Source: Acidimicrobiales bacterium (lineage in GTDB: Bacteria; Actinomycetota; Acidimicrobiia; Acidimicrobiales; JACCXE01). From it: a DNA stretch of 64,000 nucleotides. A program made the translations under genes and the position numbers. The stretch spans positions 30,564 through 94,563 of the forward strand of contig DASZWD010000017.1 of assembly GCA_035546775.1 (NCBI GenBank). Direction: 5' to 3'. Below are positions 1-64,000 of this stretch, in pieces. The notes beneath the pieces were generated by a model, which saw nothing but the letters and a program-made list of their open reading frames with translations, did not search any database and had not been told where the DNA came from. Positions within the stretch are counted from its first letter, which is position 1. Each line of letters begins with the position of its first letter.

Positions 1-625
1 AGTACGTGGCGTTGTAGCGGCGCACGTCGGCCATGAATTCCGACGCGCTGAACTTGCGCCGCAGAGCGACCGCCGCGCCGCTGAGCAACGCCGGGAACAG
101 GTTCGCCAGCAGCGCGTTGCCGTGGAACAGCGGCATCGAGCAGTACAGGACGTCGTCGGGCCCGAACGCCACCGCACTCTGCGACGACGTGCGCGCCGCC
201 CTCCCCTGCGTCATCTGCACCGCCTTGGGCGCCCCGGTCGACCCCGACGTGAAGATCAGGCAATACAGCGAATCGGGCGGCGGAATGCGCCCCGGAGGGG
301 CGCATTCCGCGTACCGGTTCGACTCGGTGTCGATGACCACTGAGCAGTCGGTGTGGGCGATGTCGCGCTCCAACTCGACGGAACTGTGCGTCGGGTTGAG
401 GCCGACGACGACCGCGCCGGCGAGCGCAGCGCCGAACAACGTGAAGACGTACTCCGGGACGTTGTCGAGCAGCACTCCGATGTGTTGCCCGTACGACATC
501 GACGCCGCCCGCGCCGCCGATTCCGCCACGACCTCCCGCCACGTCCACGACTGGTCTTCGAACAGCAGACCGGTGTTGGCGTCCTCGGCGCGGGCGAGAA
601 CGCCCTCCGCGATCGTCTCAGGCAC
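1..625 (-). CDS. Acyl-CoA ligase, FadD1/FadD17-like (3' part runs off the window)
   Basis: Not in the ORF track because it is open at the edge. Manual translation from GTG at 625 gives MPETIAEGVLARAEDANTGLLFEDQSWTW...LIFTSGSTGAPKAV...YCSMPLFHGNA (AMP-binding motif). The start overlaps the end of the upstream ACAD gene. Confidence 0.88.
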   Translation of the reverse strand, partial: MPETIAEGVLARAEDANTGLLFEDQSWTWREVVAESAARAASMSYGQHIGVLLDNVPEYVFTLFGAALAGAVVVGLNPTHSSVELERDIAHTDCSVVIDTESNRYAECAPPGRIPPPDSLYCLIFTSGSTGAPKAVQMTQGRAARTSSQSAVAFGPDDVLYCSMPLFHGNALLANLFPALLSGAAVALRRKFSASEFMADVRRYNATY

Positions 626-1829
626 GAGGCAGACCGAGCACGCGCTCGGCGATGATGTTGCGCTGGATCTCCGACGCGCCCGCCGAGATCGTGTTGGCGA
701 ACGAATGGAAGTACTGCTCGAGCCAACTGCCTTGCGGGTCGTCGACCGACTGGGTCCCGTCGGCAACGATCTCCCCCATCCGCACCGCGTCGACGCCCTC
801 GAGCTCAGCGGCGACCAGCGCGATGTTCTGGCGCAGCTCGGTGGCGAACCACTTCATCAACGCCTGCTCGGGTGCGTCCCCGCCGCGCACCAACTTGGCG
901 AAGCCGCGGTACCCAAGGCAACGCGCCGCCACCACGTCGATCTGCGCTCGCACAATGGCGTCGGTCATCGCGGCGCGCTCCACGTCGCTCGCCCGCGCGC
1001 CCAACTTCTCAGGCGCCTGCGCCACCAACTCGGCCATCGCCATCTCGTCGGACAGCACGTTGTTGAGCCACACCATGCCGCGCTCGTGCGCCAGCGAACC
1101 GTTGGCCATGACCCACCCGTTGTTCAGCTCACCCACGAGGTTGCGCGCCGGCACGACCACGTCGTCGAAAAACACCTCGTTGAGATCGGGATGCTCCGGG
1201 TGGATGATCTCGGGCAGCGGCCGCACCGTGATGCCGGGCGTGTTCATGTCGACGAGCACGATCGAAATGCCCTTGTGCTTCGGCGCGTCGGGATCGGTGC
1301 GGCAGAAGAGGAAGCAGAAGTCGGCGTAGTTGGCGCCCGACGTCCACACCTTCTGACCGTTGATCACGAAGTGGTCGCCGTCGAGCACGGCGCGGCACTT
1401 CAGCCCCGCGAGGTCGCTGCCGGCGTCGGGCTCACTCATACCGAGGCACGCCGTCTTCTCGCCGCGCAGGATCGGCATGGCGTATTCCTCGACTTGGTCT
1501 GGCCGGCCGTAGTCGAGGATGGACGGGGCGACGATGCCGAGGCCCTGCACGTTGGTCGTGCGCGGCACGCGCGCCTTGTACAGCTCTTCCATGTAGATGA
1601 TCGTCTCGACGGGTCCGGCGTTGCGCCCACCGCGTTCGGGCGGCCAGCCGGGGACGAGCCAGCCGTTGTCGAACATCTTGCGTGTCCAGTCGCGCGCCCA
1701 CTGCGGCGCGTGCCCCGTGCTGACCGACGGCTCCGCCGCCATGTCGGCGGGCGACGGGCGATTGGCCGCCAGCCACTCACGGAACTCGAGTCGGAACGCT
1801 TCGGCCGAATCGTCGAACCGCAGTCTCAT
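618..1829 (-). CDS. Acyl-CoA dehydrogenase (catalytic-type subunit of a heteromeric pair)
   Basis: MRLRFDDSAEAFR...; motifs CLGMSEPDAGSDLA, INGQKVWTS, TISAGASEIQRNIIAERVLGLPR. ATGA overlap with the upstream gene fixes the start at 1829. Confidence 0.93.
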   Translation of the reverse strand: MRLRFDDSAEAFRLEFREWLAANRPSPADMAAEPSVSTGHAPQWARDWTRKMFDNGWLVPGWPPERGGRNAGPVETIIYMEELYKARVPRTTNVQGLGIVAPSILDYGRPDQVEEYAMPILRGEKTACLGMSEPDAGSDLAGLKCRAVLDGDHFVINGQKVWTSGANYADFCFLFCRTDPDAPKHKGISIVLVDMNTPGITVRPLPEIIHPEHPDLNEVFFDDVVVPARNLVGELNNGWVMANGSLAHERGMVWLNNVLSDEMAMAELVAQAPEKLGARASDVERAAMTDAIVRAQIDVVAARCLGYRGFAKLVRGGDAPEQALMKWFATELRQNIALVAAELEGVDAVRMGEIVADGTQSVDDPQGSWLEQYFHSFANTISAGASEIQRNIIAERVLGLPRA

Positions 1830-2890
1830 GACGCGAGCCCCGTGAGCTGGGCGACACGCGCCCGATGGAAGGCACCGCCGCCGAGCAGGAAGTCGGCCGA
1901 CTTCGCCCGCTTCAGCCAGAAGTGCAGGTCGTTCTCCCACGTGAAGCCGATGCCGCCGTGCAGCTGCAACCCGTCGGTGACGATGAGGCGTTGACACTCG
2001 CTCGCCGCCGCCTTGGCCATCGAGGCCGCCAGCGCGCGCCGATCGTCGTCCTCCGCGATCGTCAACGCAGCGAAGTACGCCAGCGATGACGCCTTCTCCA
2101 ACTCCAGGTACATCGTGGCGAAGCGGTGCTTGAGCGCTTGGAACGAACCGATCGGCCTGCCGAACTGCTCGCGCACCTTCGCGTATTCCAGCGTCGTCTC
2201 GAAGATCACGCGGCACGTGCCGACGACCGATAGCGCCATCGCGGTGACGGCTTCGTCCTGCGCCCGCGCCGCGCCCGCCCCGACGTCACTCAACGCACGC
2301 TCGCCGCTCACTTCGACACCGTCGAAGGCCACGTTGCCCAGCGGCAGTGTCGGATCGATAACGCGTACCGGCGTTACCCGCGCCGACGCCAGCGGCACCA
2401 CGAAGACGTGGTCACCGCTCACGACCGCGATCTCGTCGGCGCTGGCTGCGTCCATGACCATTTGCGCCTCGCCTTCGAGTCGCCAGCCGTTGCCCGCCCG
2501 CGTCGCCTGCACGTTGCCGTCGAAGGCCGCCGTCGCCGTGATCGCGCCTTCGGCGACCCGCGCCAGCCAGTCGCCGTCGCCGCCGCACTCGCGCACGAGC
2601 GGGGCGAACTGCGTGACGGTGGCGACGAACGGCGACGGCGCCACGACACGTGCCAACTCTTCGACGACGAGGCCGGTCTCGACGAAGGTCAATCCAAGCC
2701 CGCCGTCGGCTTCGGGCACGCCGATCGCCGGCCACCCCAGCTCTACCAGCGTGGCCCACAGCTTGTCGGCGGCGCCACCATCTTCGTCTTCGAATACAGC
2801 ACGCACGAGCGACACAGGGCACGCACCGGCGAGCACCGCGCGCGCGTTGTCGCGTAGTTCGATTTGGTCAGGAGTGAATTCGAGATCCAT
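1826..2890 (-). CDS. Acyl-CoA dehydrogenase (short partner subunit)
   Basis: MDLEFTPDQ..., YAKVREQFGRPIGSFQALKH, LQLHGGIGFTWE. 354 aa, adjacent to a second ACAD as in actinobacterial alpha2beta2 pairs. Confidence 0.93.
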   Translation of the reverse strand: MDLEFTPDQIELRDNARAVLAGACPVSLVRAVFEDEDGGAADKLWATLVELGWPAIGVPEADGGLGLTFVETGLVVEELARVVAPSPFVATVTQFAPLVRECGGDGDWLARVAEGAITATAAFDGNVQATRAGNGWRLEGEAQMVMDAASADEIAVVSGDHVFVVPLASARVTPVRVIDPTLPLGNVAFDGVEVSGERALSDVGAGAARAQDEAVTAMALSVVGTCRVIFETTLEYAKVREQFGRPIGSFQALKHRFATMYLELEKASSLAYFAALTIAEDDDRRALAASMAKAAASECQRLIVTDGLQLHGGIGFTWENDLHFWLKRAKSADFLLGGGAFHRARVAQLTGLAS

Positions 2891-4147
2891 CTAGTTCTGT
2901 AGCCCCAAGAATCCTTTGCGCATCATGGTCACCATGGCGTCGACCGCCTCGTCGCGTTCGGAGAACCGCAGCGTGAACACGCCGTAGGGCATGCGCTCGG
3001 TCAGCGCCAGGAACGCCAGCGCGTCGATCGACGGATCACCGAAGCCGCGGCTCTGGAGGATCCGACCGAGGCGGCCGATCACCGCCACGGCCACGTCGAG
3101 TGAGAACGCGGCCAGCGCCGTCTCACCGACGAGCATCTCCTGCCACACGCTGATCACGCCGCCGTTGCCCTCGTAAGCGCTGAACCATTCTTCGGTCCAG
3201 GCGCGCAGTGCGGCGCGATCGTCGGGCGACGGGAAGCGGTCGAGCATGTCGATCATGCGCGACGACGCATCCTCGGCCAGCACGCGGAAGAAATCGTCCT
3301 TGTTCTGGAAGTACCGGTAGAACGAGCCGTGCGACACGCCCGCCACCTCGGCGATGTCGTCCACCCGCGCCGCCTGGTAACCGTGCGACGGCAACACCTT
3401 GGCGCCGGCGTCGAGCAACCTGCGCCGCGTCTTTTCACCGCGCGGACGAACCTCGCGCTGGCGCTGCACCCGTGGCGCGGCGGGGACGTCGACCTTGACG
3501 GGCTTGGCCCGCCGGTCGACGTTCACGCCTTCGATCGGCCCAGCGAAGAGCCGGTGCACGAACAACGCGACGGCGTGCACGAACGAGCGGCGCGACGCGA
3601 CGGTCTGCATGTTCTCCCAGTAGAACGAGCAGCGGATGACGACGGCGACGACGCCTTCGCCGAGCACCAGGTTTTCGCGCTTCGACGCGTCGAGCCCGAA
3701 GGCGCGCAGCAGCGCGGTGGCCGTCTGCTCGCTGATCGACACCGACGAGCGGCTGGTTTGTGGTTGCTCGCGCGACGCCGCCTGGAACGAGGCGAACACC
3801 GCCGAGTAGCGCTCGTGCATCGTGGCGAAGTCGTCGATCCACTTCTCCAGCGCCCCGAGCCCACGGGCGTCGCGGGTCACCTTCGGCAGCCGCTGGGCCA
3901 GCCCCACCATTTCCTGGCCCAGACGCGCCGCCAGCTTCCAGAACACGTCGTCCTTCGACGAGAAGTACTGGTAGAACGCCGGGCGTGAGCAGCCGGCCCG
4001 CTCGGTGATCAGTTCGACGCGCGCCGCGTCGAAGCCGACGTCGGCGAACACTTCCAGCCCGGCGGCCAGGATCTTGTTCTGGGTTTCCGCGCCGCGCTCG
4101 CCCACGGTGGGGTTGGCCCCGAAGGGCCGTCGGCGGGCGATTTCCAC
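2891..4147 (-). CDS. Tandem (double-domain) TetR-family regulator
   Basis: 418 aa with two TetR HTHs: GFDAARVELITERAGCSRPAFYQYFSSKDD and GYQAARVDDIAEVAGVSHGSFYRYFQNKDD. Confidence 0.92.
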   Translation of the reverse strand: MEIARRRPFGANPTVGERGAETQNKILAAGLEVFADVGFDAARVELITERAGCSRPAFYQYFSSKDDVFWKLAARLGQEMVGLAQRLPKVTRDARGLGALEKWIDDFATMHERYSAVFASFQAASREQPQTSRSSVSISEQTATALLRAFGLDASKRENLVLGEGVVAVVIRCSFYWENMQTVASRRSFVHAVALFVHRLFAGPIEGVNVDRRAKPVKVDVPAAPRVQRQREVRPRGEKTRRRLLDAGAKVLPSHGYQAARVDDIAEVAGVSHGSFYRYFQNKDDFFRVLAEDASSRMIDMLDRFPSPDDRAALRAWTEEWFSAYEGNGGVISVWQEMLVGETALAAFSLDVAVAVIGRLGRILQSRGFGDPSIDALAFLALTERMPYGVFTLRFSERDEAVDAMVTMMRKGFLGLQN

Positions 4148-4157
4148 GGGTGATTAA

Positions 4158-4173
4158 TCTAACAGCGCCGTCA
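4158..4173. promoter_or_regulatory. Putative operator TCTAAC-N6-GTCA (copy 1) in the divergent tetR/amidohydrolase promoter
   Basis: TCTAACagcgccGTCA. Overlaps a minus-strand TAGATT -10-like box 8 nt before the tetR GTG. The same motif recurs at four other promoters. Confidence 0.75.
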
Positions 4174-4200
4174 CTTTTCGAGCCTTGAGGGAGATCTGGA

Positions 4201-5499
4201 ATGCAGCTCGACGACATGATCCTGGTGAGCGTCGACGACCACGTGGTCGAGCCACCCGACCTCTTCGAGGGCCGTCTCTCAAAGAAGGCCGCCGAAAAGG
4301 CGCCGCGCGTCGAGAAGCTGGACGACGGCCTGGAAACGTGGGTCTTCGAAGGCGCGCCGATGCCCAACGTCGGACTCAACGCGGTCGCCGGCCGCGACCC
4401 GCTGGAGTACGGGCTTGACCCCACGTCGTTCGACCAGATGCGCAAGGGGTGCTTCGACATCCACGAACGCATCCGCGACATGAACGTGAACGGCGTGCTC
4501 GGCTCGCTCAACTTCCCGTCGCTCGTCGGCTTCGCCGGGACGCTCTTCTACACAATGGAAGACAAGGACATCGCGCTCGAGTTGCTGCGCGCCTACAACG
4601 ACTGGCACATCGAAGAGTGGTGCGGCACGTACTCCGGCCGCATGATTCCCCTCGCCATTCCGCCGATCTGGGACCCGAAGCTGATGGCCGACGAAGTGCT
4701 GCGCGTGGCGGAGAAGGGCTGCCACGCGTTCACCTTCAGCGAGAACCCGTCGAAGATCAACAACCTGCCGAGCTACCACTCCGACCACTGGGACCCGTTC
4801 CTCGCCGCGATGCAGGAAACCGAATCGGTGCTGTGCCTGCACATCGGTTCGTCGAGTCAGATGTCGATCACGTCGATGGACGCGCCCATGGACACGATGA
4901 TCACCCTGCAGCCGATGAACATCGTGCAGTGCGCGGCGGACCTCGTGTGGTCGCCGATGTTCCGCAAGTTTCCCAGCCTCAAGGTGGCCCTCAGCGAGGG
5001 CGGCATCGGCTGGATTCCGTACTTCCTCGAGCGCCTCGACTACGTCTACAACCACCATCACCAGTGGACCAACCAGGACTTCGGTGGCAAGTTGCCGAGC
5101 CAGGTGTTCAACGAGAACATCCTCACCTGCTTCATCGACGACGCCGTCGGCATCGAAATCCGTCACCACCTGAACATGGACTCGATCATGTGGGAGTGCG
5201 ACTACCCGCACTCCGACTCGACGTGGCCCAACGCGCCCGAGATGGCGATGAAGTACCTCGACGGCCTGCCCGACGACGAGATCAACAAGATCACGCACCT
5301 CAACGCCATGAACCACTTCAAGTTCGACGCGTTCAAGCACATCCCGCGTGAGCAGTGCACAGTCGGCGCGCTGCGAGCCCAAGCCACCGACGTCGACACC
5401 ACGCCCAAGTCCTACGGCACCGGCGCCTTCAAGGAGGACGGCGGCATCGTCACCGCCATGACGCTCGCCGAGCGCATCGCGGCGCGCGCCGGTAGGTGA
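4201..5499 (+). CDS. Amidohydrolase family 2 protein
   Basis: SVDDHVVEP, LCLHIG, MWECDYPHSD metal-binding motifs; SD GAGGGAG upstream. Confidence 0.9.
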   Translation: MQLDDMILVSVDDHVVEPPDLFEGRLSKKAAEKAPRVEKLDDGLETWVFEGAPMPNVGLNAVAGRDPLEYGLDPTSFDQMRKGCFDIHERIRDMNVNGVLGSLNFPSLVGFAGTLFYTMEDKDIALELLRAYNDWHIEEWCGTYSGRMIPLAIPPIWDPKLMADEVLRVAEKGCHAFTFSENPSKINNLPSYHSDHWDPFLAAMQETESVLCLHIGSSSQMSITSMDAPMDTMITLQPMNIVQCAADLVWSPMFRKFPSLKVALSEGGIGWIPYFLERLDYVYNHHHQWTNQDFGGKLPSQVFNENILTCFIDDAVGIEIRHHLNMDSIMWECDYPHSDSTWPNAPEMAMKYLDGLPDDEINKITHLNAMNHFKFDAFKHIPREQCTVGALRAQATDVDTTPKSYGTGAFKEDGGIVTAMTLAERIAARAGR

Positions 5500-5906
5500 G
5501 CGACCACCCGTTTCGGGTTCTCCCCCGACTCGACGACCACAACCGGTTCTTCTGGACGTCGGGCGCCGACGGCAAGCTGCGCTTCCTGCGCTGTAACGAC
5601 TGCGGCTACTACATCCACCCGCCGCTGCCGCAGTGCCCGCGCTGCGCGTCGAAGGACATCACGCCGTCGGTCGTCACCGGGCGCGGCGTGGTGCACAGCT
5701 TCACCATCAACCATCAGCCGTGGGACGGGTCGACCGAGCCGTGGTCGATCGTGCTCGTCGAACTCGACGAGCAGGAAGGTCTGCGCCTGACCTCCAACAT
5801 GGTCAATTGCGCCAACGAGAACGTGCGCATCGGCATGCCCGTCCACGTCGTCTTCCAGCAGTACGACGACGTCTTCATTCCCGTGTTCGAGCCCGCCAAT
5901 GAGTAG
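5496..5906 (+). CDS. DUF35-type Zn-ribbon/OB-fold protein (partner of a thiolase-like enzyme)
   Basis: CNDC...CPRC zinc ribbon, GVVHSFT, VELDEQ..RLTSN, VRIGMPV; GTGA overlap. Confidence 0.9.
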   Translation: MSDHPFRVLPRLDDHNRFFWTSGADGKLRFLRCNDCGYYIHPPLPQCPRCASKDITPSVVTGRGVVHSFTINHQPWDGSTEPWSIVLVELDEQEGLRLTSNMVNCANENVRIGMPVHVVFQQYDDVFIPVFEPANE

Positions 5907-5909
5907 CCG

Positions 5910-7112
5910 ATGAGTGACTTCGAGAATCGTTCGATCATCAGCGGCGTCGGTCAGTCCGAGATCGGACGCAAGCTCGGTCGCGACGAGCTCGACATGACGC
6001 TCGACGCCGCGCGCGCCGCCATCGCCGATGCCGGGCTTACCGTCGACGACATCGACGGCATCGCCGCCTACCCCGGCGAGATGGCCGGCTCGCCCGGCGG
6101 CTTTGCCGGGCCCGGCACGCCCGCGGTCCAGGACGCGCTGCGCCTCAAGGTCAACTGGCACTCCGGTGGACGCGAAGGGCCGGCACAGATCCAGGCCGTC
6201 ATCAACGCCGTGATGGCCGTCGGCGCCGGCCTGGCCCGCCACGTGCTCGTGTACCGCACGGTCAACGAGTCGACCGCGCAAGGCGAGGGCGGCCGCTCCG
6301 GAATCGGCCTCGACTCGGGCGGTGGCGGCGGTGGCGCGCCGCGCATGAGCGGCGACTTCCAGTGGCTCATCCCGATGCGCGCCTACTCCGCCGCGTGCTG
6401 GCTGGCGATGTGCGCCAACCGCCACATGCACGAGTTCGGCACGACGCCCGAGCAGCTGGCCCAGATCACACTCAACGCTCGCCGCCACGCGGGGCGCAAC
6501 CCCAAGGCCATCTTCCGCGACCCGCTCACGCTCGACGACTACTTCGCCTCGCGCATGATCACCACGCCGTTCCATCTCTACGACTGCGACGTACCGTGCG
6601 ACGGGTCAACGGCGGTGATCGTCAGCGCCGTCGACCACGCTCCCAACGTCGACCACCCCGTCGCCCGCGTCGAAGCCATGGGCACAGCGCTGCGCGGCCG
6701 CCCGTCCTGGGATCAGTGGGAGGACATGACCACGATGTGTGCCCGCGACGCCGGCGCGCAGATGTGGACGCGCACCGATCTGCGCCCGTCCGATGTCGAC
6801 GTCGCCGAGCTGTACGACGGCTTCTCGTTCCTGACGATGACGTGGCTCGAAGCGCTCGGCTTCTGCGGCAAGGGCGAGTCCGGTCCGTTCGTCGAGGGCG
6901 GCACCCGACTCGACCTCGACGGCGAGCTCCCGCTCAACACCCACGGCGGCCAGCTCAGCGCCGGTCGCCTCCACGGCTTCGGGTTCATCCACGAAGCCGT
7001 GATGCAGTTGAGCGGCCGCGCCGGCGACCGTCAGGTCAAGAACGCCGAAGTCGCGGCGGTCGCCAACGGGGGCGGCCCCATCGGCGGCTGCATGCTGCTC
7101 ACGAAGCTCTAA
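5910..7112 (+). CDS. Thiolase-like (SCP-x/Ltp family) protein, probable aldolase
   Basis: DCDVPCDGS, DVAELYDGF, LNTHGGQLSAGRLHG; follows a DUF35 gene. Confidence 0.88.
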   Translation: MSDFENRSIISGVGQSEIGRKLGRDELDMTLDAARAAIADAGLTVDDIDGIAAYPGEMAGSPGGFAGPGTPAVQDALRLKVNWHSGGREGPAQIQAVINAVMAVGAGLARHVLVYRTVNESTAQGEGGRSGIGLDSGGGGGGAPRMSGDFQWLIPMRAYSAACWLAMCANRHMHEFGTTPEQLAQITLNARRHAGRNPKAIFRDPLTLDDYFASRMITTPFHLYDCDVPCDGSTAVIVSAVDHAPNVDHPVARVEAMGTALRGRPSWDQWEDMTTMCARDAGAQMWTRTDLRPSDVDVAELYDGFSFLTMTWLEALGFCGKGESGPFVEGGTRLDLDGELPLNTHGGQLSAGRLHGFGFIHEAVMQLSGRAGDRQVKNAEVAAVANGGGPIGGCMLLTKL

Positions 7113-7115
7113 GCG

Positions 7116-7162
7116 TTCTGTGAAGGCTCTTCCGTGCAGGGCACGGAAAAGTCTTCACAGAA
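7116..7162. repeat. 47-nt REP-like palindrome (copy A) between convergent genes
   Basis: TTCTGTGAAGGCTCTTCCGTGC-AGG-GCACGGAAAAGTCTTCACAGAA, a 22-bp imperfect stem; 41/47 identical to 39496-39542. Confidence 0.85.
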
Positions 7163-7166
7163 GCGA

Positions 7167-8642
7167 CTAGCCGCGGCGGTGGCGGGCCTTGGGCGCCGCC
7201 TGCTTGCGGCCGCGGCTGGTGTCGCCCGGCTTGTGCCCGCGGGGCGGGCGCGCCTTGGGCGTGAAACCGGCCTTCGGCGCGCTGGCGCGCTTGGGCTTCT
7301 CGCCCACCGTCGTCTTGGCGACGCTGCGCGCCTTGTCGGGCTTGCGCAGCCGCTTCGGCTTCTCCGACGCCGGCGCGGCGGCCTCGTCGCGGCTCCACTT
7401 GGCCCGCGTGGGCGGTGCCCAGTCCCCCGGCTGCTTGCGTTCGCCGCGGGGCTTCCACTCCTTCTTCGGACGGGTCGGCGTCGCGGTCGGTGCCGGGTCG
7501 GGTTCAGGCGTGAACGTGGTGACGATGCCGTCGTACTCGCCCTCGACGGGACGATCGACGACCGGATCGAGCCCGATGCGCTTCTGCATCGCCAGCGACA
7601 ACTTCACCTGGTCGGGCATCAGCAACGAGATGACGGTGCCACTCGTGCCGGCGCGGCCGGTGCGACCGCTGCGGTGGACGTAGTCCTTGTCGTCACCCGG
7701 CGGGTCGAAGTGCACGACGCAGCCGACATTGTCGACGTGGATGCCGCGCGCCGCGATATCGGTGGCGACGAGACACTGCACCTTGCCGTTGGTGAACGCC
7801 GCGAGGGCGCGCTCGCGCTGACGTTGCGTGCGGTCGCCGTGGATGGCCGCCGCCGTCACCCCGAGGCCCTCGAGTTGGGTGGCGAGGCGATCGGCGCCGT
7901 GCTTGGTGCGGCAGAACACGATCGCCGAATACGCCTTGGACACGATGGCGGCCGCCAGCTTCACCCGCTCGTTGCGGTTCGTCTTCCAGAAGTGGTGCTC
8001 GTTCTCCACGTGGTCGTCGGCGCGGTCGACCTCGTGGCGCACCGGGTCGTTCTGGTAGCGCTCGATGAGCGTGCTGATGTCGCCGTCGAGCGTGGCCGAG
8101 AACAGCAGCGTCTGGCGGTCGGCGCGCACCATGTCGAGCAGGCGGCGCACCTCGGGCAGGAAGCCCATGTCGGCCATGCGGTCGGCCTCGTCGATGACGA
8201 CGAAGGACACCTCGTCGAGACGGCACTCGTTGCGCTGCACGAGGTCCTTCAGCCGGCCGGGGCAGGCAACGAGGATGTCGGCGCCGCGACGCAAGGCGCG
8301 CAACTGCTCGCCGTAGGAGACGCCGCCGAACACTGTGGCGATGCGCACCTTGGGCCCGCCGAGTGAGACCAACTCGGTCGCAACCTGGTTGGCGAGCTCA
8401 CGCGTCGGCACGAGGACGAGGCCACGGGGCGCCCGCGGCGCCGCCTTGCCGACACCGCTGACGAGCGGGATGCCGAAGGCGATCGTCTTGCCGGAACCGG
8501 TGGGCGCACGGCCGCACACGTCGCGGCCGGCGAGGGCGTCGGCGATGGTCGCCGCTTGAATCGGGAACGGCTCGACCACGTTGCGCGCGGTGAGACGGGT
8601 CACGATGTCCTTACGGACACCGAGGTCGGTGAAGCTGGGCAT
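7167..8642 (-). CDS. DEAD-box RNA helicase
   Basis: PFPIQ, APTGSGKT, LVPTRELA, DEAD, FSAT, TDIAARGI, HRSGRTGR; basic C-terminal tail. Confidence 0.96.
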   Translation of the reverse strand: MPSFTDLGVRKDIVTRLTARNVVEPFPIQAATIADALAGRDVCGRAPTGSGKTIAFGIPLVSGVGKAAPRAPRGLVLVPTRELANQVATELVSLGGPKVRIATVFGGVSYGEQLRALRRGADILVACPGRLKDLVQRNECRLDEVSFVVIDEADRMADMGFLPEVRRLLDMVRADRQTLLFSATLDGDISTLIERYQNDPVRHEVDRADDHVENEHHFWKTNRNERVKLAAAIVSKAYSAIVFCRTKHGADRLATQLEGLGVTAAAIHGDRTQRQRERALAAFTNGKVQCLVATDIAARGIHVDNVGCVVHFDPPGDDKDYVHRSGRTGRAGTSGTVISLLMPDQVKLSLAMQKRIGLDPVVDRPVEGEYDGIVTTFTPEPDPAPTATPTRPKKEWKPRGERKQPGDWAPPTRAKWSRDEAAAPASEKPKRLRKPDKARSVAKTTVGEKPKRASAPKAGFTPKARPPRGHKPGDTSRGRKQAAPKARHRRG

Positions 8643-8751
8643 GAACTATTCGCTTTCGGGTGAGAGACAACTCAAGGACCCGGCGAACCGTTCAACGAGC
8701 AGTCAGTGTCACGGCAGAAGTGCACGTGAGGACGACCAGTGTACGACAGAT

Positions 8752-9396
8752 TCACAACAACGCCGCGATCAGCTGCGCGCCGACGAACTTTCCGTACCTC
8801 TCGTTCGACCAACCGCGGCCGTTCACGAGGAGATCCCAGACCTCCACGGAGTTGTGCACCCACAACACGTCGCGCGCCTCTTCGACGGAAACACCTTTTC
8901 GCAACGCCTTGATCTCCTTGAGGCTCGTCGCCAGCATCGTCATGCCGCGCAATCGCTCCTCCTGCAACTGCGCCCACACGTCCCGGGCGCCGGCGTCGGT
9001 CGCCGCCGCGGCTCTGACCGCGAGCAGGATCGCCCCGACGCGCTGCATCGTTCCGGTCATGTGCTCGCCGTACAGGCGCAGTTTCTCCCGCGGATCCGTG
9101 GTGCTGCGGACGCGGAGTAACGACTCGCGCTCCTGGATGGGCAAGTCTTCGTCGTCTCCGGCGATCGCGACGTCAAAGCACGCTTTTACCAGCGCGGGCT
9201 TCTTCCCGATCGTCTTGTAGATCGTCTCGACCGACACCCCCGCCGCCTCGGCGACGGCATTCATCGTCGTCGCCGCGTACCCCTGGTCCAGAAACATCCG
9301 CGTGGCCACCGCCAGCACCGCGCGCCGCGTGGCGCGCGCCTGCTCCTGGCGCCGGCTGGCGTCGTACTTCCGTGCGGGGTTGACAGTCGGCGACAT
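8752..9396 (-). CDS. TetR-family transcriptional regulator
   Basis: GYAATTMNAVAEAAGVSVETIYKTIGKK HTH. Confidence 0.92.
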   Translation of the reverse strand: MSPTVNPARKYDASRRQEQARATRRAVLAVATRMFLDQGYAATTMNAVAEAAGVSVETIYKTIGKKPALVKACFDVAIAGDDEDLPIQERESLLRVRSTTDPREKLRLYGEHMTGTMQRVGAILLAVRAAAATDAGARDVWAQLQEERLRGMTMLATSLKEIKALRKGVSVEEARDVLWVHNSVEVWDLLVNGRGWSNERYGKFVGAQLIAALL

Positions 9397-9439
9397 TCAG
9401 TACATAGTCCTATATCGGATACAGACGATTGTATTGGAT
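9395..9439. promoter_or_regulatory. Two similar operator-like sites in the divergent tetR promoter
   Basis: ATACA-gacgat-TGTAT inverted repeat at 9419-9434; a similar copy ATATAGGACTATGTACTGAAT on the minus strand at 9395-9415. Confidence 0.6.
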
Positions 9440-9458
9440 TAGTTGCAAGGAGCCAACC

Positions 9459-10046
9459 ATGCCTTATGCCTTCCTCCAGTACGTCCCGGCGAACGCCGAG
9501 ATGTACGGCCAGATTCGGGCCAAGCTGGGCGACCGGCCCGAGGGTCTCATCACCCACATCGCCCACGTCGTCGACGGCGGTCTCCGTTACACCGACGTGT
9601 GGGACAGCGAGGAGGCGTGGGAACAGTGGCGCTGGAACACCCTCGAGCCCGCAGTCGGCGAGGTGCTGGCGAGCTACGGCCTCCCCCACTCCCACGACCT
9701 GGTGCGACTCGATCCGATCGACGTCGTCTCGACTTGGTTCGGCACGGGCAGCACCGCCAATGCGTACAGCTTCACGCTGCGGGTGCCCTCGACCCCGGAG
9801 ATGTACGCGGAGATCGAGGGCAAGCTCGGCGACGAACCGCCGCAAGGACTCGTCGCCCACATCGTGCGCGTGGTCGACGGCGGCCTCGAGTACATCGACG
9901 TGTGGGAGAGCCACGACCTGTGGCTCAAGTTCAAGAACGTCACCCTGGTCCCGACCGTGACCGAGGTGCTCGCCGGTCACGGCATCACCCACACCGACGA
10001 GGGCGTGACCTACGAGCCGATGGAGGTGCTCGACGTGTGGGCTTAG
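9459..10046 (+). CDS. Hypothetical protein with two internal repeats (ABM/dimeric alpha-beta barrel-like)
   Basis: SD AAGGAG before ATG 9459. Repeats EMYGQIRAKLGDRPEGLITHIAHVVDGGLRYTDVWDS and EMYAEIEGKLGDEPPQGLVAHIVRVVDGGLEYIDVWES. Confidence 0.8.
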   Translation: MPYAFLQYVPANAEMYGQIRAKLGDRPEGLITHIAHVVDGGLRYTDVWDSEEAWEQWRWNTLEPAVGEVLASYGLPHSHDLVRLDPIDVVSTWFGTGSTANAYSFTLRVPSTPEMYAEIEGKLGDEPPQGLVAHIVRVVDGGLEYIDVWESHDLWLKFKNVTLVPTVTEVLAGHGITHTDEGVTYEPMEVLDVWA

Positions 10047-10098
10047 AACCCGTGGTGGCACGGATGCGGCGAGCGCGGGGCCGGCGCACGCTGCGTTC

Positions 10099-10737
10099 AT
10101 GACCACTCGCAGGGCACTCGCAACCGCCGTGATGGCCGGACAGGCCGTGTTCGTACTCGGATGGATCGTCGGAGGTGCGATCGAGCGCCACGGATACTCG
10201 TTCGCCCGCCACGACGTCAGCGACCTCGGTGCAATGACGGCGCATCACCCCGGCCTCTATCTGGCGATCTGCGCCATCGGCGGGTTCAGCGCGGTTGCCT
10301 TCGGCCTCGGAGCCCTCTTCCCGACGTTCGGAGTCGGCGGCGTGCTGGCGGCGCTGTCACTGCCGGCGCTCGACTCGGCCAGCGACACCCTCTTCCGGCT
10401 CGACTGCCGCGCCGCCGACCACAGTTGCTCGATGAGCGACGCCGCCTCTTCGTGGCACGGCAAGGCGCACATCATCACGTTCCTGATCGCCGCGCTGGCC
10501 ACCATCGCCACGCCGTTCGTGCTGGCGAGGGCGATGAAGGCGCGAGATGCCTGGCGCGACCTGGCACGCCCGACGCGCATCTTCGGCGTCGTGTTCATCG
10601 CCGGCCTCGTCGTCAACGGGGTGACGACCGACACGGCGGTCGCCGGGCTCACCCAGCGCGCCCTGATCGTCTATGTGTGCGCCGGTCTGTGCTTGCTCGC
10701 TCGCCGGGTGCTACAGGTTGCCGATGGTGGCGTCTAA
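10099..10737 (+). CDS. DUF998-like membrane protein
   Basis: Several hydrophobic segments; YSFARHDVSDLGA, FRLDC...C...H, GLTQR pattern. Confidence 0.75.
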   Translation: MTTRRALATAVMAGQAVFVLGWIVGGAIERHGYSFARHDVSDLGAMTAHHPGLYLAICAIGGFSAVAFGLGALFPTFGVGGVLAALSLPALDSASDTLFRLDCRAADHSCSMSDAASSWHGKAHIITFLIAALATIATPFVLARAMKARDAWRDLARPTRIFGVVFIAGLVVNGVTTDTAVAGLTQRALIVYVCAGLCLLARRVLQVADGGV

Positions 10738-12096
10738 GTACGCCTCCATCGCGTTGATCGTCGCGTCGTCACCCCGCGACTTCTGCAAGATGTCGGTGAA
10801 CGCGTCGATCGAGAGGCCCATCTTGTCGACGTTCGACGCGAAGTTGCGCCGGGCGTTGACGAGCTTGCGGGGCACGAACTCCGTCGGCCACATGTCGGGC
10901 GCCGCCTGGTAGTCCTTCAGCACCTGCCGGGCGATGGTCACCTTGTGGACCTCGGAGGGTCCGTCCATGATCCCCATCATCATTCCGTAGCCCGTCCCGA
11001 GTTCCATCAGGTTCGACGTGCCGAGCGCACCGTGAAGGTGGAGGCACTTCTCCGACAGGTCGGTCAGTACTTCGGCGGCGAGGACCTTGCAGGCGCCGAT
11101 GTACTGGCGGGTCTGTCCCGTCGAGGACTGGTCGATGAGCCACGCCGTGTGCAGCACCATGAGCCGGAACTGCTGCACCTTGATCCAGCTATCGGCGATC
11201 ATCTCCTGCACCATCTGCTTCTTGGCGAGCAACTCGCCCTGCGTGGTGCGCGACAGGGCGCGCTCGCACATCATGTCGAACTGCTTCTGGGCCGCCGCCA
11301 CGCCGCGCATGGCGTGGTGGATGCGCCCGCCGCCGAGACGACGCTGCGCCACCTCGAACGCTTGGCCTTCGCCGCCGAGCAGGTTGTCGAGCGGCACGCG
11401 CACGTTGTCGTAGCGCACGTGGGCGTGGCCGCCTTCGTTGAACGGCTCGCCGCCAATGCCGATATTGGCGAGCACGTTGATCCCGGGCGTGTCGGCGGGG
11501 ACGAGGAACATCGACATGCCGCGATACGCGCTCACGTCGGGATTGGTCACCGCCATCACGATCAGGAACGACGCCGCTTGCAGGTTCGACGAGAAGAACT
11601 TCTCGCCGTTGATGACCCATTCGTCGCCGTCGCGCACGGCACGCGTCGTGAACATCGTCGGGTCGGAACCACCCTGAGGCTCGGTCATCGAGTAGCACGA
11701 GAACGCCTCGCCGTTGAGCAGCGGCTGGAGGTACTTGGCCTTCTGCTCGTCGGTGCCATAGTGGGCGATGATCTCGGCGTTGCCGGTGTCCGGTGCCTGG
11801 CAGCCGAAGATGATCGGGGCGAACGGCGAGCGCCCGAGGATCTCGTTCATGAGCGCCAGCTTCAACTGGCCGTAACCCTCACCACCGAGATCAGGACCGA
11901 GGTGGCACGCCCACAGCTTGCGGTCCTTCACTTCCTGCTTCAGGCGTTCGACGACGCCCTTGAGCGGTTCTTCGAGAGGCTGATACGCGAACTCGCGAAA
12001 CAGGATGTCGAGCGGCTCGATCTCGGTGCGAACGAACTCGTCCATCCAGTCGAGCTGCGCCTGGAACTCATCGTCGGTCTTGAAGTCCCACGCCAT
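10711..12096 (-). CDS. Acyl-CoA dehydrogenase
   Basis: APDTGNAEI, SCYSMTEPQGGSD, GGGRIHHAMR, MDGPSEVHK. Confidence 0.93.
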   Translation of the reverse strand: MAWDFKTDDEFQAQLDWMDEFVRTEIEPLDILFREFAYQPLEEPLKGVVERLKQEVKDRKLWACHLGPDLGGEGYGQLKLALMNEILGRSPFAPIIFGCQAPDTGNAEIIAHYGTDEQKAKYLQPLLNGEAFSCYSMTEPQGGSDPTMFTTRAVRDGDEWVINGEKFFSSNLQAASFLIVMAVTNPDVSAYRGMSMFLVPADTPGINVLANIGIGGEPFNEGGHAHVRYDNVRVPLDNLLGGEGQAFEVAQRRLGGGRIHHAMRGVAAAQKQFDMMCERALSRTTQGELLAKKQMVQEMIADSWIKVQQFRLMVLHTAWLIDQSSTGQTRQYIGACKVLAAEVLTDLSEKCLHLHGALGTSNLMELGTGYGMMMGIMDGPSEVHKVTIARQVLKDYQAAPDMWPTEFVPRKLVNARRNFASNVDKMGLSIDAFTDILQKSRGDDATINAMEAYLDATIGNL

Positions 12097-12106
12097 GGGA
12101 TCGACG

Positions 12107-13267
12107 TTATCGCCGGAGTTCGTACAGCTGGACGGGATCGCTCACGCCGCGGAGGGCGGCCTGTCCCAATGGTACGAAGGTGAACGCGTCGGCGCTGGCG
12201 TGCGCCACGACCGAATCTGTCGCGACAACCGAACCGGGCGCCGCGGCCTTGCCGGCGCGGGCAGCAACGATCACGGTCGGACCGAAGTAGTCACCATCGC
12301 GCGGGAACACCGTCCCGAAAGCAACGCCGCCGCGAGCCTGCGGCAGTCGGGATTCCGCGGCGACGGCCTCACAGAGTTCGACGGCGACCGTCGCCACGGC
12401 GGTCGGTTCGAACCCGACGAACATCGCGTCGTCACCGTTGGTCTTCACCAACCGACAGCCGTGTTCGGTGGCAAGCGTGTTGGCCAACCGCTCGAACTCG
12501 TTCAGCGCGCCGCGCAGTTCGCCACGCGTTGCCTGCTCCGTCCACGCCGTCGAGGCGACGAGGTCGACGAACGCGACGGCGACGTCGAGGCTCGCAATGT
12601 CAAGGCGCTGCGGATCGGTCGGCACCATGACGTCGGCAAGGCGGTTCACGTGCTCGAAAAACGCGCGCGTGAACGCGGCCGGAATCAGCGGCAGGGCGCC
12701 GGTGGCCTGTTGGTTCGTGCGCAACATCGCCAACTCGCCGCCCGGCGTGTCCATGAGGCTCGCCGCCAAATCCGTGAACACGACCGCCCGGGATGCTTCG
12801 GCGAGGCGAATGGCGGTTGATCCGACAACCCGCACCAGACCCAGGATCGCTTCCTCGCCGAAGAGCGCGGCGCCGAACGCAACCCCGACCATGTCGTCGA
12901 CGAACGGGCCGGGAATCACGCGGGCATCGGGATCGTCGTCGCGGAAACCGAGTTCGGCGCGCACCCGCATGACCAGGTCGACGGGTACGCCGGCGCGCGC
13001 CGCGATCTCGGTGGCCGACAGACGGTCCCGCGAGATGAGGACGTCGACGATGGAACCGCGCGGAGATCCTTCGGGCGCCGCCTGCAGTTGCTCGATAAGC
13101 CCGTTGAGTCCTTGGGCGGCGAACGTCGCTTCGATCTGGGCCTGCGACGAGCCATGTTCGAAGAGATACGTGACCAACTCGAGGCGGTCGGCGGCGCGCG
13201 GTGATGCGGGGTCGTAAACGCCGGAGGCGATCAACCGGTCGACGTCGAGCGACGGTTCGCCGGCCAT
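12107..13267 (-). CDS. Class III adenylate/guanylate cyclase domain protein with an N-terminal regulatory region
   Basis: AFVDLVAST, LVKTNGDDAMF, RGGVAFG...GDYFGPTVIVAAR. Confidence 0.85.
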   Translation of the reverse strand: MAGEPSLDVDRLIASGVYDPASPRAADRLELVTYLFEHGSSQAQIEATFAAQGLNGLIEQLQAAPEGSPRGSIVDVLISRDRLSATEIAARAGVPVDLVMRVRAELGFRDDDPDARVIPGPFVDDMVGVAFGAALFGEEAILGLVRVVGSTAIRLAEASRAVVFTDLAASLMDTPGGELAMLRTNQQATGALPLIPAAFTRAFFEHVNRLADVMVPTDPQRLDIASLDVAVAFVDLVASTAWTEQATRGELRGALNEFERLANTLATEHGCRLVKTNGDDAMFVGFEPTAVATVAVELCEAVAAESRLPQARGGVAFGTVFPRDGDYFGPTVIVAARAGKAAAPGSVVATDSVVAHASADAFTFVPLGQAALRGVSDPVQLYELRR

Positions 13268-13290
13268 GCGCGAACAGTAGATTGCCGAGC

Positions 13291-14085
13291 GTGTTCGGGC
13301 TGCCAGAGCTGATCAAGTGCCTCGAGACCGGTGACAACCTCGACATCGGTTATCACCGCGTGTTCGGCGGCCAGATCCTCGCCCAGATGATCACCGCGGC
13401 GGCGAAGGCGTCACCCGACAAAGTGGTGAAGTCGATTCACGTGCTGTTCCCTCGCGAGGGCGATACGTCCAAGCGCATGGAATACGCCGTGGACAAGGTG
13501 CAGGACGGTCGCACGTTCGGCACGACGTCGATCACCGCCACGCAGGACGGCAAGGTCATCAGCGTGGCGACGGTCTCGCTGCACGCCGTCGAGGAGTCGC
13601 CGTTGCACCGCAGCGACTCGCCGCCGGCGGGTGTCGGCACTCCCACGCAGGCGATCGAGATCGAGAACAACATGATCCCGTGGGAGTTGCGCGTCGTGGG
13701 CGGCGTCGACCTCGCCGCCAAGGAGAAGGGGCCCGCCGAGTACCAGATGTGGATGCGGGCGACGGGCGCCGCTGGCCAGCCCCTCGCCGTGCAGCAGGCG
13801 CTGCTGGCTCACGCCACGGATCTCACCATCATCGGCACCGCGCTGCGTCCCTTCGAGGGCGTGTCGCAGGCCGACTCCACGGTGACGCTGCACACGGCCG
13901 TGACCTCCCACAGTGTGTGGTTCCACCAGTCGTTCTCGCTCGAAGACTGGGTGCTGCTGGCGCAGACGTCGCCGGTGGTCGCCGGCGGGCGCGCCTTCGG
14001 CCGCGGCGACGTGTTCAGCGCAAAGGGAGAGGTGGTTGCGTCGTTTGCGCAGGAGTCGATGGTCCGCCCGATTCCGGCGAGCTGA
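13291..14085 (+). CDS. tesB: Acyl-CoA thioesterase II family
   Basis: VFGGQILAQ, KSIHVLF, QDGRTF, TSHSVWFH, VASFAQE. GTG 13291 lies 7 nt after a TAGATT -10-like box. Confidence 0.85.
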   Translation: MFGLPELIKCLETGDNLDIGYHRVFGGQILAQMITAAAKASPDKVVKSIHVLFPREGDTSKRMEYAVDKVQDGRTFGTTSITATQDGKVISVATVSLHAVEESPLHRSDSPPAGVGTPTQAIEIENNMIPWELRVVGGVDLAAKEKGPAEYQMWMRATGAAGQPLAVQQALLAHATDLTIIGTALRPFEGVSQADSTVTLHTAVTSHSVWFHQSFSLEDWVLLAQTSPVVAGGRAFGRGDVFSAKGEVVASFAQESMVRPIPAS

Positions 14086-15298
14086 CGCGCCGTCGCAGCA
14101 GTAGCCAACTCCCGACGAACAACGCCGCGCACCAGGCGGCCAACGGCAGCGACCGAGGACCGCGCAGCCCGACGGTTGCTCCCCCGGCCACCGCCAGCGC
14201 GACGCCGAGCGCAACCTGAAGCTGCGGCGGCGCCGTGTCCGCATGCGACCGGCGCCGCAGCTGCGCCCGCACACCCGACGTCGCCAGCACGAACAGCGTC
14301 GCCAGACCCAACACGGCCGCGTACCACAGCGGCCGCGTCAGCCACCACAGCGCCGTCAGGCGTGTCGGCGCCGGGAAGCCGGCCGCCAACACGGCGCCAC
14401 ACAGCGAAAGCGCTGTGAGGTGCCAGGCGTAGATGCCGAGCGACAACTCGCCGGCGCGGTCCCACACCCGCCGCCAGCGCGCGCCGATACCGTCGAGCCA
14501 CGTTCCGAGCGCCATCAGCGCCCCGACCTGTCCGATAGCGGCGACGCACGTGTACAGACCCGGCGGCGTCGTGTTCGAACGCGCACGCGGGACCGCGTCG
14601 ATCAGCGCGGGGGCGTACCCGAACCCAAGCACGAGCACGGTCCCGACAACCACGGCGCCGGCCATGAGCGCCAAGCCCACGCGGCGTTCGTCGAACCCAC
14701 CCGCTTCGTGGCGCGCCCGCCACCACCCGCCGAGCAGCCACGGTGTACCCCACACCAGGTAAAAGCCGATCCAGCCGATCCACTCGGGCGCACCGAGAGT
14801 GATCCGCGCCACGTCGAGCGCCGCGAGCGTGGCGAGGGCGATCGTCACCGCCGCGAGGGCGTGGTCGCGGCCGAGACGGCCCAGCCGGGCGCCGAGCGGC
14901 ACGAGCGGCGCGTAGCCGGCGACGAACCACAGCGGCTGGGTGGCGATGCGGGCACCGTCACCGAACACTCCGGCGTGCCCATTGAGGCCGACGGCGATCC
15001 CGACGCCCACCGACCACGTCGCCACCACGACCGCGCCGAGACCGAGCAGCGCCGAGAGCCGCGCCGACGCTGTCTCGAGCGACGACGTCACGTGCGCCCA
15101 CCCCGCGGCGGCGAAGAACACCGGCATCGGCGCCAGCGCGGCGACGAACGCCCAAGCGGGGTGCAGCGCCAGGAGGTTGGCGCCGCGGATGTGACCGTGC
15201 GGGCGGTCGATCACCGCGAGCGTCAGATGGCCGAGCACGACGATGATCAGCGCACTGACGCGCGCCACGTCGATTGCGTTGCGCCTCACCGCCTCCAT
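14015..15298 (-). CDS. Acyltransferase family 3 membrane protein
   Basis: RRNAIDVARVSALIIVVLGH, MPVFFAAAG, LWFVAGY; about ten hydrophobic segments. Confidence 0.82.
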   Translation of the reverse strand: MEAVRRNAIDVARVSALIIVVLGHLTLAVIDRPHGHIRGANLLALHPAWAFVAALAPMPVFFAAAGWAHVTSSLETASARLSALLGLGAVVVATWSVGVGIAVGLNGHAGVFGDGARIATQPLWFVAGYAPLVPLGARLGRLGRDHALAAVTIALATLAALDVARITLGAPEWIGWIGFYLVWGTPWLLGGWWRARHEAGGFDERRVGLALMAGAVVVGTVLVLGFGYAPALIDAVPRARSNTTPPGLYTCVAAIGQVGALMALGTWLDGIGARWRRVWDRAGELSLGIYAWHLTALSLCGAVLAAGFPAPTRLTALWWLTRPLWYAAVLGLATLFVLATSGVRAQLRRRSHADTAPPQLQVALGVALAVAGGATVGLRGPRSLPLAAWCAALFVGSWLLLRRRVSSPESGGPSTPAQTTQPPLPLR

Positions 15299-15328
15299 TT
15301 GTAACGAAGTCGGAGCGTCCCGGGACGG
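15298..15328 (+). promoter_or_regulatory. Putative ECF sigma promoter (autoregulatory, leaderless)
   Basis: TTTGTAACG-N16-GGACGG-N6-GTG; identical architecture at 16207-16237. Confidence 0.75.
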
Positions 15329-15334
15329 AATCGC

Positions 15335-15937
15335 GTGGTTGTTCTAGCGTTCGCGTTGGTGGATGCGGACGCCACTCTCGTGGAGAAGATGCGGGCGGGC
15401 GACGAGGCCGCGTTCCGTGAGATCGTCGCGCGCTATCAGGACCGGTTGCTGCGCCTGGCCCAAGCGACCGTCGGCAGCCGCGCCGTAGCCCAGGAGGTCA
15501 CGCAGGACACGTGGCTGGCCGTGCTGCGCGGTGTCGACCGCTTCGAGGGCCGCAGCACGTTCAAGACGTGGCTGTTCAACATCTTGATGAACCGGGCGCG
15601 CACCGCGGCGCACAAGGAAACCCGCGCGGGCCGTCCGGACGAGACCGTCGGCGACGAACGGTTCGACCAGAACGGCGCATGGGTCAACCCGCCCGAACCG
15701 TGGTCCGATCGCGTCGACGACCGCCTGGTGGCCAACGACCTCGCCCATCGGTTGCGCGACTTGCTGCCGCAACTGCCCGACCAGCAACGCGCCGTCATCA
15801 TCATGCGCGATGTGGAGGGCCTGTCCGCCGTCGCCGTGACCGAAATGCTCGGTGTGACCGAAGGCAACCAGCGCGTGCTCCTGCACCGGGGACGCGCGAA
15901 ACTGCGCGCCCTGCTCAACGAGGAGTTCGCGTCGTGA
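15335..15937 (+). CDS. ECF RNA polymerase sigma factor
   Basis: GDEAAFREIV, AQEVTQDTWL, FEGRSTFKTWLFNILMNRAR, LPDQQRAVIIMRDVEGLS...VTEGNQRVLLHRGR. Confidence 0.95.
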   Translation: MVVLAFALVDADATLVEKMRAGDEAAFREIVARYQDRLLRLAQATVGSRAVAQEVTQDTWLAVLRGVDRFEGRSTFKTWLFNILMNRARTAAHKETRAGRPDETVGDERFDQNGAWVNPPEPWSDRVDDRLVANDLAHRLRDLLPQLPDQQRAVIIMRDVEGLSAVAVTEMLGVTEGNQRVLLHRGRAKLRALLNEEFAS

Positions 15938-16200
15938 CGTCGCTCTTCCGCCGCCGCCGCCGTGATCTCGTCTGCCGCGAGGCCGTGGCGCTCATGACCG
16001 ACTACCTCGATGGGCAGCTGTCGCCCGTCGACGCCGCCCGCCTCGAAGGGCATCTCGCCGCCTGCCCGCACTGCTCGGAGTACCTGGCGCAGATTCGGGT
16101 CACCGTCGACGCCCTCGGCTACGTGACGCCCGACGACTTGAGTGACGACGCGGTAAATGATCTCGTTGGCCTCTATCGCCGCTGGCAGTCCGAGGAGTAA
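15934..16200 (+). CDS. Soluble zf-HC2 (ZAS) anti-sigma factor
   Basis: GTGA overlap with the sigma stop. LVCREAVALMTDYLDG...HLAACPHC (HxxxCxxC); no TM segment. Confidence 0.9.
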   Translation: MTSLFRRRRRDLVCREAVALMTDYLDGQLSPVDAARLEGHLAACPHCSEYLAQIRVTVDALGYVTPDDLSDDAVNDLVGLYRRWQSEE

Positions 16201-16206
16201 ACCGGC

Positions 16207-16237
16207 TTTGTAACGCGCGCTCGTCGGTCAAGGACGG
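16207..16237 (+). promoter_or_regulatory. Putative ECF sigma promoter (leaderless) for the flavodoxin-like gene
   Basis: TTTGTAACG-N16-GGACGG-N6-ATG(16244). Confidence 0.75.
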
Positions 16238-16243
16238 TGCGAC

Positions 16244-16990
16244 ATGGCGCTTAACGCAAAGCAAGAAGAGTTGTGCTCACAGAGTCAGTGGGACTTCTCC
16301 GGCCTGTCCGCCCTCTTCATCAACTGCACACTCAAGAAGTCGCCCGAGGTCTCCAATACGCAGGGACTCATCGACATCGCCGGCGAGATCATGACGCGCC
16401 AGGGCGTCTCGGTCGAAGAAATCCGCGCGGTCGACCACGACATCGCGACCGGTGTCTGGCCCGACATGACCGAGCACGGTTGGGCCAAGGACGACTGGCC
16501 GATGATCCATGAACGCGTGATGGCCACCGACATCCTCGTGGTGTGCACGCCGATCTGGCTCGGTGAGAAGTCGTCGGTGTGCAACCGCGTCATCGAGCGC
16601 CTGTACGGCAACTCGTCGCTGCTGAACGAGAACGGTCAGTACGCGTACTACGGCCGCGTCGGCGGCTGCCTCATCACCGGCAACGAGGACGGCGTGAAGC
16701 ACTGCGCCATGAACATCCTGTATTCGCTTCAGCACCTCGGCTACGTGATCCCGCCCCAGGCCGACGCCGGGTGGATCGGCGAGGCGGGCCCCGGCCCGTC
16801 GTATCTCGACCCGGGCAGCGGCGGGCCCGAGAACGACTTCACCAATCGCAACACCACGTTCATGGCCTGGAACCTGATGCACGTAGCCCGCATCCTCAAA
16901 GACGCCGGCGGCATTCCCGCCCACGGCAACCAGCGCGCCGCGTGGGACGCCGGGTGCCGCTTCGACTTCCCCAATCCCGAGTACCGCTAG
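16244..16990 (+). CDS. Flavodoxin-family / NAD(P)H-dependent FMN reductase-like protein
   Basis: FINCTLKKSPEVSNT (phosphate loop), TPIWLGEKSS, ITGNEDG. Confidence 0.88.
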   Translation: MALNAKQEELCSQSQWDFSGLSALFINCTLKKSPEVSNTQGLIDIAGEIMTRQGVSVEEIRAVDHDIATGVWPDMTEHGWAKDDWPMIHERVMATDILVVCTPIWLGEKSSVCNRVIERLYGNSSLLNENGQYAYYGRVGGCLITGNEDGVKHCAMNILYSLQHLGYVIPPQADAGWIGEAGPGPSYLDPGSGGPENDFTNRNTTFMAWNLMHVARILKDAGGIPAHGNQRAAWDAGCRFDFPNPEYR

Positions 16991-17006
16991 CCAAGGAGGA
17001 CCCCGC

Positions 17007-17600
17007 ATGTTCGTGCAAGTCATCACCGGAGAGACCACGGATCCCGCCGCGGTGCGGGCGCTGGGCGAGAAGTGGCAGCGAGAACTGCGTCCCGGCGCGG
17101 TCGGTTACCTCGGCAGCACCATCGGTACCGCGGCCGACGGCACGTTCGTGGCCGCCATCCAGTTCACCGACGACGTCGCCGCCAAGGAGAACTCGGAGCG
17201 CCCCGAGCAGGACGCCTTCTTCAAGGAGATGTCGCAACTCTTCGACGGCCAGCCGACGTTCCGCGAGTCGAACGACACATCGCTGCTCTTCGACGGTCCG
17301 AGCGCCAAGGCTGGCTTCGTGCAGGTGATGCAGAGCACGTGCACCGACCGCGCCAAGGCCGAAGCCATGGAGTCGAACGAGTTACTCGACGCCCTGCGCG
17401 CCGCCCGCCCCGACCTGCTCGGCGGCCTGCGGTTGTGGGACGGGAACCAGTCGATCGAGATCGCGTACTTCACCAGCGAAGCCGACGCTCGCGCCGCCGA
17501 GAAGTCCGAGGCGTTCGACGCGCCGCAACAGGACTTCTCGTCGCTGTACGAGAACACGACCTACATCGACCTGCCCAACCCGCAGATCCACCTGGCCTAG
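17007..17600 (+). CDS. Hypothetical protein with two ABM-like repeats
   Basis: SD AAGGAGG; MFVQVITGETTD... repeated as GFVQVMQSTCTD... Confidence 0.78.
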   Translation: MFVQVITGETTDPAAVRALGEKWQRELRPGAVGYLGSTIGTAADGTFVAAIQFTDDVAAKENSERPEQDAFFKEMSQLFDGQPTFRESNDTSLLFDGPSAKAGFVQVMQSTCTDRAKAEAMESNELLDALRAARPDLLGGLRLWDGNQSIEIAYFTSEADARAAEKSEAFDAPQQDFSSLYENTTYIDLPNPQIHLA

Positions 17601-17651
17601 CGACCGTCGCGTTCGGAGCCGTGACGGCTGAATAAGCCGTACGCTGCGGGC

Positions 17652-20600
17652 GTGACGGGGGGCCGGACTCTCACGGTGCTGGTGGCCGACATCGTCGAGT
17701 CCACCCGTCTCGCCACGAGTCTCGGTCCCGAGCGCGCCGACGACCTGCGCCGGTCGGTGTTCAGCCGCTTCGAGTTGGCGGCCGAGCAACACGACGGCAC
17801 CCTCGTCAAGACGCTGGGCGACGGTTGTCTCGTCACCTACACGAGCGCGTCGAACGGCATCACGGCCGGCGTCGAGCTGGTGCAGTCGATCGATCGCTTG
17901 GCGCGCCAAGTCCCCGGCCTTCAGCTTCGCGTCGGAATCGCCGTGGGTGACCTCACCGAGGAAGACGGCGACGTGTTCGGCGAGGCCGTCGTGCTCGCCC
18001 GCCGCGTGTGCGACGCCGCCTCCCCCGGCCAGGTGCTCGTCACCGACGTCGCCCGCACGCTCGCCGGCGCACGCGGCGCGATCACGTGGCAGCGCGTCGG
18101 CGACATCTTCCTGAAGGGCCTCGACGAACCGGTTCCGTGCAGCTCAGCGCGGCCGTCGACCGATCTCGGGGCCGCCGCCACGCTGCCGCGCGCGCTGCGG
18201 CGTCGGCACGGCGAGTTCTTCGTGGGACGAGCGGCGGTGCTCGAGTCGTTGGTGCGCACGTGGAAGGAAGCCGAAGGGGGCGACGGCCGGTTCGTGGTGG
18301 TTTCGGGCGAACCCGGCGTCGGCAAGACGCGGCTGGTGGCGGCGGCGGCGCGGCGCGCCGACGACGACGGAGCGCGCGTGCTGTTCGGCCGCTGCGAAGA
18401 AGACCTGGCGCTGCCCTACCAACCGTTCGTCGACGCCCTCCGGCCGGCGATCGAGGCTGCGCCCCGCGACGTCGTTGCCGCCCATATGGAAGCCCACGGC
18501 GGCGAGATCCGCCGCCTGTTTCCGAAGCTGCCCGGCCCGGCACCCGTGGACGCCGCCCTCGAACTCGAAGAGGCACGCGTCAACGCCGCGCTCGCGGACC
18601 TCGCGGCCCGCCTGGCGCGCGAGCAGCCGATCGTGCTCGTGATCGACGACGTCCACTGGGCCGCACCCGCGACGGTGCACGCGCTGCGCCATCTGCTCGC
18701 CGCCGACGATCCGGCGCCGCTTCTCGTGCTCGCCACCTACCGCGACACCGAAGTCGTCGCCAGCGACGCCACCGCCGCGCTGCTCGCCGACATCCCGCGG
18801 TTCGACCACGCCCACCGGATCGCCCTGTCCGGCCTCACGCAGGACGAGGTCGAGGAACTCATCGAAGAGCTCTCCGCCGAACCGCTGAGCAGCGCCAGCA
18901 CCCGTCTGGCGGCGGCCGTGTTCGCCCACACCGCCGGCAATGCGTTGTTCGTGAACCAGGTGTTGCGTCACCTCGCGGAGACCGGTTCGGTGGAGATGCG
19001 CGACGGGCGATGGGAACTCGCCGCCGAACTCACCGACATGCCGACGGCGGTCACCGACGTGGTCAACCGCCGCCTCGCCCTCCTCGCGCCGACCACCAAC
19101 CAAGTCCTCGCCATCGCCGCCGTGGCCGGAGAGCGCTTCACGCACGCGCTCATCAGCCGCGTCGCCGCCGGCGTCGACATCGACGCCGCGCTCGCCGAAG
19201 CACTCCGGGCGCGGCTGCTCATCGACGACGGGCGCGGCGGCTACCGCTTCTTCCACGCCATCGTCCGCGACGCCCTGCTGGCGTCGCAGAGTGCGGCCAC
19301 GCGCGCCGCCCATCACCGCGACATCGCCGCCGTCATGCGGACGATCTACGGCGACGGGCCGACCGCGCCGCTGCACGACCTCGCCTATCACGCCTGCGGC
19401 GCCGCCGGTCTCGGCACGACGGCCGACGCCGCCCGCTTCTCGCTGGCCGCCGCCGAAGCGTCGGTGCACCGCGCCGACGTCCGCGCCGCCATCGCCGTGC
19501 TCAACCGCTGCTGGCGCACCCTCGACGCCATCGATCCGGTCGACCACGTCGCCCGCTTCGACGTGTGCAACCGGCTTGCGGAACTGCACTACGCCATGCT
19601 CGACGGCGAGTACGACGCGCTCGAAGCCGCCGTCGAGTCGGCGCGGTTGCTTGGCTCGCCGGAGCGCCTCATCCGCGCATCGCTCTCGGCGTACCGCTGG
19701 GACCTCGGCACAGACGACGCCTTCGCCACCAAGCTGATCGAGGAGGGACTCGCCACGCTGCCCCCGGGGCCGTCGGCTCTGCGTGCCCTCGGCTTGGCCA
19801 GCGGCGCCAACTTCCTGAACGTACAGGCGACGGGTGATCCGCGCGCCTGGACGCGCCAGGCCTTCGAAATGATCGACGAACTCGGCGGCCCGACGACACT
19901 CGATCTGCGCCTCGCCTTCGAGTGCGCGGTTGCGGCGACGGCGGGGCATCCCGGCGTGCGAGCCGTCGTCGAGCGAATCGAAGCCAACGACGGGTCGCCG
20001 CTGTCGCCTCGCGGCGGATCGCTCCTCGCCGCGTACATGGGCACCAAAGCCGAGTCGTACCTCCGCGCCGGCAACCGCGATGCGAGCCTCGCCGTCATCC
20101 GCACGATGGAGGCGATCGCCAGCACCAGCGGCGACCCGAACGTCATGGGTTGGGCGCTGACGACCCAGGTCATCTGGGCCCTCGCCGAGGCGCGCTACGA
20201 CGACGCCGCCGCATTCGCACAGCGCGCCGTGAGCCGGATCGGCGTGCACGTGCCCAATATCGCGGCGGTCGTGGCCGTCGGCACGATGTGGCGCGCCTAC
20301 GAGGAGGGCAACTCCGCGATGGTCGTCGACGTCATCCGCATGATGGTGACTGCGACGCCTGAGTTCCACGGAATGCGCGCCGCCCTCGCCGTCCATCTGT
20401 GCGAACTCGGCGAGTTCGACGAGGCGCGCCAGCACGTGCAGTACATCGTCGACCTCCTTCCTACCCTGCCTCGCAACGTCGCCTTCGGGTGCGCGATCGG
20501 CCTCACCGCCGAGGCGGCGGCGCAGGCAGGTTGCGCCGAGTACGCACCCGCGCTCATCGCGGAACTCGAACCGTTCCGCGACGAGATCATCTCGTTGCCG

Positions 20601-20777
20601 GCCAACGTGATGCTCGGTGCGGCCACCCGCTACATCGGCGCCCTGCGCTCCCTGCTGGGCGAGCGCGACGCGGCCATCGCGGACCTCGAGGCTGCGATTG
20701 CGTTGGAAGCAGCGCTGGGCGCCGAAGCGTGGCTGGCTCGCAGCCGCCGCTGGCTCGAGCGCGTCAGTTCGAGCTGA
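17652..20777 (+). CDS. Class III cyclase domain + AAA/STAND ATPase + helical-repeat protein
   Basis: ADIVESTRL, VKTLGDG, GDVFGEAVVLARR (cyclase); GEPGVGKT (Walker A); VIDDVHWA (Walker B); GNALFV. Confidence 0.9.
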   Translation: MTGGRTLTVLVADIVESTRLATSLGPERADDLRRSVFSRFELAAEQHDGTLVKTLGDGCLVTYTSASNGITAGVELVQSIDRLARQVPGLQLRVGIAVGDLTEEDGDVFGEAVVLARRVCDAASPGQVLVTDVARTLAGARGAITWQRVGDIFLKGLDEPVPCSSARPSTDLGAAATLPRALRRRHGEFFVGRAAVLESLVRTWKEAEGGDGRFVVVSGEPGVGKTRLVAAAARRADDDGARVLFGRCEEDLALPYQPFVDALRPAIEAAPRDVVAAHMEAHGGEIRRLFPKLPGPAPVDAALELEEARVNAALADLAARLAREQPIVLVIDDVHWAAPATVHALRHLLAADDPAPLLVLATYRDTEVVASDATAALLADIPRFDHAHRIALSGLTQDEVEELIEELSAEPLSSASTRLAAAVFAHTAGNALFVNQVLRHLAETGSVEMRDGRWELAAELTDMPTAVTDVVNRRLALLAPTTNQVLAIAAVAGERFTHALISRVAAGVDIDAALAEALRARLLIDDGRGGYRFFHAIVRDALLASQSAATRAAHHRDIAAVMRTIYGDGPTAPLHDLAYHACGAAGLGTTADAARFSLAAAEASVHRADVRAAIAVLNRCWRTLDAIDPVDHVARFDVCNRLAELHYAMLDGEYDALEAAVESARLLGSPERLIRASLSAYRWDLGTDDAFATKLIEEGLATLPPGPSALRALGLASGANFLNVQATGDPRAWTRQAFEMIDELGGPTTLDLRLAFECAVAATAGHPGVRAVVERIEANDGSPLSPRGGSLLAAYMGTKAESYLRAGNRDASLAVIRTMEAIASTSGDPNVMGWALTTQVIWALAEARYDDAAAFAQRAVSRIGVHVPNIAAVVAVGTMWRAYEEGNSAMVVDVIRMMVTATPEFHGMRAALAVHLCELGEFDEARQHVQYIVDLLPTLPRNVAFGCAIGLTAEAAAQAGCAEYAPALIAELEPFRDEIISLPANVMLGAATRYIGALRSLLGERDAAIADLEAAIALEAALGAEAWLARSRRWLERVSSS

Positions 20778-22410
20778 AGCGCTCGACGAGCTGCGCCGTC
20801 AGGGCGCGGCGGTCGACCTTGCCGCTGTCGAGCCACGGCAGTTCGGTCTGCGACGCGAACACCGCGATGTGCTTGGGCACCTTGTACGACGCGATCTCGT
20901 TCTTCACGAACGCCTTCAACTCGTCCTCGGTGACCGACGCGCCCGGCGTGAGCGCGACGGCAGCGACGACCTTTTCCATGTTGTCCTCGACCGGCACGCC
21001 GCACACGAACGCCAGCGCCACGTCGTCGTGGAGTTCGAGCGCCAGCTCGACGTCGCGGGGCGTGATGTTCATGCCGTTCGCCTTGATGAGATCGCCGAGA
21101 CGGCCGGTGAAGTAGAAGTGGCCGTCGGCGTCGAAGTAGCCGCCGTCGCCGCTGCGGTACCAGCCGTCGGGCGTGAACACGTCGGCGCGCTCACGCTTGT
21201 GCAAGCCCTGCATCAGCGAGTAGCCGCGGATCCACAGCTCACCGCTCTCGCCCACCGCACATTCTTCACCGGTGAGCGGGTCGACGATCTTGTGCTCGAC
21301 CCCCGGCACGGTCGGCCCGAACGAACCCTCCTTGTCGGGCGGCAGCACGTTGTCGCGGTGATCGAAGGTGTGCGGGCCCAGCGTCTCGGTCATGCCGAGC
21401 GAGTTGGCCCGCGGCCGCATCGCTTCTGCCTGCTTGTCGGGCGGCAGCAGGTACGCGCCGGCGGCGGATGCCGTGCGCAGCGACGACACGTCGCGGGTCT
21501 GGAAGTCCGGATGATCCGCCAGTGCCTTGGCCATGTGCGGCCACCCGAGGACCTGCGTGATGCGCTCGCGCTCGATCAGGGCCAGGGTCTTGGGCGGATC
21601 GAATTGGTGCTCGAACACGAGCGTGGCGCCGGCGTGCAGCGCGGCGACCAGCGTGAAGCTCATGCCGCCGACCCAGAACAGCGGCATCGGCGTGTACAGC
21701 ACGTCGTCGGCGTTGATGTCGCGCATCTGCCACAGGTTGTGGGCGTGGCGCACGGCCGGGCCGTGGGTGTGGATCGCACCCTTCGGGTCGGCCGTCGAAC
21801 CCGACGAGTAGATGACGACCATCGGATCGGCGGGCGACACCTCGGACTCGACCGCGTCGAACACCGCCTCCGGCACGAGCGCGGCGCGGTTCTCCAGCTC
21901 GGACACCGGCGCGTTCCACGAGCGCTGCGGCATCGGACCCCACGTCCACACCGAGCGCAAGTAGGGCAGTTCCTCGATGAAGATCGACTCGTTCTCCTGG
22001 CCGACGATCGACGGCGCCACCTGCTCCATGCGCTCGAGGTAGTCGTGACCGAGGTGGCCGTCGACCATCAGCACCATCTGGGCGTCGCAGTGCCGCAGCG
22101 TGTAGCTCAGCTCCCGCGCCTTCGAGTACGTGTTGAGCAGCACGGCCACGCCGCCGATGCGCGTGATGGCCAACCAGCCGACGATCCAGTCCGGCCCGTT
22201 CGGCGCCAGCAGCGCCACCCGTGTGCCCTTGCCGGCGCCGCTCGCCAGCAGGCCCCGCGCCAGTGTGCGCGACGCCGCCTCGATGTCGTTGAACGAGAGG
22301 CGCAGGTCCTCGAGCACGACGAAGGTCTTGTCGCCGTACTTCTGCGCCGCATGCTTGATCAGTTCGCCGGAAGTCGGCGTGAACGACGGAAAAGACGGTT
22401 CGCGCTTCAT
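20764..22410 (-). CDS. Class I adenylate-forming enzyme (acyl-CoA ligase)
   Basis: YSSGSTADPKG, LGMTET, GWYRSGDGG, GRLGDLIK, YKVPK. Start ATG 22410 (MKREPSF). Confidence 0.92.
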   Translation of the reverse strand: MKREPSFPSFTPTSGELIKHAAQKYGDKTFVVLEDLRLSFNDIEAASRTLARGLLASGAGKGTRVALLAPNGPDWIVGWLAITRIGGVAVLLNTYSKARELSYTLRHCDAQMVLMVDGHLGHDYLERMEQVAPSIVGQENESIFIEELPYLRSVWTWGPMPQRSWNAPVSELENRAALVPEAVFDAVESEVSPADPMVVIYSSGSTADPKGAIHTHGPAVRHAHNLWQMRDINADDVLYTPMPLFWVGGMSFTLVAALHAGATLVFEHQFDPPKTLALIERERITQVLGWPHMAKALADHPDFQTRDVSSLRTASAAGAYLLPPDKQAEAMRPRANSLGMTETLGPHTFDHRDNVLPPDKEGSFGPTVPGVEHKIVDPLTGEECAVGESGELWIRGYSLMQGLHKRERADVFTPDGWYRSGDGGYFDADGHFYFTGRLGDLIKANGMNITPRDVELALELHDDVALAFVCGVPVEDNMEKVVAAVALTPGASVTEDELKAFVKNEIASYKVPKHIAVFASQTELPWLDSGKVDRRALTAQLVERFSSN

Positions 22411-22426
22411 TGACACGAACGTTAGA
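22411..22426. promoter_or_regulatory. Putative operator TGAC-N6-GTTAGA (copy 2)
   Basis: TGACacgaacGTTAGA directly abuts the ligase start codon. Confidence 0.75.
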
Positions 22427-22487
22427 TCGACGGAGTCCCGCGTCGAGACTCGTCCACACCCTGTGGACAAGTCGCCGCATCGCGGAC

Positions 22488-22534
22488 TTCTGGTGTAACC
22501 ACGGAAGGGTCTTTCTGCCACGGCGACACCAGAA
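22488..22534. repeat. Degenerate 47-nt REP-like palindrome (copy C)
   Basis: TTCTGGTGT...ACACCAGAA; same termini and 47-nt length as copies A and B but a different interior. Confidence 0.55.
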
Positions 22535-22550
22535 GCAGCGGAGCGCCCGG

Positions 22551-24080
22551 TTAGACGATGCGGGAGGTCTTGTCGCCCCAGTAGCGGTCGCGCAGGATGC
22601 GCTTGTAGAGCTTGCCCGTCTCCTGGCGCGGCAGTTCCTCGATGAAGTCGATGGTGCGCGGGCACTTGTAGGCGGCGAGCTTGGAGCGACAGAACGCCAG
22701 TAACTCCTGCTCGAGTTCGGGCGAGCCGAGCGAGCCGTCGAGCAACTGGACGACACCCTTCACCTCTTCGCCCATTTCCTCGTTGGGCACGCCGAACACC
22801 GCGGCGTCGGCGACGGCGGGATGCATCACCAGAACGTTCTCCGCTTCCTGCGGATAGATGTTCACGCCGCCGCTGACGATGGTGAACGACACGCGATCGG
22901 TCAGGTACAGGTAGCCCTCGTCATCCACGTAGCCGACGTCGCCGAGGTTGTACCACCCCTCCTTGGACCGCGAGTTCGCCGTCTTCTCGGGATCGCCGTG
23001 GTACTCGAAGCGGGCGTGCGGCGTGTCGAACCAGACGCGACCGATCTCACCCGTCGGCAGTTCGTTGCCCTCGTCGTCGCAGATATGCACCGTGCACATG
23101 CGCGGCTGGCCGACCGAGCCCGGATGCGCCAGCCACTCCTCCGACGTGATGAGCGTCGAGCCCACGTTCTCCGAACCGGCGTAGTACTCCCACAGGATCG
23201 GCCCCCACCAGTCGATCATCTGGCGCTTCACGTCGACGGGGCACGGCGCCGCGGCGTGGATTGCCACCTCGAGCGACGACACGTCGTACTTGGCGCGCAC
23301 GTCGTCGGGCAGCTTGAGCATGCGCACGAACATCGTCGGCACGAACTGTGCCTTGTTGACCCGGTAGTGCTCGATGAAACGCAGGCAGTCCTCCGGGTCC
23401 CACCGCTCCATGACGATCACCGTGGCGCCGTAGCGATGGCAGTTCGCACAGAACACGACAGGCGCGGTGTGGTACAGCGGCGCCGGCGACAGGTAAATCG
23501 TGTCCTCGGCGGGCGTCATCGGCGACTTGTAGGCGGCGAGCGGTGACTCGTCGGAGATCTTGGCGTCGCGCAGGGGGAACAGGATGCCCTTGGGCACGCC
23601 CGTCGTGCCCGACGAATAGAACATGCCGGCGCCTTCGGGTTCCTCGTCGAGGTTGGTCTCCGGGTACTCCGCGGTCGCGTCTTCGTACGACTCCCACCCG
23701 TCGGCGACGCCGCCGACCATCAACGGGATCTCGACGTCGATAATGGTCGCGGCGGCGTTACGCAGGGCGTAGGACGTCACCACGCTGCGCGCCCCGCAGT
23801 CCCGCACGATGTAGTCGACCTCGGGCGCCGTGAGGTGCCAGTTGATCGGCGTGTAGTACAGACCGCTGCGCAGCGCCGCCCATACCGCGTCGAAGTACTC
23901 GACCTGGTTGTGCAGCAGGATGGCGACGTGGTCGCCGCGGCGCAGGCCGCGGTCGAACCACAGTTGCGCGAGGCGGTTCGACCGCTCGTTCAACTCGCGA
24001 TACGTGATCGTCTCGCCCGTGCCGGCCATGACGACCGCCGGATGGTCAGGACGGGTGTGTGCGAATCCCCCCGGATACAT
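22551..24080 (-). CDS. Acyl-CoA synthetase
   Basis: YSSGTTGVPKG, SPAPLYH, EYYAGSE, YNLGDVG, SGGVNIYPQE, YKCPR. Confidence 0.94.
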   Translation of the reverse strand: MYPGGFAHTRPDHPAVVMAGTGETITYRELNERSNRLAQLWFDRGLRRGDHVAILLHNQVEYFDAVWAALRSGLYYTPINWHLTAPEVDYIVRDCGARSVVTSYALRNAAATIIDVEIPLMVGGVADGWESYEDATAEYPETNLDEEPEGAGMFYSSGTTGVPKGILFPLRDAKISDESPLAAYKSPMTPAEDTIYLSPAPLYHTAPVVFCANCHRYGATVIVMERWDPEDCLRFIEHYRVNKAQFVPTMFVRMLKLPDDVRAKYDVSSLEVAIHAAAPCPVDVKRQMIDWWGPILWEYYAGSENVGSTLITSEEWLAHPGSVGQPRMCTVHICDDEGNELPTGEIGRVWFDTPHARFEYHGDPEKTANSRSKEGWYNLGDVGYVDDEGYLYLTDRVSFTIVSGGVNIYPQEAENVLVMHPAVADAAVFGVPNEEMGEEVKGVVQLLDGSLGSPELEQELLAFCRSKLAAYKCPRTIDFIEELPRQETGKLYKRILRDRYWGDKTSRIV

Positions 24081-24103
24081 AGGGGGGAGCGTAAGCGAGC
24101 GAA

Positions 24104-25294
24104 CTACGCGACGTTCATGAGACGGGCGAGGTTGCCACCCATCACTTTGGCCTGCTCTTCCTTCGACAGATCGGGCAGCGCGTCGACAAAGCTCAACGGA
24201 TCGGCCAGACCCTCAGGGTGCGGGTAGTCGGAGCCGAACAGCACATTGTCGACACCGACCAGACGCACGAGGCCCTGCGGGTCGTCCTCGTGGAACGGGT
24301 GCACGAAGATGTTGCGCTTGAACACCTCGACGGGGTGCTCCTCGAAGAGGTGCGGGTTCATCTTGTACGCGCTCTCCATGTCTTCGAGCAGCGGCCGCAC
24401 CCACGACGAACCGTTCTCGACGGGCGCGATCTTGAGCTTCGGGAAGCGCGTCGCGAGACCGTGGCCGACCACGCTTGCCATCGCGTCGACGATGGCACGG
24501 TGGTGGCTGCCGTTGATCGCGGCGAATGCGCCGCCGCCGGCGAACGGCGTCATCTCGTTGCGCACGCCCTCCCAGTCGTTGGCGTAGCGCTGGTAGCCGC
24601 TGTCGGACGCGTGCATGCCCACGACGATGCCGCTGTCCTCGACGAGCTTCCAGAACGGGTCGAACTCCGGTAGCGCGAACGAGCGCGGGCCGCGGAAGCC
24701 GGGCACCGGCGCCGGGCGGATGAGGATGATCTTGGCCCCGTTGTCGAGCAGGAACTCGAGCTCGGCGACGGCTTTGTCGACGATCGGCAGCGTGACCACC
24801 GGCGTCGGGAAGATGCGGCCGTCGTAGTTGAACGTCCACTGCTCGAGCATCCACTGGTTCAGCGCGTGGATGACGGCGTGGATGGCGTCGGGATCGTCAC
24901 GCAGGCGCTCTTCGACCAGCGACGCCAGCGTCGGCCACATGATCGCCCGGTCGAGGCCGAGTTCGTCCATCAGCTCGATACGGGCCCCGGGCTCCCGGAA
25001 GGCCGGGATGCAGTCCATCGCCTGGCCCATGATCTCGCGCCGCGACTTGCCCTCCGGGTTGCCGATGCGGAAGTACTCCTCCTGGGCACCCGGACGCGCC
25101 ACGCGATCGAACGTCGGGTTGGGGATGTACTCCGAGATCTGGTTGCGCACCGCGATCTTGGTCCGCCCGTTGACCTCGACGTACTTGATGAGGCCGTCGT
25201 ATTCGGGCGGCAGGAACTTCGTCAGCGCGTCGCGGTCTTCGTACATGTGGTTGTCCACGTCGAAGACCGGAAAATCGAGCTTGCGAGACGGCAT
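24104..25294 (-). CDS. Amidohydrolase family 2 protein
   Basis: FDVDNHMYE, GMHASD, LFGSDYPHPEG; SD AGGAG. Confidence 0.9.
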   Translation of the reverse strand: MPSRKLDFPVFDVDNHMYEDRDALTKFLPPEYDGLIKYVEVNGRTKIAVRNQISEYIPNPTFDRVARPGAQEEYFRIGNPEGKSRREIMGQAMDCIPAFREPGARIELMDELGLDRAIMWPTLASLVEERLRDDPDAIHAVIHALNQWMLEQWTFNYDGRIFPTPVVTLPIVDKAVAELEFLLDNGAKIILIRPAPVPGFRGPRSFALPEFDPFWKLVEDSGIVVGMHASDSGYQRYANDWEGVRNEMTPFAGGGAFAAINGSHHRAIVDAMASVVGHGLATRFPKLKIAPVENGSSWVRPLLEDMESAYKMNPHLFEEHPVEVFKRNIFVHPFHEDDPQGLVRLVGVDNVLFGSDYPHPEGLADPLSFVDALPDLSKEEQAKVMGGNLARLMNVA

Positions 25295-25314
25295 GTGAGG
25301 TTCTCCTACGAACG

Positions 25315-25330
25315 TGACACGACTGTTAGA
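25315..25330. promoter_or_regulatory. Putative operator TGAC-N6-GTTAGA (copy 3)
   Basis: TGACacgactGTTAGA, 20 nt upstream of the amidohydrolase start. Confidence 0.75.
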
Positions 25331-25355
25331 TCAGGATATCGCGAGCGATTGCCCC

Positions 25356-25383
25356 TTGACACGGTTAGCTTTGCAATACAAAG
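25356..25383 (+). promoter_or_regulatory. Promoter with a TTGACA -35 and a CTTTG-N5-CAAAG inverted repeat
   Basis: TTGACA at 25356-25361; CTTTGcaataCAAAG at 25369-25383, upstream of an operon ending in a winged-helix regulator. Confidence 0.6.
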
Positions 25384-25391
25384 TTCATTAC

Positions 25392-25961
25392 ATGACAGAG
25401 AACCCTGCGGTTCCAACCGACGAGGCGCAATCGTTGCTGAACGTCGTGCGCGATGCGCAGGCGTCCACCAGCGCCCGCCTGCGCGCCCTGATGCCCGAGT
25501 TCCTGCTGCTGGCGGCGGCCACGTGCTTCGGCCTCGGGGTCGAGCGACCGGAGCATCCCGTCCACATCCTCTGGTTCTGCTTCCTCGGTGCGACGGCGTT
25601 GCTGGCCGCCCGCCACGATGTGATTCGGCGCCGCAACTTGGGCGGGGCGTTGCCGAAGCCGTCCGTGTGGGCGATCAGCGGCATGGTGCTCGTCGCCGAT
25701 GTCACCGCCGCGCTCGCACTCCATGGCGACGCCCGCGACGCGGTGATCGGCATCGGCTTCGCCGGGGGCGCCGTCGCATTCGCCGCGATCCACCGCAACG
25801 TCGTGCTCCTGGTCCCGGCGCTGCTGATCGCTGTTCTCTTGCCCTTGCCATCGGGCCCGCTCAACACCGCGTTCAGCTTCGCCGCCGGGATGGGATCGGC
25901 ACTTGTCGTCGGCGCCGTGGGGCGCAAACGCTCGCGGGCCAAGAAGGGAATCCGGTCATGA
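25392..25961 (+). CDS. Hypothetical membrane protein
   Basis: MTENPAVP...; about six hydrophobic segments. The start is set after the AT-rich promoter. Confidence 0.75.
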   Translation: MTENPAVPTDEAQSLLNVVRDAQASTSARLRALMPEFLLLAAATCFGLGVERPEHPVHILWFCFLGATALLAARHDVIRRRNLGGALPKPSVWAISGMVLVADVTAALALHGDARDAVIGIGFAGGAVAFAAIHRNVVLLVPALLIAVLLPLPSGPLNTAFSFAAGMGSALVVGAVGRKRSRAKKGIRS

Positions 25962-26083
25962 TCAACGGACAGTTCATCCGCCAGGCATCCGCCTATCGCT
26001 CCGCTGCCGGCTCATCCAAGACGACCGTGCGTCACCAGAGCCGCACCCGCAAGCTCGTGCGCAAAGTGTTCCCGCAGCGATGA
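25958..26083 (+). CDS. Putative 41-aa basic small protein
   Basis: MINGQFIRQASAYRSAAGSSKTTVRHQSRTRKLVRKVFPQR; ATGA overlaps at both ends. Confidence 0.35.
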   Translation: MINGQFIRQASAYRSAAGSSKTTVRHQSRTRKLVRKVFPQR

Positions 26084-26126
26084 CCGGCACCGGGCGCGAC
26101 GCCGCCAGCGTGCGCCGCCAGCCAGC

Positions 26127-26438
26127 ATGAGCGACGCGGAAGAACACCCTTCGCTCGGGCTCGACGACGTCGTCCACCAGCGGGTCCGGCTTGGCATCCT
26201 CGCGGTACTGGCCGAAGCGCCGCGCGCCGACTTCGGCGAGTTGCGCTCGATCCTGAAGCTGACCGACGGGAACCTCTCCCGACACCTCACGGTGTTGGAA
26301 GACGCGGGCTATGTCAGCCAGGAAAAGACGTTCGAAGGCAAGCGCCCCAAGACGTGGGTGGCGATAACCAAGACGGGGCGCAAGGCGTTCGACGACGAAG
26401 TGGCCGCGTTGCGCGCCCTGCTCGACGGCATTAGCTGA
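26127..26438 (+). CDS. Winged-helix (MarR/ArsR-like) transcriptional regulator
   Basis: LDDVVHQRVRLGIL, DFGELR..LKLTDGNLSRHL..LEDAGYV, TKTGRKAF. Confidence 0.9.
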   Translation: MSDAEEHPSLGLDDVVHQRVRLGILAVLAEAPRADFGELRSILKLTDGNLSRHLTVLEDAGYVSQEKTFEGKRPKTWVAITKTGRKAFDDEVAALRALLDGIS

Positions 26439-26709
26439 CGAGCAGGCCGACCACCATCGACCCGAGCACGACGGCGCCGAGCATGCGGCGGAACGGGTTC
26501 ACTCCCCAGCCGACCTCCATAACGGCCCAGACCGCGAGTCCGACGGCGCCGATCACGTGCACGACGGTGCCGGCGCCGCCGCGGGCAAAGCGACCGAGCA
26601 CGGCCGCGACGATCCAGACCCACAGCGGGACGTTCGGCCACTGCCATACGACGAGGTGCCCGTCGTGCGTCGTGCGGTCCTCGAACAGCCAACGCAGTGC
26701 TCGTCGCAT
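26431..26709 (-). CDS. Small hypothetical membrane protein
   Basis: WQWPNVPLWVW, WAVMEVGWGVNPFRR.LG. TACGGT -10-like box 6 nt before the ATG. Confidence 0.75.
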   Translation of the reverse strand: MRRALRWLFEDRTTHDGHLVVWQWPNVPLWVWIVAAVLGRFARGGAGTVVHVIGAVGLAVWAVMEVGWGVNPFRRMLGAVVLGSMVVGLLVS

Positions 26710-26731
26710 CGCCGCACCGTAGAGTCCGCGC

Positions 26732-27100
26732 ATGGCCACTGACCCGATCGACGTCGTCACTCGTTTCTGTCAGGCGTGGGAGTCCGTCGACGTCGACGCT
26801 CTCATGGCGTTCTTCACCGACGACGCGGTGTACCACAACATTCCGATCGCGCCCGTCGCCGGCAAGGACGCCATCCGCACCACGATCGAAGGCTTCACCG
26901 GAGGCGTCGACCGCATCGAGTTCGACGTCCGCGCCATCGCGGCGAACGGCAACACCGTGCTGACCGAACGCGTCGACCGCTTCATCCGTCCGGACAAGAC
27001 GATGGCGCTGCCGGTCATGGGCACGTTCGAAATCGTCGACGGCAAGATTGCCGCGTGGCGCGACTACTTCGACCTCCAGCAGTTCATGTCGCAGCTGTAG
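26732..27100 (+). CDS. Limonene-1,2-epoxide hydrolase family (SnoaL/NTF2-like)
   Basis: VYHNIP, VLTERVDRF, LPVMGTFE, IAAWRDYFD. Confidence 0.9.
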   Translation: MATDPIDVVTRFCQAWESVDVDALMAFFTDDAVYHNIPIAPVAGKDAIRTTIEGFTGGVDRIEFDVRAIAANGNTVLTERVDRFIRPDKTMALPVMGTFEIVDGKIAAWRDYFDLQQFMSQL

Positions 27101-27119
27101 ACGCCGCCCGGCGCCAACC

Positions 27120-27135
27120 TGACACGAGTGTTAGA
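27120..27135. promoter_or_regulatory. Putative operator TGAC-N6-GTTAGA (copy 4), overlapping a CTGACA -35
   Basis: TGACacgagtGTTAGA; TAGCCT -10-like box at 27143-27148; GTG at 27158. Confidence 0.75.
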
Positions 27136-27157
27136 CGGCCGATAGCCTGCGCATCCC

Positions 27158-28150
27158 GTGGATGTCGACGTGACCGAAGACCAGGAATTCTTCGCGCAGA
27201 CCACGCGCAAGTTCCTCGCTGCCGAAGCACCAATCACCACCGTGCGCGCCCTCGCAGCGAATCCCGACGGGTTCGAACGCGGCTACTGGAAGGCGGCGTG
27301 TGACCTCGGCTGGACCTCCATGCTCGCCCCCGATTCGGGCGGCAGCATGCTCGAACTCGCGATCGTCGCCGAGGAAATGGGACGCGCCGTGGCGCCCGGG
27401 CCCCTCGTGGCCTCGAATGTCGCCGTGCATGCGCTCGCGACCGGTGCCAGCGACGCGCAGCAGGCCAAGTGGTTGCCCGGTTTGCTCAGCGGTGACCTCG
27501 TGGGCGCGTGGGTCCACGAAACCGCCGGCGTCGTCGAAGCCGGTGCCCAGGCCGACGTCTTCGTGGTCACGACCGCCGACGGCGCTCGCCTTGTCGCCGC
27601 CGACGACCCCGCCGTGCACGTGACGCCGTGGGACGGGCTCGACCTGGTGCGGCGCTTCGCGCACGTCTCGATCGACGCCGACGCCGGTGAACCGCTCGGC
27701 GAGGTCGGCGATCTGTTTCCCGTCGCTCTCGTGACGCAGTGCGCCGAGACGTGTGGTGTCGTCGAGCGCGTCTTCGAGATGACCCTCGAGTACATGGACG
27801 ATCGCTTCTCCTTCGGCCGTCCGCTGTCGTCGTATCAGGCGCTGAAGCACCGTGTCGCCGACGACAAGATGCACCTCGAGGCGTGCCACGCCATCACGAC
27901 GGCAGCGGCGTACGCGTTCGCCGAGGGCGCACCCAACGCCGCCGAGTTGGCCGCGGCGGCCAAGGCGTGGATCGGCGCCATCGCCACCGAGATCATCCAG
28001 GACTGTGTGCAACTCCACGGCGGCATCGGCGTCACGTGGGAACACGACATCCACCTCTACTTGCGCCGCGCCACCGTCAACCGGGCGACGTACGGCCCAC
28101 CGGCCGAGTGGCGCGAACACCTCGCCCAGATGATCCTGGGGGCGGCATGA
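27158..28150 (+). CDS. Acyl-CoA dehydrogenase (short partner subunit)
   Basis: RFSFGRPLSSYQALKH, VQLHGGIGVTWEH. Confidence 0.92.
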   Translation: MDVDVTEDQEFFAQTTRKFLAAEAPITTVRALAANPDGFERGYWKAACDLGWTSMLAPDSGGSMLELAIVAEEMGRAVAPGPLVASNVAVHALATGASDAQQAKWLPGLLSGDLVGAWVHETAGVVEAGAQADVFVVTTADGARLVAADDPAVHVTPWDGLDLVRRFAHVSIDADAGEPLGEVGDLFPVALVTQCAETCGVVERVFEMTLEYMDDRFSFGRPLSSYQALKHRVADDKMHLEACHAITTAAAYAFAEGAPNAAELAAAAKAWIGAIATEIIQDCVQLHGGIGVTWEHDIHLYLRRATVNRATYGPPAEWREHLAQMILGAA

Positions 28151-29388
28151 CCTCGCCACGCCGCGAGACGGTCGACGAGTTCCGGGCGCGGGCGCGCGCG
28201 TGGATTCGTTCGAACCTCGAGCCGATGGACGACTTCGAGCGCGCCGACGTGCCCGGTCGCCGCGACCACGAGCGCGCCCTGCAGCGCAAGCTCTACGACG
28301 CCGGATTCGCCGGCATCTGCTTCCCCGCCGAGTACGGCGGCCTCGGGCTGCCACCGGCCTATCAGCGCGCCTTCACCGAGGAAGCCGCGGGCTACGACAT
28401 GCCGTCGTCGCTCAACGTGCCGACCTTCGGCATCCTCGCCGCCACGCTGCTCGACTTCGGCACCGACGAGCAGAAACGCCGTCACATCCCGGCGATCCTG
28501 CGGGGCGAAGAGTTGTGGGTGCAGTTCCTCAGCGAGCCCAGCGGCGGATCCGATCTCGCCGGCGTGTTGACCCGCGCCGACCGCGACGGCGACGTGTTCG
28601 TGCTCAACGGCTCGAAGATCTGGTCGAGCGGGGCGCACGAGTGCGACTACGCCATGATCCTCGCCCGCACCAACTGGGACGTGCCGAAGCACCGCGGCCT
28701 CACGATGTTCATCCTCAAGATCCATCAGCCGGGCGTGCAGGTCGAGCAGATCCGCCAGGTCGACGGGTCGATGGAGTTCTGCCAGGAGTTCTTCGACGAC
28801 GTGCACATACCCGTCGCCGACGTCGTGGGCGAGATCGACGACGGCTGGACCGTCGCCACCCGCCTCCTTACGCACGAGCGCGCTGCTGTCGGTGGCGCGT
28901 CGATCTACACCTCAGGACGCTCCGTGGGCCACGACCCCGGGTACTCGGCCACCGACAACCTCATCACCCAGCTCGTCACGTCGACGGGCCAGGCGTCGAA
29001 CGACCACGTGCGCCAGCTCGTCGCCGACGCCCATGTGCGCCAACTGGTTTCGGCGGCGCTGTCGCGCCGCATCGGGCACGGCCTCGCCAACGGCAAGCTG
29101 CCGGGACAGGCGGGCGCAATCATGAAGCTGTTCAGCGCCAACGGCGTGATCCGGCGCTCCGAGATCGGCCTCGAGATCGCCGGCGCCGCGGCGGCGGCGT
29201 GGGCTCCGGGTGAGGAACCGCCGACGCGGGCCGCCGCCGAGTTCTCACTGTGGCGGCAGTCGACGTCGCTCGGCGGTGGCAGCAACGAGATCCAGCGCAA
29301 CATCATCAGCGAGCGCGTCCTCGGCATGCCCCGCGAGTACGCGGCGGACCGCGAGATCCCCTACCGCGAGGTCAAGCGCAGCCGCTAA
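28147..29388 (+). CDS. Acyl-CoA dehydrogenase (catalytic-type subunit)
   Basis: ATGA overlap; WVQFLSEPSGGSDLA, LNGSKIWSS, LGGGSNEIQRNIISERVLG. Confidence 0.93.
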   Translation: MTSPRRETVDEFRARARAWIRSNLEPMDDFERADVPGRRDHERALQRKLYDAGFAGICFPAEYGGLGLPPAYQRAFTEEAAGYDMPSSLNVPTFGILAATLLDFGTDEQKRRHIPAILRGEELWVQFLSEPSGGSDLAGVLTRADRDGDVFVLNGSKIWSSGAHECDYAMILARTNWDVPKHRGLTMFILKIHQPGVQVEQIRQVDGSMEFCQEFFDDVHIPVADVVGEIDDGWTVATRLLTHERAAVGGASIYTSGRSVGHDPGYSATDNLITQLVTSTGQASNDHVRQLVADAHVRQLVSAALSRRIGHGLANGKLPGQAGAIMKLFSANGVIRRSEIGLEIAGAAAAAWAPGEEPPTRAAAEFSLWRQSTSLGGGSNEIQRNIISERVLGMPREYAADREIPYREVKRSR

Positions 29389-30581
29389 GTCGTGAGCAGC
29401 ACGGCGCTGCCGTGGCCGAACAACCCTTGGTTGACGGTGACGCCCGCCGTCGCCCCTTCGACTTGGTGCCCAGTCGCCGTACCGCGTAACTGCCAAGTCA
29501 CTTCGCACACCTGTGCGATCGCCTGGGCGGGGACGGCTTCACCGAAGCACGCGAGGCCTCCGCTCGGGTTGACCGGTATGCGCCCGCCGATCGTGGTGTC
29601 ACCGTCGTTGAGCAATTTCTCCGCTTCGCCTGCCTTGCACAGGCCGATGTTCTCCATCCAGTCGAGCTCGAGCGCGGTCGACAGGTCGTACACCTCGGCG
29701 AGGCTCAACTCATCCGGACCGATGCCCGCCTCCTCGTACGCGCCGGCGGCGATGGAGTCGCGGAAGGTCAACTCCGGCGGGGCGAGCGCGGCGGCCGAGT
29801 CGGTCGAGAAGTTCGGCATCTCGATGACGGTGTTCGGGAACCGCGGCGTCACCGTCGACACGGCGCGGATGCGTACGGGATTGCGGATGCCGCGTTTGCG
29901 GGCGTAATCCATCGACGTCAGCACGATGGCGGCGCCGCCGTCGGAGGTTGCGCAGATCTCGAGGAGGCGCAGCGGGTCGGCCACGATCGGACTGTTGAGA
30001 ACCTCCTCCTCGGTGACTTCCTTGCGATACCGGGCGTAGGGGTTGTTGAGGCCGTGGCGCGCGTTCTTCACCTTCACTTTGGCGAAGTCGGCTTCCGTCG
30101 CGCCGTACAGGTCCATCCGGCGGCGGGCGTAGAGCGCGAAGTACGTAGGGTTGGTCGCGCCGAGGAGACGAAAGCGCAACCAGTCGGGGTCGTCCCAGCG
30201 TTCGCCGGCGACCGGCGCGAGAAAACCCTTCGGTGTGGTGTCGGCACCGACGACGAGGGCGACGTCGCACAGGCCCGCGAGGATGCGCGAGCGCGCCGCG
30301 TCGAGCGCGGTCACGCCGGACGCGCAGGCGGCGTACGACGACGCCACGCGGGCGCCGTTCCATCCGAGCGCCTGTGTGATGGTCGAGGCGGCGACGTAGC
30401 CGGGGTAGCCGTTGCGCACCGTCTCGCCGCCAGCGACGAATTGCACGTCGGCCCAGTCGACGCCGGCGTCGTCGAGCGCCGCGAGCGCGGCGTGGATGCC
30501 GTATTCGTGGAACGGCCGGCCCCACTTGCCCCACTCGTGCATGCCCGCGCCGAGCACGGCGACGCTCTCCGGCGCACTCAC
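29385..30581 (-). CDS. Lipid-transfer/thiolase-like protein (Rv1627c-like)
   Basis: GAGMHEWGKWG, SSYAACASG, AEVYDLSTALELDW, VNPSGGLACFGEA, NQGLFGHG. GTG 30581 in a GTGA overlap. Confidence 0.9.
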   Translation of the reverse strand: MSAPESVAVLGAGMHEWGKWGRPFHEYGIHAALAALDDAGVDWADVQFVAGGETVRNGYPGYVAASTITQALGWNGARVASSYAACASGVTALDAARSRILAGLCDVALVVGADTTPKGFLAPVAGERWDDPDWLRFRLLGATNPTYFALYARRRMDLYGATEADFAKVKVKNARHGLNNPYARYRKEVTEEEVLNSPIVADPLRLLEICATSDGGAAIVLTSMDYARKRGIRNPVRIRAVSTVTPRFPNTVIEMPNFSTDSAAALAPPELTFRDSIAAGAYEEAGIGPDELSLAEVYDLSTALELDWMENIGLCKAGEAEKLLNDGDTTIGGRIPVNPSGGLACFGEAVPAQAIAQVCEVTWQLRGTATGHQVEGATAGVTVNQGLFGHGSAVLLTT

Positions 30582-31045
30582 GTCGTCACCGGCTTCGGTT
30601 CGCGTTTCGCCGCGCCGCTCACGGGCTTCCAGCGGTACATCAGGTGTTCCACGCCGTCGATCTCGTAGAGCGGTTCGACCACCAACTCGACGGGCGCGCC
30701 GACCTTGAGGTCCTGCACACCGAAGCCCTTCGCCACTTGGCCGAGGATGACGATCTGCTCGTCCGCCAGCTCCACCGCCGCGAGGGCGAAGGGCTCGTAG
30801 GGCTCGGTCGCCGGGATGTACGGCGACGGCGGTTGGTACTGCGCGTCGGTGTAACTCCACACCGTGCCGGTGCGGGCCAACTCCACGTCCTCGAAGTCGC
30901 GGCCGCGGCACGCAGGGTTGCGACAGAACCCGCTGGCTCGCGGGAAGAACACCGTGCCGCAGGTGGTGCACCGGGTGCCGACGAGGTGGGGTTCGGCGTC
31001 GGTGGTGAACCAGTCTTCGACAGCGGGTACAGACGTGGTGGGCAT
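30578..31045 (-). CDS. DUF35-type Zn-ribbon/OB-fold protein (Rv1628c-like)
   Basis: CTTC...CRNPAC, GTVWSYT, AAVELADE..VILGQV. Confidence 0.9.
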   Translation of the reverse strand: MPTTSVPAVEDWFTTDAEPHLVGTRCTTCGTVFFPRASGFCRNPACRGRDFEDVELARTGTVWSYTDAQYQPPSPYIPATEPYEPFALAAVELADEQIVILGQVAKGFGVQDLKVGAPVELVVEPLYEIDGVEHLMYRWKPVSGAAKREPKPVTT

Positions 31046-31058
31046 GGCCGCAGACTAA

Positions 31059-31073
31059 TCTGACGGAGTGTCA
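31059..31073. promoter_or_regulatory. Operator-like palindrome TCTGAC-N5-GTCA in a divergent promoter
   Basis: CTGACggagtGTCAG inverted repeat; a variant of the TCTAAC-N6-GTCA motif with one less spacer base. Confidence 0.5.
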
Positions 31074-31090
31074 GGTATGCCGAGGCGCCC

Positions 31091-32245
31091 GTGGACCTGA
31101 CCTGGTCGGAGGACGAAGAAGAATTTCGCTTCGACGTGCGAACCTGGCTGGCGAGCAACGTCGCCGCCTGGCGTGCCGAGTGTGATGGTGAGCCCGCGTC
31201 GGGTGACACACGCGACGGCTTCGCCCAGCACCTGCGGTGGGAGAGCCGACTGTTCGACGCCGGGCTGGCCGCGGTGTCGTGGCCGAAGGAGCACGGCGGG
31301 CGCGACGCGTCGCTGTGGGAGTGGCTGCTGTTCGAGGAGGAGTACTACCGCGCCGGCGGCCCGCCGCGGGTCACCCAGAACGGCATCTTTCTGCTGGCCC
31401 CGAGCGTGTTCGAATTCGGCACGCCCGCGCAGCAGACCGCGATCCTGCGGCGTATGGCCGCAGGTGAGGACCTGTGGTGCCAGGGTTGGTCCGAGCCCAA
31501 CGCCGGCAGCGACCTCGCCGGTGTTTCGTCGCGTGCCGAGCGCGTAGCTGGCGGCTGGATCCTCAACGGGCAGAAGACCTGGACGACCCGCGGTGCGTTT
31601 TGCACGCACTTGTTCGGCCTGTTCCGCACCGACCCGGAAAGCGAACGCCACAAAGGCCTGACGTATCTGCTCGTCCCGCTGGCGACACCCGGCATCACCG
31701 TGCGGGGCTTCGGTCGCTTGGACGGCGACGAAGGGTTTGCCGAAGTCTTCTTCGAAGACGCGTTCCTCGCCGACGACGCCATCGGCGGCGGCGTCGTACT
31801 CGGCGAGGTGGGCGGGGGCTGGTCCGTCGCCATGGCCACCGCCGGATCCGAGCGCGGCCTGACGCTGCGCTCCCCTGGCCGATTCCTCGCGACCGCGGAA
31901 CGGCTTGTCGCCCTGGCGCGCCAGCACGGGGATGTCACGCTCCAACGCCGCGCCGCGGTCGCGTGGATGCACGCCGACGCGTACCAGCAGCAGACGCTCG
32001 TCACCGTCACGAAGTTGGCGACCGGTGCCAAACCCGGCGCCGAAGCCAGCCTCACGAAGTTGTGGTGGAGCGAGCTCGACGTCGAGCTACACGCCATCGC
32101 CCTCGACGTGCTCGGTGCCGACGCCGAACTCGAGAACGCGTGGACCAAGGGCTGGCAATTCTCGTTGTCGGGCCCGATCTACGCCGGCACGAACGAGATC
32201 CAACGCAACATCGCGGCCGAACGGCTGCTTGGTTTGCCGCGATGA
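31091..32245 (+). CDS. fadE31: Acyl-CoA dehydrogenase, FadE31-like
   Basis: GFAQHLRWESRLFDAGL, FEEEYYRAG, ERGLTLRSPGRFLATAERL, WSELDV, GPIYAGTNEIQRN. These match the mycobacterial FadE31 pattern as I recall it. Confidence 0.8.
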   Translation: MDLTWSEDEEEFRFDVRTWLASNVAAWRAECDGEPASGDTRDGFAQHLRWESRLFDAGLAAVSWPKEHGGRDASLWEWLLFEEEYYRAGGPPRVTQNGIFLLAPSVFEFGTPAQQTAILRRMAAGEDLWCQGWSEPNAGSDLAGVSSRAERVAGGWILNGQKTWTTRGAFCTHLFGLFRTDPESERHKGLTYLLVPLATPGITVRGFGRLDGDEGFAEVFFEDAFLADDAIGGGVVLGEVGGGWSVAMATAGSERGLTLRSPGRFLATAERLVALARQHGDVTLQRRAAVAWMHADAYQQQTLVTVTKLATGAKPGAEASLTKLWWSELDVELHAIALDVLGADAELENAWTKGWQFSLSGPIYAGTNEIQRNIAAERLLGLPR

Positions 32246-32255
32246 ACCTTGCCCC

Positions 32256-33206
32256 ATGAGATTTTCTCTGGCCGAAGACCAGGTCGCGTTCCGTGACGCG
32301 GTGCGTGACCTGTTCGCCAAGGAAATGACCCCCGCCGACGTGCGCGCCGCCGCCACCGCGCCCGCCGGGCAACTCGACCGCGGCGTGTGGCGCAGCCTCG
32401 AGACCATGGGCGTGCTCGGGTTACTCGTTGCCGAAGCCGACGGTGGGCTCGGGCTCGACGAGTCCTTTCTCGTCCCGATCCTCGAAGAAGCGGGACGGGT
32501 TGCGTTGCCCCACCCCATCGTCGAGTCGGCAATGGTGGCGGCGCCATTGGTGGGCGCGGTCGGCATGGTGAGCTCAGACCTCGGCGGCGCCAACGTCGCG
32601 TGCGCGGCCGACGCCGATCGCCTGCTCCTGCACCGCGGCGCGTCGCTCGTGTTGGTCGAGCGCGGCGAGGCGTCGCTGACCCCCGTCGACACCGTCGACG
32701 CGGCCCGACGGGTGGCGCGCGTCGGCGCCGGGACATCGGGACGCGTCGTCACGTCCAAGTCGTCGGTCATCGAGCGGGCGCGCGAACGCGGCGCGCTCGG
32801 CACCGCGGCGATGCTGGTCGGCCTCGGCCAGACCATGCTCGACATGACCGTCGCCTACGTGATCGAGCGCCGCCAGTTCGGCGTTCCCGTCGGCAGCTTC
32901 CAAGCGGTCAAGCACCACCTCGCCGACGCGCGTCTGGCGCTGGAGTTCGCCCGCCCGGTCGTGTGGCGCGCCGCCTGGTCCGCCGCCCACGACGCGCCGA
33001 CCCGCAGCCGCGACGCGTCGACCGCGAAAGCGATGGCGTCGGATGCCGCCGAACTCGTCGCCCGCAAGGCGCTCCAGTGCCACGGCGCCATCGGCTACAC
33101 CGTCGAAGCCGACCTCCACCTCTTTCTCAAACGCACGTGGGCGCTGTCGCGTGCCTGGGGCGACGCCGCCCACCACGCCGACCGCGTCGCCGCGTCGTTC
33201 GGCTAA
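32256..33206 (+). CDS. fadE32: Acyl-CoA dehydrogenase partner subunit, FadE32-like
   Basis: MRFSLAEDQ, ALGTAAMLVG, RQFGVPVGSFQAVKHHLAD, LQCHGAIGYT; follows the fadE31-like gene. Confidence 0.7.
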   Translation: MRFSLAEDQVAFRDAVRDLFAKEMTPADVRAAATAPAGQLDRGVWRSLETMGVLGLLVAEADGGLGLDESFLVPILEEAGRVALPHPIVESAMVAAPLVGAVGMVSSDLGGANVACAADADRLLLHRGASLVLVERGEASLTPVDTVDAARRVARVGAGTSGRVVTSKSSVIERARERGALGTAAMLVGLGQTMLDMTVAYVIERRQFGVPVGSFQAVKHHLADARLALEFARPVVWRAAWSAAHDAPTRSRDASTAKAMASDAAELVARKALQCHGAIGYTVEADLHLFLKRTWALSRAWGDAAHHADRVAASFG

Positions 33207-33261
33207 GGGTTACTTAACGCGAAGCGGCGTGGGCCGTGCCAGGACGTCGAAGCGCAGGGCG

Positions 33262-33726
33262 CTAGAGAACCACGTTGACGACGACGCCGAGGTCGCGTTC
33301 GAGATACGCCACTTCGTTGTCGTTCAAGAACCCGGCACCCTGCACGTTGACCAGGTCGACGTGGTCCATCAGCGGTGCCGGACCCCAGTGCCACGTCCCC
33401 AGAGACAGGTTCACCCCAGCGCTGCCGTCGCAGATGAAGGCGCGGACGTGTTGCAAGTCGTCTCGCGTCGTGAAGTCGAACTCCTTCGCCGCGACCACGA
33501 GCAGCGTCGGCTTGCCCGCGAGCGCGACGAGCGCCTGGGTCGCCTTGTGGTGACGGTTGAGGTGGTCGCATACCAGCGGGTAGCGGTCGTAGGACAACAC
33601 GTTGAGCGCGAACTGCTCGCCATCGCGCAACTCCATCACCATGTCGCCGGTGTCGATGACCTGACCGAACGGCGCGAACGCCTCGCGCGTGAGCGGCTCC
33701 GCGATGACGGTGTAACTGTCGGTCAC
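33262..33726 (-). CDS. Ureidoglycolate lyase-like protein
   Basis: AEPLTREAFAPFGQVI, LNRHHKATQAL, GVNLSLGTWH. Confidence 0.78.
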   Translation of the reverse strand: MTDSYTVIAEPLTREAFAPFGQVIDTGDMVMELRDGEQFALNVLSYDRYPLVCDHLNRHHKATQALVALAGKPTLLVVAAKEFDFTTRDDLQHVRAFICDGSAGVNLSLGTWHWGPAPLMDHVDLVNVQGAGFLNDNEVAYLERDLGVVVNVVL

Positions 33727-34352
33727 GACTTGTCGAGGCCCTTGGGGTTCAGGCCGAGCAGCTCGATGGTCGTGGCGCCTTCCTTCAGCTGGCGGAACAA
33801 CTCCTGCTCGTTCTCGTAACGCGCCGTGGCCGCTTCGAGCACCGCGCTGAGTTGCGCACGCGGGATGACGACGACGCCGTCGGTGTCGCCCACGACCCAG
33901 TCGCCCGGGTTCACTTCGGCGTCGCCGACGGTGACGGCCTGGTTGATCGTGCCGCCCTGCTTCTTCTGCGCGCCGGTCAACGCGATCATCGAATTGAAGA
34001 CGGGGAACTCGAGCGCCTCGATGGCGTCGGTGTCGCGGGTACCGCCGTCGATGACGAGGCCGACAATGTCGTTGGCACCGGCGGCGGTCGTGAGGACTTC
34101 ACCCCAGTAGCCGTACTCGGGCGGGTTGGTGGCGTCGACCACGAGCACCGTGCCCACGACGATGTTCTCGGCGACCGCGACGTGGATCGCCAGGTTGTCG
34201 CCCTGGCCGCACTTGGCGGTGATGGCCGGGCCGGCGACAACCGCGCCCTTCCACGCCGGCTTGATGCGATGGTGCATGCGCAGGGCGCCGCACTCCCCCA
34301 GTGTCGCCGACCCGAGCGCTGCGAGCTCTTCGGCGGTCTCCGCGATCGTCAC
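33723..34352 (-). CDS. RraA family / HMG-CHA aldolase-like protein
   Basis: VAGPAITA, DNLAIH, WGEVLT, GLVIDGGTRD, PGDWVVGDTDGVVVIP. Confidence 0.88.
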   Translation of the reverse strand: MTIAETAEELAALGSATLGECGALRMHHRIKPAWKGAVVAGPAITAKCGQGDNLAIHVAVAENIVVGTVLVVDATNPPEYGYWGEVLTTAAGANDIVGLVIDGGTRDTDAIEALEFPVFNSMIALTGAQKKQGGTINQAVTVGDAEVNPGDWVVGDTDGVVVIPRAQLSAVLEAATARYENEQELFRQLKEGATTIELLGLNPKGLDKS

Positions 34353-34356
34353 GCGG

Positions 34357-34746
34357 TCAGTGTTCCGTGTAGTTGATCTCGCCGGCGTCGGGCGTGGCCA
34401 CGGCGAAGCAAAAACAATGGATGGGCGCGGTGTCGCTCACCGGCTTGAGTGAGTGCATCGCCATCGGCGGGATGTGCACGAGGTCACCCTGCTGGATGAT
34501 CCGCTCCTCGCCTTCGATCTCCATGATCCCGCGGCCCGACGTCACGTAATAGAACTCGTGGGTCGGATGATTGTGCGGGTCGACGTAGCCGCCGCCCGCC
34601 ACCTCGAACTCGCTCACCAGCTCGAGGTGCCCGCCCTTGGTGATCTCCATCATTTCCCGCGGCTGGATCAACCACCACACCGGCACCGTCCCGTTGTGTT
34701 CGACGATCGGTGCCACGTCTTCAATCGACCGCACGTCCATAGCCAT
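34357..34746 (-). CDS. Cupin domain protein
   Basis: PHNHPTHEFYYVTSGRG, GDLVHIPPMAMH; SD AAAGGA. Confidence 0.88.
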   Translation of the reverse strand: MAMDVRSIEDVAPIVEHNGTVPVWWLIQPREMMEITKGGHLELVSEFEVAGGGYVDPHNHPTHEFYYVTSGRGIMEIEGEERIIQQGDLVHIPPMAMHSLKPVSDTAPIHCFCFAVATPDAGEINYTEH

Positions 34747-34748
34747 AG

Positions 34749-35213
34749 TTAATCCTTTCGCAGCGCGGCGGTGAGTTCGATCTCGACGGCGCCGCCGCGG
34801 GGCAACGCCGCCACGCCGATGGCGCTGCGGGTGTGGCGGCCGGCGTCGCCGAAGACGTCGACGAGGATCTTCGACGCGCCGTCGACAACCGCCGGCTGCT
34901 GGTCGAAACCCGGGGCGCTGGCCACGTAGCCGGTCACCGAGAGAATCCGTTCGATGCGGTCCAGCGTGCCGAGCTCGTCGCGCAAGAGACACAGCGCATT
35001 GAGGGCGCACACGGCGGCGGCTTCGTAAGCGTCGTCGACCGACACCGTGTCGCCGACCACGCCGATGCAGGTCAGCTTTCCGTCGATGCGCGGCAGGGTG
35101 CCGGAAGTACGGGCGACGCCGTCCCACACGACGACGGCGTCGAGAGGATCGTGCGGCTTGTGCGGCCCGTGCAGCATGTAGCCGAGCTCCACCACCCGCG
35201 CGTCGAAACTCAG
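34749..35213 (-). CDS. RidA/YjgF family protein (probable CTG start)
   Basis: RTSGTLP, VTGYVASAPGF, VVDGAS, RHTRSAIGVAALP..AVEIE. GGAG lies 7 nt before a CTG that overlaps the upstream TGA. Confidence 0.85.
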   Translation of the reverse strand: MSFDARVVELGYMLHGPHKPHDPLDAVVVWDGVARTSGTLPRIDGKLTCIGVVGDTVSVDDAYEAAAVCALNALCLLRDELGTLDRIERILSVTGYVASAPGFDQQPAVVDGASKILVDVFGDAGRHTRSAIGVAALPRGGAVEIELTAALRKD

Positions 35214-36433
35214 AGGATCGCTCCGGATTCCTTCATGGCGGCGAGCTGCTCCCAGTCGTAGCCGACTTCGATGAGTTCCAACTCGGTGTGCTCGCCGTGT
35301 TCGGGAGCGCGCGTGACCTCGAAGGGCTTCTCGTCGAACAGCGCCGGCGACGACACCATCTGGAACGGCTCGCCGTTGACGTCGGCGGTGGGCAGGTAGC
35401 CGTTGGCGATCACCTGCGGGTCTTCGTACAGCTCGGCCAGCGTCTGGTACGGCGCCCACACGCCTTCGAAGCCGTCGAACGCCCCGCGCAGTTCCTCCAG
35501 CGTGAAGTTGCTGAAGGCGTCGTCGAGTTCCTTCTGCGCCTCGGCCGCGTGCTGCGCCCGCACACCGGCCTCGACGAAGCGCGGGTCGTCGGCCAGATCG
35601 GGTCGGCCCAGGCGCGTCACCCAGTCGGCCCAGAACCGGTCGCCCTGCAACAACATCATGGCGACGAAGCGATCGTCCTTCGTCTTGTAGACGCCGACGC
35701 CCGGGTTGCCCGGCGCGCCCCGCACCGGAGACGCCAAGCGCTCGATGCCGAACATCTTGTTCATGATCACCAGCGGCGACAGCTGCCACATCGCGGTGGC
35801 GAGCAGCGACACGTCGACGATCGACGTCTCACCGGTGCGTTCACGCTTGACGAGCGCGGCCGCGATCGCGCCGGCGGTCGCCATACCGCCCATGACGTCG
35901 CCGAACGCCGGGCCGACCTGGCCGAGCGGATAACCCTCCTGCCCCGGCGGCACGACCATGCCCATGCCGCCGCGCGCCCAGAACGACGCGCCGTCGAATC
36001 CACCCTTCTCGGCGTCGGGGCCGAGCGGACCCTGGCCCGAACCGCGGGCGATGATGATGTCGGGGTTGCGGGCGCGGATGTCGTCGGTGTCGATCTTGAG
36101 CTTGCGCCGGATCGGCGGCAGGTAGTTCGTGAGGAACACGTCGGCCGTCTCGACGAGCTTCATCAGCGCCTCGTGACCTTCGGGCTTCGAGATGTCGATG
36201 GCGATCGACTTCTTGCCGCGGTTGGGCTGCTCGATCATGAAGTTGATCGGTGCCCGCCCACCCGAACCGGGGATGAGTCCCGACGTGATCAGGCCGCGCT
36301 GCGGATCACCGGTTTCGGGGTGCTCGACCTTGAGGACGTCCGCGCCCCAGTCGACGAGGATCGCGCCACCACTCGGGATGAACATCCAGCTCGCGACTTC
36401 GATGACGCGCACACCTTCCAGAGGCAGGCTCAC
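35210..36433 (-). CDS. Family III CoA-transferase (CaiB/BaiF)
   Basis: LEGVRVIE, DVLKVEHPETGD, NRGKKSIAID, ADVFLTN, FGDVMGG, RAPEHGEH; GTGA overlap. Confidence 0.92.
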   Translation of the reverse strand: MSLPLEGVRVIEVASWMFIPSGGAILVDWGADVLKVEHPETGDPQRGLITSGLIPGSGGRAPINFMIEQPNRGKKSIAIDISKPEGHEALMKLVETADVFLTNYLPPIRRKLKIDTDDIRARNPDIIIARGSGQGPLGPDAEKGGFDGASFWARGGMGMVVPPGQEGYPLGQVGPAFGDVMGGMATAGAIAAALVKRERTGETSIVDVSLLATAMWQLSPLVIMNKMFGIERLASPVRGAPGNPGVGVYKTKDDRFVAMMLLQGDRFWADWVTRLGRPDLADDPRFVEAGVRAQHAAEAQKELDDAFSNFTLEELRGAFDGFEGVWAPYQTLAELYEDPQVIANGYLPTADVNGEPFQMVSSPALFDEKPFEVTRAPEHGEHTELELIEVGYDWEQLAAMKESGAIL

Positions 36434-37596
36434 CAGACGATCTCGAGGTTGTCGATCGAGCGCAGGCCCTGCGAGTAGCGCAGCGCCGTGCCTTCCTTGA
36501 TGGTGAAGTCCGGCACGACGGCCAGCCACTCTTCGAGCGCCACCCGCAGCTCCATGCGCGCCAGGTGCGCACCGAGGCAGCGGTGGTTGCCGCCGCCGAA
36601 GGCGAGGTGGCCCTTGGTGTCGCGACCGAAGTCGACCTCCTCGGCGCGGTCCCACTGGTTCTCGTCGGTGTTGAACGAACCGAGGATGACCGATACCTGC
36701 GTGTGCGCCGGGATGGGGCAACCGCCGAGTTCGGTGTCCTGCGACGTGATCCGGATGACGCCGGTCACCGGTGTCTCCCACCGCAGCATCTCTTCGATGG
36801 CGTGCGGGATGAGCGAGGGGTCTTGCACCAGTTGCTTGCGGTGCTCCGGGTGCTGGGCGAGGTAGCTGATGAAGCAGTCGAGCGACGACGTGACCGTATC
36901 GAGGCCCGCGATGAACATCAGGTACAGGATGTCCTCGACCTGATCGTGGGTGAGCTGCTCGCCGTCGACCTTGGCGTCGAGCAGCATCGAGATGATGTCG
37001 TCACGACGGTCGTTCTCGCGCTCGGCGATCGCTTCCTTGAGCATGGCGTAGATCTTCTGGCCGGTCTCGTTGACCATCTCGATGCGCTCTTCGTTGCTCT
37101 TGGCCGGTGGCCGCACGATGCCGTCCTTGAGCGCGATGAACTCCTTCGTGCGCGACACGGGCAGGCCGAGCAGCTGCAGGAACACCGTCGAGGGCAGCGG
37201 CTCGGCGATCGACTCGTGGAAGTTCGTGCCGCCCGAGTCCTTGACCTTGGCGATGAGTTCCTTGACGAGACGCCGCGTCTCGGGCTCGATGCGGGCAATC
37301 GTGTCGCGGCCGAAGATCGGGTCGATCAGGCGGCGGAAGTACTTGTGCTGCGGCGGGTCGATCTGGAGCGGGATCAGCGGGCGGACCTGGCCGATGTCGA
37401 CGGCGTCGACACCTGAGGAGTAGATCTCGGGATGCATCAGCACTTCCTTGACGTGCTCGGCGGTGCCGACCACGAACATCCCCATGTCCTCGACCATGTC
37501 GACGGGACCACCCATGGCGCGCAGGCCTTTGAACATCTCCTGCGGATGGGCGAGGGCCTCGAGATCCATGCCCTCCATATCGTCGAAGCTCATCAT
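36430..37596 (-). CDS. Cytochrome P450
   Basis: I-helix AGLDTV, EMLR (ExxR), FGGGNHRCLG heme motif. Confidence 0.96.
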   Translation of the reverse strand: MMSFDDMEGMDLEALAHPQEMFKGLRAMGGPVDMVEDMGMFVVGTAEHVKEVLMHPEIYSSGVDAVDIGQVRPLIPLQIDPPQHKYFRRLIDPIFGRDTIARIEPETRRLVKELIAKVKDSGGTNFHESIAEPLPSTVFLQLLGLPVSRTKEFIALKDGIVRPPAKSNEERIEMVNETGQKIYAMLKEAIAERENDRRDDIISMLLDAKVDGEQLTHDQVEDILYLMFIAGLDTVTSSLDCFISYLAQHPEHRKQLVQDPSLIPHAIEEMLRWETPVTGVIRITSQDTELGGCPIPAHTQVSVILGSFNTDENQWDRAEEVDFGRDTKGHLAFGGGNHRCLGAHLARMELRVALEEWLAVVPDFTIKEGTALRYSQGLRSIDNLEIVW

Positions 37597-37605
37597 TTGA
37601 CGGAA

Positions 37606-37621
37606 TCTAACAGTGGCGTCA
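37606..37621. promoter_or_regulatory. Putative operator TCTAAC-N6-GTCA (copy 5), upstream of the P450 operon
   Basis: TCTAACagtggcGTCA; overlaps a minus-strand TAGATT 7 nt before the P450 ATG. Confidence 0.75.
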
Positions 37622-37624
37622 GCT

Positions 37625-38542
37625 TTATGACGCCGCGTCGGGCGTCGCGGCGCGCACGGATGTCTTCTCGGCGTTGACCGTCGGCGGCGCCGTCTTCCAG
37701 TTGGGGATGCCGTCCTCCTCGAGCGCCGCGGGGTACTTGTTGTCGTGAATCTGCGCCCAGTGCGAGTGGTTGAGCTCGTGCAGCGTGAAGCACGAGTTCA
37801 AGGCGTTGTAGAACCCCTGGTTGTCGACCGTCTGGTTGACCGACTCCTTGATCATCAGCGCCGTCATCGTCGGCAGTGCGGCGATGCGACGGGCGAAGGC
37901 GAGCGTGTTGTCCTCGAGCTCGTCACGCTTGAACACCTTGCTGACCATGCCGAGACGGTGCGCCTCGTCGATGCTGATCGAGTCCCCGGTGAGGAGAAGT
38001 TCCTTGGCCTTGCGCGGCCCGAACTCCCACGGGTGGGCGAAGTATTCGAGGCCGCACATGCCCAGGCGCGTACCGACGACGTCGGCGAACACGACCTCTT
38101 CGGAACCGACGATGAGATCACACGCCCACAGCAGCATCAGGCCGGCAGCGAACACCGGACCGTGCGCCTGACCGATGGTGATCTTGCGCAGGTTGCGCCA
38201 CCGCAGCGTGTTCTGGAAGTAGTAGTGCCACTCCTGGAGGAACAGCTTCTCGGCGCCCTCGCGCGAGCCGCCGTTGGTGTGCGACGTCGGATGCGTCTGC
38301 CACTCCTCCGCGGCGACTTTCGAGCCCATGTCGTGACCGGCCGAGAACAGCGGGCCCATGCCGCCGAGGATCACGACGCGCACCTGGTCGTCGGCCTCGG
38401 CGCGCAGGAACGCCTGGTCGAGCTCGACGAGCATGCCCCGGTTCTGCGCGTTCCGCGCCTCCGGACGGTTGAGCATGATGCGGGCGATCGCGCCGTCGTC
38501 GAAGGTCTCGTAGGTGACGAAGTGGTACTCAGTTTCTGACAT
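37625..38542 (-). CDS. echA13: Enoyl-CoA hydratase, EchA13-like
   Basis: LNRPEARNAQ.RGMLVEL, QEWHYYF.NT.RWRNLRKITI, VVGTRLGMCG.EYFAHPWEFGPRK. These match mycobacterial EchA13 as I recall it. Confidence 0.85.
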   Translation of the reverse strand: MSETEYHFVTYETFDDGAIARIMLNRPEARNAQNRGMLVELDQAFLRAEADDQVRVVILGGMGPLFSAGHDMGSKVAAEEWQTHPTSHTNGGSREGAEKLFLQEWHYYFQNTLRWRNLRKITIGQAHGPVFAAGLMLLWACDLIVGSEEVVFADVVGTRLGMCGLEYFAHPWEFGPRKAKELLLTGDSISIDEAHRLGMVSKVFKRDELEDNTLAFARRIAALPTMTALMIKESVNQTVDNQGFYNALNSCFTLHELNHSHWAQIHDNKYPAALEEDGIPNWKTAPPTVNAEKTSVRAATPDAAS

Positions 38543-38547
38543 AGGCG

Positions 38548-39288
38548 TCACGTTATTCCGACGGCGTCGACGAGGCCCCAGGCGAGGGCGGTTTGGGCGT
38601 CGATGGGTTGACGGGAGAGGCCGAGTCGGAGCATGCGCTCGACGCCGATCCGGGCCGTCATCGAAACGGTGCCGCCGGCACCCGGGATGAGACCGAGGCC
38701 GATCTCGGGCAGGGCGATCGTGGTGTCGGGGGCGGCGATCACCCGCGACGCGAACGCCGGCAACTCGATGCCGCTGCCGTAACACGCCCCGTGGATGTGG
38801 AAGGTGACGCGGTCGGCGATCGCGGCGATCGCGGCGCCGATGCTCGTCTGCAACCGGATGACGTGCGCCTCTTCGGGCGAAGGGAACGAACCGAACTCGT
38901 CGAGGTCGCCCCCGGCGCAGAACGACGGGCCGTTGCCGCGAACAATCACGCGCAACGACGCATCGGCGTGGGCGACGGCGAACGCGTCGAGCAGCCCGTC
39001 GCGCACTTCGATGCCAAGGGCATTGCGCCGTTCCGGCCGGTTCAGCGTGACGCGCAACTCGTCACCGACGCGTTCGATCAACACCGCCGGTTCGGGGTTC
39101 GGTTGCCTCGGCTTGATCGGTGTCGCAGCGCGCCACGCCGCGAACTCCGGGCCCGCCTGGAGCGACGAGTACACGCGCGACTCGTCTTCGAGGCTCGAGC
39201 CGCGCATCAAAAGGTCCTCGTAGGCCGCACACGCCCGCGGCCAGCGCCGGCGGGATTCGGCGATGGCGTCGTCTACGGTCACAGGCAC
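38548..39288 (-). CDS. Enoyl-CoA hydratase/isomerase family protein (start uncertain)
   Basis: LNRPERRNAL, FCAGGDL, GACYGSGIEL, LPEIGLGLIPGAGGT. Confidence 0.85.
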   Translation of the reverse strand: MPVTVDDAIAESRRRWPRACAAYEDLLMRGSSLEDESRVYSSLQAGPEFAAWRAATPIKPRQPNPEPAVLIERVGDELRVTLNRPERRNALGIEVRDGLLDAFAVAHADASLRVIVRGNGPSFCAGGDLDEFGSFPSPEEAHVIRLQTSIGAAIAAIADRVTFHIHGACYGSGIELPAFASRVIAAPDTTIALPEIGLGLIPGAGGTVSMTARIGVERMLRLGLSRQPIDAQTALAWGLVDAVGIT

Positions 39289-39289
39289 A

Positions 39290-40105
39290 TTGAACAGCAG
39301 GTTGTTACGCAGCGCCGATGGCTGGGTCGCCGTGACGCTGCCGCGCCCGTCGGACCGAGAGCTGTTGCCGGCGTGGATCGGATGCGGCGAAGACGGCCTC
39401 GCCCACGCCGTCGCCCAGCGCACCGGGGCCGAACTCGTCGCCGGCGCCGAACTCCTCGGCCTCGCGGTGGCCGCCCTCGGCGAGTACACCGGCCCTTCTG
39501 TGAAGGCTTTTCCGTGTGCTGCACGGAAAAGCCTTCACAGAAGCGGCGTGGTGCGGGTGTTGGACCTGTCGTCGCTGTGGGCGGGGCCGTTGGCGGCGCA
39601 TCTGTTGGCGGCCGACGGGGCGATCGTGACGAAGGCCGAGTCGGTCCAGCGGCCCGACAACCTAAAGCTCGGCCGGCCGGACCTCTACGCCGAACTCAAC
39701 GACAACAAGACGCTCGTCACCTTCGACTGGGACGACCCCGACGCGTTGCCGGCACTCATCGCCGCGGCTGACGTCGTCGTGGAATCGGCGCGGCCCCGGG
39801 CGCTCGCCCACCGCGGCATCCAGCCGGAAACCAGCGGCGTGCACGTGTGGGCGTCGATCACCGGCTACGGCCGGGCGTCGAACCGCGTGGCGTTCGGCGA
39901 CGACGCCGCGGTGGCCGGCGGTCTCGTGCGCTACGCGCCCGACGGGACGCCGCGCTTCAAGGGCGACGCCATCGCCGATCCGCTGACGGGACGTGCGGCC
40001 TACGCAGCGATCACCGACGCGCTGAGCGGCGACGACGCCGTGTTGCTCGACATCGCCATGGCGGGAGTCGCCCGCGACGCTGCTACGCGGCTGACCGCAG
40101 GCTGA
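39290..40105 (+). CDS. Family III CoA-transferase-like protein containing an in-frame palindromic repeat (start uncertain)
   Basis: LLRSADGWVAVT N-domain; VRVLDLSSLWAGPL, ADVVVESARPRAL, GDAIADPLTG. Confidence 0.78.
   Translation: MNSRLLRSADGWVAVTLPRPSDRELLPAWIGCGEDGLAHAVAQRTGAELVAGAELLGLAVAALGEYTGPSVKAFPCAARKSLHRSGVVRVLDLSSLWAGPLAAHLLAADGAIVTKAESVQRPDNLKLGRPDLYAELNDNKTLVTFDWDDPDALPALIAAADVVVESARPRALAHRGIQPETSGVHVWASITGYGRASNRVAFGDDAAVAGGLVRYAPDGTPRFKGDAIADPLTGRAAYAAITDALSGDDAVLLDIAMAGVARDAATRLTAG
39495..39543. repeat. 47-nt REP-like palindrome (copy B) inside a coding sequence
   Basis: Perfect 22-bp inverted repeat CTTCTGTGAAGGCTTTTCCGTG-tgctg-CACGGAAAAGCCTTCACAGAAG; 41/47 identical to copy A. 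Confidence 0.88.
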
Positions 40106-40613
40106 GCCGGGCGCCGAGCGACGCGCCGAAGGCGCGCGCCCGGTCGAGTTCGCCGTCGGCCAACTCGGCGTGCTTCGTCACGAAGAAGCTCGTCGGTTCA
40201 CCGATCACGGTCGCGCCGGCGCGCCGCAGACGACGGGCGATGCCCTTGCTGGCGCGTCCGGTGAAGATCGAGGGCGCGTGCATACGCGTGTCGAAGGCGG
40301 CAGCGGTGCGACCCGTCAGATCGACGCTTTCGAGCCACTCACGCACACCCGTGGTCAGGTCGGCGTGGTCGTCCATGTGGCCTTCGGCCTGGCCGAGGCG
40401 AATACGGTCCTCGGCCGACTTGCGCGTCGACGCGCGACTCATACCGTGCGCGTGTGTGGGACCGCCGACGACGAGAAAGTCGGCGGCGAGATCGTCGTCG
40501 GTAACAAACGCGACCGCGCACGTGGTGGCGTTGTCACCAAATCCCTCGGCGATCGCCTCGGCGATCTGACGCGTGTTTCCGTACATGGATTCGTAGATGA
40601 CAACGGCTCGCAT
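40083..40613 (-). CDS. Flavodoxin-domain protein
   Basis: MRAVVIYESMYGNT, VVGGPTHAHGM, AAFDTR, SFFV. Confidence 0.9.
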   Translation of the reverse strand: MRAVVIYESMYGNTRQIAEAIAEGFGDNATTCAVAFVTDDDLAADFLVVGGPTHAHGMSRASTRKSAEDRIRLGQAEGHMDDHADLTTGVREWLESVDLTGRTAAAFDTRMHAPSIFTGRASKGIARRLRRAGATVIGEPTSFFVTKHAELADGELDRARAFGASLGARLSLRSAA

Positions 40614-40646
40614 AGCTGCATCGTCGGGGTCCACCGCCGCTTTCCG

Positions 40647-40666
40647 TTAGGGGCGAGGGTCCCAAT
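40647..40666. promoter_or_regulatory. DosR/DevR-like box
   Basis: TTAGGGGCGAGGGTCCCAAT versus consensus TTSGGGACTWWAGTCCCSAA; about 34 nt upstream of the flavodoxin gene. Confidence 0.4.
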
Positions 40667-40721
40667 CCGGGTGGCCGTTCGGCGGGAGTTGCGCCCGCCG
40701 ACGCGGGAGTAGCCTGGCGGC

Positions 40722-41570
40722 ATGGAGTACGTCCGTTGGGACAGTCGCCCGAAACTGCGTCGCCCGGTGATGGTCGCAGCCTTCGAAGGTTGGAACGATG
40801 CCGCCGAATCGGCGTCGAGCGCCGTGGATTACTTGGGCAACACCTGGGACGAGCGAGTCTTCGCCAGCATCGACCCTGAGGAGTTCTACGACTTCACCGT
40901 CGTTCGGCCTCAGGTGCGCCTGATCGACGGCGTCACCCGCGAGATCGACTGGCGCACGACGCGCTTCGCCGCCACCGCCCCGCCCAACGCCGACGGCGAC
41001 GTCGTGCTGGTGCACGGCATCGAACCCAACAACCGCTGGCGCACGTTCTGCGACGACGTCGTCGACATCGCCCGTGAGCTCGACATCGAACTCGTGCTCA
41101 CGCTCGGGGCGTTGGCGGCCGAGGTGCCCCACACCCGGGACGTGCAGGTGACCGGCACCGGATCGGATCCGGATTTGATCGAGGAACTCGGACTCCGGCG
41201 GTCGCGTTACGAAGGCCCCACGGGAATCGTCGGTGTGCTCCACACGCGCTTCGCCGAAGCCGGTATCAAGTCGGCGTCGCTGTGGGCGGCGGTGCCGCAC
41301 TACGTCAGCCAGCAGCCCTCGCCCAAGGCGACCCTCGCACTGGCCCGCCGAGCCGCCGACATCGTCGGCGCCAGCCTCGAGACCACCGATCTCGAAATCG
41401 CCGCCGCGTCCTACGAGCGCCAAGTCGACGACATGATCGAAGCCGACGAGGACATCGCCAACTACGTCCACGGCCTCGAGCGCGTCATCGACAACGGCGA
41501 GACGATGGACGACCCGGACCGCTTCGACATCGCGGCCCAGGCCGAACGCTTCCTGCGCGAACAGAACTAG
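40722..41570 (+). CDS. PAC2-family (proteasome assembly chaperone-like) protein
   Basis: AFEGWNDAAESAS, IDPEEFYDF...RPQV, GIEPN..WR, YEGPTGIVGVL, LWAAVPHY. Confidence 0.9.
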   Translation: MEYVRWDSRPKLRRPVMVAAFEGWNDAAESASSAVDYLGNTWDERVFASIDPEEFYDFTVVRPQVRLIDGVTREIDWRTTRFAATAPPNADGDVVLVHGIEPNNRWRTFCDDVVDIARELDIELVLTLGALAAEVPHTRDVQVTGTGSDPDLIEELGLRRSRYEGPTGIVGVLHTRFAEAGIKSASLWAAVPHYVSQQPSPKATLALARRAADIVGASLETTDLEIAAASYERQVDDMIEADEDIANYVHGLERVIDNGETMDDPDRFDIAAQAERFLREQN

Positions 41571-42967
41571 TCGGCGTAACCGGGCGCGTGCGGCGGCCAC
41601 GGCCGCGCCTGCTCGAACAAACGACCGAGACGCAGCGCCACCTCGTCGTGATGACGCCGAGCGATCACTTGCACGCCGACCGGAAGGCCTTCTGCGGTCG
41701 TGCCTGCCGGCAATGAGATCGCCGGGTTCCACCCGATGTTGGCCGGGAAGCAGAACGGCGTCGCGTACGCCGGGCCGAGCTCGCGCCCTGCGATCACCGA
41801 TGGCGGAGGACCGGCAGCGGGGAACGCGGGCACGGCGGTCGTCGGGCAGATCAGCACGTCGTAACGCTCGAACACCTCCGCCCACGCCGCTTCGAACTGG
41901 TGGCGGAAACGGAACCGCTTGGCGATCTGGGGCGCGGTGCGGTTCTCCCCCGATTCGAAGTCCCGGCGCACGAAGCCGACCATCTGCGGCGCCACGTCGG
42001 GCCACATGCCGTCGTCGAGGTTGAGGTACTGGTCGACGGTGCCGGCGCTGAGCCACGTGCGGATCGGCTCCGGCAGGTCCACGTCCGCGCAGGCAAACGG
42101 TGCGCCGACGGCGGCGAAGATATCGCCCGCCGCCGCCTCGACTATCTCGGCCACCTCGGGGTCGGCGACGGCGTAGCCAAGGTCGACAGAGAAGCCGAGG
42201 CGCAGGCCGCGCACGTCGAGCGACTCGATGGCGTCCTCGTAACGCACCGTCGGCGGCGGCAGCGTCGTGCGGTCGACGTCGGCGGGACCGGCGGTGACGT
42301 CGAGGTGCCGCGCTGCGTCGCGCACCGTCGTGACTTCGACGCCGTACACCGACGTTTGCGACACCGCCGGGAACGGATGCGGGATGCGACCGAAGCTCGG
42401 CTTCATCCCCACCAGTCCGGAGAACGCCGCCGGGATGCGAATCGAACCACCACCGTCACTCGCCGTCGCCATCGGGACGAGTCCGGCGGCGACCGCGGCG
42501 GCCGATCCACCGCTCGATCCGCCGGGCGTGCGCTCCAGGTTCCACGGGTTACGCGTCGTGCCGAACGCTCTGCTGTGGGTGAAGGCGACCGTGCCGAATT
42601 CAGGCGCCGCCGTCTTGCCGATGACCACGGCGCCGGCGGCGCGCAGGCGCGCCAGATGGATCGAATCTGCGGTCTGCGGCGCGCTGTCCTTGAAGATCAG
42701 CGAGCCGTGCGAGGTCGGCAGCCCCGCCGCGTCCTCGAGATCCTTCACTCCGATCGGCACACCGGCGAACGGCCCCGGATCGCGCCCCGCGGCGACGGCG
42801 TCGTCGACTGCGGCCGCTGCCGCGCGCGCCGCGTCGGGGTCGAGTACGACGAACGCATTGAGGGCGTCGTTGTATTGGGCGACGCGGGACAAGCACTCGT
42901 CGAGGATTTCGCTTGCCTTGAGCGCTCCGGACCGAACTGCGTCGGCTACCTCAGTCGCACTGCGCAT
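41567..42967 (-). CDS. Amidase signature family protein
   Basis: GVPIGVKD, GKTAAPEF, PGGSSGGSAAAVAAG, SDGGGSIRIPA. Confidence 0.94.
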   Translation of the reverse strand: MRSATEVADAVRSGALKASEILDECLSRVAQYNDALNAFVVLDPDAARAAAAAVDDAVAAGRDPGPFAGVPIGVKDLEDAAGLPTSHGSLIFKDSAPQTADSIHLARLRAAGAVVIGKTAAPEFGTVAFTHSRAFGTTRNPWNLERTPGGSSGGSAAAVAAGLVPMATASDGGGSIRIPAAFSGLVGMKPSFGRIPHPFPAVSQTSVYGVEVTTVRDAARHLDVTAGPADVDRTTLPPPTVRYEDAIESLDVRGLRLGFSVDLGYAVADPEVAEIVEAAAGDIFAAVGAPFACADVDLPEPIRTWLSAGTVDQYLNLDDGMWPDVAPQMVGFVRRDFESGENRTAPQIAKRFRFRHQFEAAWAEVFERYDVLICPTTAVPAFPAAGPPPSVIAGRELGPAYATPFCFPANIGWNPAISLPAGTTAEGLPVGVQVIARRHHDEVALRLGRLFEQARPWPPHAPGYAD

Positions 42968-42974
42968 TCGTCAC

Positions 42975-43754
42975 CTACCTGTTCGAGGGGACCCAACGAA
43001 AACGGCGGGCCGAGATCACCAGGCTGACCACGCCCCACGCCGTGAGCACCAGCAGGTCGCGGCCGGCCAAGCGCGAGCCGTGGTTGCCGGGATCGAAGAC
43101 CGTGAAGAGCGCGTCCACGAGATGCTTGATCGGGAATAGCTCGGCGATGTGAGTCATCCACTGCGGGATCGTGCCGCGGGGGAAGAACACGCCGGAGATG
43201 AAGTTCAGCGGCAACGTGAGCGCGTTGGCCACCGCCGCCGCCGCCTGCTCGCTGGCAATGACGAGCGTCATCAGAAAACCTACGCAGCAGAAGCACGCAA
43301 TGCCGACGGCGAGCGTGACCAGCAAGGCCGGCCACGCGGACGGCGGCAAGTGGACGTTGTAGGCGACGCGACCGAGCAGCAACACGGTGCCGGCGATCAG
43401 CGTCACGGTGATGACCTGGGTGACGACTCGCGCCGCGAGAAAGACCCACGGCGGCAGCGGCGTGGCCCGCAACCGCTTGAGCGTCCCCCGCTCGCGTGCC
43501 GTCGCCACCGACACCGCCAGGTTGACGGCGGTGGCCGACACGACGGCCAGCGCCATGATCGACGGGACGTAGTACGTGGCGCCCGACACGCGCCGGCCAC
43601 CACCGATCGGCTGCGCCTGGTTGCCGAAAACACCGACGATCAGGACGAGGAACATCAGCGGTAGGAACGCAGTGAAGAAAACCGCGGTCGGTTCGCGGAC
43701 GTAACTGCGGTAGTCGTAGCGGAACTGATGGGCGACGAGCCCGAGGCGTTTCAC
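42975..43754 (-). CDS. ABC-2 type exporter permease
   Basis: RERGTLKRLRATPLP, FISGVFFP; six hydrophobic segments. Confidence 0.9.
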   Translation of the reverse strand: MKRLGLVAHQFRYDYRSYVREPTAVFFTAFLPLMFLVLIVGVFGNQAQPIGGGRRVSGATYYVPSIMALAVVSATAVNLAVSVATARERGTLKRLRATPLPPWVFLAARVVTQVITVTLIAGTVLLLGRVAYNVHLPPSAWPALLVTLAVGIACFCCVGFLMTLVIASEQAAAAVANALTLPLNFISGVFFPRGTIPQWMTHIAELFPIKHLVDALFTVFDPGNHGSRLAGRDLLVLTAWGVVSLVISARRFRWVPSNR

Positions 43755-44608
43755 GGATCCGCTACCAGATCGAGGTACACGTCCTCGAGCGACGGGCGCG
43801 TCACTTCGAGCTCGGTGATCGTCTGCTTCGCCCGCTTGGTGCGCGTGAACAGACGTTGCAGATCAGCCACGACGTCGTCGCTGTGGGCGACGTGGGTCTC
43901 TGCGTCCCCCGCGATCCGGTAGGTGATGCGCGATTGGGCGGTGTTGCGGCCCGCCAGCGTCGCCGGCGTGCCCTCGGCGACGATGCGGCCGCCGGCGATG
44001 ACAGCGACGCGGTCGGCTAGCACCTCGGCCTCTTCGAGGTAGTGCGTCGTCAGGAAGACGGTGAGGCCTTCGGCCTTGAGGCCTTCGAGGACGGCCCACG
44101 CCTCGCGTCGCGCCGTCGGGTCGAAGCCCGTCGTCGGCTCGTCGAGGAACACGACTTCGGGCCGGCCGACGAGGGCGAGCCCGACGTCGAGTCGCCGCTG
44201 CTGGCCGCCGGACAGCTTGCCGGCGCGGACCCCGGCGGCGTCGTCGAGTCCGACGAGGCGGATCACCTCGTCCACGGGTCGCGGCCGGGGGTAGAACCCG
44301 GCGTACTGGGCGATCGACTCGCGCACGGTCAGCAATGGTTCGGGCCGCGACTCCTGCAACACGACACCGATCCGGGCGCGCCAGTCGAGCCCACCGCGGT
44401 CGGGGTCGACGCCGAGCACCGACACGCGGCCGTCGTCACGGTGGCGGAAACCTTCGAAGATCTCGACCGAGGTCGTCTTGCCCGCACCGTTGGGCCCCAG
44501 GAAGGCGAACACCTCGCCCCGTTTGACGTGCAGGTCGATGCCCTTGACTGCTTCGAACGCGCCGTAGCGTTTGCACAGCCCCTCGACCTCGATGACCGCC
44601 TCGCCCAC
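43751..44608 (-). CDS. ABC exporter ATP-binding protein
   Basis: GPNGAGKT, LSGGQ, FLDEPTTG, TTHY. GTG 44608 lies 7 nt after TAGCTT. Confidence 0.93.
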   Translation of the reverse strand: MGEAVIEVEGLCKRYGAFEAVKGIDLHVKRGEVFAFLGPNGAGKTTSVEIFEGFRHRDDGRVSVLGVDPDRGGLDWRARIGVVLQESRPEPLLTVRESIAQYAGFYPRPRPVDEVIRLVGLDDAAGVRAGKLSGGQQRRLDVGLALVGRPEVVFLDEPTTGFDPTARREAWAVLEGLKAEGLTVFLTTHYLEEAEVLADRVAVIAGGRIVAEGTPATLAGRNTAQSRITYRIAGDAETHVAHSDDVVADLQRLFTRTKRAKQTITELEVTRPSLEDVYLDLVADP

Positions 44609-44618
44609 GCCGCGCAAG

Positions 44619-46058
44619 CTAACTGATTCGCTTCACTCCGTACTTCGCCAGGACCGCCGCCGCGTTCGGCGCCACCGTCTTCAACGCGTCGACCACTGCT
44701 TGCGGGGTGGCCACGCGATAGGCGTTAGCGGCCACGTAGCGCGCCAGGGCGCAGTCGACGGCTGCGGTCGACACGCCGAGGGCGCCGAGGGCCTGCACGC
44801 TCTGCACGTACACGGAGCGGTAGTAGTCGTTGTGGATCGGATCCCAGAACGTCATCGGCTCGCCGATGTGATCGCGGCCGTCCGCGGGAATCGGCTTGGC
44901 GAGGAACGACGCATAGGTGTGATTGGTCTGCGCCTCGGCCCAGCTGGCGAGGCCCTCGTCAAGCCACGGGTCACGGCCCTGGTCGCTGCCCACGAGTGAG
45001 TAGAACCACTGGTGCGAAACCTCGTGCGGCGTCGTGCGGGCGTTGGTATTCGGGCCCTGCATCACGTGGCCTGGGTATTCGATGCCGCCCGTGAGGTTGG
45101 GCGTGAGCGCCAGCGTGAAGGTGGGATACGCGTAGTTGCCGTAGCGGTGCGACAGGTCGGTCAACGCCGCGATCACGCGCGCCAGGTAGGCGGTGGGCGA
45201 CTCGCTCATCGACCGCTCGACCCCGACGGTCACCTTGGCGCCGGCGGCCGTTCCTTCGACGAGGTTGAACGATCCGACCGATGCCGCCCAGTCGCCCATC
45301 GCGGTGGCCGTCCAGTGCCACGGGCCGTCGCTCACCCCCGTCGCCAGCACCGTGAGCCCGGCGGGGGCGACGAAGTGCACGTCGAAATCCGAGGCCACGG
45401 TAAGGGATGCCTCGGCGTTGCTCGTCGTCGGCGGGTCGACATCCCACCCGACGCCGGGCTCCCACGCCAGCAACGGCAACCACGACCCGAGGCGCACGGT
45501 GTTGCCCTGCCGGCTCAACCGGTCGTCGGACACACCCGGCAGGCGCAGCGTGAACGACAGCGCGAGCGTGATCGCCGTGCCCGGCGTGAGCGGCTTCTTG
45601 TCGACGGTGTCGACGTCGGCCGTCGTCGGGTTGTCCATGTGGAACGTGACGGCGTGCCCGTCGACGGTGACGTCGGCGATGTCTTCGTGCGCACCCTTGT
45701 TCGCCGGCGTGGGGGCGTTGGGCCATAGGCGCAGCACGAGGTGGTCGGTGTCCTTGTCCGGGGTGAACACGGCCTTGAGCGTGCCGGTGACCTGGTTGGC
45801 CGCGAGGTCGAGTGTGGCGTCGACGGTGTACTTGGTCCGGTCGGCGCGCGGCGCGACGCGGGTGAGGGCCGCGGCGTCGCACCCGTTCGGCGCCGGTGCC
45901 ACCGCGGCCGTGGTGCTCGTGGTGGTGGTCGACGACGACGACGTCGTGGACGGGCGCGTGCTCGTCGACGCCGCGAATCCCTGGCGCGTCGGCGCGCCCT
46001 TGCATGCGCCCGTCCACCCCACGAGCGCGACCGCGACGAGCAGCGCGGCGCGTCTCAC
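44619..46058 (-). CDS. M1/gluzincin-type metallopeptidase, probable lipoprotein
   Basis: Signal peptide ending WTGAC; Thr/Ser-rich linker; GGIEYPG, HEVSHQW, WLDEGLA; GTGA overlap. Confidence 0.85.
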   Translation of the reverse strand: MRRAALLVAVALVGWTGACKGAPTRQGFAASTSTRPSTTSSSSTTTTSTTAAVAPAPNGCDAAALTRVAPRADRTKYTVDATLDLAANQVTGTLKAVFTPDKDTDHLVLRLWPNAPTPANKGAHEDIADVTVDGHAVTFHMDNPTTADVDTVDKKPLTPGTAITLALSFTLRLPGVSDDRLSRQGNTVRLGSWLPLLAWEPGVGWDVDPPTTSNAEASLTVASDFDVHFVAPAGLTVLATGVSDGPWHWTATAMGDWAASVGSFNLVEGTAAGAKVTVGVERSMSESPTAYLARVIAALTDLSHRYGNYAYPTFTLALTPNLTGGIEYPGHVMQGPNTNARTTPHEVSHQWFYSLVGSDQGRDPWLDEGLASWAEAQTNHTYASFLAKPIPADGRDHIGEPMTFWDPIHNDYYRSVYVQSVQALGALGVSTAAVDCALARYVAANAYRVATPQAVVDALKTVAPNAAAVLAKYGVKRIS

Positions 46059-46825
46059 CGCATGAACAGCCCACCGTCGACGGTCAACACCTGGCCGGTG
46101 ATGTAACTGGCGTCGTCGGAGAGCAAGAAGACGACGGGTGCGGCCACCTCCCACGCCGTGCCTTGACGCTTCAGCGGCACCGGCGTGCGGTCACGCGACG
46201 GACGGCCGCCCGACGCGACGCGTCCCAGCGGCGTGTCGATGAGGCCCGGGCATACGACGTTGGCCCGCACGCCGCGACTCGCCAGCTCGGCGGCGACGTG
46301 GCGGTTGAGGCCGAGCAGCGCCGCCTTCGTCGTGTCGTAGGCCGGAATACGGCTGCCGGATTGCAGCCCGGCCACCGACGAGATGAACACGATGGCGCTG
46401 CCCTCGCCGAGGTGCTCCTTGGCGGCCTGGCACACGAGGAAGTGCGACCGCACGTTCACGTTGGCGACGAGATCCCAGTCCTGCACCGTCGTGTGCGAAA
46501 GCCCGACGCCCGCGCCGATGCCGACGTTGAGCACGATGCCGTCGATACCGCCGAGCGCGCCGACCGCTTCGGCCACCAGCGACGCGCACTGCGCCGGGTC
46601 GCTGACGTCGGCCACGATCGCGGCGGACTCCGCGCCCTCGGCTTCGACGAGCAACGCCGTCGTGCGCGCCGAGCCTTCGTGCGCGTCCACACACGCGACC
46701 GCCGCGCCCTCCCGCGCCGCCAGGACTGAGATGGCGCGCCCGTTCCCAATCGGCGCGTCGGGGTCATCGGTGGCGCGCGTGCCGGCGCCGACGACGACGA
46801 TGCGCCGACCCTCGAGCCGCTTCAC
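46055..46825 (-). CDS. SDR-family oxidoreductase
   Basis: VVVGAG, LNVGIG, YDTTK (YxxxK), ANVVCPGLIDT, ITGQVLTVDGG. Confidence 0.92.
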   Translation of the reverse strand: MKRLEGRRIVVVGAGTRATDDPDAPIGNGRAISVLAAREGAAVACVDAHEGSARTTALLVEAEGAESAAIVADVSDPAQCASLVAEAVGALGGIDGIVLNVGIGAGVGLSHTTVQDWDLVANVNVRSHFLVCQAAKEHLGEGSAIVFISSVAGLQSGSRIPAYDTTKAALLGLNRHVAAELASRGVRANVVCPGLIDTPLGRVASGGRPSRDRTPVPLKRQGTAWEVAAPVVFLLSDDASYITGQVLTVDGGLFMR

Positions 46826-47376
46826 GCCGGGAACCCGTCGATGCCTTCGTCGCGCTGCACCCCAAGCGAGTTCAGCGCCATCGAGACGAGGTGGTACTGA
46901 CCCACCAGCATGACGAGCTCGATCAGCTGCGCCTTGGTGTAACGCGCCGCCAGCTTCTCCCAGGTGGCGTCGGAGATCTTCGACTCCGCGTGCAACTCGT
47001 CGGCGGCAGCGATCAGCAGCGCGTCGCTCTCGCTCCAACCCGCCGCGTCCGGGGCGAGGCACGTCGCGTCGACTTCCTGTTCCGTCATGCCCGAGCGCAG
47101 GCCGATGACGCGGTGCTGGCCGAATTCGTACTCGGACTGGCAGTTCCACCCGGTGCGAAGGATGAGGATCTCGCGCTCGCGCGGGTCGAGTTCGCCCCGG
47201 TAGAGCAGCACGCCGCCGAACTCCGACCATTTCTTGAGCAAACGAGGGTGATGGGCGAGGGTCGTGAAGATGTTGAGCGCCTGCGACATGCCGGCGCCCA
47301 ACCCGTTCAGGAGTTCGGTCGTCTTCTCGTCGCATTCCTCGGGCGTGACCGGTGCGACGCGTGGGGCTGGGCTCAT
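46822..47376 (-). CDS. Carboxymuconolactone decarboxylase (CMD/AhpD-like) family protein
   Basis: NIFTTLAHHP, REREILILRTG...SEYEFGQH, ADELH, LIELVMLVGQY. Confidence 0.88.
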   Translation of the reverse strand: MSPAPRVAPVTPEECDEKTTELLNGLGAGMSQALNIFTTLAHHPRLLKKWSEFGGVLLYRGELDPREREILILRTGWNCQSEYEFGQHRVIGLRSGMTEQEVDATCLAPDAAGWSESDALLIAAADELHAESKISDATWEKLAARYTKAQLIELVMLVGQYHLVSMALNSLGVQRDEGIDGFPA

Positions 47377-47392
47377 GGAGCAATCTTGTTCC

Positions 47393-47869
47393 ATGCCGAC
47401 CGCTGCTCGCGTCCCGACCTGTGTGTGGCGCGCCACGCACGCACTCATCGTCGCCCTCGACGAACGTTTCGGCGAGCCGACCGACACCTACGTCAACGGC
47501 TCGCAGGTGTGGCTGCGCGACGACGGGCCCGACGAGATGGTCTTCGAATGGCGGCTGCACCCGGTGGCGGGATACGAGCGCCCTCAGAGCCTTGCCACCG
47601 AAGAGGTGTTCAGCACCGTGGCGTTGGCCTTCGCCACCGATGCCGCCCCGCCGGCGCCGCTCACGGCGTTGTGGGACGGCCTCGAGTGCTTCCCAGCCTA
47701 CGGCGACGACATCGAGCCGGCGCTGCTCGCCGCGGCCGCCACGCAGGCGCTCGGTACCGCACCCGACGCGTCGGGCCTTGTCGACCACGAGGCCATCGCT
47801 GACGCGTGGGAAAAGGCGCGCGGCTCGATCAGCATCGTGGCCGCGCTGTTCGGCGAGTTGAACACCTAA
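47393..47869 (+). CDS. Hypothetical protein
   Basis: Typical codon usage; FGEPTDTYVNGSQVWL..EWRLHP. CAATCT lies 6 nt before the ATG. Confidence 0.7.
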   Translation: MPTAARVPTCVWRATHALIVALDERFGEPTDTYVNGSQVWLRDDGPDEMVFEWRLHPVAGYERPQSLATEEVFSTVALAFATDAAPPAPLTALWDGLECFPAYGDDIEPALLAAAATQALGTAPDASGLVDHEAIADAWEKARGSISIVAALFGELNT

Positions 47870-48543
47870 GGCGTGGCGTCGCCGCGCCACACCGGGTCGC
47901 GCGGCGGGTCGAACCTCACCTCGAGCGGGTGGCCGTCGATGGCGGCGAAGGCCTGCTCGCCCCAGAACTCGTAGCCGGCGAGCGGCTCGGGCAGGGCGTC
48001 GCGGCCGAACCAGCCGACGTCGAGCGTCTCGAGCGGGTGACCCTTCAGTTCGCCGCCGATCGGGCGGCAATGAAACACGATCGTGTACAGCGGGATGTGG
48101 GTCATCCCCATCCGCATGCCGTCGAGCACGGCGATGATGCGGACGGGCTCGACTTGGATCCCGGTCTCCTCCTCGACTTCTTTGACCGCCACTTCGGCGG
48201 GCGAGTAGCCGACGTCGCACCATCCGGTCGGGTACAGCCACACACCCGAGTTCGCCCGTTGGATCAAGAGAATCTCGCCCCGCTCGTTGCCCACGACGAC
48301 GCCCACCGCGGCTTTCGGCGTCACGTAGCCGGGCACGCCCTTGCCGACGCCCGCCATCCACTCGCCGTTCCAGTCGTTCGCCGGTTGCGCGTCTTCGACG
48401 GCGGCGCGCATGTCGGCGGCGACGTGGAGCACCTCCTGGAAGCGCTCCTGCTCGTACAGCGACGTGGTGAAGGCGAGACCGGTGCGGGCGATACCGCTCA
48501 ACGCCTCGCTCCAGCGCACCAGGTCTTCGTCGTCGATCGGCAC
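47866..48543 (-). CDS. NUDIX hydrolase with an N-terminal Nudix_N domain
   Basis: IARTGL.FT..LYE.ERF, YVTPK, GWCDVGYSPAEVAVKEVEEETG. Confidence 0.9.
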   Translation of the reverse strand: MPIDDEDLVRWSEALSGIARTGLAFTTSLYEQERFQEVLHVAADMRAAVEDAQPANDWNGEWMAGVGKGVPGYVTPKAAVGVVVGNERGEILLIQRANSGVWLYPTGWCDVGYSPAEVAVKEVEEETGIQVEPVRIIAVLDGMRMGMTHIPLYTIVFHCRPIGGELKGHPLETLDVGWFGRDALPEPLAGYEFWGEQAFAAIDGHPLEVRFDPPRDPVWRGDATP

Positions 48544-48555
48544 CGACGCCAGAGG

Positions 48556-48864
48556 TTACGCGAACAATTCGTCGACCCGACCAAAGAAGGCCGAGCGCGC
48601 CATCGCCAGCACGCCGTCGGCCTTGGCGGCGCGGATCGTGTCGGTGTCGACGTGCGATGCGAACCCGTAGACCGTCGCCCCGCGCGCCGCGGCGCGCGCC
48701 GCCGCGTTGAGTGCGCCTTCGCGGGACAGGTCGACGGCGACGACGTCACCCGGACCGAGTCCGGCGATCGAGTCGATAGCCGCGGGATTGGCGACGTGCA
48801 CGATGTCGCGCACGTTGTTGAACCGCGACCGGTCGAGCAGATCGGGGGCGAAGGCGACGCGCAC
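48556..48864 (-). CDS. Small hypothetical protein, degenerate receiver-like
   Basis: VAFAPDLLDRSR, VAVDL, YGFASHVD; start uncertain. Confidence 0.65.
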   Translation of the reverse strand: MRVAFAPDLLDRSRFNNVRDIVHVANPAAIDSIAGLGPGDVVAVDLSREGALNAAARAAARGATVYGFASHVDTDTIRAAKADGVLAMARSAFFGRVDELFA

Positions 48865-48909
48865 CCGTCCATGCTGACAAATTGGTCGGCGCATATGCGG
48901 ATCATTGCC

Positions 48910-49179
48910 ATGTCGGTGTTCGAGGGTGTCGTCTACCACTGCCATCCCGTGGACCTGCGCAACCCCTGCCGGCCGACGCTCGAAGTCGACGCCCGCACCC
49001 AGCCCGGCGACCTCGACGCCGGTCCGCTGCTCATCACCGTCGCCGACTACATCCGCATGGTCGGCGACGAAGCCCCGCGGTGTCTCCGCCAGCTACGCGA
49101 CGCGGGCCGCATCACCAAGTGGATGGGCGTCGACCACATCACCTTCCCCACCTGGACCACCGTCGACCACGACGACTGA
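48910..49179 (+). CDS. Small hypothetical protein
   Basis: MSVFEGVVYHCHPVDLRNPCRP...; normal codon bias; fills an otherwise empty gap. Confidence 0.6.
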   Translation: MSVFEGVVYHCHPVDLRNPCRPTLEVDARTQPGDLDAGPLLITVADYIRMVGDEAPRCLRQLRDAGRITKWMGVDHITFPTWTTVDHDD

Positions 49180-49791
49180 CGGCAGCGACGCGGCGTTGTT
49201 GACGGCGTCGAGCAGCGCTGGGGGCACGTTGTCGATGGCGCAGGTCATCTCCATCTGGCCGTCGCCGATCGTGAACGCGCCGACGCAGGGCAGGTAGTCG
49301 CTCAACGGCACGGTGAAGCCGCCGACCGTGAGGTGGTTGTTGCGCACCACGGGCGTCACGTCGATCCCGGCGAGCGTGAGGTGGCCATTCGCCATCTCGA
49401 CGTTGACGCCGTGCAGCGCGTCGGACAGCGCCTGCTGGGTCAGGACGGCGCGCACCGTGCCGTGGTCGATCTTGGTGATGCGCGCCTTGCGCTGATGCAG
49501 GAGCCGGCCGCGGTCGAGCTGCACGCCGGAGAGATCGACGTCGATCGACGCGAACACCACGACTTCGGCCTTGAGATTCGTGACGTGTACCGAGGCACGC
49601 TTGACCTTGCCGGACAGCAACAGCGGCGGCACGAACGGAAAGCCGCCCACGGTTGCCTTCACCGACGAGCCCGGTGGCGCTTCCTCACGCGCCCGCGTCG
49701 TGACGATCGACGAGACGGCGCCCCGCGCCGTGAGATCGGCCGCGATCAACAACACGATGATGGCGCACGGCGCGAAGAGGCGACGGATCAC
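49093..49791 (-). CDS. LmeA/DUF2993-like secreted protein
   Basis: N-terminal hydrophobic helix; VGGFPFVPPLLLSG, IDVDLSGV beta-rich pattern. Confidence 0.7.
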   Translation of the reverse strand: MIRRLFAPCAIIVLLIAADLTARGAVSSIVTTRAREEAPPGSSVKATVGGFPFVPPLLLSGKVKRASVHVTNLKAEVVVFASIDVDLSGVQLDRGRLLHQRKARITKIDHGTVRAVLTQQALSDALHGVNVEMANGHLTLAGIDVTPVVRNNHLTVGGFTVPLSDYLPCVGAFTIGDGQMEMTCAIDNVPPALLDAVNNAASLPSVVVVDGGPGGEGDVVDAHPLGDAARVA

Positions 49792-49878
49792 CTCGGCATT
49801 GTGACCGCAATCCGTGCAGACGAGGACTCACCCGGCGTAACGTCCCGCCTGACCTGACCGTCCCACAGGAGAAGAGAT

Positions 49879-51060
49879 ATGTCTCGAAGCACCCGGTCCT
49901 GGTGGCGCGCGAGCGCCGTCGTCATGTCGCTGGCCATCGTCACCACCGCCTGCGGCAAGAGCAACGACAACAACGCCAGCGGCAGCAACAACGGCACGCC
50001 CGTCTCGATCGCCTTCGTCGGCCCGAAGACGGGTGACGCAGCGAGCCTCGGCATCAACATTCTCAACGGCGCCAAGCTTGCCGTTCAGCAAGCAAACGAC
50101 GCACAGTCGAAGTACAAGTTCACGCTCAAGGAGTTCGACACGCAGGGCGATCCGGCCCAGGCGCCCGGTCAGCTCGCGAAGTACAAGGACGACGCCAGCA
50201 TTCTCGGCATCGTCGGTCCCGCGTTCTCAGGCGAGACCAAGGCTGTGCTCCCAGATCTCAAGAACGCCGGGCTCGTGATGATCAGCTCGTCGGCCACGAA
50301 TGCCGACCTGCCGAACATTCCTGAGGGCGGGTCCGACGTGTTCCATCGCGTCTTGCCCGACGACGCTGCGCAGGGTGCCGGCATCGCGAAGTTCATCAAG
50401 GCGAAGTACGCCGGCAAGAACGTCTATTTCATCGACGACAACCAGGAGTACTCGAAGGGTCTGACCGATCAGGTGTCGGCCGCGCTGGGCACGCCGAAGA
50501 CGGCGCAGAACTCCACCCAGATCAACAAGGACGACGACCTGTATTCCGCCGCCGTCAACGCCGCGAAGGCGGCCAAGCCCGACCTGATCTTCTACGGCGG
50601 CTACTACCAAGCCGCAGGCAAGCTCAAGAAGCAGCTGAGCGACGCCGGCGTCGACGCCGTGTTCATGTCCGGCGACGGATCCCTCGACCCCGGCTTCATC
50701 AGCGGCGCCGGCGCCGGTGCCGAAGGCGCGATCATCTCCTGCCCGTGCAACCTCGCTACGGAATCCGCCTCCGGCCCACTCGGCACGATGGCCAAGGACT
50801 ACAAGAAGGCCTTCAACCAGGATCCGGGCACATACTCCTCGGAGGCGTTCGACGCCGCCAACATCCTCATCAAGGGCATCGAGGCGGGCAACACCACGCG
50901 GGCGAAGCTGCTCGCCTATGTGGAGGCGCTCCCGCCGTACACGGGTGTATCGAAGAAGATCGTCTTCCAGCCCAACGGCGACCTGGAGGCGACAACGGTG
51001 TACTTCTTCAAGGTGACCAACGGAAAGTTCGTCTCCGCCGGCGACACCGACCACCTGTAA
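49879..51060 (+). CDS. livK: Branched-chain amino acid ABC transporter substrate-binding lipoprotein
   Basis: Lipobox TTAC; GPKTGDAASLG, DTQGDP, VGPAFSGE, YSSEAFDA; SD AGGAG. Confidence 0.9.
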   Translation: MSRSTRSWWRASAVVMSLAIVTTACGKSNDNNASGSNNGTPVSIAFVGPKTGDAASLGINILNGAKLAVQQANDAQSKYKFTLKEFDTQGDPAQAPGQLAKYKDDASILGIVGPAFSGETKAVLPDLKNAGLVMISSSATNADLPNIPEGGSDVFHRVLPDDAAQGAGIAKFIKAKYAGKNVYFIDDNQEYSKGLTDQVSAALGTPKTAQNSTQINKDDDLYSAAVNAAKAAKPDLIFYGGYYQAAGKLKKQLSDAGVDAVFMSGDGSLDPGFISGAGAGAEGAIISCPCNLATESASGPLGTMAKDYKKAFNQDPGTYSSEAFDAANILIKGIEAGNTTRAKLLAYVEALPPYTGVSKKIVFQPNGDLEATTVYFFKVTNGKFVSAGDTDHL

Positions 51061-51126
51061 GGCCGAACCATCAGCTTCTGCACCAGCTGTCTCGTCCACC
51101 AATTCTGGGACCAGACCGTTGACGGC

Positions 51127-52025
51127 GTGACGCTCGGGGCGATCTACGCCCTGGTCGCCCTGGGCTACACGCTGGTGTACGGCGTGCTGCGCCTCATCAA
51201 TTTCGCCCACTCGGAAGTCTTCATGGTGGGTGCGTTCGGGGCGCTGTTCGCCCTGCACGCCGTCGGATTCGAAACGGCACACGCGACGCCGGCGGGCCTT
51301 CAGCTCGTCGGCGTCGTGCTGTTGATGGCCTTTGCCGGCATGTTGGCGTCGGGAACTCTGGCCGTCGTCCTCGAACGCCTCGCCTACCGGCCGCTGCGCA
51401 AACGCGGCGCGCCGCGTCTCGCGTTCCTGATCACCGCCATCGGCGCTTCGCTGTTTGTGCAGGAGTTCTTCGCGCTGCGCTACGGGCGCGACGAAGTCCC
51501 GTTTCCGCGCACGGTCAACCGCACGACGATCTTCAGCATTTTCGGTGCACCGGTGCAGGCGCAGAAGCTCATCGTGTTCGTCGCCTCGATCGTGCTCATG
51601 GTCGGCCTCGAGCGCTTCGTCGCCACGACGCGGCTCGGCCGTGGCATACGCGCCACCGCGCAGGACACCGAGACCGCCCAATTGATGGGCGTCGACATCA
51701 ATCGCATCATCGTGGTGACGTTCCTCCTCGGTGGCATCGTGGCCGGCGCCGCCGGCGGCCTGTACTTCGGCGCCTACGTCGAGAACGTTCGCTACAACTC
51801 CGGCTTCATCTACGGCATCAAGGCGTTCACCGCCGCGGTCCTCGGCGGCATCGGCAACATCCGCGGCGCCCTCCTCGGGGGCTTCGCTCTGGGGTTAATC
51901 GAGAACTACGGCGCCACCGTCATCGGCGGGCGCTGGAAAGACGCCTTTGGCTTCGTCATCCTCGTCCTCGTCCTGATGTTCCGGCCGACCGGGATCCTCG
52001 GCGAGCAGCTCGGACGGTCACGCGC

Positions 52026-52029
<4 letters not shown>
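51127..52029 (+). CDS. livH: Branched-chain amino acid ABC permease (true start probably about 57 nt upstream)
   Basis: GAIYALVALGYTLVYGVLRLINFAH, GIKAFTAAVLGGIG. Confidence 0.92.
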
Positions 52030-53892
<1,863 letters not shown>

Positions 53893-53906
<14 letters not shown>

Positions 53907-54609
53907 ACTGCGCGGCGTCGCGGTGTCGTACGGGCCGATCACCGCGTTGAAGCACGTGTCGCTGTCTGTGGAGCCCGGCGAGATCGTCACGCTCATCGGC
54001 GCCAACGGCGCCGGTAAGACGACGACGCTCAAGACGATTTCGGGATTGCTGCAACCGAAGGCCGGCGAGGTGATTTTCGACGGCGCGTCCATCGTCGGCA
54101 TCCCAGCCCACAAGCTGGTGAAGCTCGGCATCGGCCACGCGCCGGAGGGCCGCGGGATGTTCCCCGGCATGACGGTGACGGAGAACCTCGAGATGGGCGC
54201 GTACCTGCGCCGCGGCAATCTGGGCGACTCGTTCGACCGCGTGTTCGCACTGTTCCCCCGGCTCGCCGAACGACGCAAGCAGGCGGCGGGCACGCTGTCG
54301 GGCGGCGAGCAGCAAATGGTTGCCATCGGTCGCGCCCTCATGAGCGCGCCCAAGCTGCTGCTGCTCGACGAACCGTCGATGGGATTGGCCCCGCGGCTCG
54401 TGGCGCAGATCTTCTCGATCGTGACCGAAATCAACGCGCAGGGCACCACGATCCTGCTCGTCGAGCAGAACGCCGCCCAGGCGCTCAAGCGTGCCCACCG
54501 CGCCTACATCCTGGCGACGGGCGAGGTGGTGCGCGAAGGCGACGCCGCCGAGCTGGCGGAAGACCCCGCCGTGCGCGCCGCGTACCTTGGCATCGAAACC
54601 GAGGACTGA
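53893..54609 (+). CDS. livF: Branched-chain amino acid ABC ATPase
   Basis: GANGAGKT, AGTLSGGEQQM, DEPSMGLAP, VEQNA. Confidence 0.94.
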
Positions 54610-54618
54610 GGAGGCGCG

Positions 54619-55155
54619 ATGGCAGACGCATGGGTGTGTCCCGAATGTGGCTTGGACTACGGCACGCTGCATCCGCCGTTCGCCATCAACGCCATCAAGA
54701 GCTTCCCGCGGCGCTACACCGAAGCCATGGCGCCGGCGTCGCCCGCCGAGGACAACGAGGCGGTCATCCGCACCCGGCCGGCCGAAGGCGTCTGGTCGGC
54801 GCTGGAGTACGCCGCCCACGTGGCGGACCTCATGGAACCCTTCGCCGTGACGATCCACCGTACGAACACCGAGGACAACCCTGACCTCAGCGGCGTGTTC
54901 TTCGACGAGAACGCCAAAGCGGCGGCCGACAACTACAACGAACAGGACAAAGCGGCGGTCCTCGCCCGACTCAAGTCCGGGGCCGACAGACTTGTCGCCG
55001 AGGCCGAACGCGTCGACGCCGGTAACTGGCACCGTATGGCGCAATTCGGCTGGGGCGACCGTGACGCGCTGACCATGCTCCAGAACGCCGTACACGAGGG
55101 CGTGCACCACCTGCGGGACATCGAAAAGGGCTTGGTCAAGGTCCGCGGCGCCTAG
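54619..55155 (+). CDS. DinB-family protein
   Basis: CPECG, WSALEYAAHVAD, HEGVHHL. Confidence 0.85.
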   Translation: MADAWVCPECGLDYGTLHPPFAINAIKSFPRRYTEAMAPASPAEDNEAVIRTRPAEGVWSALEYAAHVADLMEPFAVTIHRTNTEDNPDLSGVFFDENAKAAADNYNEQDKAAVLARLKSGADRLVAEAERVDAGNWHRMAQFGWGDRDALTMLQNAVHEGVHHLRDIEKGLVKVRGA

Positions 55156-55172
55156 CGCCTAAATTTCCCCGT

Positions 55173-56771
55173 GTGCGGAGGAGTTGCTGGGTCTTGACGC
55201 GCGCCGCCGCGGCGTCCGCCCTCGTGGCCGCTCTCGCCCCGATCGCCGCCCACGCTGCGGCACCTGCTTCGCCCGGCTTGATCCCGGCGCTCCAGATCGA
55301 CGGCAAAGGCCACGGCCACGGCGTGGGCATGGCGCAGGACGGCGCCCTGGCCATGGGCCACAAAGGCGCCAACGTGAAGCAGATCCTCGGCCAGTTCTAT
55401 CCCGGCACCTCGCTCGGCAAGGCGAGCGGCAGCGTGCGCGTGCCGGTGTTCAGCGGTGACAACGTCGAGGTGGCGTTCCCCGACGGCGGCGACGTGCGCG
55501 GGAACAACGGGTCGGTGCACGTCGCCCCCGGCGGCTCGGTCCTGCTGGCGCGCGACGGCGACGGCACCAGGGTGAAGTCGCCGACGACCACACCCGGGTC
55601 GCCGCCCACCACCACCAGCACCGTCGCGCCGACAACGACGACGACGGGCTCCACCACGACCACCACGCCGTCGCCTCCGACCACGCTGCTACCCGACCGC
55701 TCGCACAAGCGCGACATCGCCGGCGGTCTTTCGCCCACGACCGCGCCGGCACCCACGACCACGACGTCAGCCCCGCCGCCGCCCGCGCCGACGTTCTCGG
55801 GAACCCTCGTCGCCGTGCCCGCCGACGGCGGCCGCGTCGGCGTCGTTCCCCGAGGCCGCCGCTACCGCGGCGAACTCGACATCACGCCGGTCGCCGGCGG
55901 CCTGCGTTTCGTCAACCACGTCAACGTGGAGACGTACCTGCGCGGCATGGGTGAGGTGCGCAACCCCGGTTGGCCCGCCGCCAGCCTGCAGGCGCAGGCG
56001 ATCGCGGCACGCACCTACGCCTTGCGCGCCATGGCGGCCGGCGGCGAGCTGTGCGACTCCCAGAAGTGCCAGGTCTACATCGGCTCCGACGCTGAGTACG
56101 CGGCGATGGACAAGGCCGTCGCCGCCACCAGTGGCCAGGTGCTGCTCTACGGCCGGTCGCTCGCCTCCGCGGTGTACTCGGCGAACGCCGGGGGCACGAG
56201 CGCCGACCGCGAGGAAGGCTTCGGGATGACGGGCGGCTCGTACCCGTACCTGCGGGCCGCGCCGTACCTCACCGAGAACGTCGACCCGTGGTCGGTGACC
56301 ATCGCGTTGAGCGACATCGCCCGCCGCCTCGGTTATCGCGGCAACCTCGACGCCGTCACGGTGGCCACACGTGGTCCGTCGGGCCGAGCCACGTCGATCG
56401 GCTTGACGGGCAGCGCCGGCGACAAGGCCGTCACCGGACTGGCGTTCGCGTCCGCGCTCGGCCTGCACTCGACCTTGTTCGACGTCAAGGGCGTCATGGC
56501 GACGAAGGTGGCGTCGCTCACCGGCGGCTCGGTACTCCAGGCGCCGCCCGAAGACGCACCGGCGATCGCCGACTCGACACCCGACGTCACGGCGCCGTCG
56601 CTCCCGAGCAGTCCCGTCGCCGTGCCCGAGCGCGTCGCCGCCACGGTGCCGTCGTCGTCGGGCGTCGGGTTCTTCTCCCTCGTGGCGGCGGCGTTGTGGG
56701 GTGCAGCGGTGGTTAGTGCGTTCCGCTGGCGCCGGCGGTCGCGCTCATCGATCGCGCGTCTGCTGTCGTAG
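55173..56771 (+). CDS. SpoIID/LytB-domain protein (peptidoglycan hydrolase-like)
   Basis: GHGHGVGMAQDGA, VETYLRG..EV, LQAQAIAARTYA, CQVY; Thr/Pro-rich insert; C-terminal TM segment. Confidence 0.88.
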   Translation: MRRSCWVLTRAAAASALVAALAPIAAHAAAPASPGLIPALQIDGKGHGHGVGMAQDGALAMGHKGANVKQILGQFYPGTSLGKASGSVRVPVFSGDNVEVAFPDGGDVRGNNGSVHVAPGGSVLLARDGDGTRVKSPTTTPGSPPTTTSTVAPTTTTTGSTTTTTPSPPTTLLPDRSHKRDIAGGLSPTTAPAPTTTTSAPPPPAPTFSGTLVAVPADGGRVGVVPRGRRYRGELDITPVAGGLRFVNHVNVETYLRGMGEVRNPGWPAASLQAQAIAARTYALRAMAAGGELCDSQKCQVYIGSDAEYAAMDKAVAATSGQVLLYGRSLASAVYSANAGGTSADREEGFGMTGGSYPYLRAAPYLTENVDPWSVTIALSDIARRLGYRGNLDAVTVATRGPSGRATSIGLTGSAGDKAVTGLAFASALGLHSTLFDVKGVMATKVASLTGGSVLQAPPEDAPAIADSTPDVTAPSLPSSPVAVPERVAATVPSSSGVGFFSLVAAALWGAAVVSAFRWRRRSRSSIARLLS

Positions 56772-57477
56772 CGGCAAAGCGGCGCTTCATGCGGCGCAGG
56801 CCGCGCAGGTCCTCGAGCGCCGTCCGGGCGATGTCGACGCGCGAATCGGGGTCGTCGACCCAGTGGACGGGCACCTCGTGGATGCGCAGGCCGAAGTGTT
56901 CGGCCAGCAACAACAGTTCGGTGTCGAAGAACCAGGCGTTGTCCTCGATCATCGGCACGAGCAACGCGGCGGCGTCGCGGCGCACCGCCTTGAAGCCGCA
57001 CTGCGCGTCGGAGAAGCGCGCCCCGCTGTAGCGCTTGAGCAGCAGGTTGTAGGCGCGTGAGATGAACTCGCGCTTGAAACCGCGCGTCACCCGGGCACCG
57101 CGAGCGAGTCGAGAGCCGATACCCACGTCAGCCTCGTCGGCGAGCAGCGGGGCGACGAGCGGTGCCAGCGCCGCTAGGTCCGTCGACAGGTCGACGTCCA
57201 TGTAGGCCACCACCAGCGCGTCGCTCGACGACCACGTCTCGCGCAGCGCCAAACCGCGGCCCTTGCGGTCAAGGTGCACCGCGCCGACGGCGGGCAGCTC
57301 GTTGGTGAGCAGCCGGGCGACGTCGAAGGTCGTGTCGACGCTGGCGTTGTCGGCGATCGTGATGTGCCACGAGTACGGGAAGCCCTCGCTCAGGAACGTG
57401 TGCAGGCGGCGGACGGACGCGGCAAGCGACGCCTCCTCGTTGTAGACGGGGATCACGATGTCGACGGCGGTTGACAT
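56713..57477 (-). CDS. GT2 glycosyltransferase (polyprenyl-phosphate sugar synthase-like)
   Basis: IVIPVYNEE, IADNASVD, KGRG, YMDVDLS, SDAQCGFK, WFFDTELL. Confidence 0.92.
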   Translation of the reverse strand: MSTAVDIVIPVYNEEASLAASVRRLHTFLSEGFPYSWHITIADNASVDTTFDVARLLTNELPAVGAVHLDRKGRGLALRETWSSSDALVVAYMDVDLSTDLAALAPLVAPLLADEADVGIGSRLARGARVTRGFKREFISRAYNLLLKRYSGARFSDAQCGFKAVRRDAAALLVPMIEDNAWFFDTELLLLAEHFGLRIHEVPVHWVDDPDSRVDIARTALEDLRGLRRMKRRFAATTADARSMSATAGASGTH

Positions 57478-57574
57478 GGCGACAACCCTCTCCTTTTCAC
57501 CTGTGAGCGGGCGGAAAGTTAGCTGTGGGGTCGCGCAGTTTTTCGTCGCCCCCCGTGATTTGATTTCCGCCGAA

Positions 57575-59515
57575 ATGGAACGTTCTCGCCTCCGCCTCTG
57601 CGCGCTCCTCGGGCTCACCGCCGCCCTCTATCTGTGGGGTCTCAGCGCGTCCGGGTGGGCCAACGCCTTCTACAGCGCCGCCGTCCAGGCCGGCACCCAC
57701 AGTTGGAAGGCGGCCTTCTTCGGCGCGTCCGACGCCGCCGGGTCGATCACCGTCGACAAGTCGCCGTTGTTCTTGTGGCCGATGGAGGTGTCGGCCCGAC
57801 TCTTCGGGCTCAGCCCGGCCACGATCCTCGTCCCCAACGCCATCGAAGGCGTGCTGTCGGTCGCCGTGCTCTACGCAGCAGTCAAGCGGTGGTTCGGCGA
57901 GACGGCCGGTCTCCTCGCCGGAGCGATCCTCGCCCTCACCCCCGCGGCGGTACTGATGTTCCGCTTCAACAACCCGGACTCGATGCTGGTGCTCCTCCTG
58001 ACGCTCGCCGGCTACGCCATGGTCCGCGCGCTCGAGCGTGGCGAGACGAAGTGGGTGGTCGCCTGCTTCAGCCTCGTCGGTCTCGGCTTTCTGGCCAAGA
58101 TGATGCAGGCGTTTTTGGTGGTGCCCGCCTTCGGCGTCGCCTATCTCCTCGCGGGCCCGCCTCAGCTGTGGCGCCGCGTCGTGCAACTGGCCCTCGGCGC
58201 CGCGGCGATGGTCATGTCGTTGGCGTGGTGGATCGCGGCGGTCGAGATCACACCGAAGTCGTTCCGGCCCTACGTCGGCGGCTCGCAGAACAACTCCGTG
58301 CTCAACCTCGTATTCGGCTACAACGGCTTCGGCCGGTTGACGGGCAACGAGCGCGGCTCGGTCGGCGCCCGCCACACGGCTGCGGGTCGTCCGGCGTGGG
58401 GGCAGACCGGCTTGTTTCGCATGTTCGACCGCCACTTCGGCGGTCAGGCGTCGTGGCTGATGCCGGCAGCACTGCTCCTACTCGCGGTAGTCGGGGTGGT
58501 AACGGCGCGCCGCGCCCGCACCGACCGCACCCGCGCCGCGCTCGTCATCTGGGGCGGCTGGCTCGTGATCACGACGCTCACGTTCTCGCTCGGTCGCGGG
58601 ATCATCCACGAGTACTACACCGTCGCGCTGGCTCCCGGCATCGGCGGCACCATCGGCGTCGCCGGCATCTTCGTGTGGAACGCGCGGCGCGACTTGTGGG
58701 CCCGCATCACGATGGCGGCGGCGACGGTGCTGACCGGCGTCTGGGCGGCTGTGCTCATCGGGCGCACGCCGTCGTGGTTGCCGTGGCTCGTCCCCGCTGT
58801 GCTCGGGCCCGCCGCGTTGGCGGCGGCGTTCATCGTCGTCGGTCCGCGCATGACGCCCAAGGTCGTCACCGCCGCCGCGGCCGGCGCCCTCGCCGTCGCC
58901 TTCGTCGGCCCGACGGCCTACTCGCTCGACACCGCCGCCACCCGCCACGAGGGCGCCATCGTGTCGGCCGGCCCCGCCGGCCAGGGCAGCTACCGCCCGC
59001 CGTCGATCGCCCGCCCGCGTCGCGTCCTGTCGAAGCCGACCGCCGTCACCCTCGCGGTCGGACCCACGGGCAGTCCCATACCGGTGCTTCCCGGCGGGCC
59101 GCGCCACGGCGGGCTCATCGGCGGACTGCTCGAAGCCAGCCGCCCCGACCACCAACTCAAGACCTACCTGTTGCAGGACGCCGACAAGTACCGCTGGATC
59201 GCGGCGACCATCGGCAGCGAAGCGGCCGCCGGCTACCAGCTGTCCACGGGACGCTCGGTCATGCCGATGGGCGGATTCAACGGAACGGATCCCTCACCCA
59301 CGTTGGCGCAGTTCCAGCGGTACGTGGCGCACCACGAGATCCATTACTACCTGTCGACGGGTCGCGGCCTCGGGGGCCCCGGCACGCACGGCGGTGGACT
59401 CGGCCCCAAGACCGGCACGTCGATGGGCATCGCCCGCTGGATCGCCCGTCACTTCAGCGCCGTGCGCGTCGGGCGCGTAACGGTTTACGACCTCACTTCG
59501 CCGGCGACGACGTAA
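57575..59515 (+). CDS. ArnT-like / GT-C membrane glycosyltransferase
   Basis: WANAFYSAAVQA, ITVDKSP, MFRFNNPD, FLAKMMQA, GGSQNNS, GGFNGTDP. Confidence 0.9.
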   Translation: MERSRLRLCALLGLTAALYLWGLSASGWANAFYSAAVQAGTHSWKAAFFGASDAAGSITVDKSPLFLWPMEVSARLFGLSPATILVPNAIEGVLSVAVLYAAVKRWFGETAGLLAGAILALTPAAVLMFRFNNPDSMLVLLLTLAGYAMVRALERGETKWVVACFSLVGLGFLAKMMQAFLVVPAFGVAYLLAGPPQLWRRVVQLALGAAAMVMSLAWWIAAVEITPKSFRPYVGGSQNNSVLNLVFGYNGFGRLTGNERGSVGARHTAAGRPAWGQTGLFRMFDRHFGGQASWLMPAALLLLAVVGVVTARRARTDRTRAALVIWGGWLVITTLTFSLGRGIIHEYYTVALAPGIGGTIGVAGIFVWNARRDLWARITMAAATVLTGVWAAVLIGRTPSWLPWLVPAVLGPAALAAAFIVVGPRMTPKVVTAAAAGALAVAFVGPTAYSLDTAATRHEGAIVSAGPAGQGSYRPPSIARPRRVLSKPTAVTLAVGPTGSPIPVLPGGPRHGGLIGGLLEASRPDHQLKTYLLQDADKYRWIAATIGSEAAAGYQLSTGRSVMPMGGFNGTDPSPTLAQFQRYVAHHEIHYYLSTGRGLGGPGTHGGGLGPKTGTSMGIARWIARHFSAVRVGRVTVYDLTSPATT

Positions 59516-60719
59516 GGCCGCGTCGCTTGCCCCACTCGTCGATCATGGCGAGGCGTTCGGCGACGGGCGGATGCGAGTACGTCAGCCGCTTCCACAGCGA
59601 CGGCGTGAGGTCCGACAGAGACTCCGTATAGAGATTGCGCATCGCCGAATGCGCCGCCTGCGGGTCGGGTACCGCCTCGAGCCCGAACAGGTCCGCCTCG
59701 CGTTCGTTGTGGCGCTGAAAATAGGCGCCGACGAGTCCCGTCACCAGCCCAGGGATCGGGAACAGCAGCATGAACAGAGGGATGGCGGCCGGGTTGTGCA
59801 ACGAGTGCACGCCGGCGAAGCGCAGCACGCGATCGTTGTCGAGGATCACCTTCAGCGCGGCAAAGTCGACGAGCAACATCAGCAGCACGATCGGGATGAT
59901 CTTCATCACGTGCTTGCGGCGCCAGTGCCCGATCTCGTGGGCGCACACCCACCGCACCTCGGGTCGGGGCCACTCGAGCATCGTGTCGAAGACCACCATG
60001 CGCCGCGTCTTGCCGGCACCGGTGACGTAGGCGTTCTTGCGCGTGTCGCGCTTCGACGCGTCCGACATCTGCACCTGGTCGATGTCGGCGCCGACGCTGT
60101 GGGCCGTCGCCACGATGTCGGCGTGCAGATCCTCGTCCTCGATGCGGGTGAACTTGTTGAAGATCGGGTCGAGGAGGACGGGCGCCAGCAGCGCGATGCC
60201 GACCTGCAGTACCGCCAGCACCGCCCAGCCGAAGATCCACCACTGATCGGTCGACCGGATGACGGCCCACAATGCGATGAGGATCAGCGAGTTGAGCACG
60301 ACCCCGATGGCGAGGCCCTTGAGCTGATCGCCCACGAAGGTGCCGACGGTGGTCGTCGAGAACTCCCACTTCTTGTCGTAGACCATGGTGCGCCACCACT
60401 GGAAGCCGATGTTCTCGACGATGCCGATCACGAGCAGTCCCGCCATCACCGCGACGACGTCGAGCACCCAGTTGTGCAGGTCGAGGTGGCGCAGCAGGCG
60501 CGGGAACAGGTGCGAGCGCACGACGGCAACGTCGATCACGAGCGCGACGACAACTTGCACGGCGTGCACGATCTTGAGCGGCTTGGTGTAGCGGCGCGCC
60601 TTGGCGATTTCCTCAGGATCGAACCAATCCTCCGGCCGCGTCCTGAACGCCCGCCACGGCGTGATCCCCGACGCCCCCGGATCAATAGTGCGCACCGGCA
60701 CCGAAGTCGCAGTCGACAC
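59493..60719 (-). CDS. M48 (Ste24p/HtpX-like) metalloprotease
   Basis: NAYVTG.GKTRR, HEIGH, EREADLFG, HPPVAER. GTG 60719 has a purine-rich SD. Confidence 0.9.
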   Translation of the reverse strand: MSTATSVPVRTIDPGASGITPWRAFRTRPEDWFDPEEIAKARRYTKPLKIVHAVQVVVALVIDVAVVRSHLFPRLLRHLDLHNWVLDVVAVMAGLLVIGIVENIGFQWWRTMVYDKKWEFSTTTVGTFVGDQLKGLAIGVVLNSLILIALWAVIRSTDQWWIFGWAVLAVLQVGIALLAPVLLDPIFNKFTRIEDEDLHADIVATAHSVGADIDQVQMSDASKRDTRKNAYVTGAGKTRRMVVFDTMLEWPRPEVRWVCAHEIGHWRRKHVMKIIPIVLLMLLVDFAALKVILDNDRVLRFAGVHSLHNPAAIPLFMLLFPIPGLVTGLVGAYFQRHNEREADLFGLEAVPDPQAAHSAMRNLYTESLSDLTPSLWKRLTYSHPPVAERLAMIDEWGKRRGLTSSPAK

Positions 60720-60741
60720 AGGATTCCCCCTCTTCCCCACC

Positions 60742-60781
60742 AAAAGAATAAGCCCCCGGCCCAAACGGACCGGGGGCTTAT
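60742..60781 (-). terminator. Intrinsic terminator
   Basis: On the minus strand TAAGCCCCCGG-TCCGTTTGGG-CCGGGGGCTTA is followed by TTCTTTTT. Confidence 0.8.
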
Positions 60782-60872
60782 CAACAGCTTCGAAAGGCTG
60801 AGACACCGCAGCCGAAAGGCCGCAGGGCCGACTTGCTCGGCCCGGAGGCTCCACCGACGCAAGCGCCGACGC

Positions 60873-60901
60873 TCGCCGTGCGACCTTCGGTCGCACGGCG
60901 A
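60873..60901. terminator. Perfect 13-bp hairpin directly after the groEL stop
   Basis: TCGCCGTGCGACC-TTC-GGTCGCACGGCGA; no U-tract. Confidence 0.55.
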
Positions 60902-60905
60902 TGGA

Positions 60906-62528
<1,623 letters not shown>

Positions 62529-62548
62529 CTACATCCTCCGTCAGGGAG

Positions 62549-62575
62549 TTAGCACTCTCGGTAAGCGAGTGCTAA
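62549..62575. promoter_or_regulatory. CIRCE element (HrcA operator)
   Basis: TTAGCACTC-tcggtaagc-GAGTGCTAA, a perfect consensus match 20 nt upstream of groEL. Confidence 0.97.
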
Positions 62576-62624
62576 TCGTACGGCTCGCGCGGGGGTCGTG
62601 CAACCCGCGTAGCCTCGGTACGTC

Positions 62625-64000
62625 ATGGATCCACTCGTCGCAACCACCCGGGGCCGCGTCCGGGGCGTCGCGCGGGAACATGACATCGCCTTCCTGGGGA
62701 TTCCCTACGCCCAACCGCCTTTCGGACGGCTGCGCTTCGCCGAGCCGGCGCCGGTCGACGAGTGGAAGGGCGTCATCGAGGCGACGAAATTTGCGCCCAC
62801 CGCGCCCCAGCCGGAGCGCCGCTTCACCCTGATTCCTGAGCCGATCATCGAGGGTGGCGACGCGCCGCCGTGCCTGAGCCTCAACGTCTTCAGCCCGATC
62901 GAGGCCGCCAAGAACGATGCCGGCGCGCCGGTGTTCGTGTGGATTCACGGTGGCGGTTTCACCGCCGGCACGCCGTCGAGCCCGTGGTACGACGGCGTGG
63001 CGTTCACCCGCGACGGCGTCGTCGTGGTGTCAATCGGCTACCGGCTCGGCTGCGAAGGATTCCTGCGCCTCGACGGCGCGCCGGCCAACCGGGGCGTGCT
63101 CGACTGCATCGCCGGGCTCGAGTGGGTGCACGAGAACGTCGAGCGCTTCGGCGGCGACCCGGCCAGGGTGACCGTGGGCGGCCAGTCCGCCGGCGGCGGC
63201 ATGGTGACGATCCTGGCCGCCCACCCGCGCGCCGCCCAGCTGTGCCGTGGTGTCATCGCGATGAGCGGCACCGCCATGCGACTCGGCGGCACCGAACGAG
63301 CGGCGCGCACCGCCGCCAAGATCAGCGAGACGGCCGGCCTGCCCGCCACCGTCGACGCCTTCGCCACCCTCGACCCGTCCAAGCTGATCGAGATCCAAGA
63401 GGCGGCGCGCCTCGACCGCAGCACGTCGCTCGGCCCGACCGTCGACGGTGCCGTGATCGCGTCGTACCTCCCAGCCGCCATCGACGCTGGAGCGACGGCG
63501 TCGCTGCCGATCCTCGCCGGCGCCACGACGGAAGAGACGGTCGGCCCGCAGCGCGACGCCAAGGCCACCGTCGACGAACTCAACGCGTTGCTCGACCGCC
63601 TCGGCCTCGACGAGGCCGGGCGGCGTGCCTTTCGCGCCATGTACCCCAAGGCGAAGAACGGCGAACTACGCGCCCGGGCGCTGACCGACTCGGAGTTCCG
63701 CGTCGGCCCGGTTCGCCTCGCCGAACGCCGCGCCGCTGCGGGTACGGCACCGACGTTCCTGTACGAGACGGCATGGCGGTCGCCCGGGCTCGACAAGATC
63801 GGCGCCGTCCATTGCATCGACGTGCCCTTCGCCTTCGATTGCCTCGACCACGAGTGGGCCCAGCACGTCTGCGGCGGTCGCGCGCCGCAAGCGATGGCCG
63901 ACGCCATGCACGGCGCGTTCGTCCGCTTCATCGCGAGCGGCAAGCCCGGCTGGCCGGCGTACGACCCCGACGGGCAGCGCTCCACGATGATCTTCGATGC
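62625..64000 (+). CDS. Type-B carboxylesterase/lipase (3' partial)
   Basis: Not in the ORF track because it is open at the edge. [46 protein letters not shown]. Confidence 0.93.

What the first reader, a model, noticed from the sequence alone, without database searches (positions are those of the whole stretch)
4158..38550. Asymmetric operator TGAC-N6-GTTAGA defines a candidate catabolic regulon across 35 kb
Seen: five exact matches, all intergenic and next to a catabolic start. They are 4158-4173 (tetR/amidohydrolase divergon), 22411-22426 (ligase), 25315-25330 (amidohydrolase), 27120-27135 (ACAD pair) and 37606-37621 (P450 operon). Three spacers are near-identical (acgaac, acgact, acgagt). 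Variants are TCTGAC-N6-GTCA at 38535-38550 (over the echA13 start) and TCTGAC-N5-GTCA at 31059-31073. A rough estimate at about 70% GC gives roughly 0.02 chance hits per window. Established: the motif is neither KstR (TnnAACnnGTTnnA) nor KstR2 (AnCAAGnnCTTGnT). In M. tuberculosis the tandem TetR Mce3R binds an asymmetric operator and represses echA13. Inference: the double-HTH TetR at 2891-4147 reads this pseudo-palindrome, one HTH per half-site, and controls an uncharacterised lipid/steroid-type pathway.
Basis: partly seen in the sequence, partly recalled or inferred. Interest (0 to 1): 0.85.

Follow-up and report, generated by a model that had tools for sequence, protein, structure and literature searches.

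The report
Operator boxes of a double-TetR repressor
A 16-20 bp asymmetric DNA box repeated in front of fat-breakdown-type genes is almost certainly the binding site of a neighbouring "two-in-one" TetR repressor, a regulator type so far studied only in the tuberculosis protein Mce3R, and the box-repressor pairing is conserved across a whole order of uncultured soil and sludge actinobacteria.

Summary
The window has five exact TGAC-N6-GTTAGA sites against 0.01 expected, all in short intergenic gaps beside gene starts. The whole 3.75-Mb genome, an Acidimicrobiales MAG with 69% GC, has 13 exact sites, all next to gene starts. A PWM scan finds 18, including the GTCAGA variant at 38535.

The link to the 418-aa tandem TetR (2891-4147) is well supported by comparison, though binding is untested. 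In 79 loci encoding orthologues (43-89% identity), 66 carry the box within 260 bp upstream of the TetR gene, always in the same orientation. Among 151 genomes of the class, only the two with a close orthologue are clearly enriched for the box. Targets recur across genomes: two Amidohydro_2 enzymes, ACAD pairs, a P450 and an enoyl-CoA hydratase.

The asymmetry and the spacing are strict. Symmetric forms and N5 or N7 spacings occur 0 times against 130 for the main form. The box overlaps or abuts -10 hexamers of often leaderless genes, which suggests repression by promoter occlusion.

The predicted fold is an Mce3R-like single-chain pseudo-dimer, but the sequence is no closer to Mce3R than to ordinary TetRs. 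The N5 "variant" at 31059 belongs to a different palindromic motif. I rate this a new member of a known kind, of moderate interest.

The parts
2891..4147 (-). Tandem (single-chain double) TetR-family regulator, 418 aa, the proposed reader of the box. GTG start, probably leaderless.
   Evidence: It has two PF00440 TetR_N stretches. The gene was called as 418 aa. The AF2 model has pLDDT 88 and pTM 0.86, and its only full-length PDB match is Mce3R 9b7y. Both recognition helices are invariant across 47 orthologues: C53-F62 (CSRPAFYQYF) and S272-F280 (SHGSFYRYF). The hexamer TAGATT lies 8 nt before the GTG.
4158..4173 (-). Operator O1 (TGACGGCGCTGTTAGA; extended box 4157-4176) in the 53-bp tetR/amidohydrolase divergent region. 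It overlaps TAGATT (-10 for tetR) and, on the other strand, TAATCT (candidate -10 for the amidohydrolase).
   Evidence: Exact match. It has the highest PWM score in the genome, 34.6 bits. The same position and orientation recur in 66/79 orthologous loci.
4201..7112 (+). Target operon: Amidohydro_2 (4201-5499), DUF35/ChsH2-like OB-fold (5496-5906) and thiolase-like lipid-transfer protein (5910-7112).
   Evidence: Pfam, NCBIfam and gene calls. The amidohydrolase orthologue (74-89% identity) lies on the TGAC side of the box in 63 related loci, typically 22-25 nt from the start.
618..2890 (-). Genes co-transcribed with tetR: a small IpdE2-like ACAD subunit (1826-2890) and a 403-aa ACAD (618-1829), followed by an AMP-ligase that runs off the window.
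   Evidence: Gene calls show the tetR stop abutting the ACAD start. Pfam and NCBIfam IpdE2/PimD-small similarity.
22411..22426 (+). Operator O2 (TGACACGAACGTTAGA), abutting the ATG (22410) of the 548-aa acyl-CoA ligase on the minus strand (20764-22410).
   Evidence: Exact match; PWM 20.1 bits; gene call; sequence. On the gene's strand, TAACGT (TANNNT) lies 8 nt before the ATG.
25315..25330 (+). Operator O3 (TGACACGACTGTTAGA) in the 61-bp divergent region. On one side is the Amidohydro_2 (25294->24104) plus 492-aa ligase (24029->22551) operon. On the other is a 201-aa ORF of unknown function (25356-25961).
   Evidence: Exact match; PWM 32.6 bits; gene calls. Orthologues of this amidohydrolase (70-79% identity) carry the box on the same (TGAC) side in 29 related-locus sites.
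27120..27135 (+). Operator O4 (TGACACGAGTGTTAGA), upstream of the ACAD pair 27170-28150 (IpdE2-like small subunit) and 28147-29388. A TAGCCT -10-like hexamer follows 8 nt after the box.
   Evidence: Exact match; PWM 24.6 bits; gene calls; NCBIfam. In 9 related loci one box is shared by this ACAD and the divergent amidohydrolase.
37606..37621 (-). Operator O5 (TGACGCCACTGTTAGA) in the 28-bp gap before the P450 operon. The operon is P450 37596->36430, CoA-transferase III 36433->35210, RidA, cupin, RraA-like and ureidoglycolate-lyase-like down to 33262. TAGATT lies 7 nt before the ATG.
   Evidence: Exact match; PWM 32.3 bits; gene calls; Pfam. P450 orthologues (about 60% identity) have the box on the same side in 7 related loci.
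38535..38550 (-). Operator O6, a GTCAGA variant (TGACGCCTATGTCAGA). It spans the stop of an ECH-like ORF and the ATG (38539) of the 304-aa enoyl-CoA hydratase (38539->37625).
   Evidence: One mismatch to the pattern; PWM 21.4 bits. The start is fixed by a GC3 switch from 0.57 to 0.93. The ECH passes the NCBIfam PRK08290 cut-off. GTCAGA forms make up 28 of 158 sites in relatives. An ECH orthologue (74% identity) in L075 also has a box upstream.

Best explanation
**What it is.** The box is the operator of the 418-aa single-chain double-TetR encoded at 2891-4147. The full box is about 20 bp: A-nn-TGAC-R-N4-Y-GT(T/C)A-GA-(T). It is a pseudo-palindrome whose two halves differ, AnnTGAC on one side and ATCTAAC (read on the other strand) on the other.

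**How it probably binds (inferred).** The protein folds as an intramolecular pseudo-dimer. Its two non-identical helix-turn-helix units (recognition helices SRPAFYQYF and SHGSFYRYF) each contact one half-site. The half-site centres are about one helical turn apart.

**How it probably acts (inferred from site positions).** Binding represses transcription by covering the -10 hexamer, the start site or the -35/-10 spacer of target promoters. Many of these promoters drive leaderless mRNAs (TANNNT 7-8 nt before the start codon). At its own locus, a single box covers two back-to-back -10 elements, TAGATT for tetR and TAATCT for the divergent amidohydrolase operon. This would explain the extra conservation of 'TTA' at those sites.

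**What it controls (shown by site positions).** The regulon is genome-wide: 13 exact sites, about 18 by PWM. It covers acyl-CoA-type catabolic genes:
- two Amidohydro_2 enzymes
- DUF35/thiolase-like pairs
- two-gene ACAD pairs with an IpdE2-like small subunit, as in the heteromeric ACADs of steroid degradation
- acyl-CoA ligases
- P450s
- enoyl-CoA hydratases
- a Baeyer-Villiger-type monooxygenase
- an aldehyde dehydrogenase

**Inducer (guess).** It is probably a CoA thioester of the pathway, because the two halves most resemble the acyl-CoA sensors FasR and FadR.
For: - **Non-random and start-proximal.** The window has 5 sites against 0.01 expected. The genome has 13 against 1 for the reversed control pattern. 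All lie beside gene starts.
- **Phylogenetic footprint.** Of 79 loci with TetR orthologues at 43-89% identity, 66 have the box within -260..+20 of the TetR match. All 66 are in the same orientation and none in the opposite one. Positions not imposed by the search pattern are also conserved, at 1.1-1.5 bits: A at -3, R at +4, Y at +9 and TTA at +16..18.
- **Co-occurrence.** In 151 genomes of the class, only G000 (13 sites) and G055 (7 sites) stand out. Six of G055's sites are on the TetR contig, one of them 69 bp upstream of the TetR gene. These are the two genomes with orthologues of at least 46% identity.
- **More distant homologues.** Tandem-TetR genes at 32-36% identity in three other genomes carry two upstream copies of a sister box, TGAC-N6-GTTAGT.
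- **Conserved targets.** In the relatives, boxes lie next to the amidohydrolase divergent from tetR (63 sites), the second amidohydrolase (37), ACAD326 (10), ACAD697 (9), the P450 (8) and the ECH.
- **Strict asymmetry and spacing.** TGAC-N6-GTTAGA occurs 130 times in 1.25 Mb of loci. Fully symmetric forms occur 0 times, and N5 or N7 spacings 0 times.
- **Protein.** It has two TetR_N domains. Both recognition helices are invariant but different. The AF2 model has pLDDT 88 and pTM 0.86, and its only full-length structural match is Mce3R bound to DNA (9b7y; TM 0.58/0.62).
- **Single candidate.** G000 has only one protein of this family.
- **Precedent.** Mce3R binds a non-palindromic site as a single-chain pseudo-dimer (PMC11667970).
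Against: - No binding, expression or start-site data exist. Only DNA metagenomes hold this sequence.
- In roughly a third of orthologous loci the box lies more than 100 bp from the tetR start, and a separate TAGCGT-N7-ATG promoter sits next to the gene. Autoregulation is therefore not universal.
- Box orientation relative to the regulated gene differs between targets, so a single occlusion geometry does not fit every site.
- The N-terminal half resembles FasR, which NCBIfam names an activator.
- G009 and G096 have distant tandem homologues but no exact box in the genome.
- The site set used for the logo was selected with the pattern itself, so the invariant positions are partly circular.
Confidence: 0.8

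Rival explanations
1. The box is a real operator, but another regulator encoded elsewhere reads it, for example a conventional homodimeric TetR. The tandem TetR gene would then be just one conserved member of that regulon.
For: The genome has many TetR genes, including 8752-9396 in the window. The 220-aa TetR on C56 has a weak box touching its own ATG. A related palindromic motif, cTGAC-N5-GTCAGa, shares the TGAC/GTCAGA half-site and must have its own reader.
Against: - A homodimer would be expected to prefer a symmetric site, yet symmetric forms occur 0 times against 130.
- The only regulator gene consistently adjacent to the box across 66 loci is the tandem TetR.
- Box enrichment follows the presence of the tandem orthologue.
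- A sister subfamily of tandem TetRs carries a sister box.
Confidence: 0.1
2. The box is mainly a promoter element, an extended -10 (TGnTAGAT) plus upstream contacts, perhaps for a particular sigma factor. It would not be a repressor site.
For: TGTTAGATT matches TGn-TANNNT. TAGATT lies 7-8 nt before the start codons of tetR and the P450, and before many tetR orthologues, which is the typical leaderless geometry.
Against: - Away from the tetR sites the T after AGA is only about 60% conserved and the TTA is lost, while TGAC-N6-GTTAGA stays invariant.
- Many targets have their own -10-like hexamer (TACACT, TAGAAn, TAGCCT) 6-8 nt downstream of the box.
- TGAC lies only 8 bp from the TAGATT hexamer, too close to serve as a -35.
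- Genes are served from either side of the box.
- At O6 the box spans a stop/start junction.
Confidence: 0.06
3. The tandem TetR binds the box but acts as an activator, or as a dual regulator, at some targets.
For: The N-terminal half is most similar to FasR, named an activator by NCBIfam. In some loci the box lies 100-200 bp upstream of tetR, beyond the promoter next to that gene.
Against: Most sites overlap or abut -10 hexamers or start codons, which is repressor geometry. Most characterised TetR-family proteins, including Mce3R, are repressors (PMC11667970; PMC3511530 abstract).
Confidence: 0.1
4. The matches are chance hits or copies of a mobile or REP-like repeat.
For: The spacers at 22411, 25315 and 27120 are nearly identical. 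The genome does carry a 47-nt palindromic repeat family (earlier notes).
Against: - Shuffles give 0.01 matches per window.
- Flanks beyond about 20 bp are unrelated.
- The box is conserved at orthologous promoters in genomes whose proteins are only 43-60% identical.
Confidence: 0.01

Closest known systems
Mycobacterium tuberculosis Mce3R (Rv1963c; PDB 9b7y; PMC11667970)
   Same: Both are single polypeptides with two TetR modules that fold into one asymmetric pseudo-dimer with two different HTHs. Both have a non-palindromic operator and sit next to their targets. Both regulons contain ACAD pairs and an enoyl-CoA hydratase. Mce3R is the only full-length structural match of the AF2 model.
   Different: - **Sequence.** There is no specific relationship. 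Identity is 17% in the structural alignment, and Mce3R scores no better than single-domain TetRs such as FasR or FadR.
- **Lineage.** Acidimicrobiia here, against pathogenic mycobacteria.
- **Operator.** Here it is a compact single box of 16-20 bp with a clear consensus, lying on or beside the -10 hexamer. Mce3R uses two 25-bp sites 53 bp apart, about 100 bp upstream of yrbE3A, and the published probe has no TGAC-N6-GTTAG.
- **Targets.** No mce transporter is among the targets found here.
KstR and KstR2 (mycobacterial and rhodococcal steroid-catabolism TetR repressors)
   Same: They are TetR-family repressors of large actinobacterial lipid or steroid catabolic regulons. Each has a short conserved operator repeated before many operons, and each is autoregulated.
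   Different: None of the sites here fits either consensus, because AC and GT are 6 bp apart and the flanks are asymmetric.
FasR (M. tuberculosis, PDB 6o6n-6o6p) and Bacillus FadR (5gpa, 3whb), acyl-CoA-sensing TetR regulators
   Same: These are the best sequence matches of the N-terminal half (FasR) and the C-terminal half (FadR). That is the basis for guessing an acyl-CoA effector.
   Different: They are single-domain homodimers. FasR is an activator of fatty-acid synthesis. The similarity is at general family level (E about 1e-12 to 1e-14).
Engineered single-chain Tet repressors (from my own knowledge, not checked here)
   Same: Two TetR modules in one chain allow each HTH to be specified independently, so an asymmetric operator can be read.
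   Different: Those are laboratory constructs. This is a natural, widely conserved family with a fixed asymmetric consensus.

Membership tests
TetR family (Pfam PF00440 TetR_N) | An N-terminal HTH DNA-binding domain matching TetR_N; for a double TFR, two of them. | tested here: met
   There are two TetR_N stretches, total 104.6 bits against a cut-off of 24. The HTHs lie at about residues 26-69 and about 240-285.
Mce3R-type single-chain double TetR repressors | Two complete TetR modules in one polypeptide of about 400 aa. | tested here: met
   The protein is 418 aa. The model has 18 helices, nine per half. The architecture is conserved in 47 aligned orthologues.
Mce3R-type single-chain double TetR repressors | An intramolecular pseudo-dimer (the halves pack against each other) rather than two independent domains. 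| tested here: met
   This rests on prediction only. The AF2 pTM of 0.86 for the whole chain implies a confident arrangement of the two halves. Foldseek aligns 428 columns to 9b7y_A with TM 0.58/0.62, while all other hits cover one half only.
Mce3R-type single-chain double TetR repressors | A non-palindromic operator. | tested here: met
   TGAC-N6-GTTAGA occurs 130 times, against 0 for the symmetric TCTGAC-N6-GTCAGA and TCTAAC-N6-GTTAGA. Only 5 of the 130 have TC at -2/-1.
Mce3R orthologous group (Rv1963c) | Specific sequence similarity to Mce3R over both halves. | tested here: not met
   phmmer matches only one HTH (query residues 232-288 to Mce3R residues 7-63) at E = 5e-9, ranked below FasR and others. 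The profile search gives the same picture. Identity in the structural alignment is 17%.
Mce3R orthologous group (Rv1963c) | Operator architecture and sequence as in Mce3R: two 25-bp sites 53 bp apart upstream of yrbE3A. | tested here: not met
   The published probe A sequence contains no TGAC-N6-GTTAG. Here most targets have single 16-20-bp boxes on or beside the -10.
Mce3R-type single-chain double TetR repressors | Demonstrated DNA binding and ligand-relieved repression. | not testable with these tools
   No RNA or binding data exist for this organism. Only soil metagenome DNA runs hold the sequence.
KstR / KstR2 regulons | An operator matching TnnAACnnGTTnnA or AnCAAGnnCTTGnT. | tested here: not met
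   By inspection of all the sites. The NCBIfam KstR model scores 43 bits against a cut-off of 280.

The most novel reading that the evidence does not exclude
Acidimicrobiia may harbour a class-wide family of natural single-chain TetRs that arose independently of Mce3R. In this reading, their two different HTHs read a compact 20-bp asymmetric operator with a strict half-site code: TGAC by one module and TCTAAC by the other. The code would co-evolve with the protein, as in the sister subfamily that uses GTTAGT. The family would control a still unknown acyl-CoA pathway centred on an amidohydrolase that is 74-89% identical across the order, including relatives of Candidatus Microthrix. This would be the first double-TetR with a sequence-defined consensus operator and a reconstructable regulon.
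Probability: 0.5. Interest if true: 0.6.

Novelty: new member of a known kind. Interest (0 to 1): 0.5.

Why it matters
Double TetR repressors are rare, and only Mce3R has been studied. Its operator is long, degenerate and known from very few sites. That makes it hard to learn how two different HTHs in one chain divide the work of recognition.

This family offers more than 150 natural sites with a sharp asymmetric consensus, invariant recognition helices and a sister subfamily with a one-base change in the box. Together these make the question of which helix reads which half-site directly testable.

The finding also gives the first regulon-level handle on catabolism in Acidimicrobiales, which are abundant but mostly uncultured soil, rhizosphere and activated-sludge bacteria. 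It singles out two highly conserved Amidohydro_2 enzymes of unknown role as the core of the controlled pathway. A compact asymmetric operator with a single-chain repressor could also be useful as an orthogonal genetic switch.

Tried and rejected
- **N5 variant at 31059-31073 as part of the regulon: rejected.** N5 spacing of the main motif never occurs in 1.25 Mb of related loci. The site fits a separate palindromic family, cTGAC-N5-GTCAGa, with 9 sites in G000.
- **Mce3R orthology: rejected on sequence**, although the fold matches.
- **Looking for the box in the published Mce3R probe:** absent.
- **Box as -35/-10 promoter only: rejected.** The spacing is wrong (TGAC lies 8 bp from the hexamer), and many targets have a separate downstream -10.
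- **Near-identical spacers (ACGAAC, ACGACT, ACGAGT) as a binding requirement: not supported.** Spacers vary widely in relatives. The window's O3 and O4 flank a 1.8-kb block (25356-27100). That block is absent in nine related loci, where one box serves both genes. The two spacers therefore probably share ancestry. Only a weak R-Y-S-R preference is seen.
- **RNA evidence for start sites:** none available. The holders are DNA metagenomes, and the single metatranscriptome shares only 6% of sampled words, so I did not lay reads.
- **Exact look-up of the 304-aa ECH for gene calls:** failed. I fixed the start by the GC3 switch instead.
- **HTH-to-HTH distance in the model:** could not be measured, because model coordinates are not exposed.
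- **Literature search for other characterised tandem TetRs:** found only Mce3R.

Full report
**1. The observation**

TGAC-N6-GTTAGA occurs exactly five times in the 64-kb window, at the coordinates given: 4158 (-), 22411 (+), 25315 (+), 27120 (+) and 37606 (-). Dinucleotide-preserving shuffles give a mean of 0.01 matches, and none of 100 shuffles reaches five. At two mismatches the count is what chance gives (22 against 21.97), so the signal lies in the exact or near-exact sites.

The window is C17:30564-94563 of a 3.75-Mb, 75-contig genome with 69% GC. The nearest protein matches carry the labels Acidimicrobiales or Actinomycetota MAG, and the sequence is held by soil metagenomes.

Genome-wide there are 13 exact sites on seven contigs, against one for the reversed control pattern. 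All 13 lie beside gene starts. Gene calls from a near-identical public assembly confirm this for the window.

**2. Anatomy in the window**

Coordinates below combine the Pfam and NCBIfam results with the gene calls.

| Site | Position | Location | Genes served |
|---|---|---|---|
| O1 | 4158-4173 | 53-bp divergent gap | The tandem TetR gene (4147->2891, followed without a gap by two ACADs and a ligase) and the operon Amidohydro_2 / DUF35 / thiolase-like (4201-7112) |
| O2 | 22411-22426 | Touches the ATG | A 548-aa acyl-CoA ligase (22410->20764) |
| O3 | 25315-25330 | 61-bp gap | A second Amidohydro_2 plus ligase operon (25294->22551) and a 201-aa ORF with no family match |
| O4 | 27120-27135 | After a LEH/SnoaL gene | An ACAD pair (27170-29388) |
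| O5 | 37606-37621 | Fills 16 of the 28 bp before the gene | A P450 that heads a six-gene operon down to 33262 |
| O6 | 38535-38550 | Spans the stop of an ECH-like ORF and the ATG (38539) of the next gene | A 304-aa enoyl-CoA hydratase |

O6 is the GTCAGA variant. The start of its target gene is fixed by a jump in third-position GC from 0.57 to 0.93.

Outside the window, boxes sit next to:
- an aldehyde dehydrogenase
- two further enoyl-CoA hydratases
- an SDR
- a 697-aa ACAD
- a second P450
- a Baeyer-Villiger-type monooxygenase, judged from its sequence only
- a third Amidohydro_2
- a hydroxyacid dehydrogenase
- another ligase

**3.

*The protein.* It has two TetR_N domains.

*The footprint.* A back-translated search of one genome per species found 165 stretches encoding relatives. 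The best 79 loci (43-89% identity) come from Acidimicrobiales MAGs labelled Microthrixaceae, Iamiaceae, Acidimicrobiaceae, Aquihabitans and Candidatus Microthrix parvicella, plus one cultured Aquihabitans isolate.
- In 66 of the 79 loci the box lies between -260 and +20 of the TetR match.
- It always points the same way, with the GTTAGA end towards tetR. No box lies in the opposite orientation in that zone.
- Chance would give far fewer than one such hit.
- Positions that the search pattern did not impose are also conserved: A at -3, R at +4, Y at +9 and TTA at +16 to +18, each at 1.1-1.5 bits. The surrounding sequence carries 0.1-0.3 bits.

*Co-occurrence.* In an even sample of 151 genomes of the class, only the window's genome (13 sites) and G055 (7 sites) stand out. 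Six of G055's sites are on the contig that carries the regulator gene, and one is 69 bp upstream of it. These are exactly the two genomes with an orthologue of at least 46% identity.

*Distant homologues.* Three genomes with more distant tandem homologues (32-36% identity) each carry two upstream copies of a sister box, TGAC-N6-GTTAGT. The pairing of a tandem-TetR gene with a TGAC-N6-GTTAG box therefore reaches deeper than the orthologous group.

*Single candidate.* The window's genome has a single protein of this family.

**4. A conserved regulon**

I took the ORFs next to all 158 boxes in the related loci and compared them with the window's proteins. The same targets recur, each mostly on a fixed side of the box:

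| Target | Sites | Identity to the window protein | Side of the box |
|---|---|---|---|
| Amidohydrolase divergent from tetR | 63 | 74-89% | TGAC side, usually 22-25 nt from the start |
| Second amidohydrolase | 37 | 70-79% at 29 sites; 36-42% at most of the other 8 (more distant homologues) | TGAC side at 29 sites, GTTAGA side at 8 |
| ACAD326 | 10 | 41-56% | Mostly the GTTAGA side, often sharing one box with the divergent amidohydrolase |
| 697-aa ACAD, with a divergent SDR | 9 | 58-61% | Mostly the GTTAGA side |
| P450 | 8 | about 60% at most sites | Mostly the GTTAGA side |
| Enoyl-CoA hydratase | 1 (L075) | 74% | TGAC side |

Both amidohydrolases are far better conserved than the regulator itself, which is 43-60% identical in most of these genomes.

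**5. The motif itself**

The full box is about 20 bp: A-nn-TGAC-R-N4-Y-GT(T/C)A-GA-(T). Mirror positions agree at -3/16, 0/13, 2/11, 3/10 and 4/9, so it is a pseudo-palindrome. Two features break the symmetry:
- G at +1 faces T at +12 (C in a minority of sites).
- GA at +14/+15 has no TC counterpart at -2/-1.

This asymmetry is not an artefact of the search pattern. In 1.25 Mb of loci, TGAC-N6-GTTAGA occurs 130 times and TGAC-N6-GTCAGA 28 times. TAAC-N6-GTCAGA occurs 5 times, and TAAC-N6-GTTAGA and both fully symmetric forms 0 times. Spacings of N5 and N7 also occur 0 times. In the window's genome, 13 of the 25 TGAC-N6-GTTA cores are followed by GA.

A PWM built from the relatives' sites finds only 18 hits of at least 14 bits in the whole genome. 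These include O6 and three further sites outside the window.

**6. Mechanism (inferred)**

The half-site centres are about 10-11 bp apart, which is one helical turn. That is what the two HTHs of a single TetR (pseudo)dimer span; in Mce3R the two are about 32 Å apart (PMC11667970).

The AF2 model built on 47 orthologues is confident for the whole chain (pLDDT 88, pTM 0.86). Its only full-length match in the PDB is Mce3R bound to DNA (9b7y_A; 428 aligned columns; TM 0.58/0.62). Every other hit covers one half only. The two recognition helices, CSRPAFYQYF and SHGSFYRYF, differ from each other, and each is invariant across orthologues. This fits an invariant asymmetric box.

The site positions indicate repression by occlusion:
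- At tetR, TAGATT lies 8 nt before the GTG. The same 6-8-nt spacing to an ATG is seen in many orthologues, which is the geometry of leaderless transcripts.
- The opposite strand of the same sequence reads TAATCT. This is a candidate -10 for the divergent amidohydrolase, which has a Shine-Dalgarno sequence and so needs a leader. One box would then cover two back-to-back -10 elements, which explains why TTA is conserved only at these sites.
- At the P450, TAGATT lies 7 nt before the ATG.
- At the ligase, TAACGT lies 8 nt before the ATG on the gene's strand.
- At ACAD326, the P450 orthologues and the C66 5655 site, a separate TANNNT hexamer follows the box by 6-8 nt. There the box occupies the -35/-10 spacer.

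None of this is backed by transcript data.

The effector is unknown. The N-terminal half is most like FasR and the C-terminal half most like Bacillus FadR, both acyl-CoA sensors, so a pathway CoA thioester is my guess.

**7. Comparison with the known**

Mce3R is the only characterised double TetR I could find. The shared features are the architecture, the predicted fold, the non-palindromic operator and the lipid-type regulon with ACAD pairs and an enoyl-CoA hydratase.

The two differ in these respects:
- *Sequence.* Mce3R scores no better than ordinary single-domain TetRs, and the best local match pairs this protein's second HTH with Mce3R's first.
- *Operator sequence.* The published Mce3R probe lacks the box.
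- *Lineage.* Acidimicrobiia here, against pathogenic mycobacteria.

The protein therefore works like Mce3R but is not an Mce3R orthologue. The KstR and KstR2 consensus sequences do not fit any site.

It agrees with this report but is not independent evidence.

**8. What does not belong**

The N5 site at 31059-31073 lies between a DUF35/thiolase operon and an ACAD pair. It is one of nine sites in this genome of a distinct palindromic motif, cTGAC-N5-GTCAGa, which also sits before amidohydrolase, SDR and ACAD genes. This is probably a second regulon with its own, probably homodimeric, regulator that recognises a related half-site.

**9. Verdict**

My confidence that the box is the operator of this tandem TetR is about 0.8. 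Confidence in the repression-by-occlusion geometry is somewhat lower.

I class it as a new member of a known kind (single-chain double TetR with an asymmetric operator). It has unusually clean features that make the half-site and HTH assignment testable. Interest is moderate (0.5).

Noticed in passing
window 31059-31073; also G000 C23:8081, C68:3857, C75:1756, C75:1011, C24:31029, C17:107828, C15:61535, C31:11656: A second, palindromic motif, cTGAC-N5-GTCAGa, has 9 unique sites in the genome (about 3 expected by my rough estimate) and none in the 79 related loci. Most sit before catabolic genes: DUF35/thiolase and an ACAD pair in the window, two Amidohydro_2-like genes, a divergent SDR pair and a D-aminoacylase-like gene. 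This looks like a separate regulon whose reader recognises a half-site related to the tandem TetR box.
   Followed up: partly
window 25356-27100, between O3 and O4: In nine related loci one box serves the divergent amidohydrolase/ACAD326 pair. In the window the two genes are 1.8 kb apart and each has its own box, with near-identical spacers (ACGACT and ACGAGT). The block between them holds a 201-aa ORF with no family match, a 41-aa ORF, an ArsR-type HTH protein, a 92-aa ORF and a LEH/SnoaL protein. It looks like an insertion that split or duplicated the ancestral operator.
   Followed up: partly
L085 (G096:C2), L087 (G116:C30), L088 (G060:C125), upstream of distant tandem-TetR genes: Tandem TetR homologues of 32-36% identity each have two copies, about 75 bp apart, of a sister box TGAC-N6-GTTAGT (ACTAAC-N6-GTCA on the gene's strand). 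The copies point opposite to the orientation seen in the main family. This may be a case of regulator and operator co-evolving. The paired sites also recall the two-site Mce3R operator.
   Followed up: partly
window 22483-22538: An inverted repeat (GGACTTCTGGTGT ... ACACCAGAAGCAGC) lies between the two ligase genes, just after the stop of the upstream one. It resembles the 47-nt TTCTG...CAGAA palindromic repeat family noted by earlier readers at 7116-7162 and 39495-39543. It probably acts as a terminator, which would give the downstream ligase its own box-controlled promoter.
   Followed up: no
window 38548-39489 (-): The ORF upstream of the regulated enoyl-CoA hydratase is itself ECH-like, but it matches only profile positions 8-173 of 251 and ends at ...AWGLVDAVGIT. 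It is either a C-terminally short crotonase or a remnant. Its TGA stop is the TGA of box O6.
   Followed up: no
G000 genome-wide: Among TGAC-N6-GTCA cores, the flanks ACT...AGT occur 11 times, counting both strands. This points to a third palindromic motif, ACTTGAC-N6-GTCAAGT, with about 5-6 sites.
   Followed up: no
G000 C56:2740-2755: An exact box with an atypical C at spacer position 1 (PWM below 14 bits) touches the ATG of a conventional 220-aa TetR gene. This may be a weak site linking the tandem TetR to a second regulator, or it may be chance.
   Followed up: no
related loci L009, L011-L016, L020, L025, L026, L031 and others, upstream of tetR: Many orthologues have a conserved GAGTAGCGTG block in which TAGCGT lies 7 nt before the ATG, a leaderless-type promoter of their own. 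In these loci the box lies 100-200 bp further upstream, beside the amidohydrolase. Autoregulation of tetR is therefore probably not universal in the family.
   Followed up: partly

What the first reader, a model, noticed from the sequence alone, without database searches (positions are those of the whole stretch)
15298..16246. Exactly repeated ECF promoter: TTTGTAACG-N16-GGACGG-N6-start codon
Seen: two sites share 15 identical bases with identical spacing and an identical 6-nt distance to the start codon (GTG 15335 of the sigma, ATG 16244 of the flavodoxin-like gene). Taking the start codon as +1 puts TGTAAC at -35..-30 and GGACGG at -12..-7. Established: ECFs autoregulate, and their -10 is usually CGTC/CGTT-like, so GGACGG is unusual. 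Inference: this is the cognate promoter, giving leaderless mRNAs.
Basis: partly seen in the sequence, partly recalled or inferred. Interest (0 to 1): 0.75.

Follow-up and report, generated by a model that had tools for sequence, protein, structure and literature searches.

The report
Autoregulated ECF promoter driving leaderless genes
The repeated motif is very probably the promoter read by the neighbouring stress sigma factor of an uncultured soil actinobacterium; it sits so close to the start codons of its target genes (its own gene, an FMN reductase, methionine sulfoxide reductases) that the mRNAs should have no leader. This is a well-supported but fairly ordinary new example of a known kind of regulatory circuit.

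Summary

Only GTAACG-N16-RGAC is conserved; the TTT and the final GG are not.

The box lies before the sigma gene in 11 of 12 orthologous Acidimicrobiales loci, always with the 16-nt spacer. It also precedes the FMN-reductase gene, msrA and msrB.

In this genome 5 of 13 boxes have ATG/GTG exactly 6 nt downstream (P about 1.5e-5). A start-codon peak appears only with spacer 16.

All six genus genomes with the sigma ortholog have the box before msrA. Three without it carry a SigR/H-like GGAAAT-N18-GTT instead.

Leaderless architecture is general here (TANNNT 6-10 nt before about 800 starts).

New: a second, housekeeping-type -10 (TAGCGT 15345-15350) lies 8 nt before the conserved GTG 15359. The sigma gene therefore probably has two nested leaderless promoters and two isoforms.

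No transcription-start data exist.

Verdict: interpretation supported computationally; a new member of a known kind, of moderate interest.

The parts
15298..15306 (+). P1 -35 element (TTT)GTAACG of the sigma gene
   Evidence: GTAACG is conserved at this relative position in 11 of 12 orthologous loci.
15323..15328 (+). P1 -10 element GGACGG (consensus RGACNR)
   Evidence: A and C at hexamer positions 3-4 are invariant in the 32 compiled sites, and the spacer to GTAACG is always 16 nt.
15335..15337 (+). GTG, predicted 5' end of the P1 transcript and start of the longer sigma isoform
   Evidence: It lies 6 nt after the hexamer. An in-frame RTG at N6-N7 is found in 8 lineages, with extensions of varying length. 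This is an inference, not mapped.
15345..15350 (+). P2 housekeeping-type -10 box TAGCGT (TANNNT)
   Evidence: It is conserved 7-8 nt before the conserved start in all 14 distinct sigma loci examined (the 12 orthologues, G004, and the 52%-identity homologue of G020). In most loci the TA falls in an NTA codon, and NTA codons make up 2% of L/V/I codons. Genome-wide, TANNNT-N6..10-RTG is enriched about 4-11-fold.
15359..15937 (+). ECF sigma factor ORF from the conserved GTG (192 aa; 200 aa from 15335)
   Evidence: Pfam Sigma70_r2, Sigma70_r4_2 and Sigma70_ECF. No NCBIfam equivalog reaches its cut-off.
15934..16200 (+). Soluble zinc-binding (ZAS) anti-sigma factor, 88 aa; its start overlaps the sigma stop (GTGA)
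   Evidence: zf-HC2, E = 1e-13. C14, H40, C44 and C47 are invariant in 7 homologues. The RsrA model scores 33.4 bits against a 62.5 cut-off.
16207..16215 (+). P3 -35 element (TTT)GTAACG of the FMN-reductase operon
   Evidence: It is conserved before the orthologous gene in L004, L006, L008, L009 and L015.
16232..16237 (+). P3 -10 element GGACGG
16244..16990 (+). NADPH-dependent FMN reductase-like gene; ATG 16244 is the predicted transcript 5' end
   Evidence: Pfam FMN_red. ATG 16244 is the first possible start of the ORF. The N-terminus M[AT]LN.KQE is conserved. The protein is 83-97% identical across loci.
17007..17600 (+). 197-aa protein of unknown family, probably co-transcribed with the FMN reductase gene
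   Evidence: The gap is 16 nt. It is conserved downstream in L004. It has no Pfam or NCBIfam hit.

Best explanation
GTAACG-N16-RGACNR is the promoter recognised by the ECF sigma factor encoded at 15335/15359-15937.

- Holding and release (inferred): the sigma is held by the co-translated soluble zinc anti-sigma (15934-16200). It is released by a signal that is probably oxidative.
- Targets: once free, it transcribes its own operon from P1, the adjacent FMN-reductase operon from P3, and a small dispersed regulon. The regulon comprises msrA, msrB, two small unknown proteins, an OsmC-like peroxiredoxin and an EgtB-like enzyme.
- Leaderless mRNAs (inferred from spacing, not mapped): in this genus the -10 hexamer ends 6-7 nt before the start codon. 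Transcription should therefore begin at or next to the A/G of the ATG/GTG, giving leaderless mRNAs, which are the common mRNA type in this organism.
- Two sigma promoters: the sigma gene also has an internal housekeeping-type -10 (TAGCGT) 8 nt before the conserved GTG 15359. Basal expression then gives the 192-aa sigma, and induced expression from P1 gives an N-terminally extended 200-aa isoform.
For: - The motif is exact and non-random.
- It lies before the sigma gene in 11 of 12 orthologous loci with an invariant 16-nt spacer.
- It lies before the orthologous FMN_red gene in 6 loci, before msrA in 6 genomes and before msrB in 3 genomes.
- Genome-wide, GTAAC-N17-RGAC gives 18 hits against 5-10 at other spacings.
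- A peak of start codons at +6/+7 (5 and 5) appears only with spacer 16.
- Five of 13 GTAACG-N16-RGAC sites have RTG exactly at N6, binomial P = 1.5e-5.
- In the sample of 41 genomes, box plus N6 plus RTG gives 17 hits in the 6 genomes that carry the sigma ortholog. It gives 0 hits in 4 same-genus genomes without it and 3 hits in the other 31; the reversed-pattern control gives 2.
- msrA of three sigma-less same-genus genomes has GGAAAT-N18-GTT instead.
- The targets are oxidative-stress genes: PMSR, SelR, OsmC, FMN_red, and FGE-sulfatase with DinB_2.
- In L009 and L015 the same box is followed by a 30-31 nt leader with its own SD. The box is therefore a promoter and not a ribosome site.
- Leaderless architecture is general in this genome. 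TANNNT at 6-10 nt before RTG gives 278, 262, 180, 129 and 91 cases against about 25 background.
- P2 is conserved in all 14 sigma loci despite rare NTA codons.
- The anti-sigma has invariant C-x25-H-x3-C-x2-C.
Against: - There are no transcription-start or expression data. The only RNA run holds a few short contigs.
- The site collection is partly ascertained with patterns that required GTAAC, RGAC or RTG, so the consensus is somewhat circular.
- The six sigma-bearing genomes are one clade, so the co-occurrence may be partly phylogenetic. The four 'sigma-less' genomes are 61-86% complete.
- Many -10 hexamers (AAGGAC, GAGGAC, GGGAGAC) also look like Shine-Dalgarno sequences at a suitable distance.
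- In L010 and L011-L014 the in-frame ATG lies 10 and 15 nt after the hexamer, and in L015 the N6 ATG is out of frame. The 'isoform' reading is therefore not universal.
- The anti-sigma lacks most RsrA redox-determinant residues (HLAACPHCSE against HFEECSPCLE; PMC3177212), so the inducing signal is uncertain.
Confidence: 0.75

Rival explanations
1. The GGAC block is a Shine-Dalgarno sequence, and GTAACG is the site of some other DNA- or RNA-binding regulator. The genes would be translated conventionally from longer transcripts that start further upstream.
For: Many hexamers with their 5' neighbours read AAGGAC, GAGGAC or GGGAGAC, and they lie 8-10 nt before the start codon. The FMN_red gene follows the anti-sigma stop by only 43 nt with no terminator, so read-through transcripts could use AAGGA as an SD.
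Against: The invariant bases are A and C, which are not part of an SD. The msrA hexamers ATACTG, ACACTG and ATACTA are not SD-like. The distance to GTAACG is exactly 16 nt in all 32 sites, which has no meaning for a ribosome site. In L009 and L015 the box is 30-31 nt upstream and a separate GAGGAG or AAAGGG SD follows. The two blocks have no dyad or direct symmetry.
Confidence: 0.08
2. The box is a real ECF-type promoter but is read by a different sigma factor of the genome, for example a SigD-like one, and not by the adjacent gene product.
For: The genome has many ECF paralogues; 24 candidates were seen in the first look. GTAAC(G) -35 boxes are used by unrelated ECF groups: ECF16 (PMC3420878, PMC3511200) and SigD (PMC6338062).
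Against: The box sits directly before this sigma gene in 11 of 12 orthologous loci across several genera. Box plus N6 start hits and the msrA box occur only in genomes that have this ortholog. Autoregulation is the rule for ECF sigma factors with a co-transcribed anti-sigma; this last point rests on established knowledge.
Confidence: 0.07
3. P1 is the cognate promoter, but the sigma mRNA it produces is not translated from GTG 15335. It would carry a 24-nt untranslated leader with translation starting only at the conserved GTG 15359, so the sigma gene itself is not leaderless from P1 and there is only one isoform.
For: Only residues from GTG 15359 onward are conserved in sequence. In L015 the N6 ATG is out of frame, and in L010 and L011 the in-frame ATG is 10-15 nt from the hexamer.
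Against: An in-frame RTG lies 6-7 nt after the hexamer, with an open frame through extensions of 8-18 codons, in 8 lineages: the window and L004, L005, L006, L008, L009, L013 and L044. There is no SD before GTG 15359. From established knowledge, a 5'-terminal GTG/ATG is sufficient for leaderless initiation in actinobacteria.
Confidence: 0.3
4. The two copies are a chance or recently duplicated repeat with no function.
For: None beyond the fact that TTT and the final GG are shared only by these two copies.
Against: 0.05 matches are expected by chance. The spacers between the two blocks are unrelated in sequence. The core is conserved at orthologous positions in genomes whose sigma is only 62-70% identical.
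Confidence: 0.01

Closest known systems
SigR-RsrA of Streptomyces coelicolor / SigH-RshA of mycobacteria (ECF12)
   Same: Both pair an ECF sigma with a small soluble zinc anti-sigma carrying the C...HxxxCxxC ligands. Both are autoregulated from an upstream sigma-dependent promoter with a separate downstream promoter, giving two isoforms: sigRp2 gives sigmaR' and sigRp1 gives sigmaR (PMC4921905). Both regulons are oxidative-stress genes.
   Different: The promoter is GTAACG-N16-RGAC, not GGAAT-N18-GTT. The anti-sigma scores 33.4 bits against a 62.5 cut-off on the RsrA model and lacks the E39/E40/L45 determinants (PMC3177212). The genome has a separate bona fide RsrA-family gene. The extension is 8-18 aa, not 55.
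Mycobacterium tuberculosis sigE promoters
   Same: The downstream promoter gives a leaderless mRNA, and an upstream promoter is recognised by SigE/SigH (PMC4921905, section 9). The anti-sigma RseA is a soluble ZAS; this last point is from my own knowledge.
   Different: The SigE NCBIfam model scores only 64.7 bits against a 265 cut-off. The promoter motif and the gene neighbourhood are different.
SigD promoters of Corynebacterium glutamicum and mycobacteria (ECF40)
   Same: The -35 is GTAAC(A/G) and the -10 is GAT, with GTAAC-15 nt-CTCGAT, i.e. 18 nt between GTAAC and GAT (PMC6338062). Here the arrangement is GTAAC-18 nt-GAC, so the promoter differs essentially by one base of the -10 core.
   Different: The sigma is not a close SigD relative; the PDB SigD sigma4 fragment matches only at E = 8.8e-6, no better than SigW. 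The anti-sigma is a soluble ZAS, whereas RsdA is a membrane protein (own knowledge). The regulon is oxidative stress, not cell envelope.
ECF16 (Caulobacter sigmaF, Bradyrhizobium EcfF-OsrA)
   Same: The -35 is tGTAACc with a 16-nt spacer, tGTAACc-N16-CGAA (PMC3420878, PMC3511200). EcfF is ROS-inducible and autoregulated.
   Different: The -10 is CGAA or CG(t/a). The anti-sigmas (OsrA, NrsF) are membrane proteins of another family, and the hosts are proteobacteria.
Predicted leaderless ECF promoters (Todor et al. 2020, bioRxiv 10.1101/2020.06.23.168245)
   Same: A large-scale prediction already found a class of ECF promoters with extremely short 5' UTRs, corresponding to leaderless mRNAs, with abundance varying by phylum.
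   Different: This particular sigma group, its motif and its almost entirely leaderless regulon in Acidimicrobiales were not found in the texts I could search.

Membership tests
ECF (group 4) sigma factors | Only sigma2 and sigma4 domains, about 200 aa | tested here: met
   Pfam Sigma70_r2 (residues 31-97), Sigma70_r4_2 (139-190) and Sigma70_ECF. TIGR02937 scores 91.6 bits against a 42.9 cut-off.
ECF (group 4) sigma factors | Co-transcribed cognate anti-sigma factor | tested here: met
   A zf-HC2 gene overlaps the sigma stop (GTGA). It is conserved downstream in all orthologous loci.
ECF (group 4) sigma factors | Autoregulation from a cognate two-block promoter (-35 xxAAC, 16-17 nt spacer, short -10) | tested here: met
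   GTAACG-N16-RGAC lies before the sigma gene in 11 of 12 orthologous loci. The test is by sequence only; transcription was not tested.
ZAS (zinc-binding anti-sigma) factors | HxxxCxxC motif plus an upstream C/H ligand about 25 residues before it | tested here: met
   C14, H40, C44 and C47 are invariant in 7 homologues. zf-HC2 E = 1e-13.
ZAS, redox-sensitive RsrA subfamily | Match to the RsrA equivalog model, and flanking determinants E39, E40, L45, E46 | tested here: not met
   TIGR03988 scores 33.4 bits against a 62.5 cut-off. The sequence is HLAACPHCSE, so only the last E is present (one search compared with PMC3177212). A true RsrA-family gene lies elsewhere in the genome.
ECF12 SigR/SigH | Promoter GGAAT-N18-GTT | tested here: not met
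   The promoter here is GTAACG-N16-RGAC. A GGAAAT-N18-GTT box is seen before msrA only in genomes lacking this sigma.
ECF40 SigD | Promoter GTAAC(A/G) ... GAT | tested here: inconclusive
   The -35 and the spacing are the same, and the -10 is GAC rather than GAT (one search compared with PMC6338062). Protein similarity to the SigD sigma4 fragment is weak. No SigD equivalog appears among the top NCBIfam hits.
ECF16 sigmaF/EcfF | Membrane anti-sigma of the NrsF/OsrA type next to the sigma gene; promoter tGTAACc-N16-CGAA | tested here: not met
   The neighbouring anti-sigma is an 88-aa zf-HC2 protein in which I see no hydrophobic (membrane-spanning) segment by inspection. The -10 is RGAC.
ECF group assignment (ECF Hub classification 2.0) | Score against the group HMMs | not testable with these tools
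   The ECF Hub models are not available, and the supplement of PMC7826278 is not held. No NCBIfam equivalog reaches its cut-off; the best is PRK11922 at 118.5 bits against 204.
Leaderless mRNA | Transcript 5' end at (or within a few nt of) the start codon; no Shine-Dalgarno leader | not testable with these tools
   Only spacing evidence exists: the hexamer lies 6-7 nt before the start in 26 of 32 sites, and the same geometry holds for TANNNT genome-wide. No usable RNA reads were found.

The most novel reading that the evidence does not exclude
An uncharacterised Acidimicrobiales ECF sigma/ZAS module forms a second oxidative-stress circuit beside SigR-RsrA. Its regulon is almost wholly leaderless. 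Its own gene carries two nested leaderless promoters: an ECF-type P1 at GTG 15335 and a housekeeping-type P2 embedded in the coding sequence of the longer form at GTG 15359. Induction would therefore switch the cell from a 192-aa to an N-terminally extended sigma isoform with different properties. In this genus the module has taken msrA over from SigR/H-type control.
Probability: 0.4. Interest if true: 0.5.

Novelty: new member of a known kind. Interest (0 to 1): 0.4.

Why it matters
It gives a testable promoter consensus (GTAACG-N16-RGACNR) and a regulon for an uncharacterised ECF sigma/anti-sigma pair. The regulon comprises msrA, msrB, an FMN reductase, OsmC-like and EgtB-like genes and two unknown small proteins. 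The host lineage, soil Acidimicrobiales, is uncultured and has almost no regulatory knowledge.

It indicates that about a fifth or more of this organism's genes are leaderless, and that an alternative sigma factor uses the same geometry as the housekeeping one. It also offers a natural case of regulon rewiring: msrA sits under this sigma or under a SigR/H-like box depending on whether the sigma is present. Finally, it is a compact example of two promoters nested around two start codons.

None of this changes current concepts. ECF autoregulation, ZAS anti-sigmas, leaderless actinobacterial mRNAs and sigma isoforms are all established.

Tried and rejected
- RNA evidence. Two run searches found only soil and rhizosphere DNA metagenomes and one wastewater RNA run kept as contigs. 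Laying that run gave five short fragments and no 5'-end information.
- ECF group assignment. The supplement of the ECF classification paper is not held and its main text has no GTAAC or flavodoxin group. NCBIfam gave no equivalog above cut-off, and PDB sequence matches are generic: SigW, AlgU, RpoE.
- The sigma-70 and terminator consensus scan found no TTGACA/TATAAT-type promoter and no plus-strand terminator in 15150-17750. This is uninformative for TANNNT-only actinobacterial promoters.
- A 'BRAMP' literature search, intended to name the FMN_red relative 5mji, returned only unrelated papers.
- The plain box without the start-codon condition is too short to be specific across genomes; counts were about equal to the reversed control outside the genus, so it was not used as evidence.
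- The GNAT hit (G000 C62:3927) was rejected as a regulon member. The box lies inside the coding sequence: the Pfam match starts at profile position 40, and the same sequence is conserved as coding in G003 and G005.
- More distant homologues (42-50% identity) in 34 of 301 Actinomycetota genomes show the ZAS partner and the TANNNT leaderless start. No GTAAC box was seen by eye in the 140 nt upstream of the 11 fetched loci, so the motif could not be extended to the wider family.
Full report
**1. Observation**

- The sequence is exactly as described.
  - TTTGTAACG 15298-15306, 16 nt, GGACGG 15323-15328, 6 nt, GTG 15335.
  - TTTGTAACG 16207-16215, 16 nt, GGACGG 16232-16237, 6 nt, ATG 16244.
- These are the only matches in the window at up to two mismatches. 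Shuffles give 0.05 expected, and none of 100 gave two matches.
- They are also the only exact copies in the 3.75-Mb, 75-contig genome.
- The two 16-nt spacers are unrelated in sequence, so this is a shared two-block motif and not a duplicated segment.

**2. Genes around it**

| Coordinates | Product | Evidence |
|---|---|---|
| 15335-15937 | ECF sigma (Sigma70_r2, r4_2) | |
| 15934-16200 | 88-aa zf-HC2 anti-sigma; GTG overlaps the sigma stop | |
| 16244-16990 | FMN_red protein | |
| 17007-17600 | 197-aa protein without family | |

- The anti-sigma has invariant C14, H40, C44 and C47.
- It is not an RsrA equivalog: 33.4 bits against a 62.5 cut-off.
- A true RsrA-family gene lies elsewhere in the genome, at C31:20825-21037 with 70.4 bits.
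- No NCBIfam sigma equivalog reaches its cut-off.
- The organism is an uncultured soil member of the Acidimicrobiales (record titles; runs).

**3. Conservation in orthologous loci**

- Twelve loci with 64-84% identical sigma proteins were fetched.
- GTAAC[GA]-N16-[AG]GAC (GCAACG in L009) precedes the sigma gene in 11 of them.
- The box also precedes the orthologous FMN_red gene.
  - In L004, L006 and L008 the start codon lies 6 nt after the hexamer.
  - In L009 and L015 there is instead a 30-31 nt leader carrying its own GAGGAG or AAAGGG.
- That last point separates the box from the ribosome-binding function and marks it as a promoter.

**4. Genome-wide scan and regulon**

- GTAAC-N17-RGAC occurs 18 times, against 5-10 at neighbouring spacings.
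- With GTAAC[GA]-Nx-NNAC, a peak of ATG/GTG opening ORFs of at least 60 aa appears only for x = 16, at +6 and +7. The counts are 5 and 5, against 0-2 at those offsets (+6, +7) with the other spacers.
- Five of the 13 GTAACG-N16-RGAC sites have RTG exactly at N6, binomial P = 1.5e-5.

Genes behind these sites:

| Gene | Pfam | Distance from hexamer to start |
|---|---|---|
| sigma | Sigma70_r2, r4_2 | N6 |
| FMN reductase-like | FMN_red | N6 |
| MsrA | PMSR | N6 |
| MsrB | SelR | N7 |
| 92-aa protein | none | N6 |
| 193-aa protein | none | N6 |
| OsmC-like | OsmC | 25-nt leader with GGGAGG |
| EgtB-like | FGE-sulfatase + DinB_2 | 51 nt |
| APH-family kinase (less certain) | APH | 18 nt |

A hit in a GNAT gene is inside coding sequence and was rejected.

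**5. Co-variation with the sigma**

- Among 41 related genomes, orthologs with at least 62% identity are found in six of the ten genomes of the genus.
- The pattern box + N6 + RTG gives 17 hits in those six genomes. It gives none in the other four genus genomes and 3 hits in the remaining 31 genomes, two of which open ORFs of 7 and 12 codons. The reversed-pattern control gives 2.
- msrA is the clearest case.
  - All six sigma-bearing genomes have GTAACG-N16-A[G/T/C]ACT[G/A]-N6-ATG.
  - The three sigma-less genus genomes that have msrA carry GGAAAT-N18-GTT instead, which is SigR/H-like, and their start codon is shifted by two codons.
- The orthologous msrB in G001 and G006 also has the box at N6, with GAAACG in G006.
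- Across the 32 compiled sites:
  - the spacer is always 16 nt;
  - the -35 is G-T-A-A-C-G, with 30-32 of 32 sites agreeing at each position;
  - the hexamer is R-G-A-C-N-R, with A and C invariant;
  - the distance to the start is 6 nt in 23 sites and 7 nt in 3.
- This compilation is partly ascertained by the patterns used.

**6. Leaderless context**

- In this genome TANNNT lies 6, 7, 8, 9 or 10 nt before an RTG of an ORF of at least 100 aa in 278, 262, 180, 129 and 91 cases. The background is about 25 per offset, and the control TNNNAT shows no such peak.
- Several hundred genes therefore have the leaderless architecture known from mycobacteria and streptomycetes.
- The ECF hexamer occupies the same place relative to the start codon as the housekeeping -10.

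**7. A second promoter in the sigma gene**

- In all 14 distinct sigma loci, a TANNNT hexamer lies 7-8 nt before the conserved start. These include G004 and a 52%-identity homologue in G020.
- Examples are TAGCGT, TAGCCT, TAGTGT, TAACCT, TAGCTT, TAACGT, TAGCAT, TACGTT and TACGCT.
- In the window the hexamer is TAGCGT 15345-15350, followed by 8 nt and GTG 15359.
- In the frame of the long ORF the TA falls in a CTA, GTA or ATA codon. NTA codons are only 2% of Leu/Val/Ile codons here. The conservation is therefore at the DNA level.
- Upstream, the RTG 6-7 nt after the P1 hexamer is in frame and open in 8 lineages: the window and L004, L005, L006, L008, L009, L013 and L044. The extensions are 8-18 codons long and of unconserved sequence.
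- In L010 and L011-L014 an in-frame ATG follows at 10 or 15 nt. In L015 the N6 ATG opens a 20-codon out-of-frame uORF.
- I infer two nested leaderless promoters and two sigma isoforms. This parallels sigRp1/sigRp2 with sigmaR/sigmaR' in S. coelicolor, and the leaderless sigEp1 with its upstream sigma-dependent promoter in M. tuberculosis (PMC4921905).

**8. How unusual is the -10?**

- The conserved core is GAC, preceded by a purine.
- C. glutamicum SigD promoters are GTAAC(A/G) with GAT. One is written GTAAC-15 nt-CTCGAT, i.e. 18 nt from GTAAC to GAT (PMC6338062). Here the arrangement is GTAAC-18 nt-GAC.
- ECF16 uses tGTAACc-N16-CGAA (PMC3420878, PMC3511200).
- The promoter is thus a one-base variant of a known type, although the protein is not a close SigD or ECF16 relative.
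- Leaderless ECF promoters have been predicted at large scale before (bioRxiv 10.1101/2020.06.23.168245).

**9. Wider family**

- Homologues at 42-50% identity, mostly with a homologous small ZAS partner, occur in 34 of 301 sampled Actinomycetota genomes.
- Several of them have a TANNNT-N6-8-GTG start.
- I saw no GTAAC box upstream of them.

**10. What is missing**

- No transcription-start data exist. The available runs are DNA metagenomes and one RNA run kept as contigs, which gave only fragments.
- The inducing signal is inferred from the regulon only.
- The anti-sigma lacks most RsrA redox determinants (one search compared with PMC3177212).
- The formal ECF group could not be assigned.

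**11. Verdict**

- It is refined in three ways: the -10 core, the second promoter with two starts, and lineage-specific leaderlessness.
- This is a new member of a known kind and of moderate interest.

Noticed in passing
L050, L052, L053 (msrA loci of G009, G002, G008), about 40 nt before msrA: Same-genus genomes that lack the sigma ortholog have GGAAAT-N18-GTT (SigR/H-like) before msrA instead of the GTAACG box, and the msrA start is shifted by two codons. This is an apparent swap of the controlling sigma.
   Followed up: partly
G000 C31:20825-21037 (outside the window): A bona fide RsrA-family anti-sigma (TIGR03988, 70.4 bits against a 62.5 cut-off) is present, so the module in the window is a second ZAS/ECF circuit beside SigR-RsrA.
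   Followed up: partly
window 16244-16990: The FMN_red protein is 83-97% identical across loci in which the sigma is only 62-84% identical. Its best solved relative is 5mji, 'BRAMP domain protein' (E = 4.6e-43). The conservation is unusually strong for a regulon member.
   Followed up: partly
whole genome G000: TANNNT sits 6-10 nt before ATG/GTG of long ORFs about 940 times, against about 125 expected from the background. Leaderless genes are therefore a major class in this Acidimicrobiales genome.
   Followed up: yes
window 14015-15298 (minus strand): The start codon of the Acyl_transf_3 gene (complement of 15296-15298) abuts the -35 box, leaving a 36-nt divergent intergenic region. No TANNNT for it is visible. 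The gene is absent from L004, where a thioesterase gene ends right at the box.
   Followed up: no
L015:2882-2980: In this relative the ATG 6 nt after the P1 hexamer is out of frame with the sigma and opens a 20-codon ORF ending in TGA. It may be a leaderless uORF.
   Followed up: no
G000 C47:34640 (outside the window): A perfect 26-bp palindrome, GTAACACTCTATTAATAGAGTGTTAC, lies just before a 214-aa gene. It looks like a repressor operator and matched the relaxed box by chance.
   Followed up: no
window 12107-13267 (minus strand) and 17652-20777 (plus strand): An adenylate cyclase with an Ad_Cy_reg domain lies upstream. Downstream is a 1041-aa protein whose N-terminus looks cyclase-like. Both flank the ECF module and were not examined further.
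   Followed up: no
L056 (G034 C325:11734-11759): A GTAACG-N16-GGAC box lies about 86 nt before msrA in a genome of another family, in which no sigma ortholog was found at E <= 1e-30. This may be chance or a more distant cognate sigma.
   Followed up: no

What the first reader, a model, noticed from the sequence alone, without database searches (positions are those of the whole stretch)
39495..39543. Palindromic repeat sitting in frame inside a CoA-transferase gene
Seen: the perfect copy of the 47-nt element lies within the open frame and is translated as ...GPSVKAFPCAARKSLHRSG..., just before the VRVLDLSSLWAGP family III signature, so it falls in the inter-domain linker. Established: Rickettsia palindromic elements are the known case of repeats adding peptide to proteins. 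Inference: an analogous, tolerated coding insertion in an actinobacterium.
Basis: partly seen in the sequence, partly recalled or inferred. Interest (0 to 1): 0.65.

Follow-up and report, generated by a model that had tools for sequence, protein, structure and literature searches.

The report
Hairpin repeat translated as enzyme linker
A 49-base perfect hairpin repeat scattered through this uncultured Acidimicrobiales genome is read in frame as the linker of a conserved CoA-transferase-like protein. Close relatives carry different hairpin repeats at the same spot, so this is a Rickettsia-style "repeat inside a protein" with an unusual cassette-like turnover.

Summary
Window 39495-39543 is a perfect 22-bp-arm palindrome, in frame in a real gene, directly before the family III CoA-transferase domain.

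- **Repeat family:** it is one of 25 copies of a nearly genome-specific family (A). Family A is one of at least 10 families (about 100 elements) of 45-55-nt hairpin repeats in this 3.75-Mb MAG.
- **Other coding copies:** six family-A copies lie inside Pfam-supported genes, all in the same stop-free frame (xSVK...LHRS). Families C, D and F also have in-frame copies.
- **Not a simple added insertion:** the protein family always has a variable linker at this position. Ten of 12 close orthologues with DNA in hand code it with a long hairpin of unrelated sequence, two carry a decayed remnant, and none is empty.
- **Block swap:** a sister genome 93% identical in DNA has an unrelated 59-nt block exactly replacing the 59-nt block here. 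Linker types are incongruent with the gene tree.
- **Empty sites elsewhere:** they exist for other copies (TPP enzyme, acyl-CoA synthetase, the intergenic copy), so the elements are mobile.
- **Candidate partner enzyme:** no RAYT transposase is present. DUF559 (Vsr-like) nuclease genes are bracketed by cognate palindromes, and the nuclease tree co-varies with palindrome family.

Verdict: an RPE-like, tolerated coding repeat, a new variant of a known kind. The mechanism of movement is inferred, not shown.

The parts
39495..39543 (.). Perfect 49-nt palindrome (family A): 22-bp arms and a TGCTG loop. It is read on the + strand as P-SVKAFPCAARKSLHRS.
   Evidence: 0/100 shuffles; z = -8.66
39490..39548 (.). 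Extended imperfect palindrome (27-bp stem, 2 mismatches). Together with the following GTG it forms the 59-nt block that differs wholesale from the sister genome.
39263..40105 (+). Host gene, 280 aa from ATG 39263 or 271 aa from TTG 39290. It has a conserved ~75-aa N-terminal domain, a 19-aa linker, and the N-terminal half of a family III CoA-transferase fold.
39551..40030 (+). CoA_transf_3 (PF02515) match, residues 97-256 against profile positions 4-181 of 366.
   Evidence: E = 4.3e-23; Foldseek to Rv3272 and SUGCT
39290..39487 (+). Conserved N-terminal domain coding region (LLRSADGW.AVTL.RPSD.ELLPAW.G...LLGL..AALGEYTG). It is in the same frame as the transferase domain in all orthologues.
   Evidence: invariant P36 A37 W38 G40 L58 L64 L65 G66 P78; GC3 0.87 upstream of the element
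7116..7162 (.). Second family-A copy. It is intergenic, 3 nt after the stop of a thiolase-like gene and between convergent genes. The site is empty in the closest genus relative.
270..325 (-). Family-D palindrome (AACCGGTACGCGGAATGCGCCCC tcc GGGGCGCATTCCGC..., outer stem decayed). It is in frame in an AMP-binding acyl-CoA synthetase, in the loop before TSGSTGAPK.

Best explanation
**What it is.** The palindrome is a solo copy of 'family A'. This is a 45-55-nt hairpin repeat that has recently multiplied in this uncultured Acidimicrobiales genome.
- G000 has 25 copies. One congener has 2, and 39 other relatives have none.
- The genome holds at least 10 such families, about 100 elements in all. 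Most sit just after stop codons or between genes.
- A minority survive inside genes. Each of these is stop-free, preserves the frame, and falls in a variable surface loop or inter-domain linker.

**Role in this gene.** Here the element is translated as the linker between a conserved 75-aa N-terminal domain and the Rossmann-type half of a family III CoA-transferase-like protein.
- The linker position is ancestrally long and variable.
- In the clade of close orthologues the linker is coded almost entirely by a palindromic element. Which family codes it differs from genome to genome.
- The resident block has therefore been overwritten repeatedly and length-neutrally. The means could be a site-specific replacement process or very short-patch recombination between lineages. 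This step is inferred.

**Fate and frame.** The hairpin itself does not need to be kept. Two congeners retain the in-frame linker with decayed pairing. Frame choice is shaped by selection. All six family-A copies inside genes use the hydrophilic SVK...LHRS frame, not the Cys-containing FCEG...PSQK frame or the TGA-closed frame.

**Likely mobiliser (inferred).** The best candidate is a DUF559 (Vsr-like PD-(D/E)xK) nuclease gene that is bracketed by two family-A copies, in a REPtron-like arrangement. It is not a RAYT.
For: **Shown**
- Perfect palindrome, not chance.
- 25 copies with an invariant 45-nt core spacing. The family is nearly genome-specific.
- About 120 long hairpins fall into at least 10 families.
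- Six family-A copies have coding GC3 of 0.87-0.95 on both sides and lie within or between Pfam domains. The hosts are AMP-binding, TPP_enzyme_C, CCG, a Liv permease-ATPase fusion, a double CoA_transf_3 and this gene. All use one frame.
- Families C, F and D are also in frame, in HypF, ABC-F, a DivIVA-like protein, a QueG-like protein and a second AMP-binding gene.
- Syntenic orthologues carry unrelated hairpins at the same linker, within a 93-102-nt stretch from LGEY to DLS.
- The sister genome L081 is 93% identical in DNA outside the linker and 97-98% just downstream. It has a non-homologous 59-nt block of equal length.
- With the linker removed, the gene tree places types A, B, 'LVLK..SEP' and 'VVM..ETSQ' each in two separate clades.
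- Decayed hairpins with intact frame occur in G005 and G007.
- Distant homologues have 25-30-aa linkers without a hairpin.
- Empty sites, or other families at the same site, occur in relatives for the TPP enzyme, the acyl-CoA synthetase, the double CoA-transferase and the intergenic copy.
- No Y1/RAYT gene is present.
- DUF559 nuclease genes are bracketed by families A, F, G and E in G000.
- 17 of 21 full-length homologues in the genus have a long palindrome within 200 nt. The background density is 0.087 per kb. The nuclease tree co-varies with the palindrome outer stem.
Against: - No transposition, cleavage or target-site duplication has been demonstrated.
- Among close orthologues of this particular gene no empty site was seen. 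Simple 'insertion' is therefore not directly shown at this locus.
- Equal-length block replacement is not what ordinary MITE or REP insertion predicts. No known mechanism explains it.
- Families B, C and D have no bracketed nuclease gene in this MAG.
- Translation of the linker is inferred from conservation only.
- Gene contexts for the genome-wide census rest on ORF and GC3 heuristics plus Pfam, not on a gene caller.
Confidence: 0.78

Rival explanations
1. The hairpin at this site is a functional structure kept by selection. Examples would be an intragenic attenuator or terminator, an mRNA-processing or stabilising stem, or a translational pause between the two domains. On this view the different sequences in orthologues reflect covariation, not mobile elements.
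For: Ten of 12 close orthologues with DNA in hand have a long hairpin at the same place, with no empty site among them. The fold is extremely stable. Intergenic copies sit in terminator-like positions.
Against: - The hairpins are members of dispersed multi-copy families, not locus-specific sequences.
- G005 and G007 keep the in-frame linker with decayed pairing, at -25 to -32 kcal/mol.
- The 56-59%-identity clade and distant homologues have no hairpin.
- Hairpin position shifts by about 10-12 nt between types A and B.
- Other host genes have empty sites in relatives.
Confidence: 0.1
2. A single ancient hairpin evolved in place. Quasi-palindrome correction (intrastrand template switching) would keep the arms complementary while the sequence drifts, so nothing was replaced.
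For: Arms stay perfectly paired while inner stems vary within families. Related outer stems with different interiors occur in L083, L112, L086 and L087.
Against: - Window and L081 differ by only 3-7% in flanking DNA, yet their 59-nt blocks are unrelated (35% identity).
- The window block is a near-consensus member of a 25-copy family.
- The L081 block resembles family B, which is also dispersed in G000.
- Linker types are incongruent with the gene tree.
Confidence: 0.06
3. The repeat is not really coding. Either the gene starts downstream of the repeat, or the locus is two genes or a pseudogene, or the repeat is a misassembly.
For: GTG and TTG codons lie just after the hairpin. Canonical family III CoA-transferases begin a few residues before the RVLDLS motif (own knowledge; the Pfam match starts at profile position 4).
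Against: - The N-terminal 75 aa are conserved as protein, with invariant residues, across 50-86%-identity orthologues. They are always in the same frame without stops.
- Distant homologues in Streptomyces, Mycobacterium and others match query residues 11-270 as one stretch.
- GC3 is 0.87 upstream of the element.
- AlphaFold packs both parts into one confident model (pLDDT 87).
- The same element at the same position occurs in independent metagenome assemblies (L082 and P0004).
Confidence: 0.03

Closest known systems
Rickettsia palindromic elements (RPE; Ogata et al. 2000, as cited in PMC3733652)
   Same: A dispersed palindromic repeat family whose copies also lie in frame inside many unrelated protein-coding genes. 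The copies add or form short peptide segments at tolerant positions, and no dedicated transposase is known.
   Different: The lineage is different (high-GC Acidimicrobiales). The elements are shorter (45-55 nt) near-perfect hairpins, with many co-resident families. The same linker is occupied by different families in orthologues through equal-length block replacement. A candidate partner nuclease exists. Sequence homology to RPEs was not tested.
Intragenic REPs of the GTAG/CGTC-tagged super-families (Di Nocera, De Gregorio, Rocco 2013, PMC3733652)
   Same: Short palindromic repeats that are mostly extragenic and close to stop codons, with a variable number lying entirely within ORFs of known proteins. 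That paper also notes REPs at about the same site of the coding region in certain genes.
   Different: No GTAG or CGTC tag is visible at the ends of families A-H. Stems are about twice as long. No RAYT is present in the genome. No Actinobacteria are mentioned in that paper.
REP/REPIN-RAYT 'REPtrons' (Bertels and Rainey 2011, PMC3116915; as discussed in PMC3733652)
   Same: An enzyme gene is bracketed by copies of the palindrome that is also scattered through the genome as solo copies, and enzyme lineage and repeat family go together.
   Different: The bracketed gene encodes a ~310-aa protein with a C-terminal DUF559/REase_MTES_1575 (Vsr-like PD-(D/E)xK) domain, not an HUH tyrosine transposase. 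Its activity on the repeats is untested.
PARCELs, palindromic amphipathic repeat coding elements (PMC2996958)
   Same: Palindromic DNA repeats that reside within coding sequence and are translated.
   Different: By that paper's abstract, PARCELs are intragenic tandem-repeat modules of surface proteins that are spread horizontally. The elements here are single short hairpins, mostly intergenic, in cytoplasmic enzymes. No membership test was run.

Membership tests
RPE-like in-frame palindromic repeats (functional class) | Multi-copy dispersed palindromic repeat in one genome | tested here: met
   25 copies of family A. About 100 elements in at least 10 families.
RPE-like in-frame palindromic repeats (functional class) | Copies inside bona fide ORFs, in frame, with conserved protein on both sides | tested here: met
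   Six family-A copies within or between Pfam domains. For this gene.
RPE-like in-frame palindromic repeats (functional class) | Orthologues without the element (empty site) showing it is an insertion | tested here: inconclusive
   Met for the TPP enzyme, the acyl-CoA synthetase and the intergenic copy. Not met for this gene, where close orthologues are always occupied, by other families.
Rickettsia RPE families proper | Sequence homology to RPE-1 to RPE-8 consensus | not tested
   No RPE sequences were on hand. Rfam gave no significant family for the element.
REP / RAYT system | RAYT (Y1 HUH transposase, PF01797) encoded in the genome | tested here: not met
   0 matches in the 97.5%-complete genome. 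The control search rang in 6 of 14 reference genomes.
REP / RAYT system | GTAG or CGTC tetranucleotide tag at one end of the palindrome | tested here: not met
   The ends of family A read (C/G)(A/G)C(T)TTCTGTG...CACAGAAG(T/C)G. Other families start AACTTGTG, AACTGGTC, AATCGGTA or CCGTGTGC.
MITE (miniature inverted-repeat transposable element) | Target-site duplication flanking the element | tested here: inconclusive
   The intergenic copy is flanked by GCG on both sides. The coding copy is flanked by CCC and GCG. The empty site in G005 is not a clean excision footprint.
DUF559-nuclease-bracketed palindromes (REPtron-like; unpublished lead from earlier scan notes) | Nuclease gene bracketed by two copies of the same palindrome family that also occurs as solo copies | tested here: met
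   C37 (A/A), C4 (F'/F), C2 (G/G) and C10 (E/E) in G000. 17 of 21 genus homologues have at least one flanking palindrome and 10 have two.
DUF559-nuclease-bracketed palindromes (REPtron-like; unpublished lead from earlier scan notes) | The nuclease recognises, cuts or moves its cognate palindrome | not testable with these tools
   Only co-variation between nuclease clade and palindrome outer stem is available.
Family III CoA-transferase (host protein) | Full CoA_transf_3 fold (large domain, small domain and C-terminal return) with catalytic Asp | tested here: inconclusive
   Only profile positions 4-181 of 366 match. Foldseek aligns about 205 residues to Rv3272 and SUGCT. NCBIfam scores are far below cut-offs. 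The catalytic Asp was not assigned.

The most novel reading that the evidence does not exclude
The 45-55-nt palindromes may be the non-autonomous partners of AbiEi-like/Vsr (DUF559) nucleases. This would be a REP/RAYT-like symbiosis driven by a PD-(D/E)xK nuclease instead of an HUH transposase.

In this reading, each nuclease lineage cuts hairpin or cruciform sites. Break repair then copies its own palindrome into the cut site. Resident hairpins, including ones that code protein linkers, would thus be overwritten cassette-style and length-neutrally. The CoA-transferase linker would be a long-lived 'landing pad' kept occupied by this process.
Probability: 0.25. Interest if true: 0.85.

Novelty: new variant of a known kind. 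Interest (0 to 1): 0.6.

Why it matters
Repeats read through as protein are textbook only for Rickettsia and a few REP-bearing Proteobacteria. This case differs in several respects.

- **Scope:** the same behaviour is systematic in a free-living, high-GC Acidimicrobiales lineage, involving at least 11 genes and 4 or more repeat families in one genome.
- **A natural experiment:** one inter-domain linker is coded by at least 8 unrelated hairpin cassettes across orthologues. Two genomes only 3-7% apart differ by a clean 59-nt block swap.
- **What the experiment shows:** linker sequence is nearly free while length and frame are constrained. Some process replaces hairpins in place.
- **A testable partner enzyme:** DUF559 nuclease genes are bracketed by cognate palindromes, and the nuclease tree co-varies with palindrome family. 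This gives a concrete candidate for how RAYT-less palindromic repeats spread, which is an open question stated for CGTC REPs in PMC3733652.
- **Practical consequence:** such elements inflate apparent protein divergence and can mislead gene calling and domain-boundary inference in MAGs.

Tried and rejected
- **RAYT/Y1 transposase search in the own genome:** none found, so the REP/RAYT mechanism was set aside.
- **Rfam scan of the element:** only chance-level hits, mir-679 at E = 0.18 and an asRNA at E = 0.93.
- **Metagenome scan with the protein:** one distant locus only.
- **Genome-contig scan:** returned only homologues at 50% identity or less. These were useful as an outgroup for linker length but not as near-orthologues.
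- **P0020 DNA:** could not be fetched because the sample file was too large.
- **Literature searches:** the combination Acidimicrobiia, palindromic, in-frame and coding gave 0 papers. DUF559 plus palindromic repeats gave nothing relevant.
- **Long recombination tract from an A-type donor:** rejected. Similarity to the A-type orthologue L082 is raised only within the block itself. Just downstream, identity to L081 is 97% against 82% to L082.
- **Heuristic 'coding' hairpins:** several flagged this way (C65:47878, C5:11633, C17:20814, C37 minus strand) translate to nonsense or antisense-like proteins and were not counted.
- **Simple regex extraction:** it missed some orthologous loops (L149, L150, L160-162). 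Those sites are reported only where they were read directly.

Full report
**1. Observation**

Window 39495-39543 reads CTTCTGTGAAGGCTTTTCCGTG-TGCTG-CACGGAAAAGCCTTCACAGAAG. It has two perfect 22-nt arms and a 5-nt loop, and none of 100 dinucleotide shuffles gave a match. With two mismatches the palindrome extends to 39490-39548. As RNA, 39470-39570 folds at -66.2 kcal/mol against -36.4 ± 3.4 for shuffles, z = -8.66.

The element lies in the + strand ORF 39263-40105 and is read as ...GEYTGPSVKAFPCAARKSLHRSGVVRVLDLSSLWAGP.... Pfam CoA_transf_3 matches residues 97-256 (profile 4-181 of 366, E = 4e-23), so the domain begins right after the element. The stated coordinates span 49 nt; the 47 nt is the TTCTG...CAGAA part.

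**2. The host gene is real and the element is coding**

- The 280-aa product has orthologues at 50-86% identity covering 93-98% of its length, named 'CoA transferase [Acidimicrobiales bacterium]' where named.
- Alignment shows a conserved ~75-aa N-terminal domain with invariant P36, A37, W38, G40, L58, L64-G66 and P78. A hypervariable stretch of 17-25 aa follows, then the strongly conserved transferase domain. All three are always in one frame.
- Synteny is conserved: ECH-ECH-<gene>-flavodoxin-PAC2-amidase.
- Distant homologues in Streptomyces, Mycobacterium and Proteobacteria match residues ~11-270 as one stretch.
- AlphaFold2 with this alignment gives pLDDT 87 and pTM 0.87, with the linker (residues 79-97) at 77-81.
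- Foldseek aligns ~205 residues to family III CoA-transferases (Rv3272, human SUGCT, Frc).
- 'Gene starts after the repeat', pseudogene and misassembly are therefore unlikely. The same element at the same place is also present in independent metagenome contigs (L082 = P0003, and P0004).

**3. The element is one of a large set of hairpin repeats**

The genome (G000; 3.75 Mb, 75 contigs, 69% GC, 97.5% complete) has 25 family-A copies. All have exactly 45 nt from TCTGTGAAGG to CCTTCACAGA, a conserved outer stem, and a variable but mostly complementary inner stem. Family A is nearly genome-specific: 22 exact-core copies in G000, 2 in one congener (G007), and none in 39 other relatives.

A general hairpin scan finds ~120 hairpins with stems of at least 19 bp. 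About 100 fall into at least 10 families of the same size class. Outer-stem starts include AACTTGTGTTCTGTCGCAC, GAACTGGTCCTGTCCAGCACCGG, AATCGGTACGCGG, AACTGGGCGCGTCAG, CCGTGTGCGGAG and TTTTGGTCCGTCTCAG (the last with a GGGTCTTT loop); the list is not complete. Rfam has no family for the element.

**4. In-frame copies genome-wide**

Six family-A copies lie in long ORFs with coding GC3 (0.87-0.95) on both sides. All are read in the same frame as (P/T/A)S(V/A)K..(P)...R..LHRS. Pfam places them as follows:

- inside AMP-binding (C23);
- inside TPP_enzyme_C, between GFGLPAAMGA and GDGG (C70);
- between the two CCG domains of a LutA-like protein (C42);
- between permease and ATPase modules of a fused Liv transporter (C72);
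- between two CoA_transf_3 modules, again just before RVVDLT..WAGP (C12);
- in this gene.

One reading frame of the element is closed by TGA. Of the two open frames, only SVK...LHRS is used inside genes (6 of 6; two-sided p about 0.03 under equal use).

Other families behave alike. Family C is read as TGPV..R.PVLDRTSS in HypF_C_2, an ABC-F protein and a DivIVA-like protein. Family F is in a QueG-like protein. Family D is in a second AMP-binding gene, at window ~270-325, in the same loop before the SGSTGxPK motif.

**5. Orthologous sites**

(a) This gene. DNA of syntenic orthologues shows a long hairpin at the same linker in every case, within a 93-102-nt stretch from LGEY to DLS. The sequences, however, are unrelated:

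| Locus | Hairpin outer stem / type |
|---|---|
| window, L082 | family A |
| L081 | AACTTGTGTTGTCACGC (B-like) |
| L083, L112 | GTTGTGATGTT.. |
| L084 | CTGGTTCTGAAACGGCGTGC |
| L111 | TCAAGTGACGTTTTTGCACCG |
| L113 | TTCGTGTGTCCCCAGCGG |
| L114 | ATTCTTGCGAGGGTTGTGTGCCC |
| G003 | GTTCTGAGTAGGTCTTC |
| G005, G007 | decayed hairpin, frame intact |

The 56-59%-identity clade has a conserved 25-aa peptide linker without a hairpin. Distant homologues have 25-30-aa linkers without hairpins.

L081 is 93% identical to the window in DNA outside the linker, and 97-98% just downstream. Yet a 59-nt block is replaced by an unrelated 59-nt block, with the hairpin centre shifted ~10 nt.

A tree built without the linker puts window (A) as sister to P0002 (B), with 100/99 support. 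P0003 and P0004 (A) group with P0005 (B). The 'LVLK..SEP' and 'VVM..ETSQ' types also each occur in two clades. This requires repeated replacement with identical boundaries, or very short-patch recombination, or long-lived polymorphism. The data do not decide between these.

(b) Other hosts.
- **TPP enzyme:** empty in G001 and G003. G006 keeps a remnant, TTCTGTGAGAAAG, with the hairpin interior deleted.
- **Acyl-CoA synthetase:** empty in G003, G004 and G009. G001 has a different perfect 23-bp hairpin and G006 a third, decayed one at the same site.
- **Double CoA-transferase linker:** family A in G000, another 28-bp family in G004, a C-like hairpin in G006, and short in G001.
- **Intergenic copy at 7116-7162:** empty in G005, whose flanking protein is 96% identical.

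The elements are therefore gained and lost, and the same permissive loops are colonised repeatedly.

**6. What moves them**

No Y1/RAYT gene is present. The ORF C37:26601-27575 lies exactly between two family-A copies. It encodes a ~320-aa protein whose C-terminus matches REase_MTES_1575/DUF559, a Vsr-like nuclease domain. Its last 17 residues are the downstream element read in the FCEG...PSQK frame.

Homologues in G000 are bracketed by F'/F (C4), G/G (C2) and E/E (C10) copies. Across the 10 genomes of the genus, 17 of 21 full-length homologues have a long palindrome within 200 nt of the gene, and 10 have one on both sides. The background density is 0.087 per kb.

The nuclease tree co-varies with the palindrome outer stem, giving clades TTCTGTG, TTCTGAG, CGTGTGC and TTTTGG. 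G003's linker hairpin belongs to the family that brackets a G003 nuclease gene. This is the REPtron logic with a different enzyme. Activity is untested, and families B, C and D lack a bracketed gene in this MAG.

Earlier notes of this scan had raised the same pairing in other genomes. I treated them as leads and tested the association here.

**7. Comparison with the known**

In-frame palindromic repeats are established for Rickettsia RPEs and for intragenic GTAG/CGTC REPs. The 2013 survey also notes insertions at about the same coding site in some genes (PMC3733652).

Membership of those families fails on the tested features. There is no GTAG or CGTC tag, no RAYT, and the stems are about twice as long. 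RPE homology was not tested. The behaviour nevertheless matches.

My library searches found nothing on such elements in Acidimicrobiia, and nothing linking DUF559 to palindromic repeats. These searches cover open-access text only.

**8. Verdict**

The RPE analogy is supported. The 'insertion adding peptide, with an empty site to be found' picture is replaced by 'permissive linker repeatedly overwritten by hairpin cassettes'.

I rate the case as a new variant of a known kind, with interest 0.6. The nuclease-driven replacement model is the boldest reading not excluded (about 25%).

Noticed in passing
window 270-325 (- strand): A family-D palindrome (inner 14 bp perfect, outer stem decayed) is read in frame as ..NRYAECAPPGRIPPPD.. 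in an AMP-binding acyl-CoA synthetase. It sits in the same structural loop (before TSGSTGAPK) that holds a family-A copy in another synthetase on contig C23.
   Followed up: partly
window 7116-7162: An intergenic family-A copy lies 3 nt after a thiolase-like gene's stop, between convergent genes, flanked by GCG on both sides. The site is empty in the closest congener, G005.
   Followed up: yes
G000 C37:26503-27575 (outside the window): A DUF559/REase_MTES_1575 nuclease gene lies exactly between two family-A palindromes. Its C-terminal 17 residues and stop are supplied by the downstream copy, read in the other open frame (FCEGSPVLNTEFPSQK).
   Followed up: yes
window 39263-40105: The host protein is an unusual family III CoA-transferase relative. 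It has only the N-terminal half of the Pfam domain, preceded by a conserved 75-aa domain whose motif (DGW.A..L......W) recalls the middle part of canonical enzymes. This may be a truncated or permuted architecture. It is conserved from Acidimicrobiia to Streptomyces and Mycobacterium.
   Followed up: partly
L099 (G006 orthologue of the C70 TPP enzyme): The remnant TTCTGTGAGAAAG (peptide TSVRK) shows the hairpin interior deleted between the arms. It leaves a short in-frame scar, which is one way such elements are lost.
   Followed up: partly
G000 family-A copies (e.g. C12:6486, C37:26507, C47:71043): Many copies have arms from two different inner-stem subtypes (AATTTCCG against ATCGCCCG), so the inner stem is mismatched. 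This suggests recombination between subfamilies or a two-arm origin.
   Followed up: no
G000 C70:27169-27219 and 27544-27596: The TPP-enzyme gene carries a family-A copy in frame near its 3' end. A family-D copy lies immediately after its stop codon, 325 nt away.
   Followed up: no
window 38548-39489 (- strand) and 39263 (+ strand): The divergent enoyl-CoA hydratase gene's long ORF overlaps the start region of the CoA-transferase-like gene. In orthologues the two called genes are only ~7 nt apart or overlap, so the shared promoter region must be very compact or the mRNAs leaderless.
   Followed up: no
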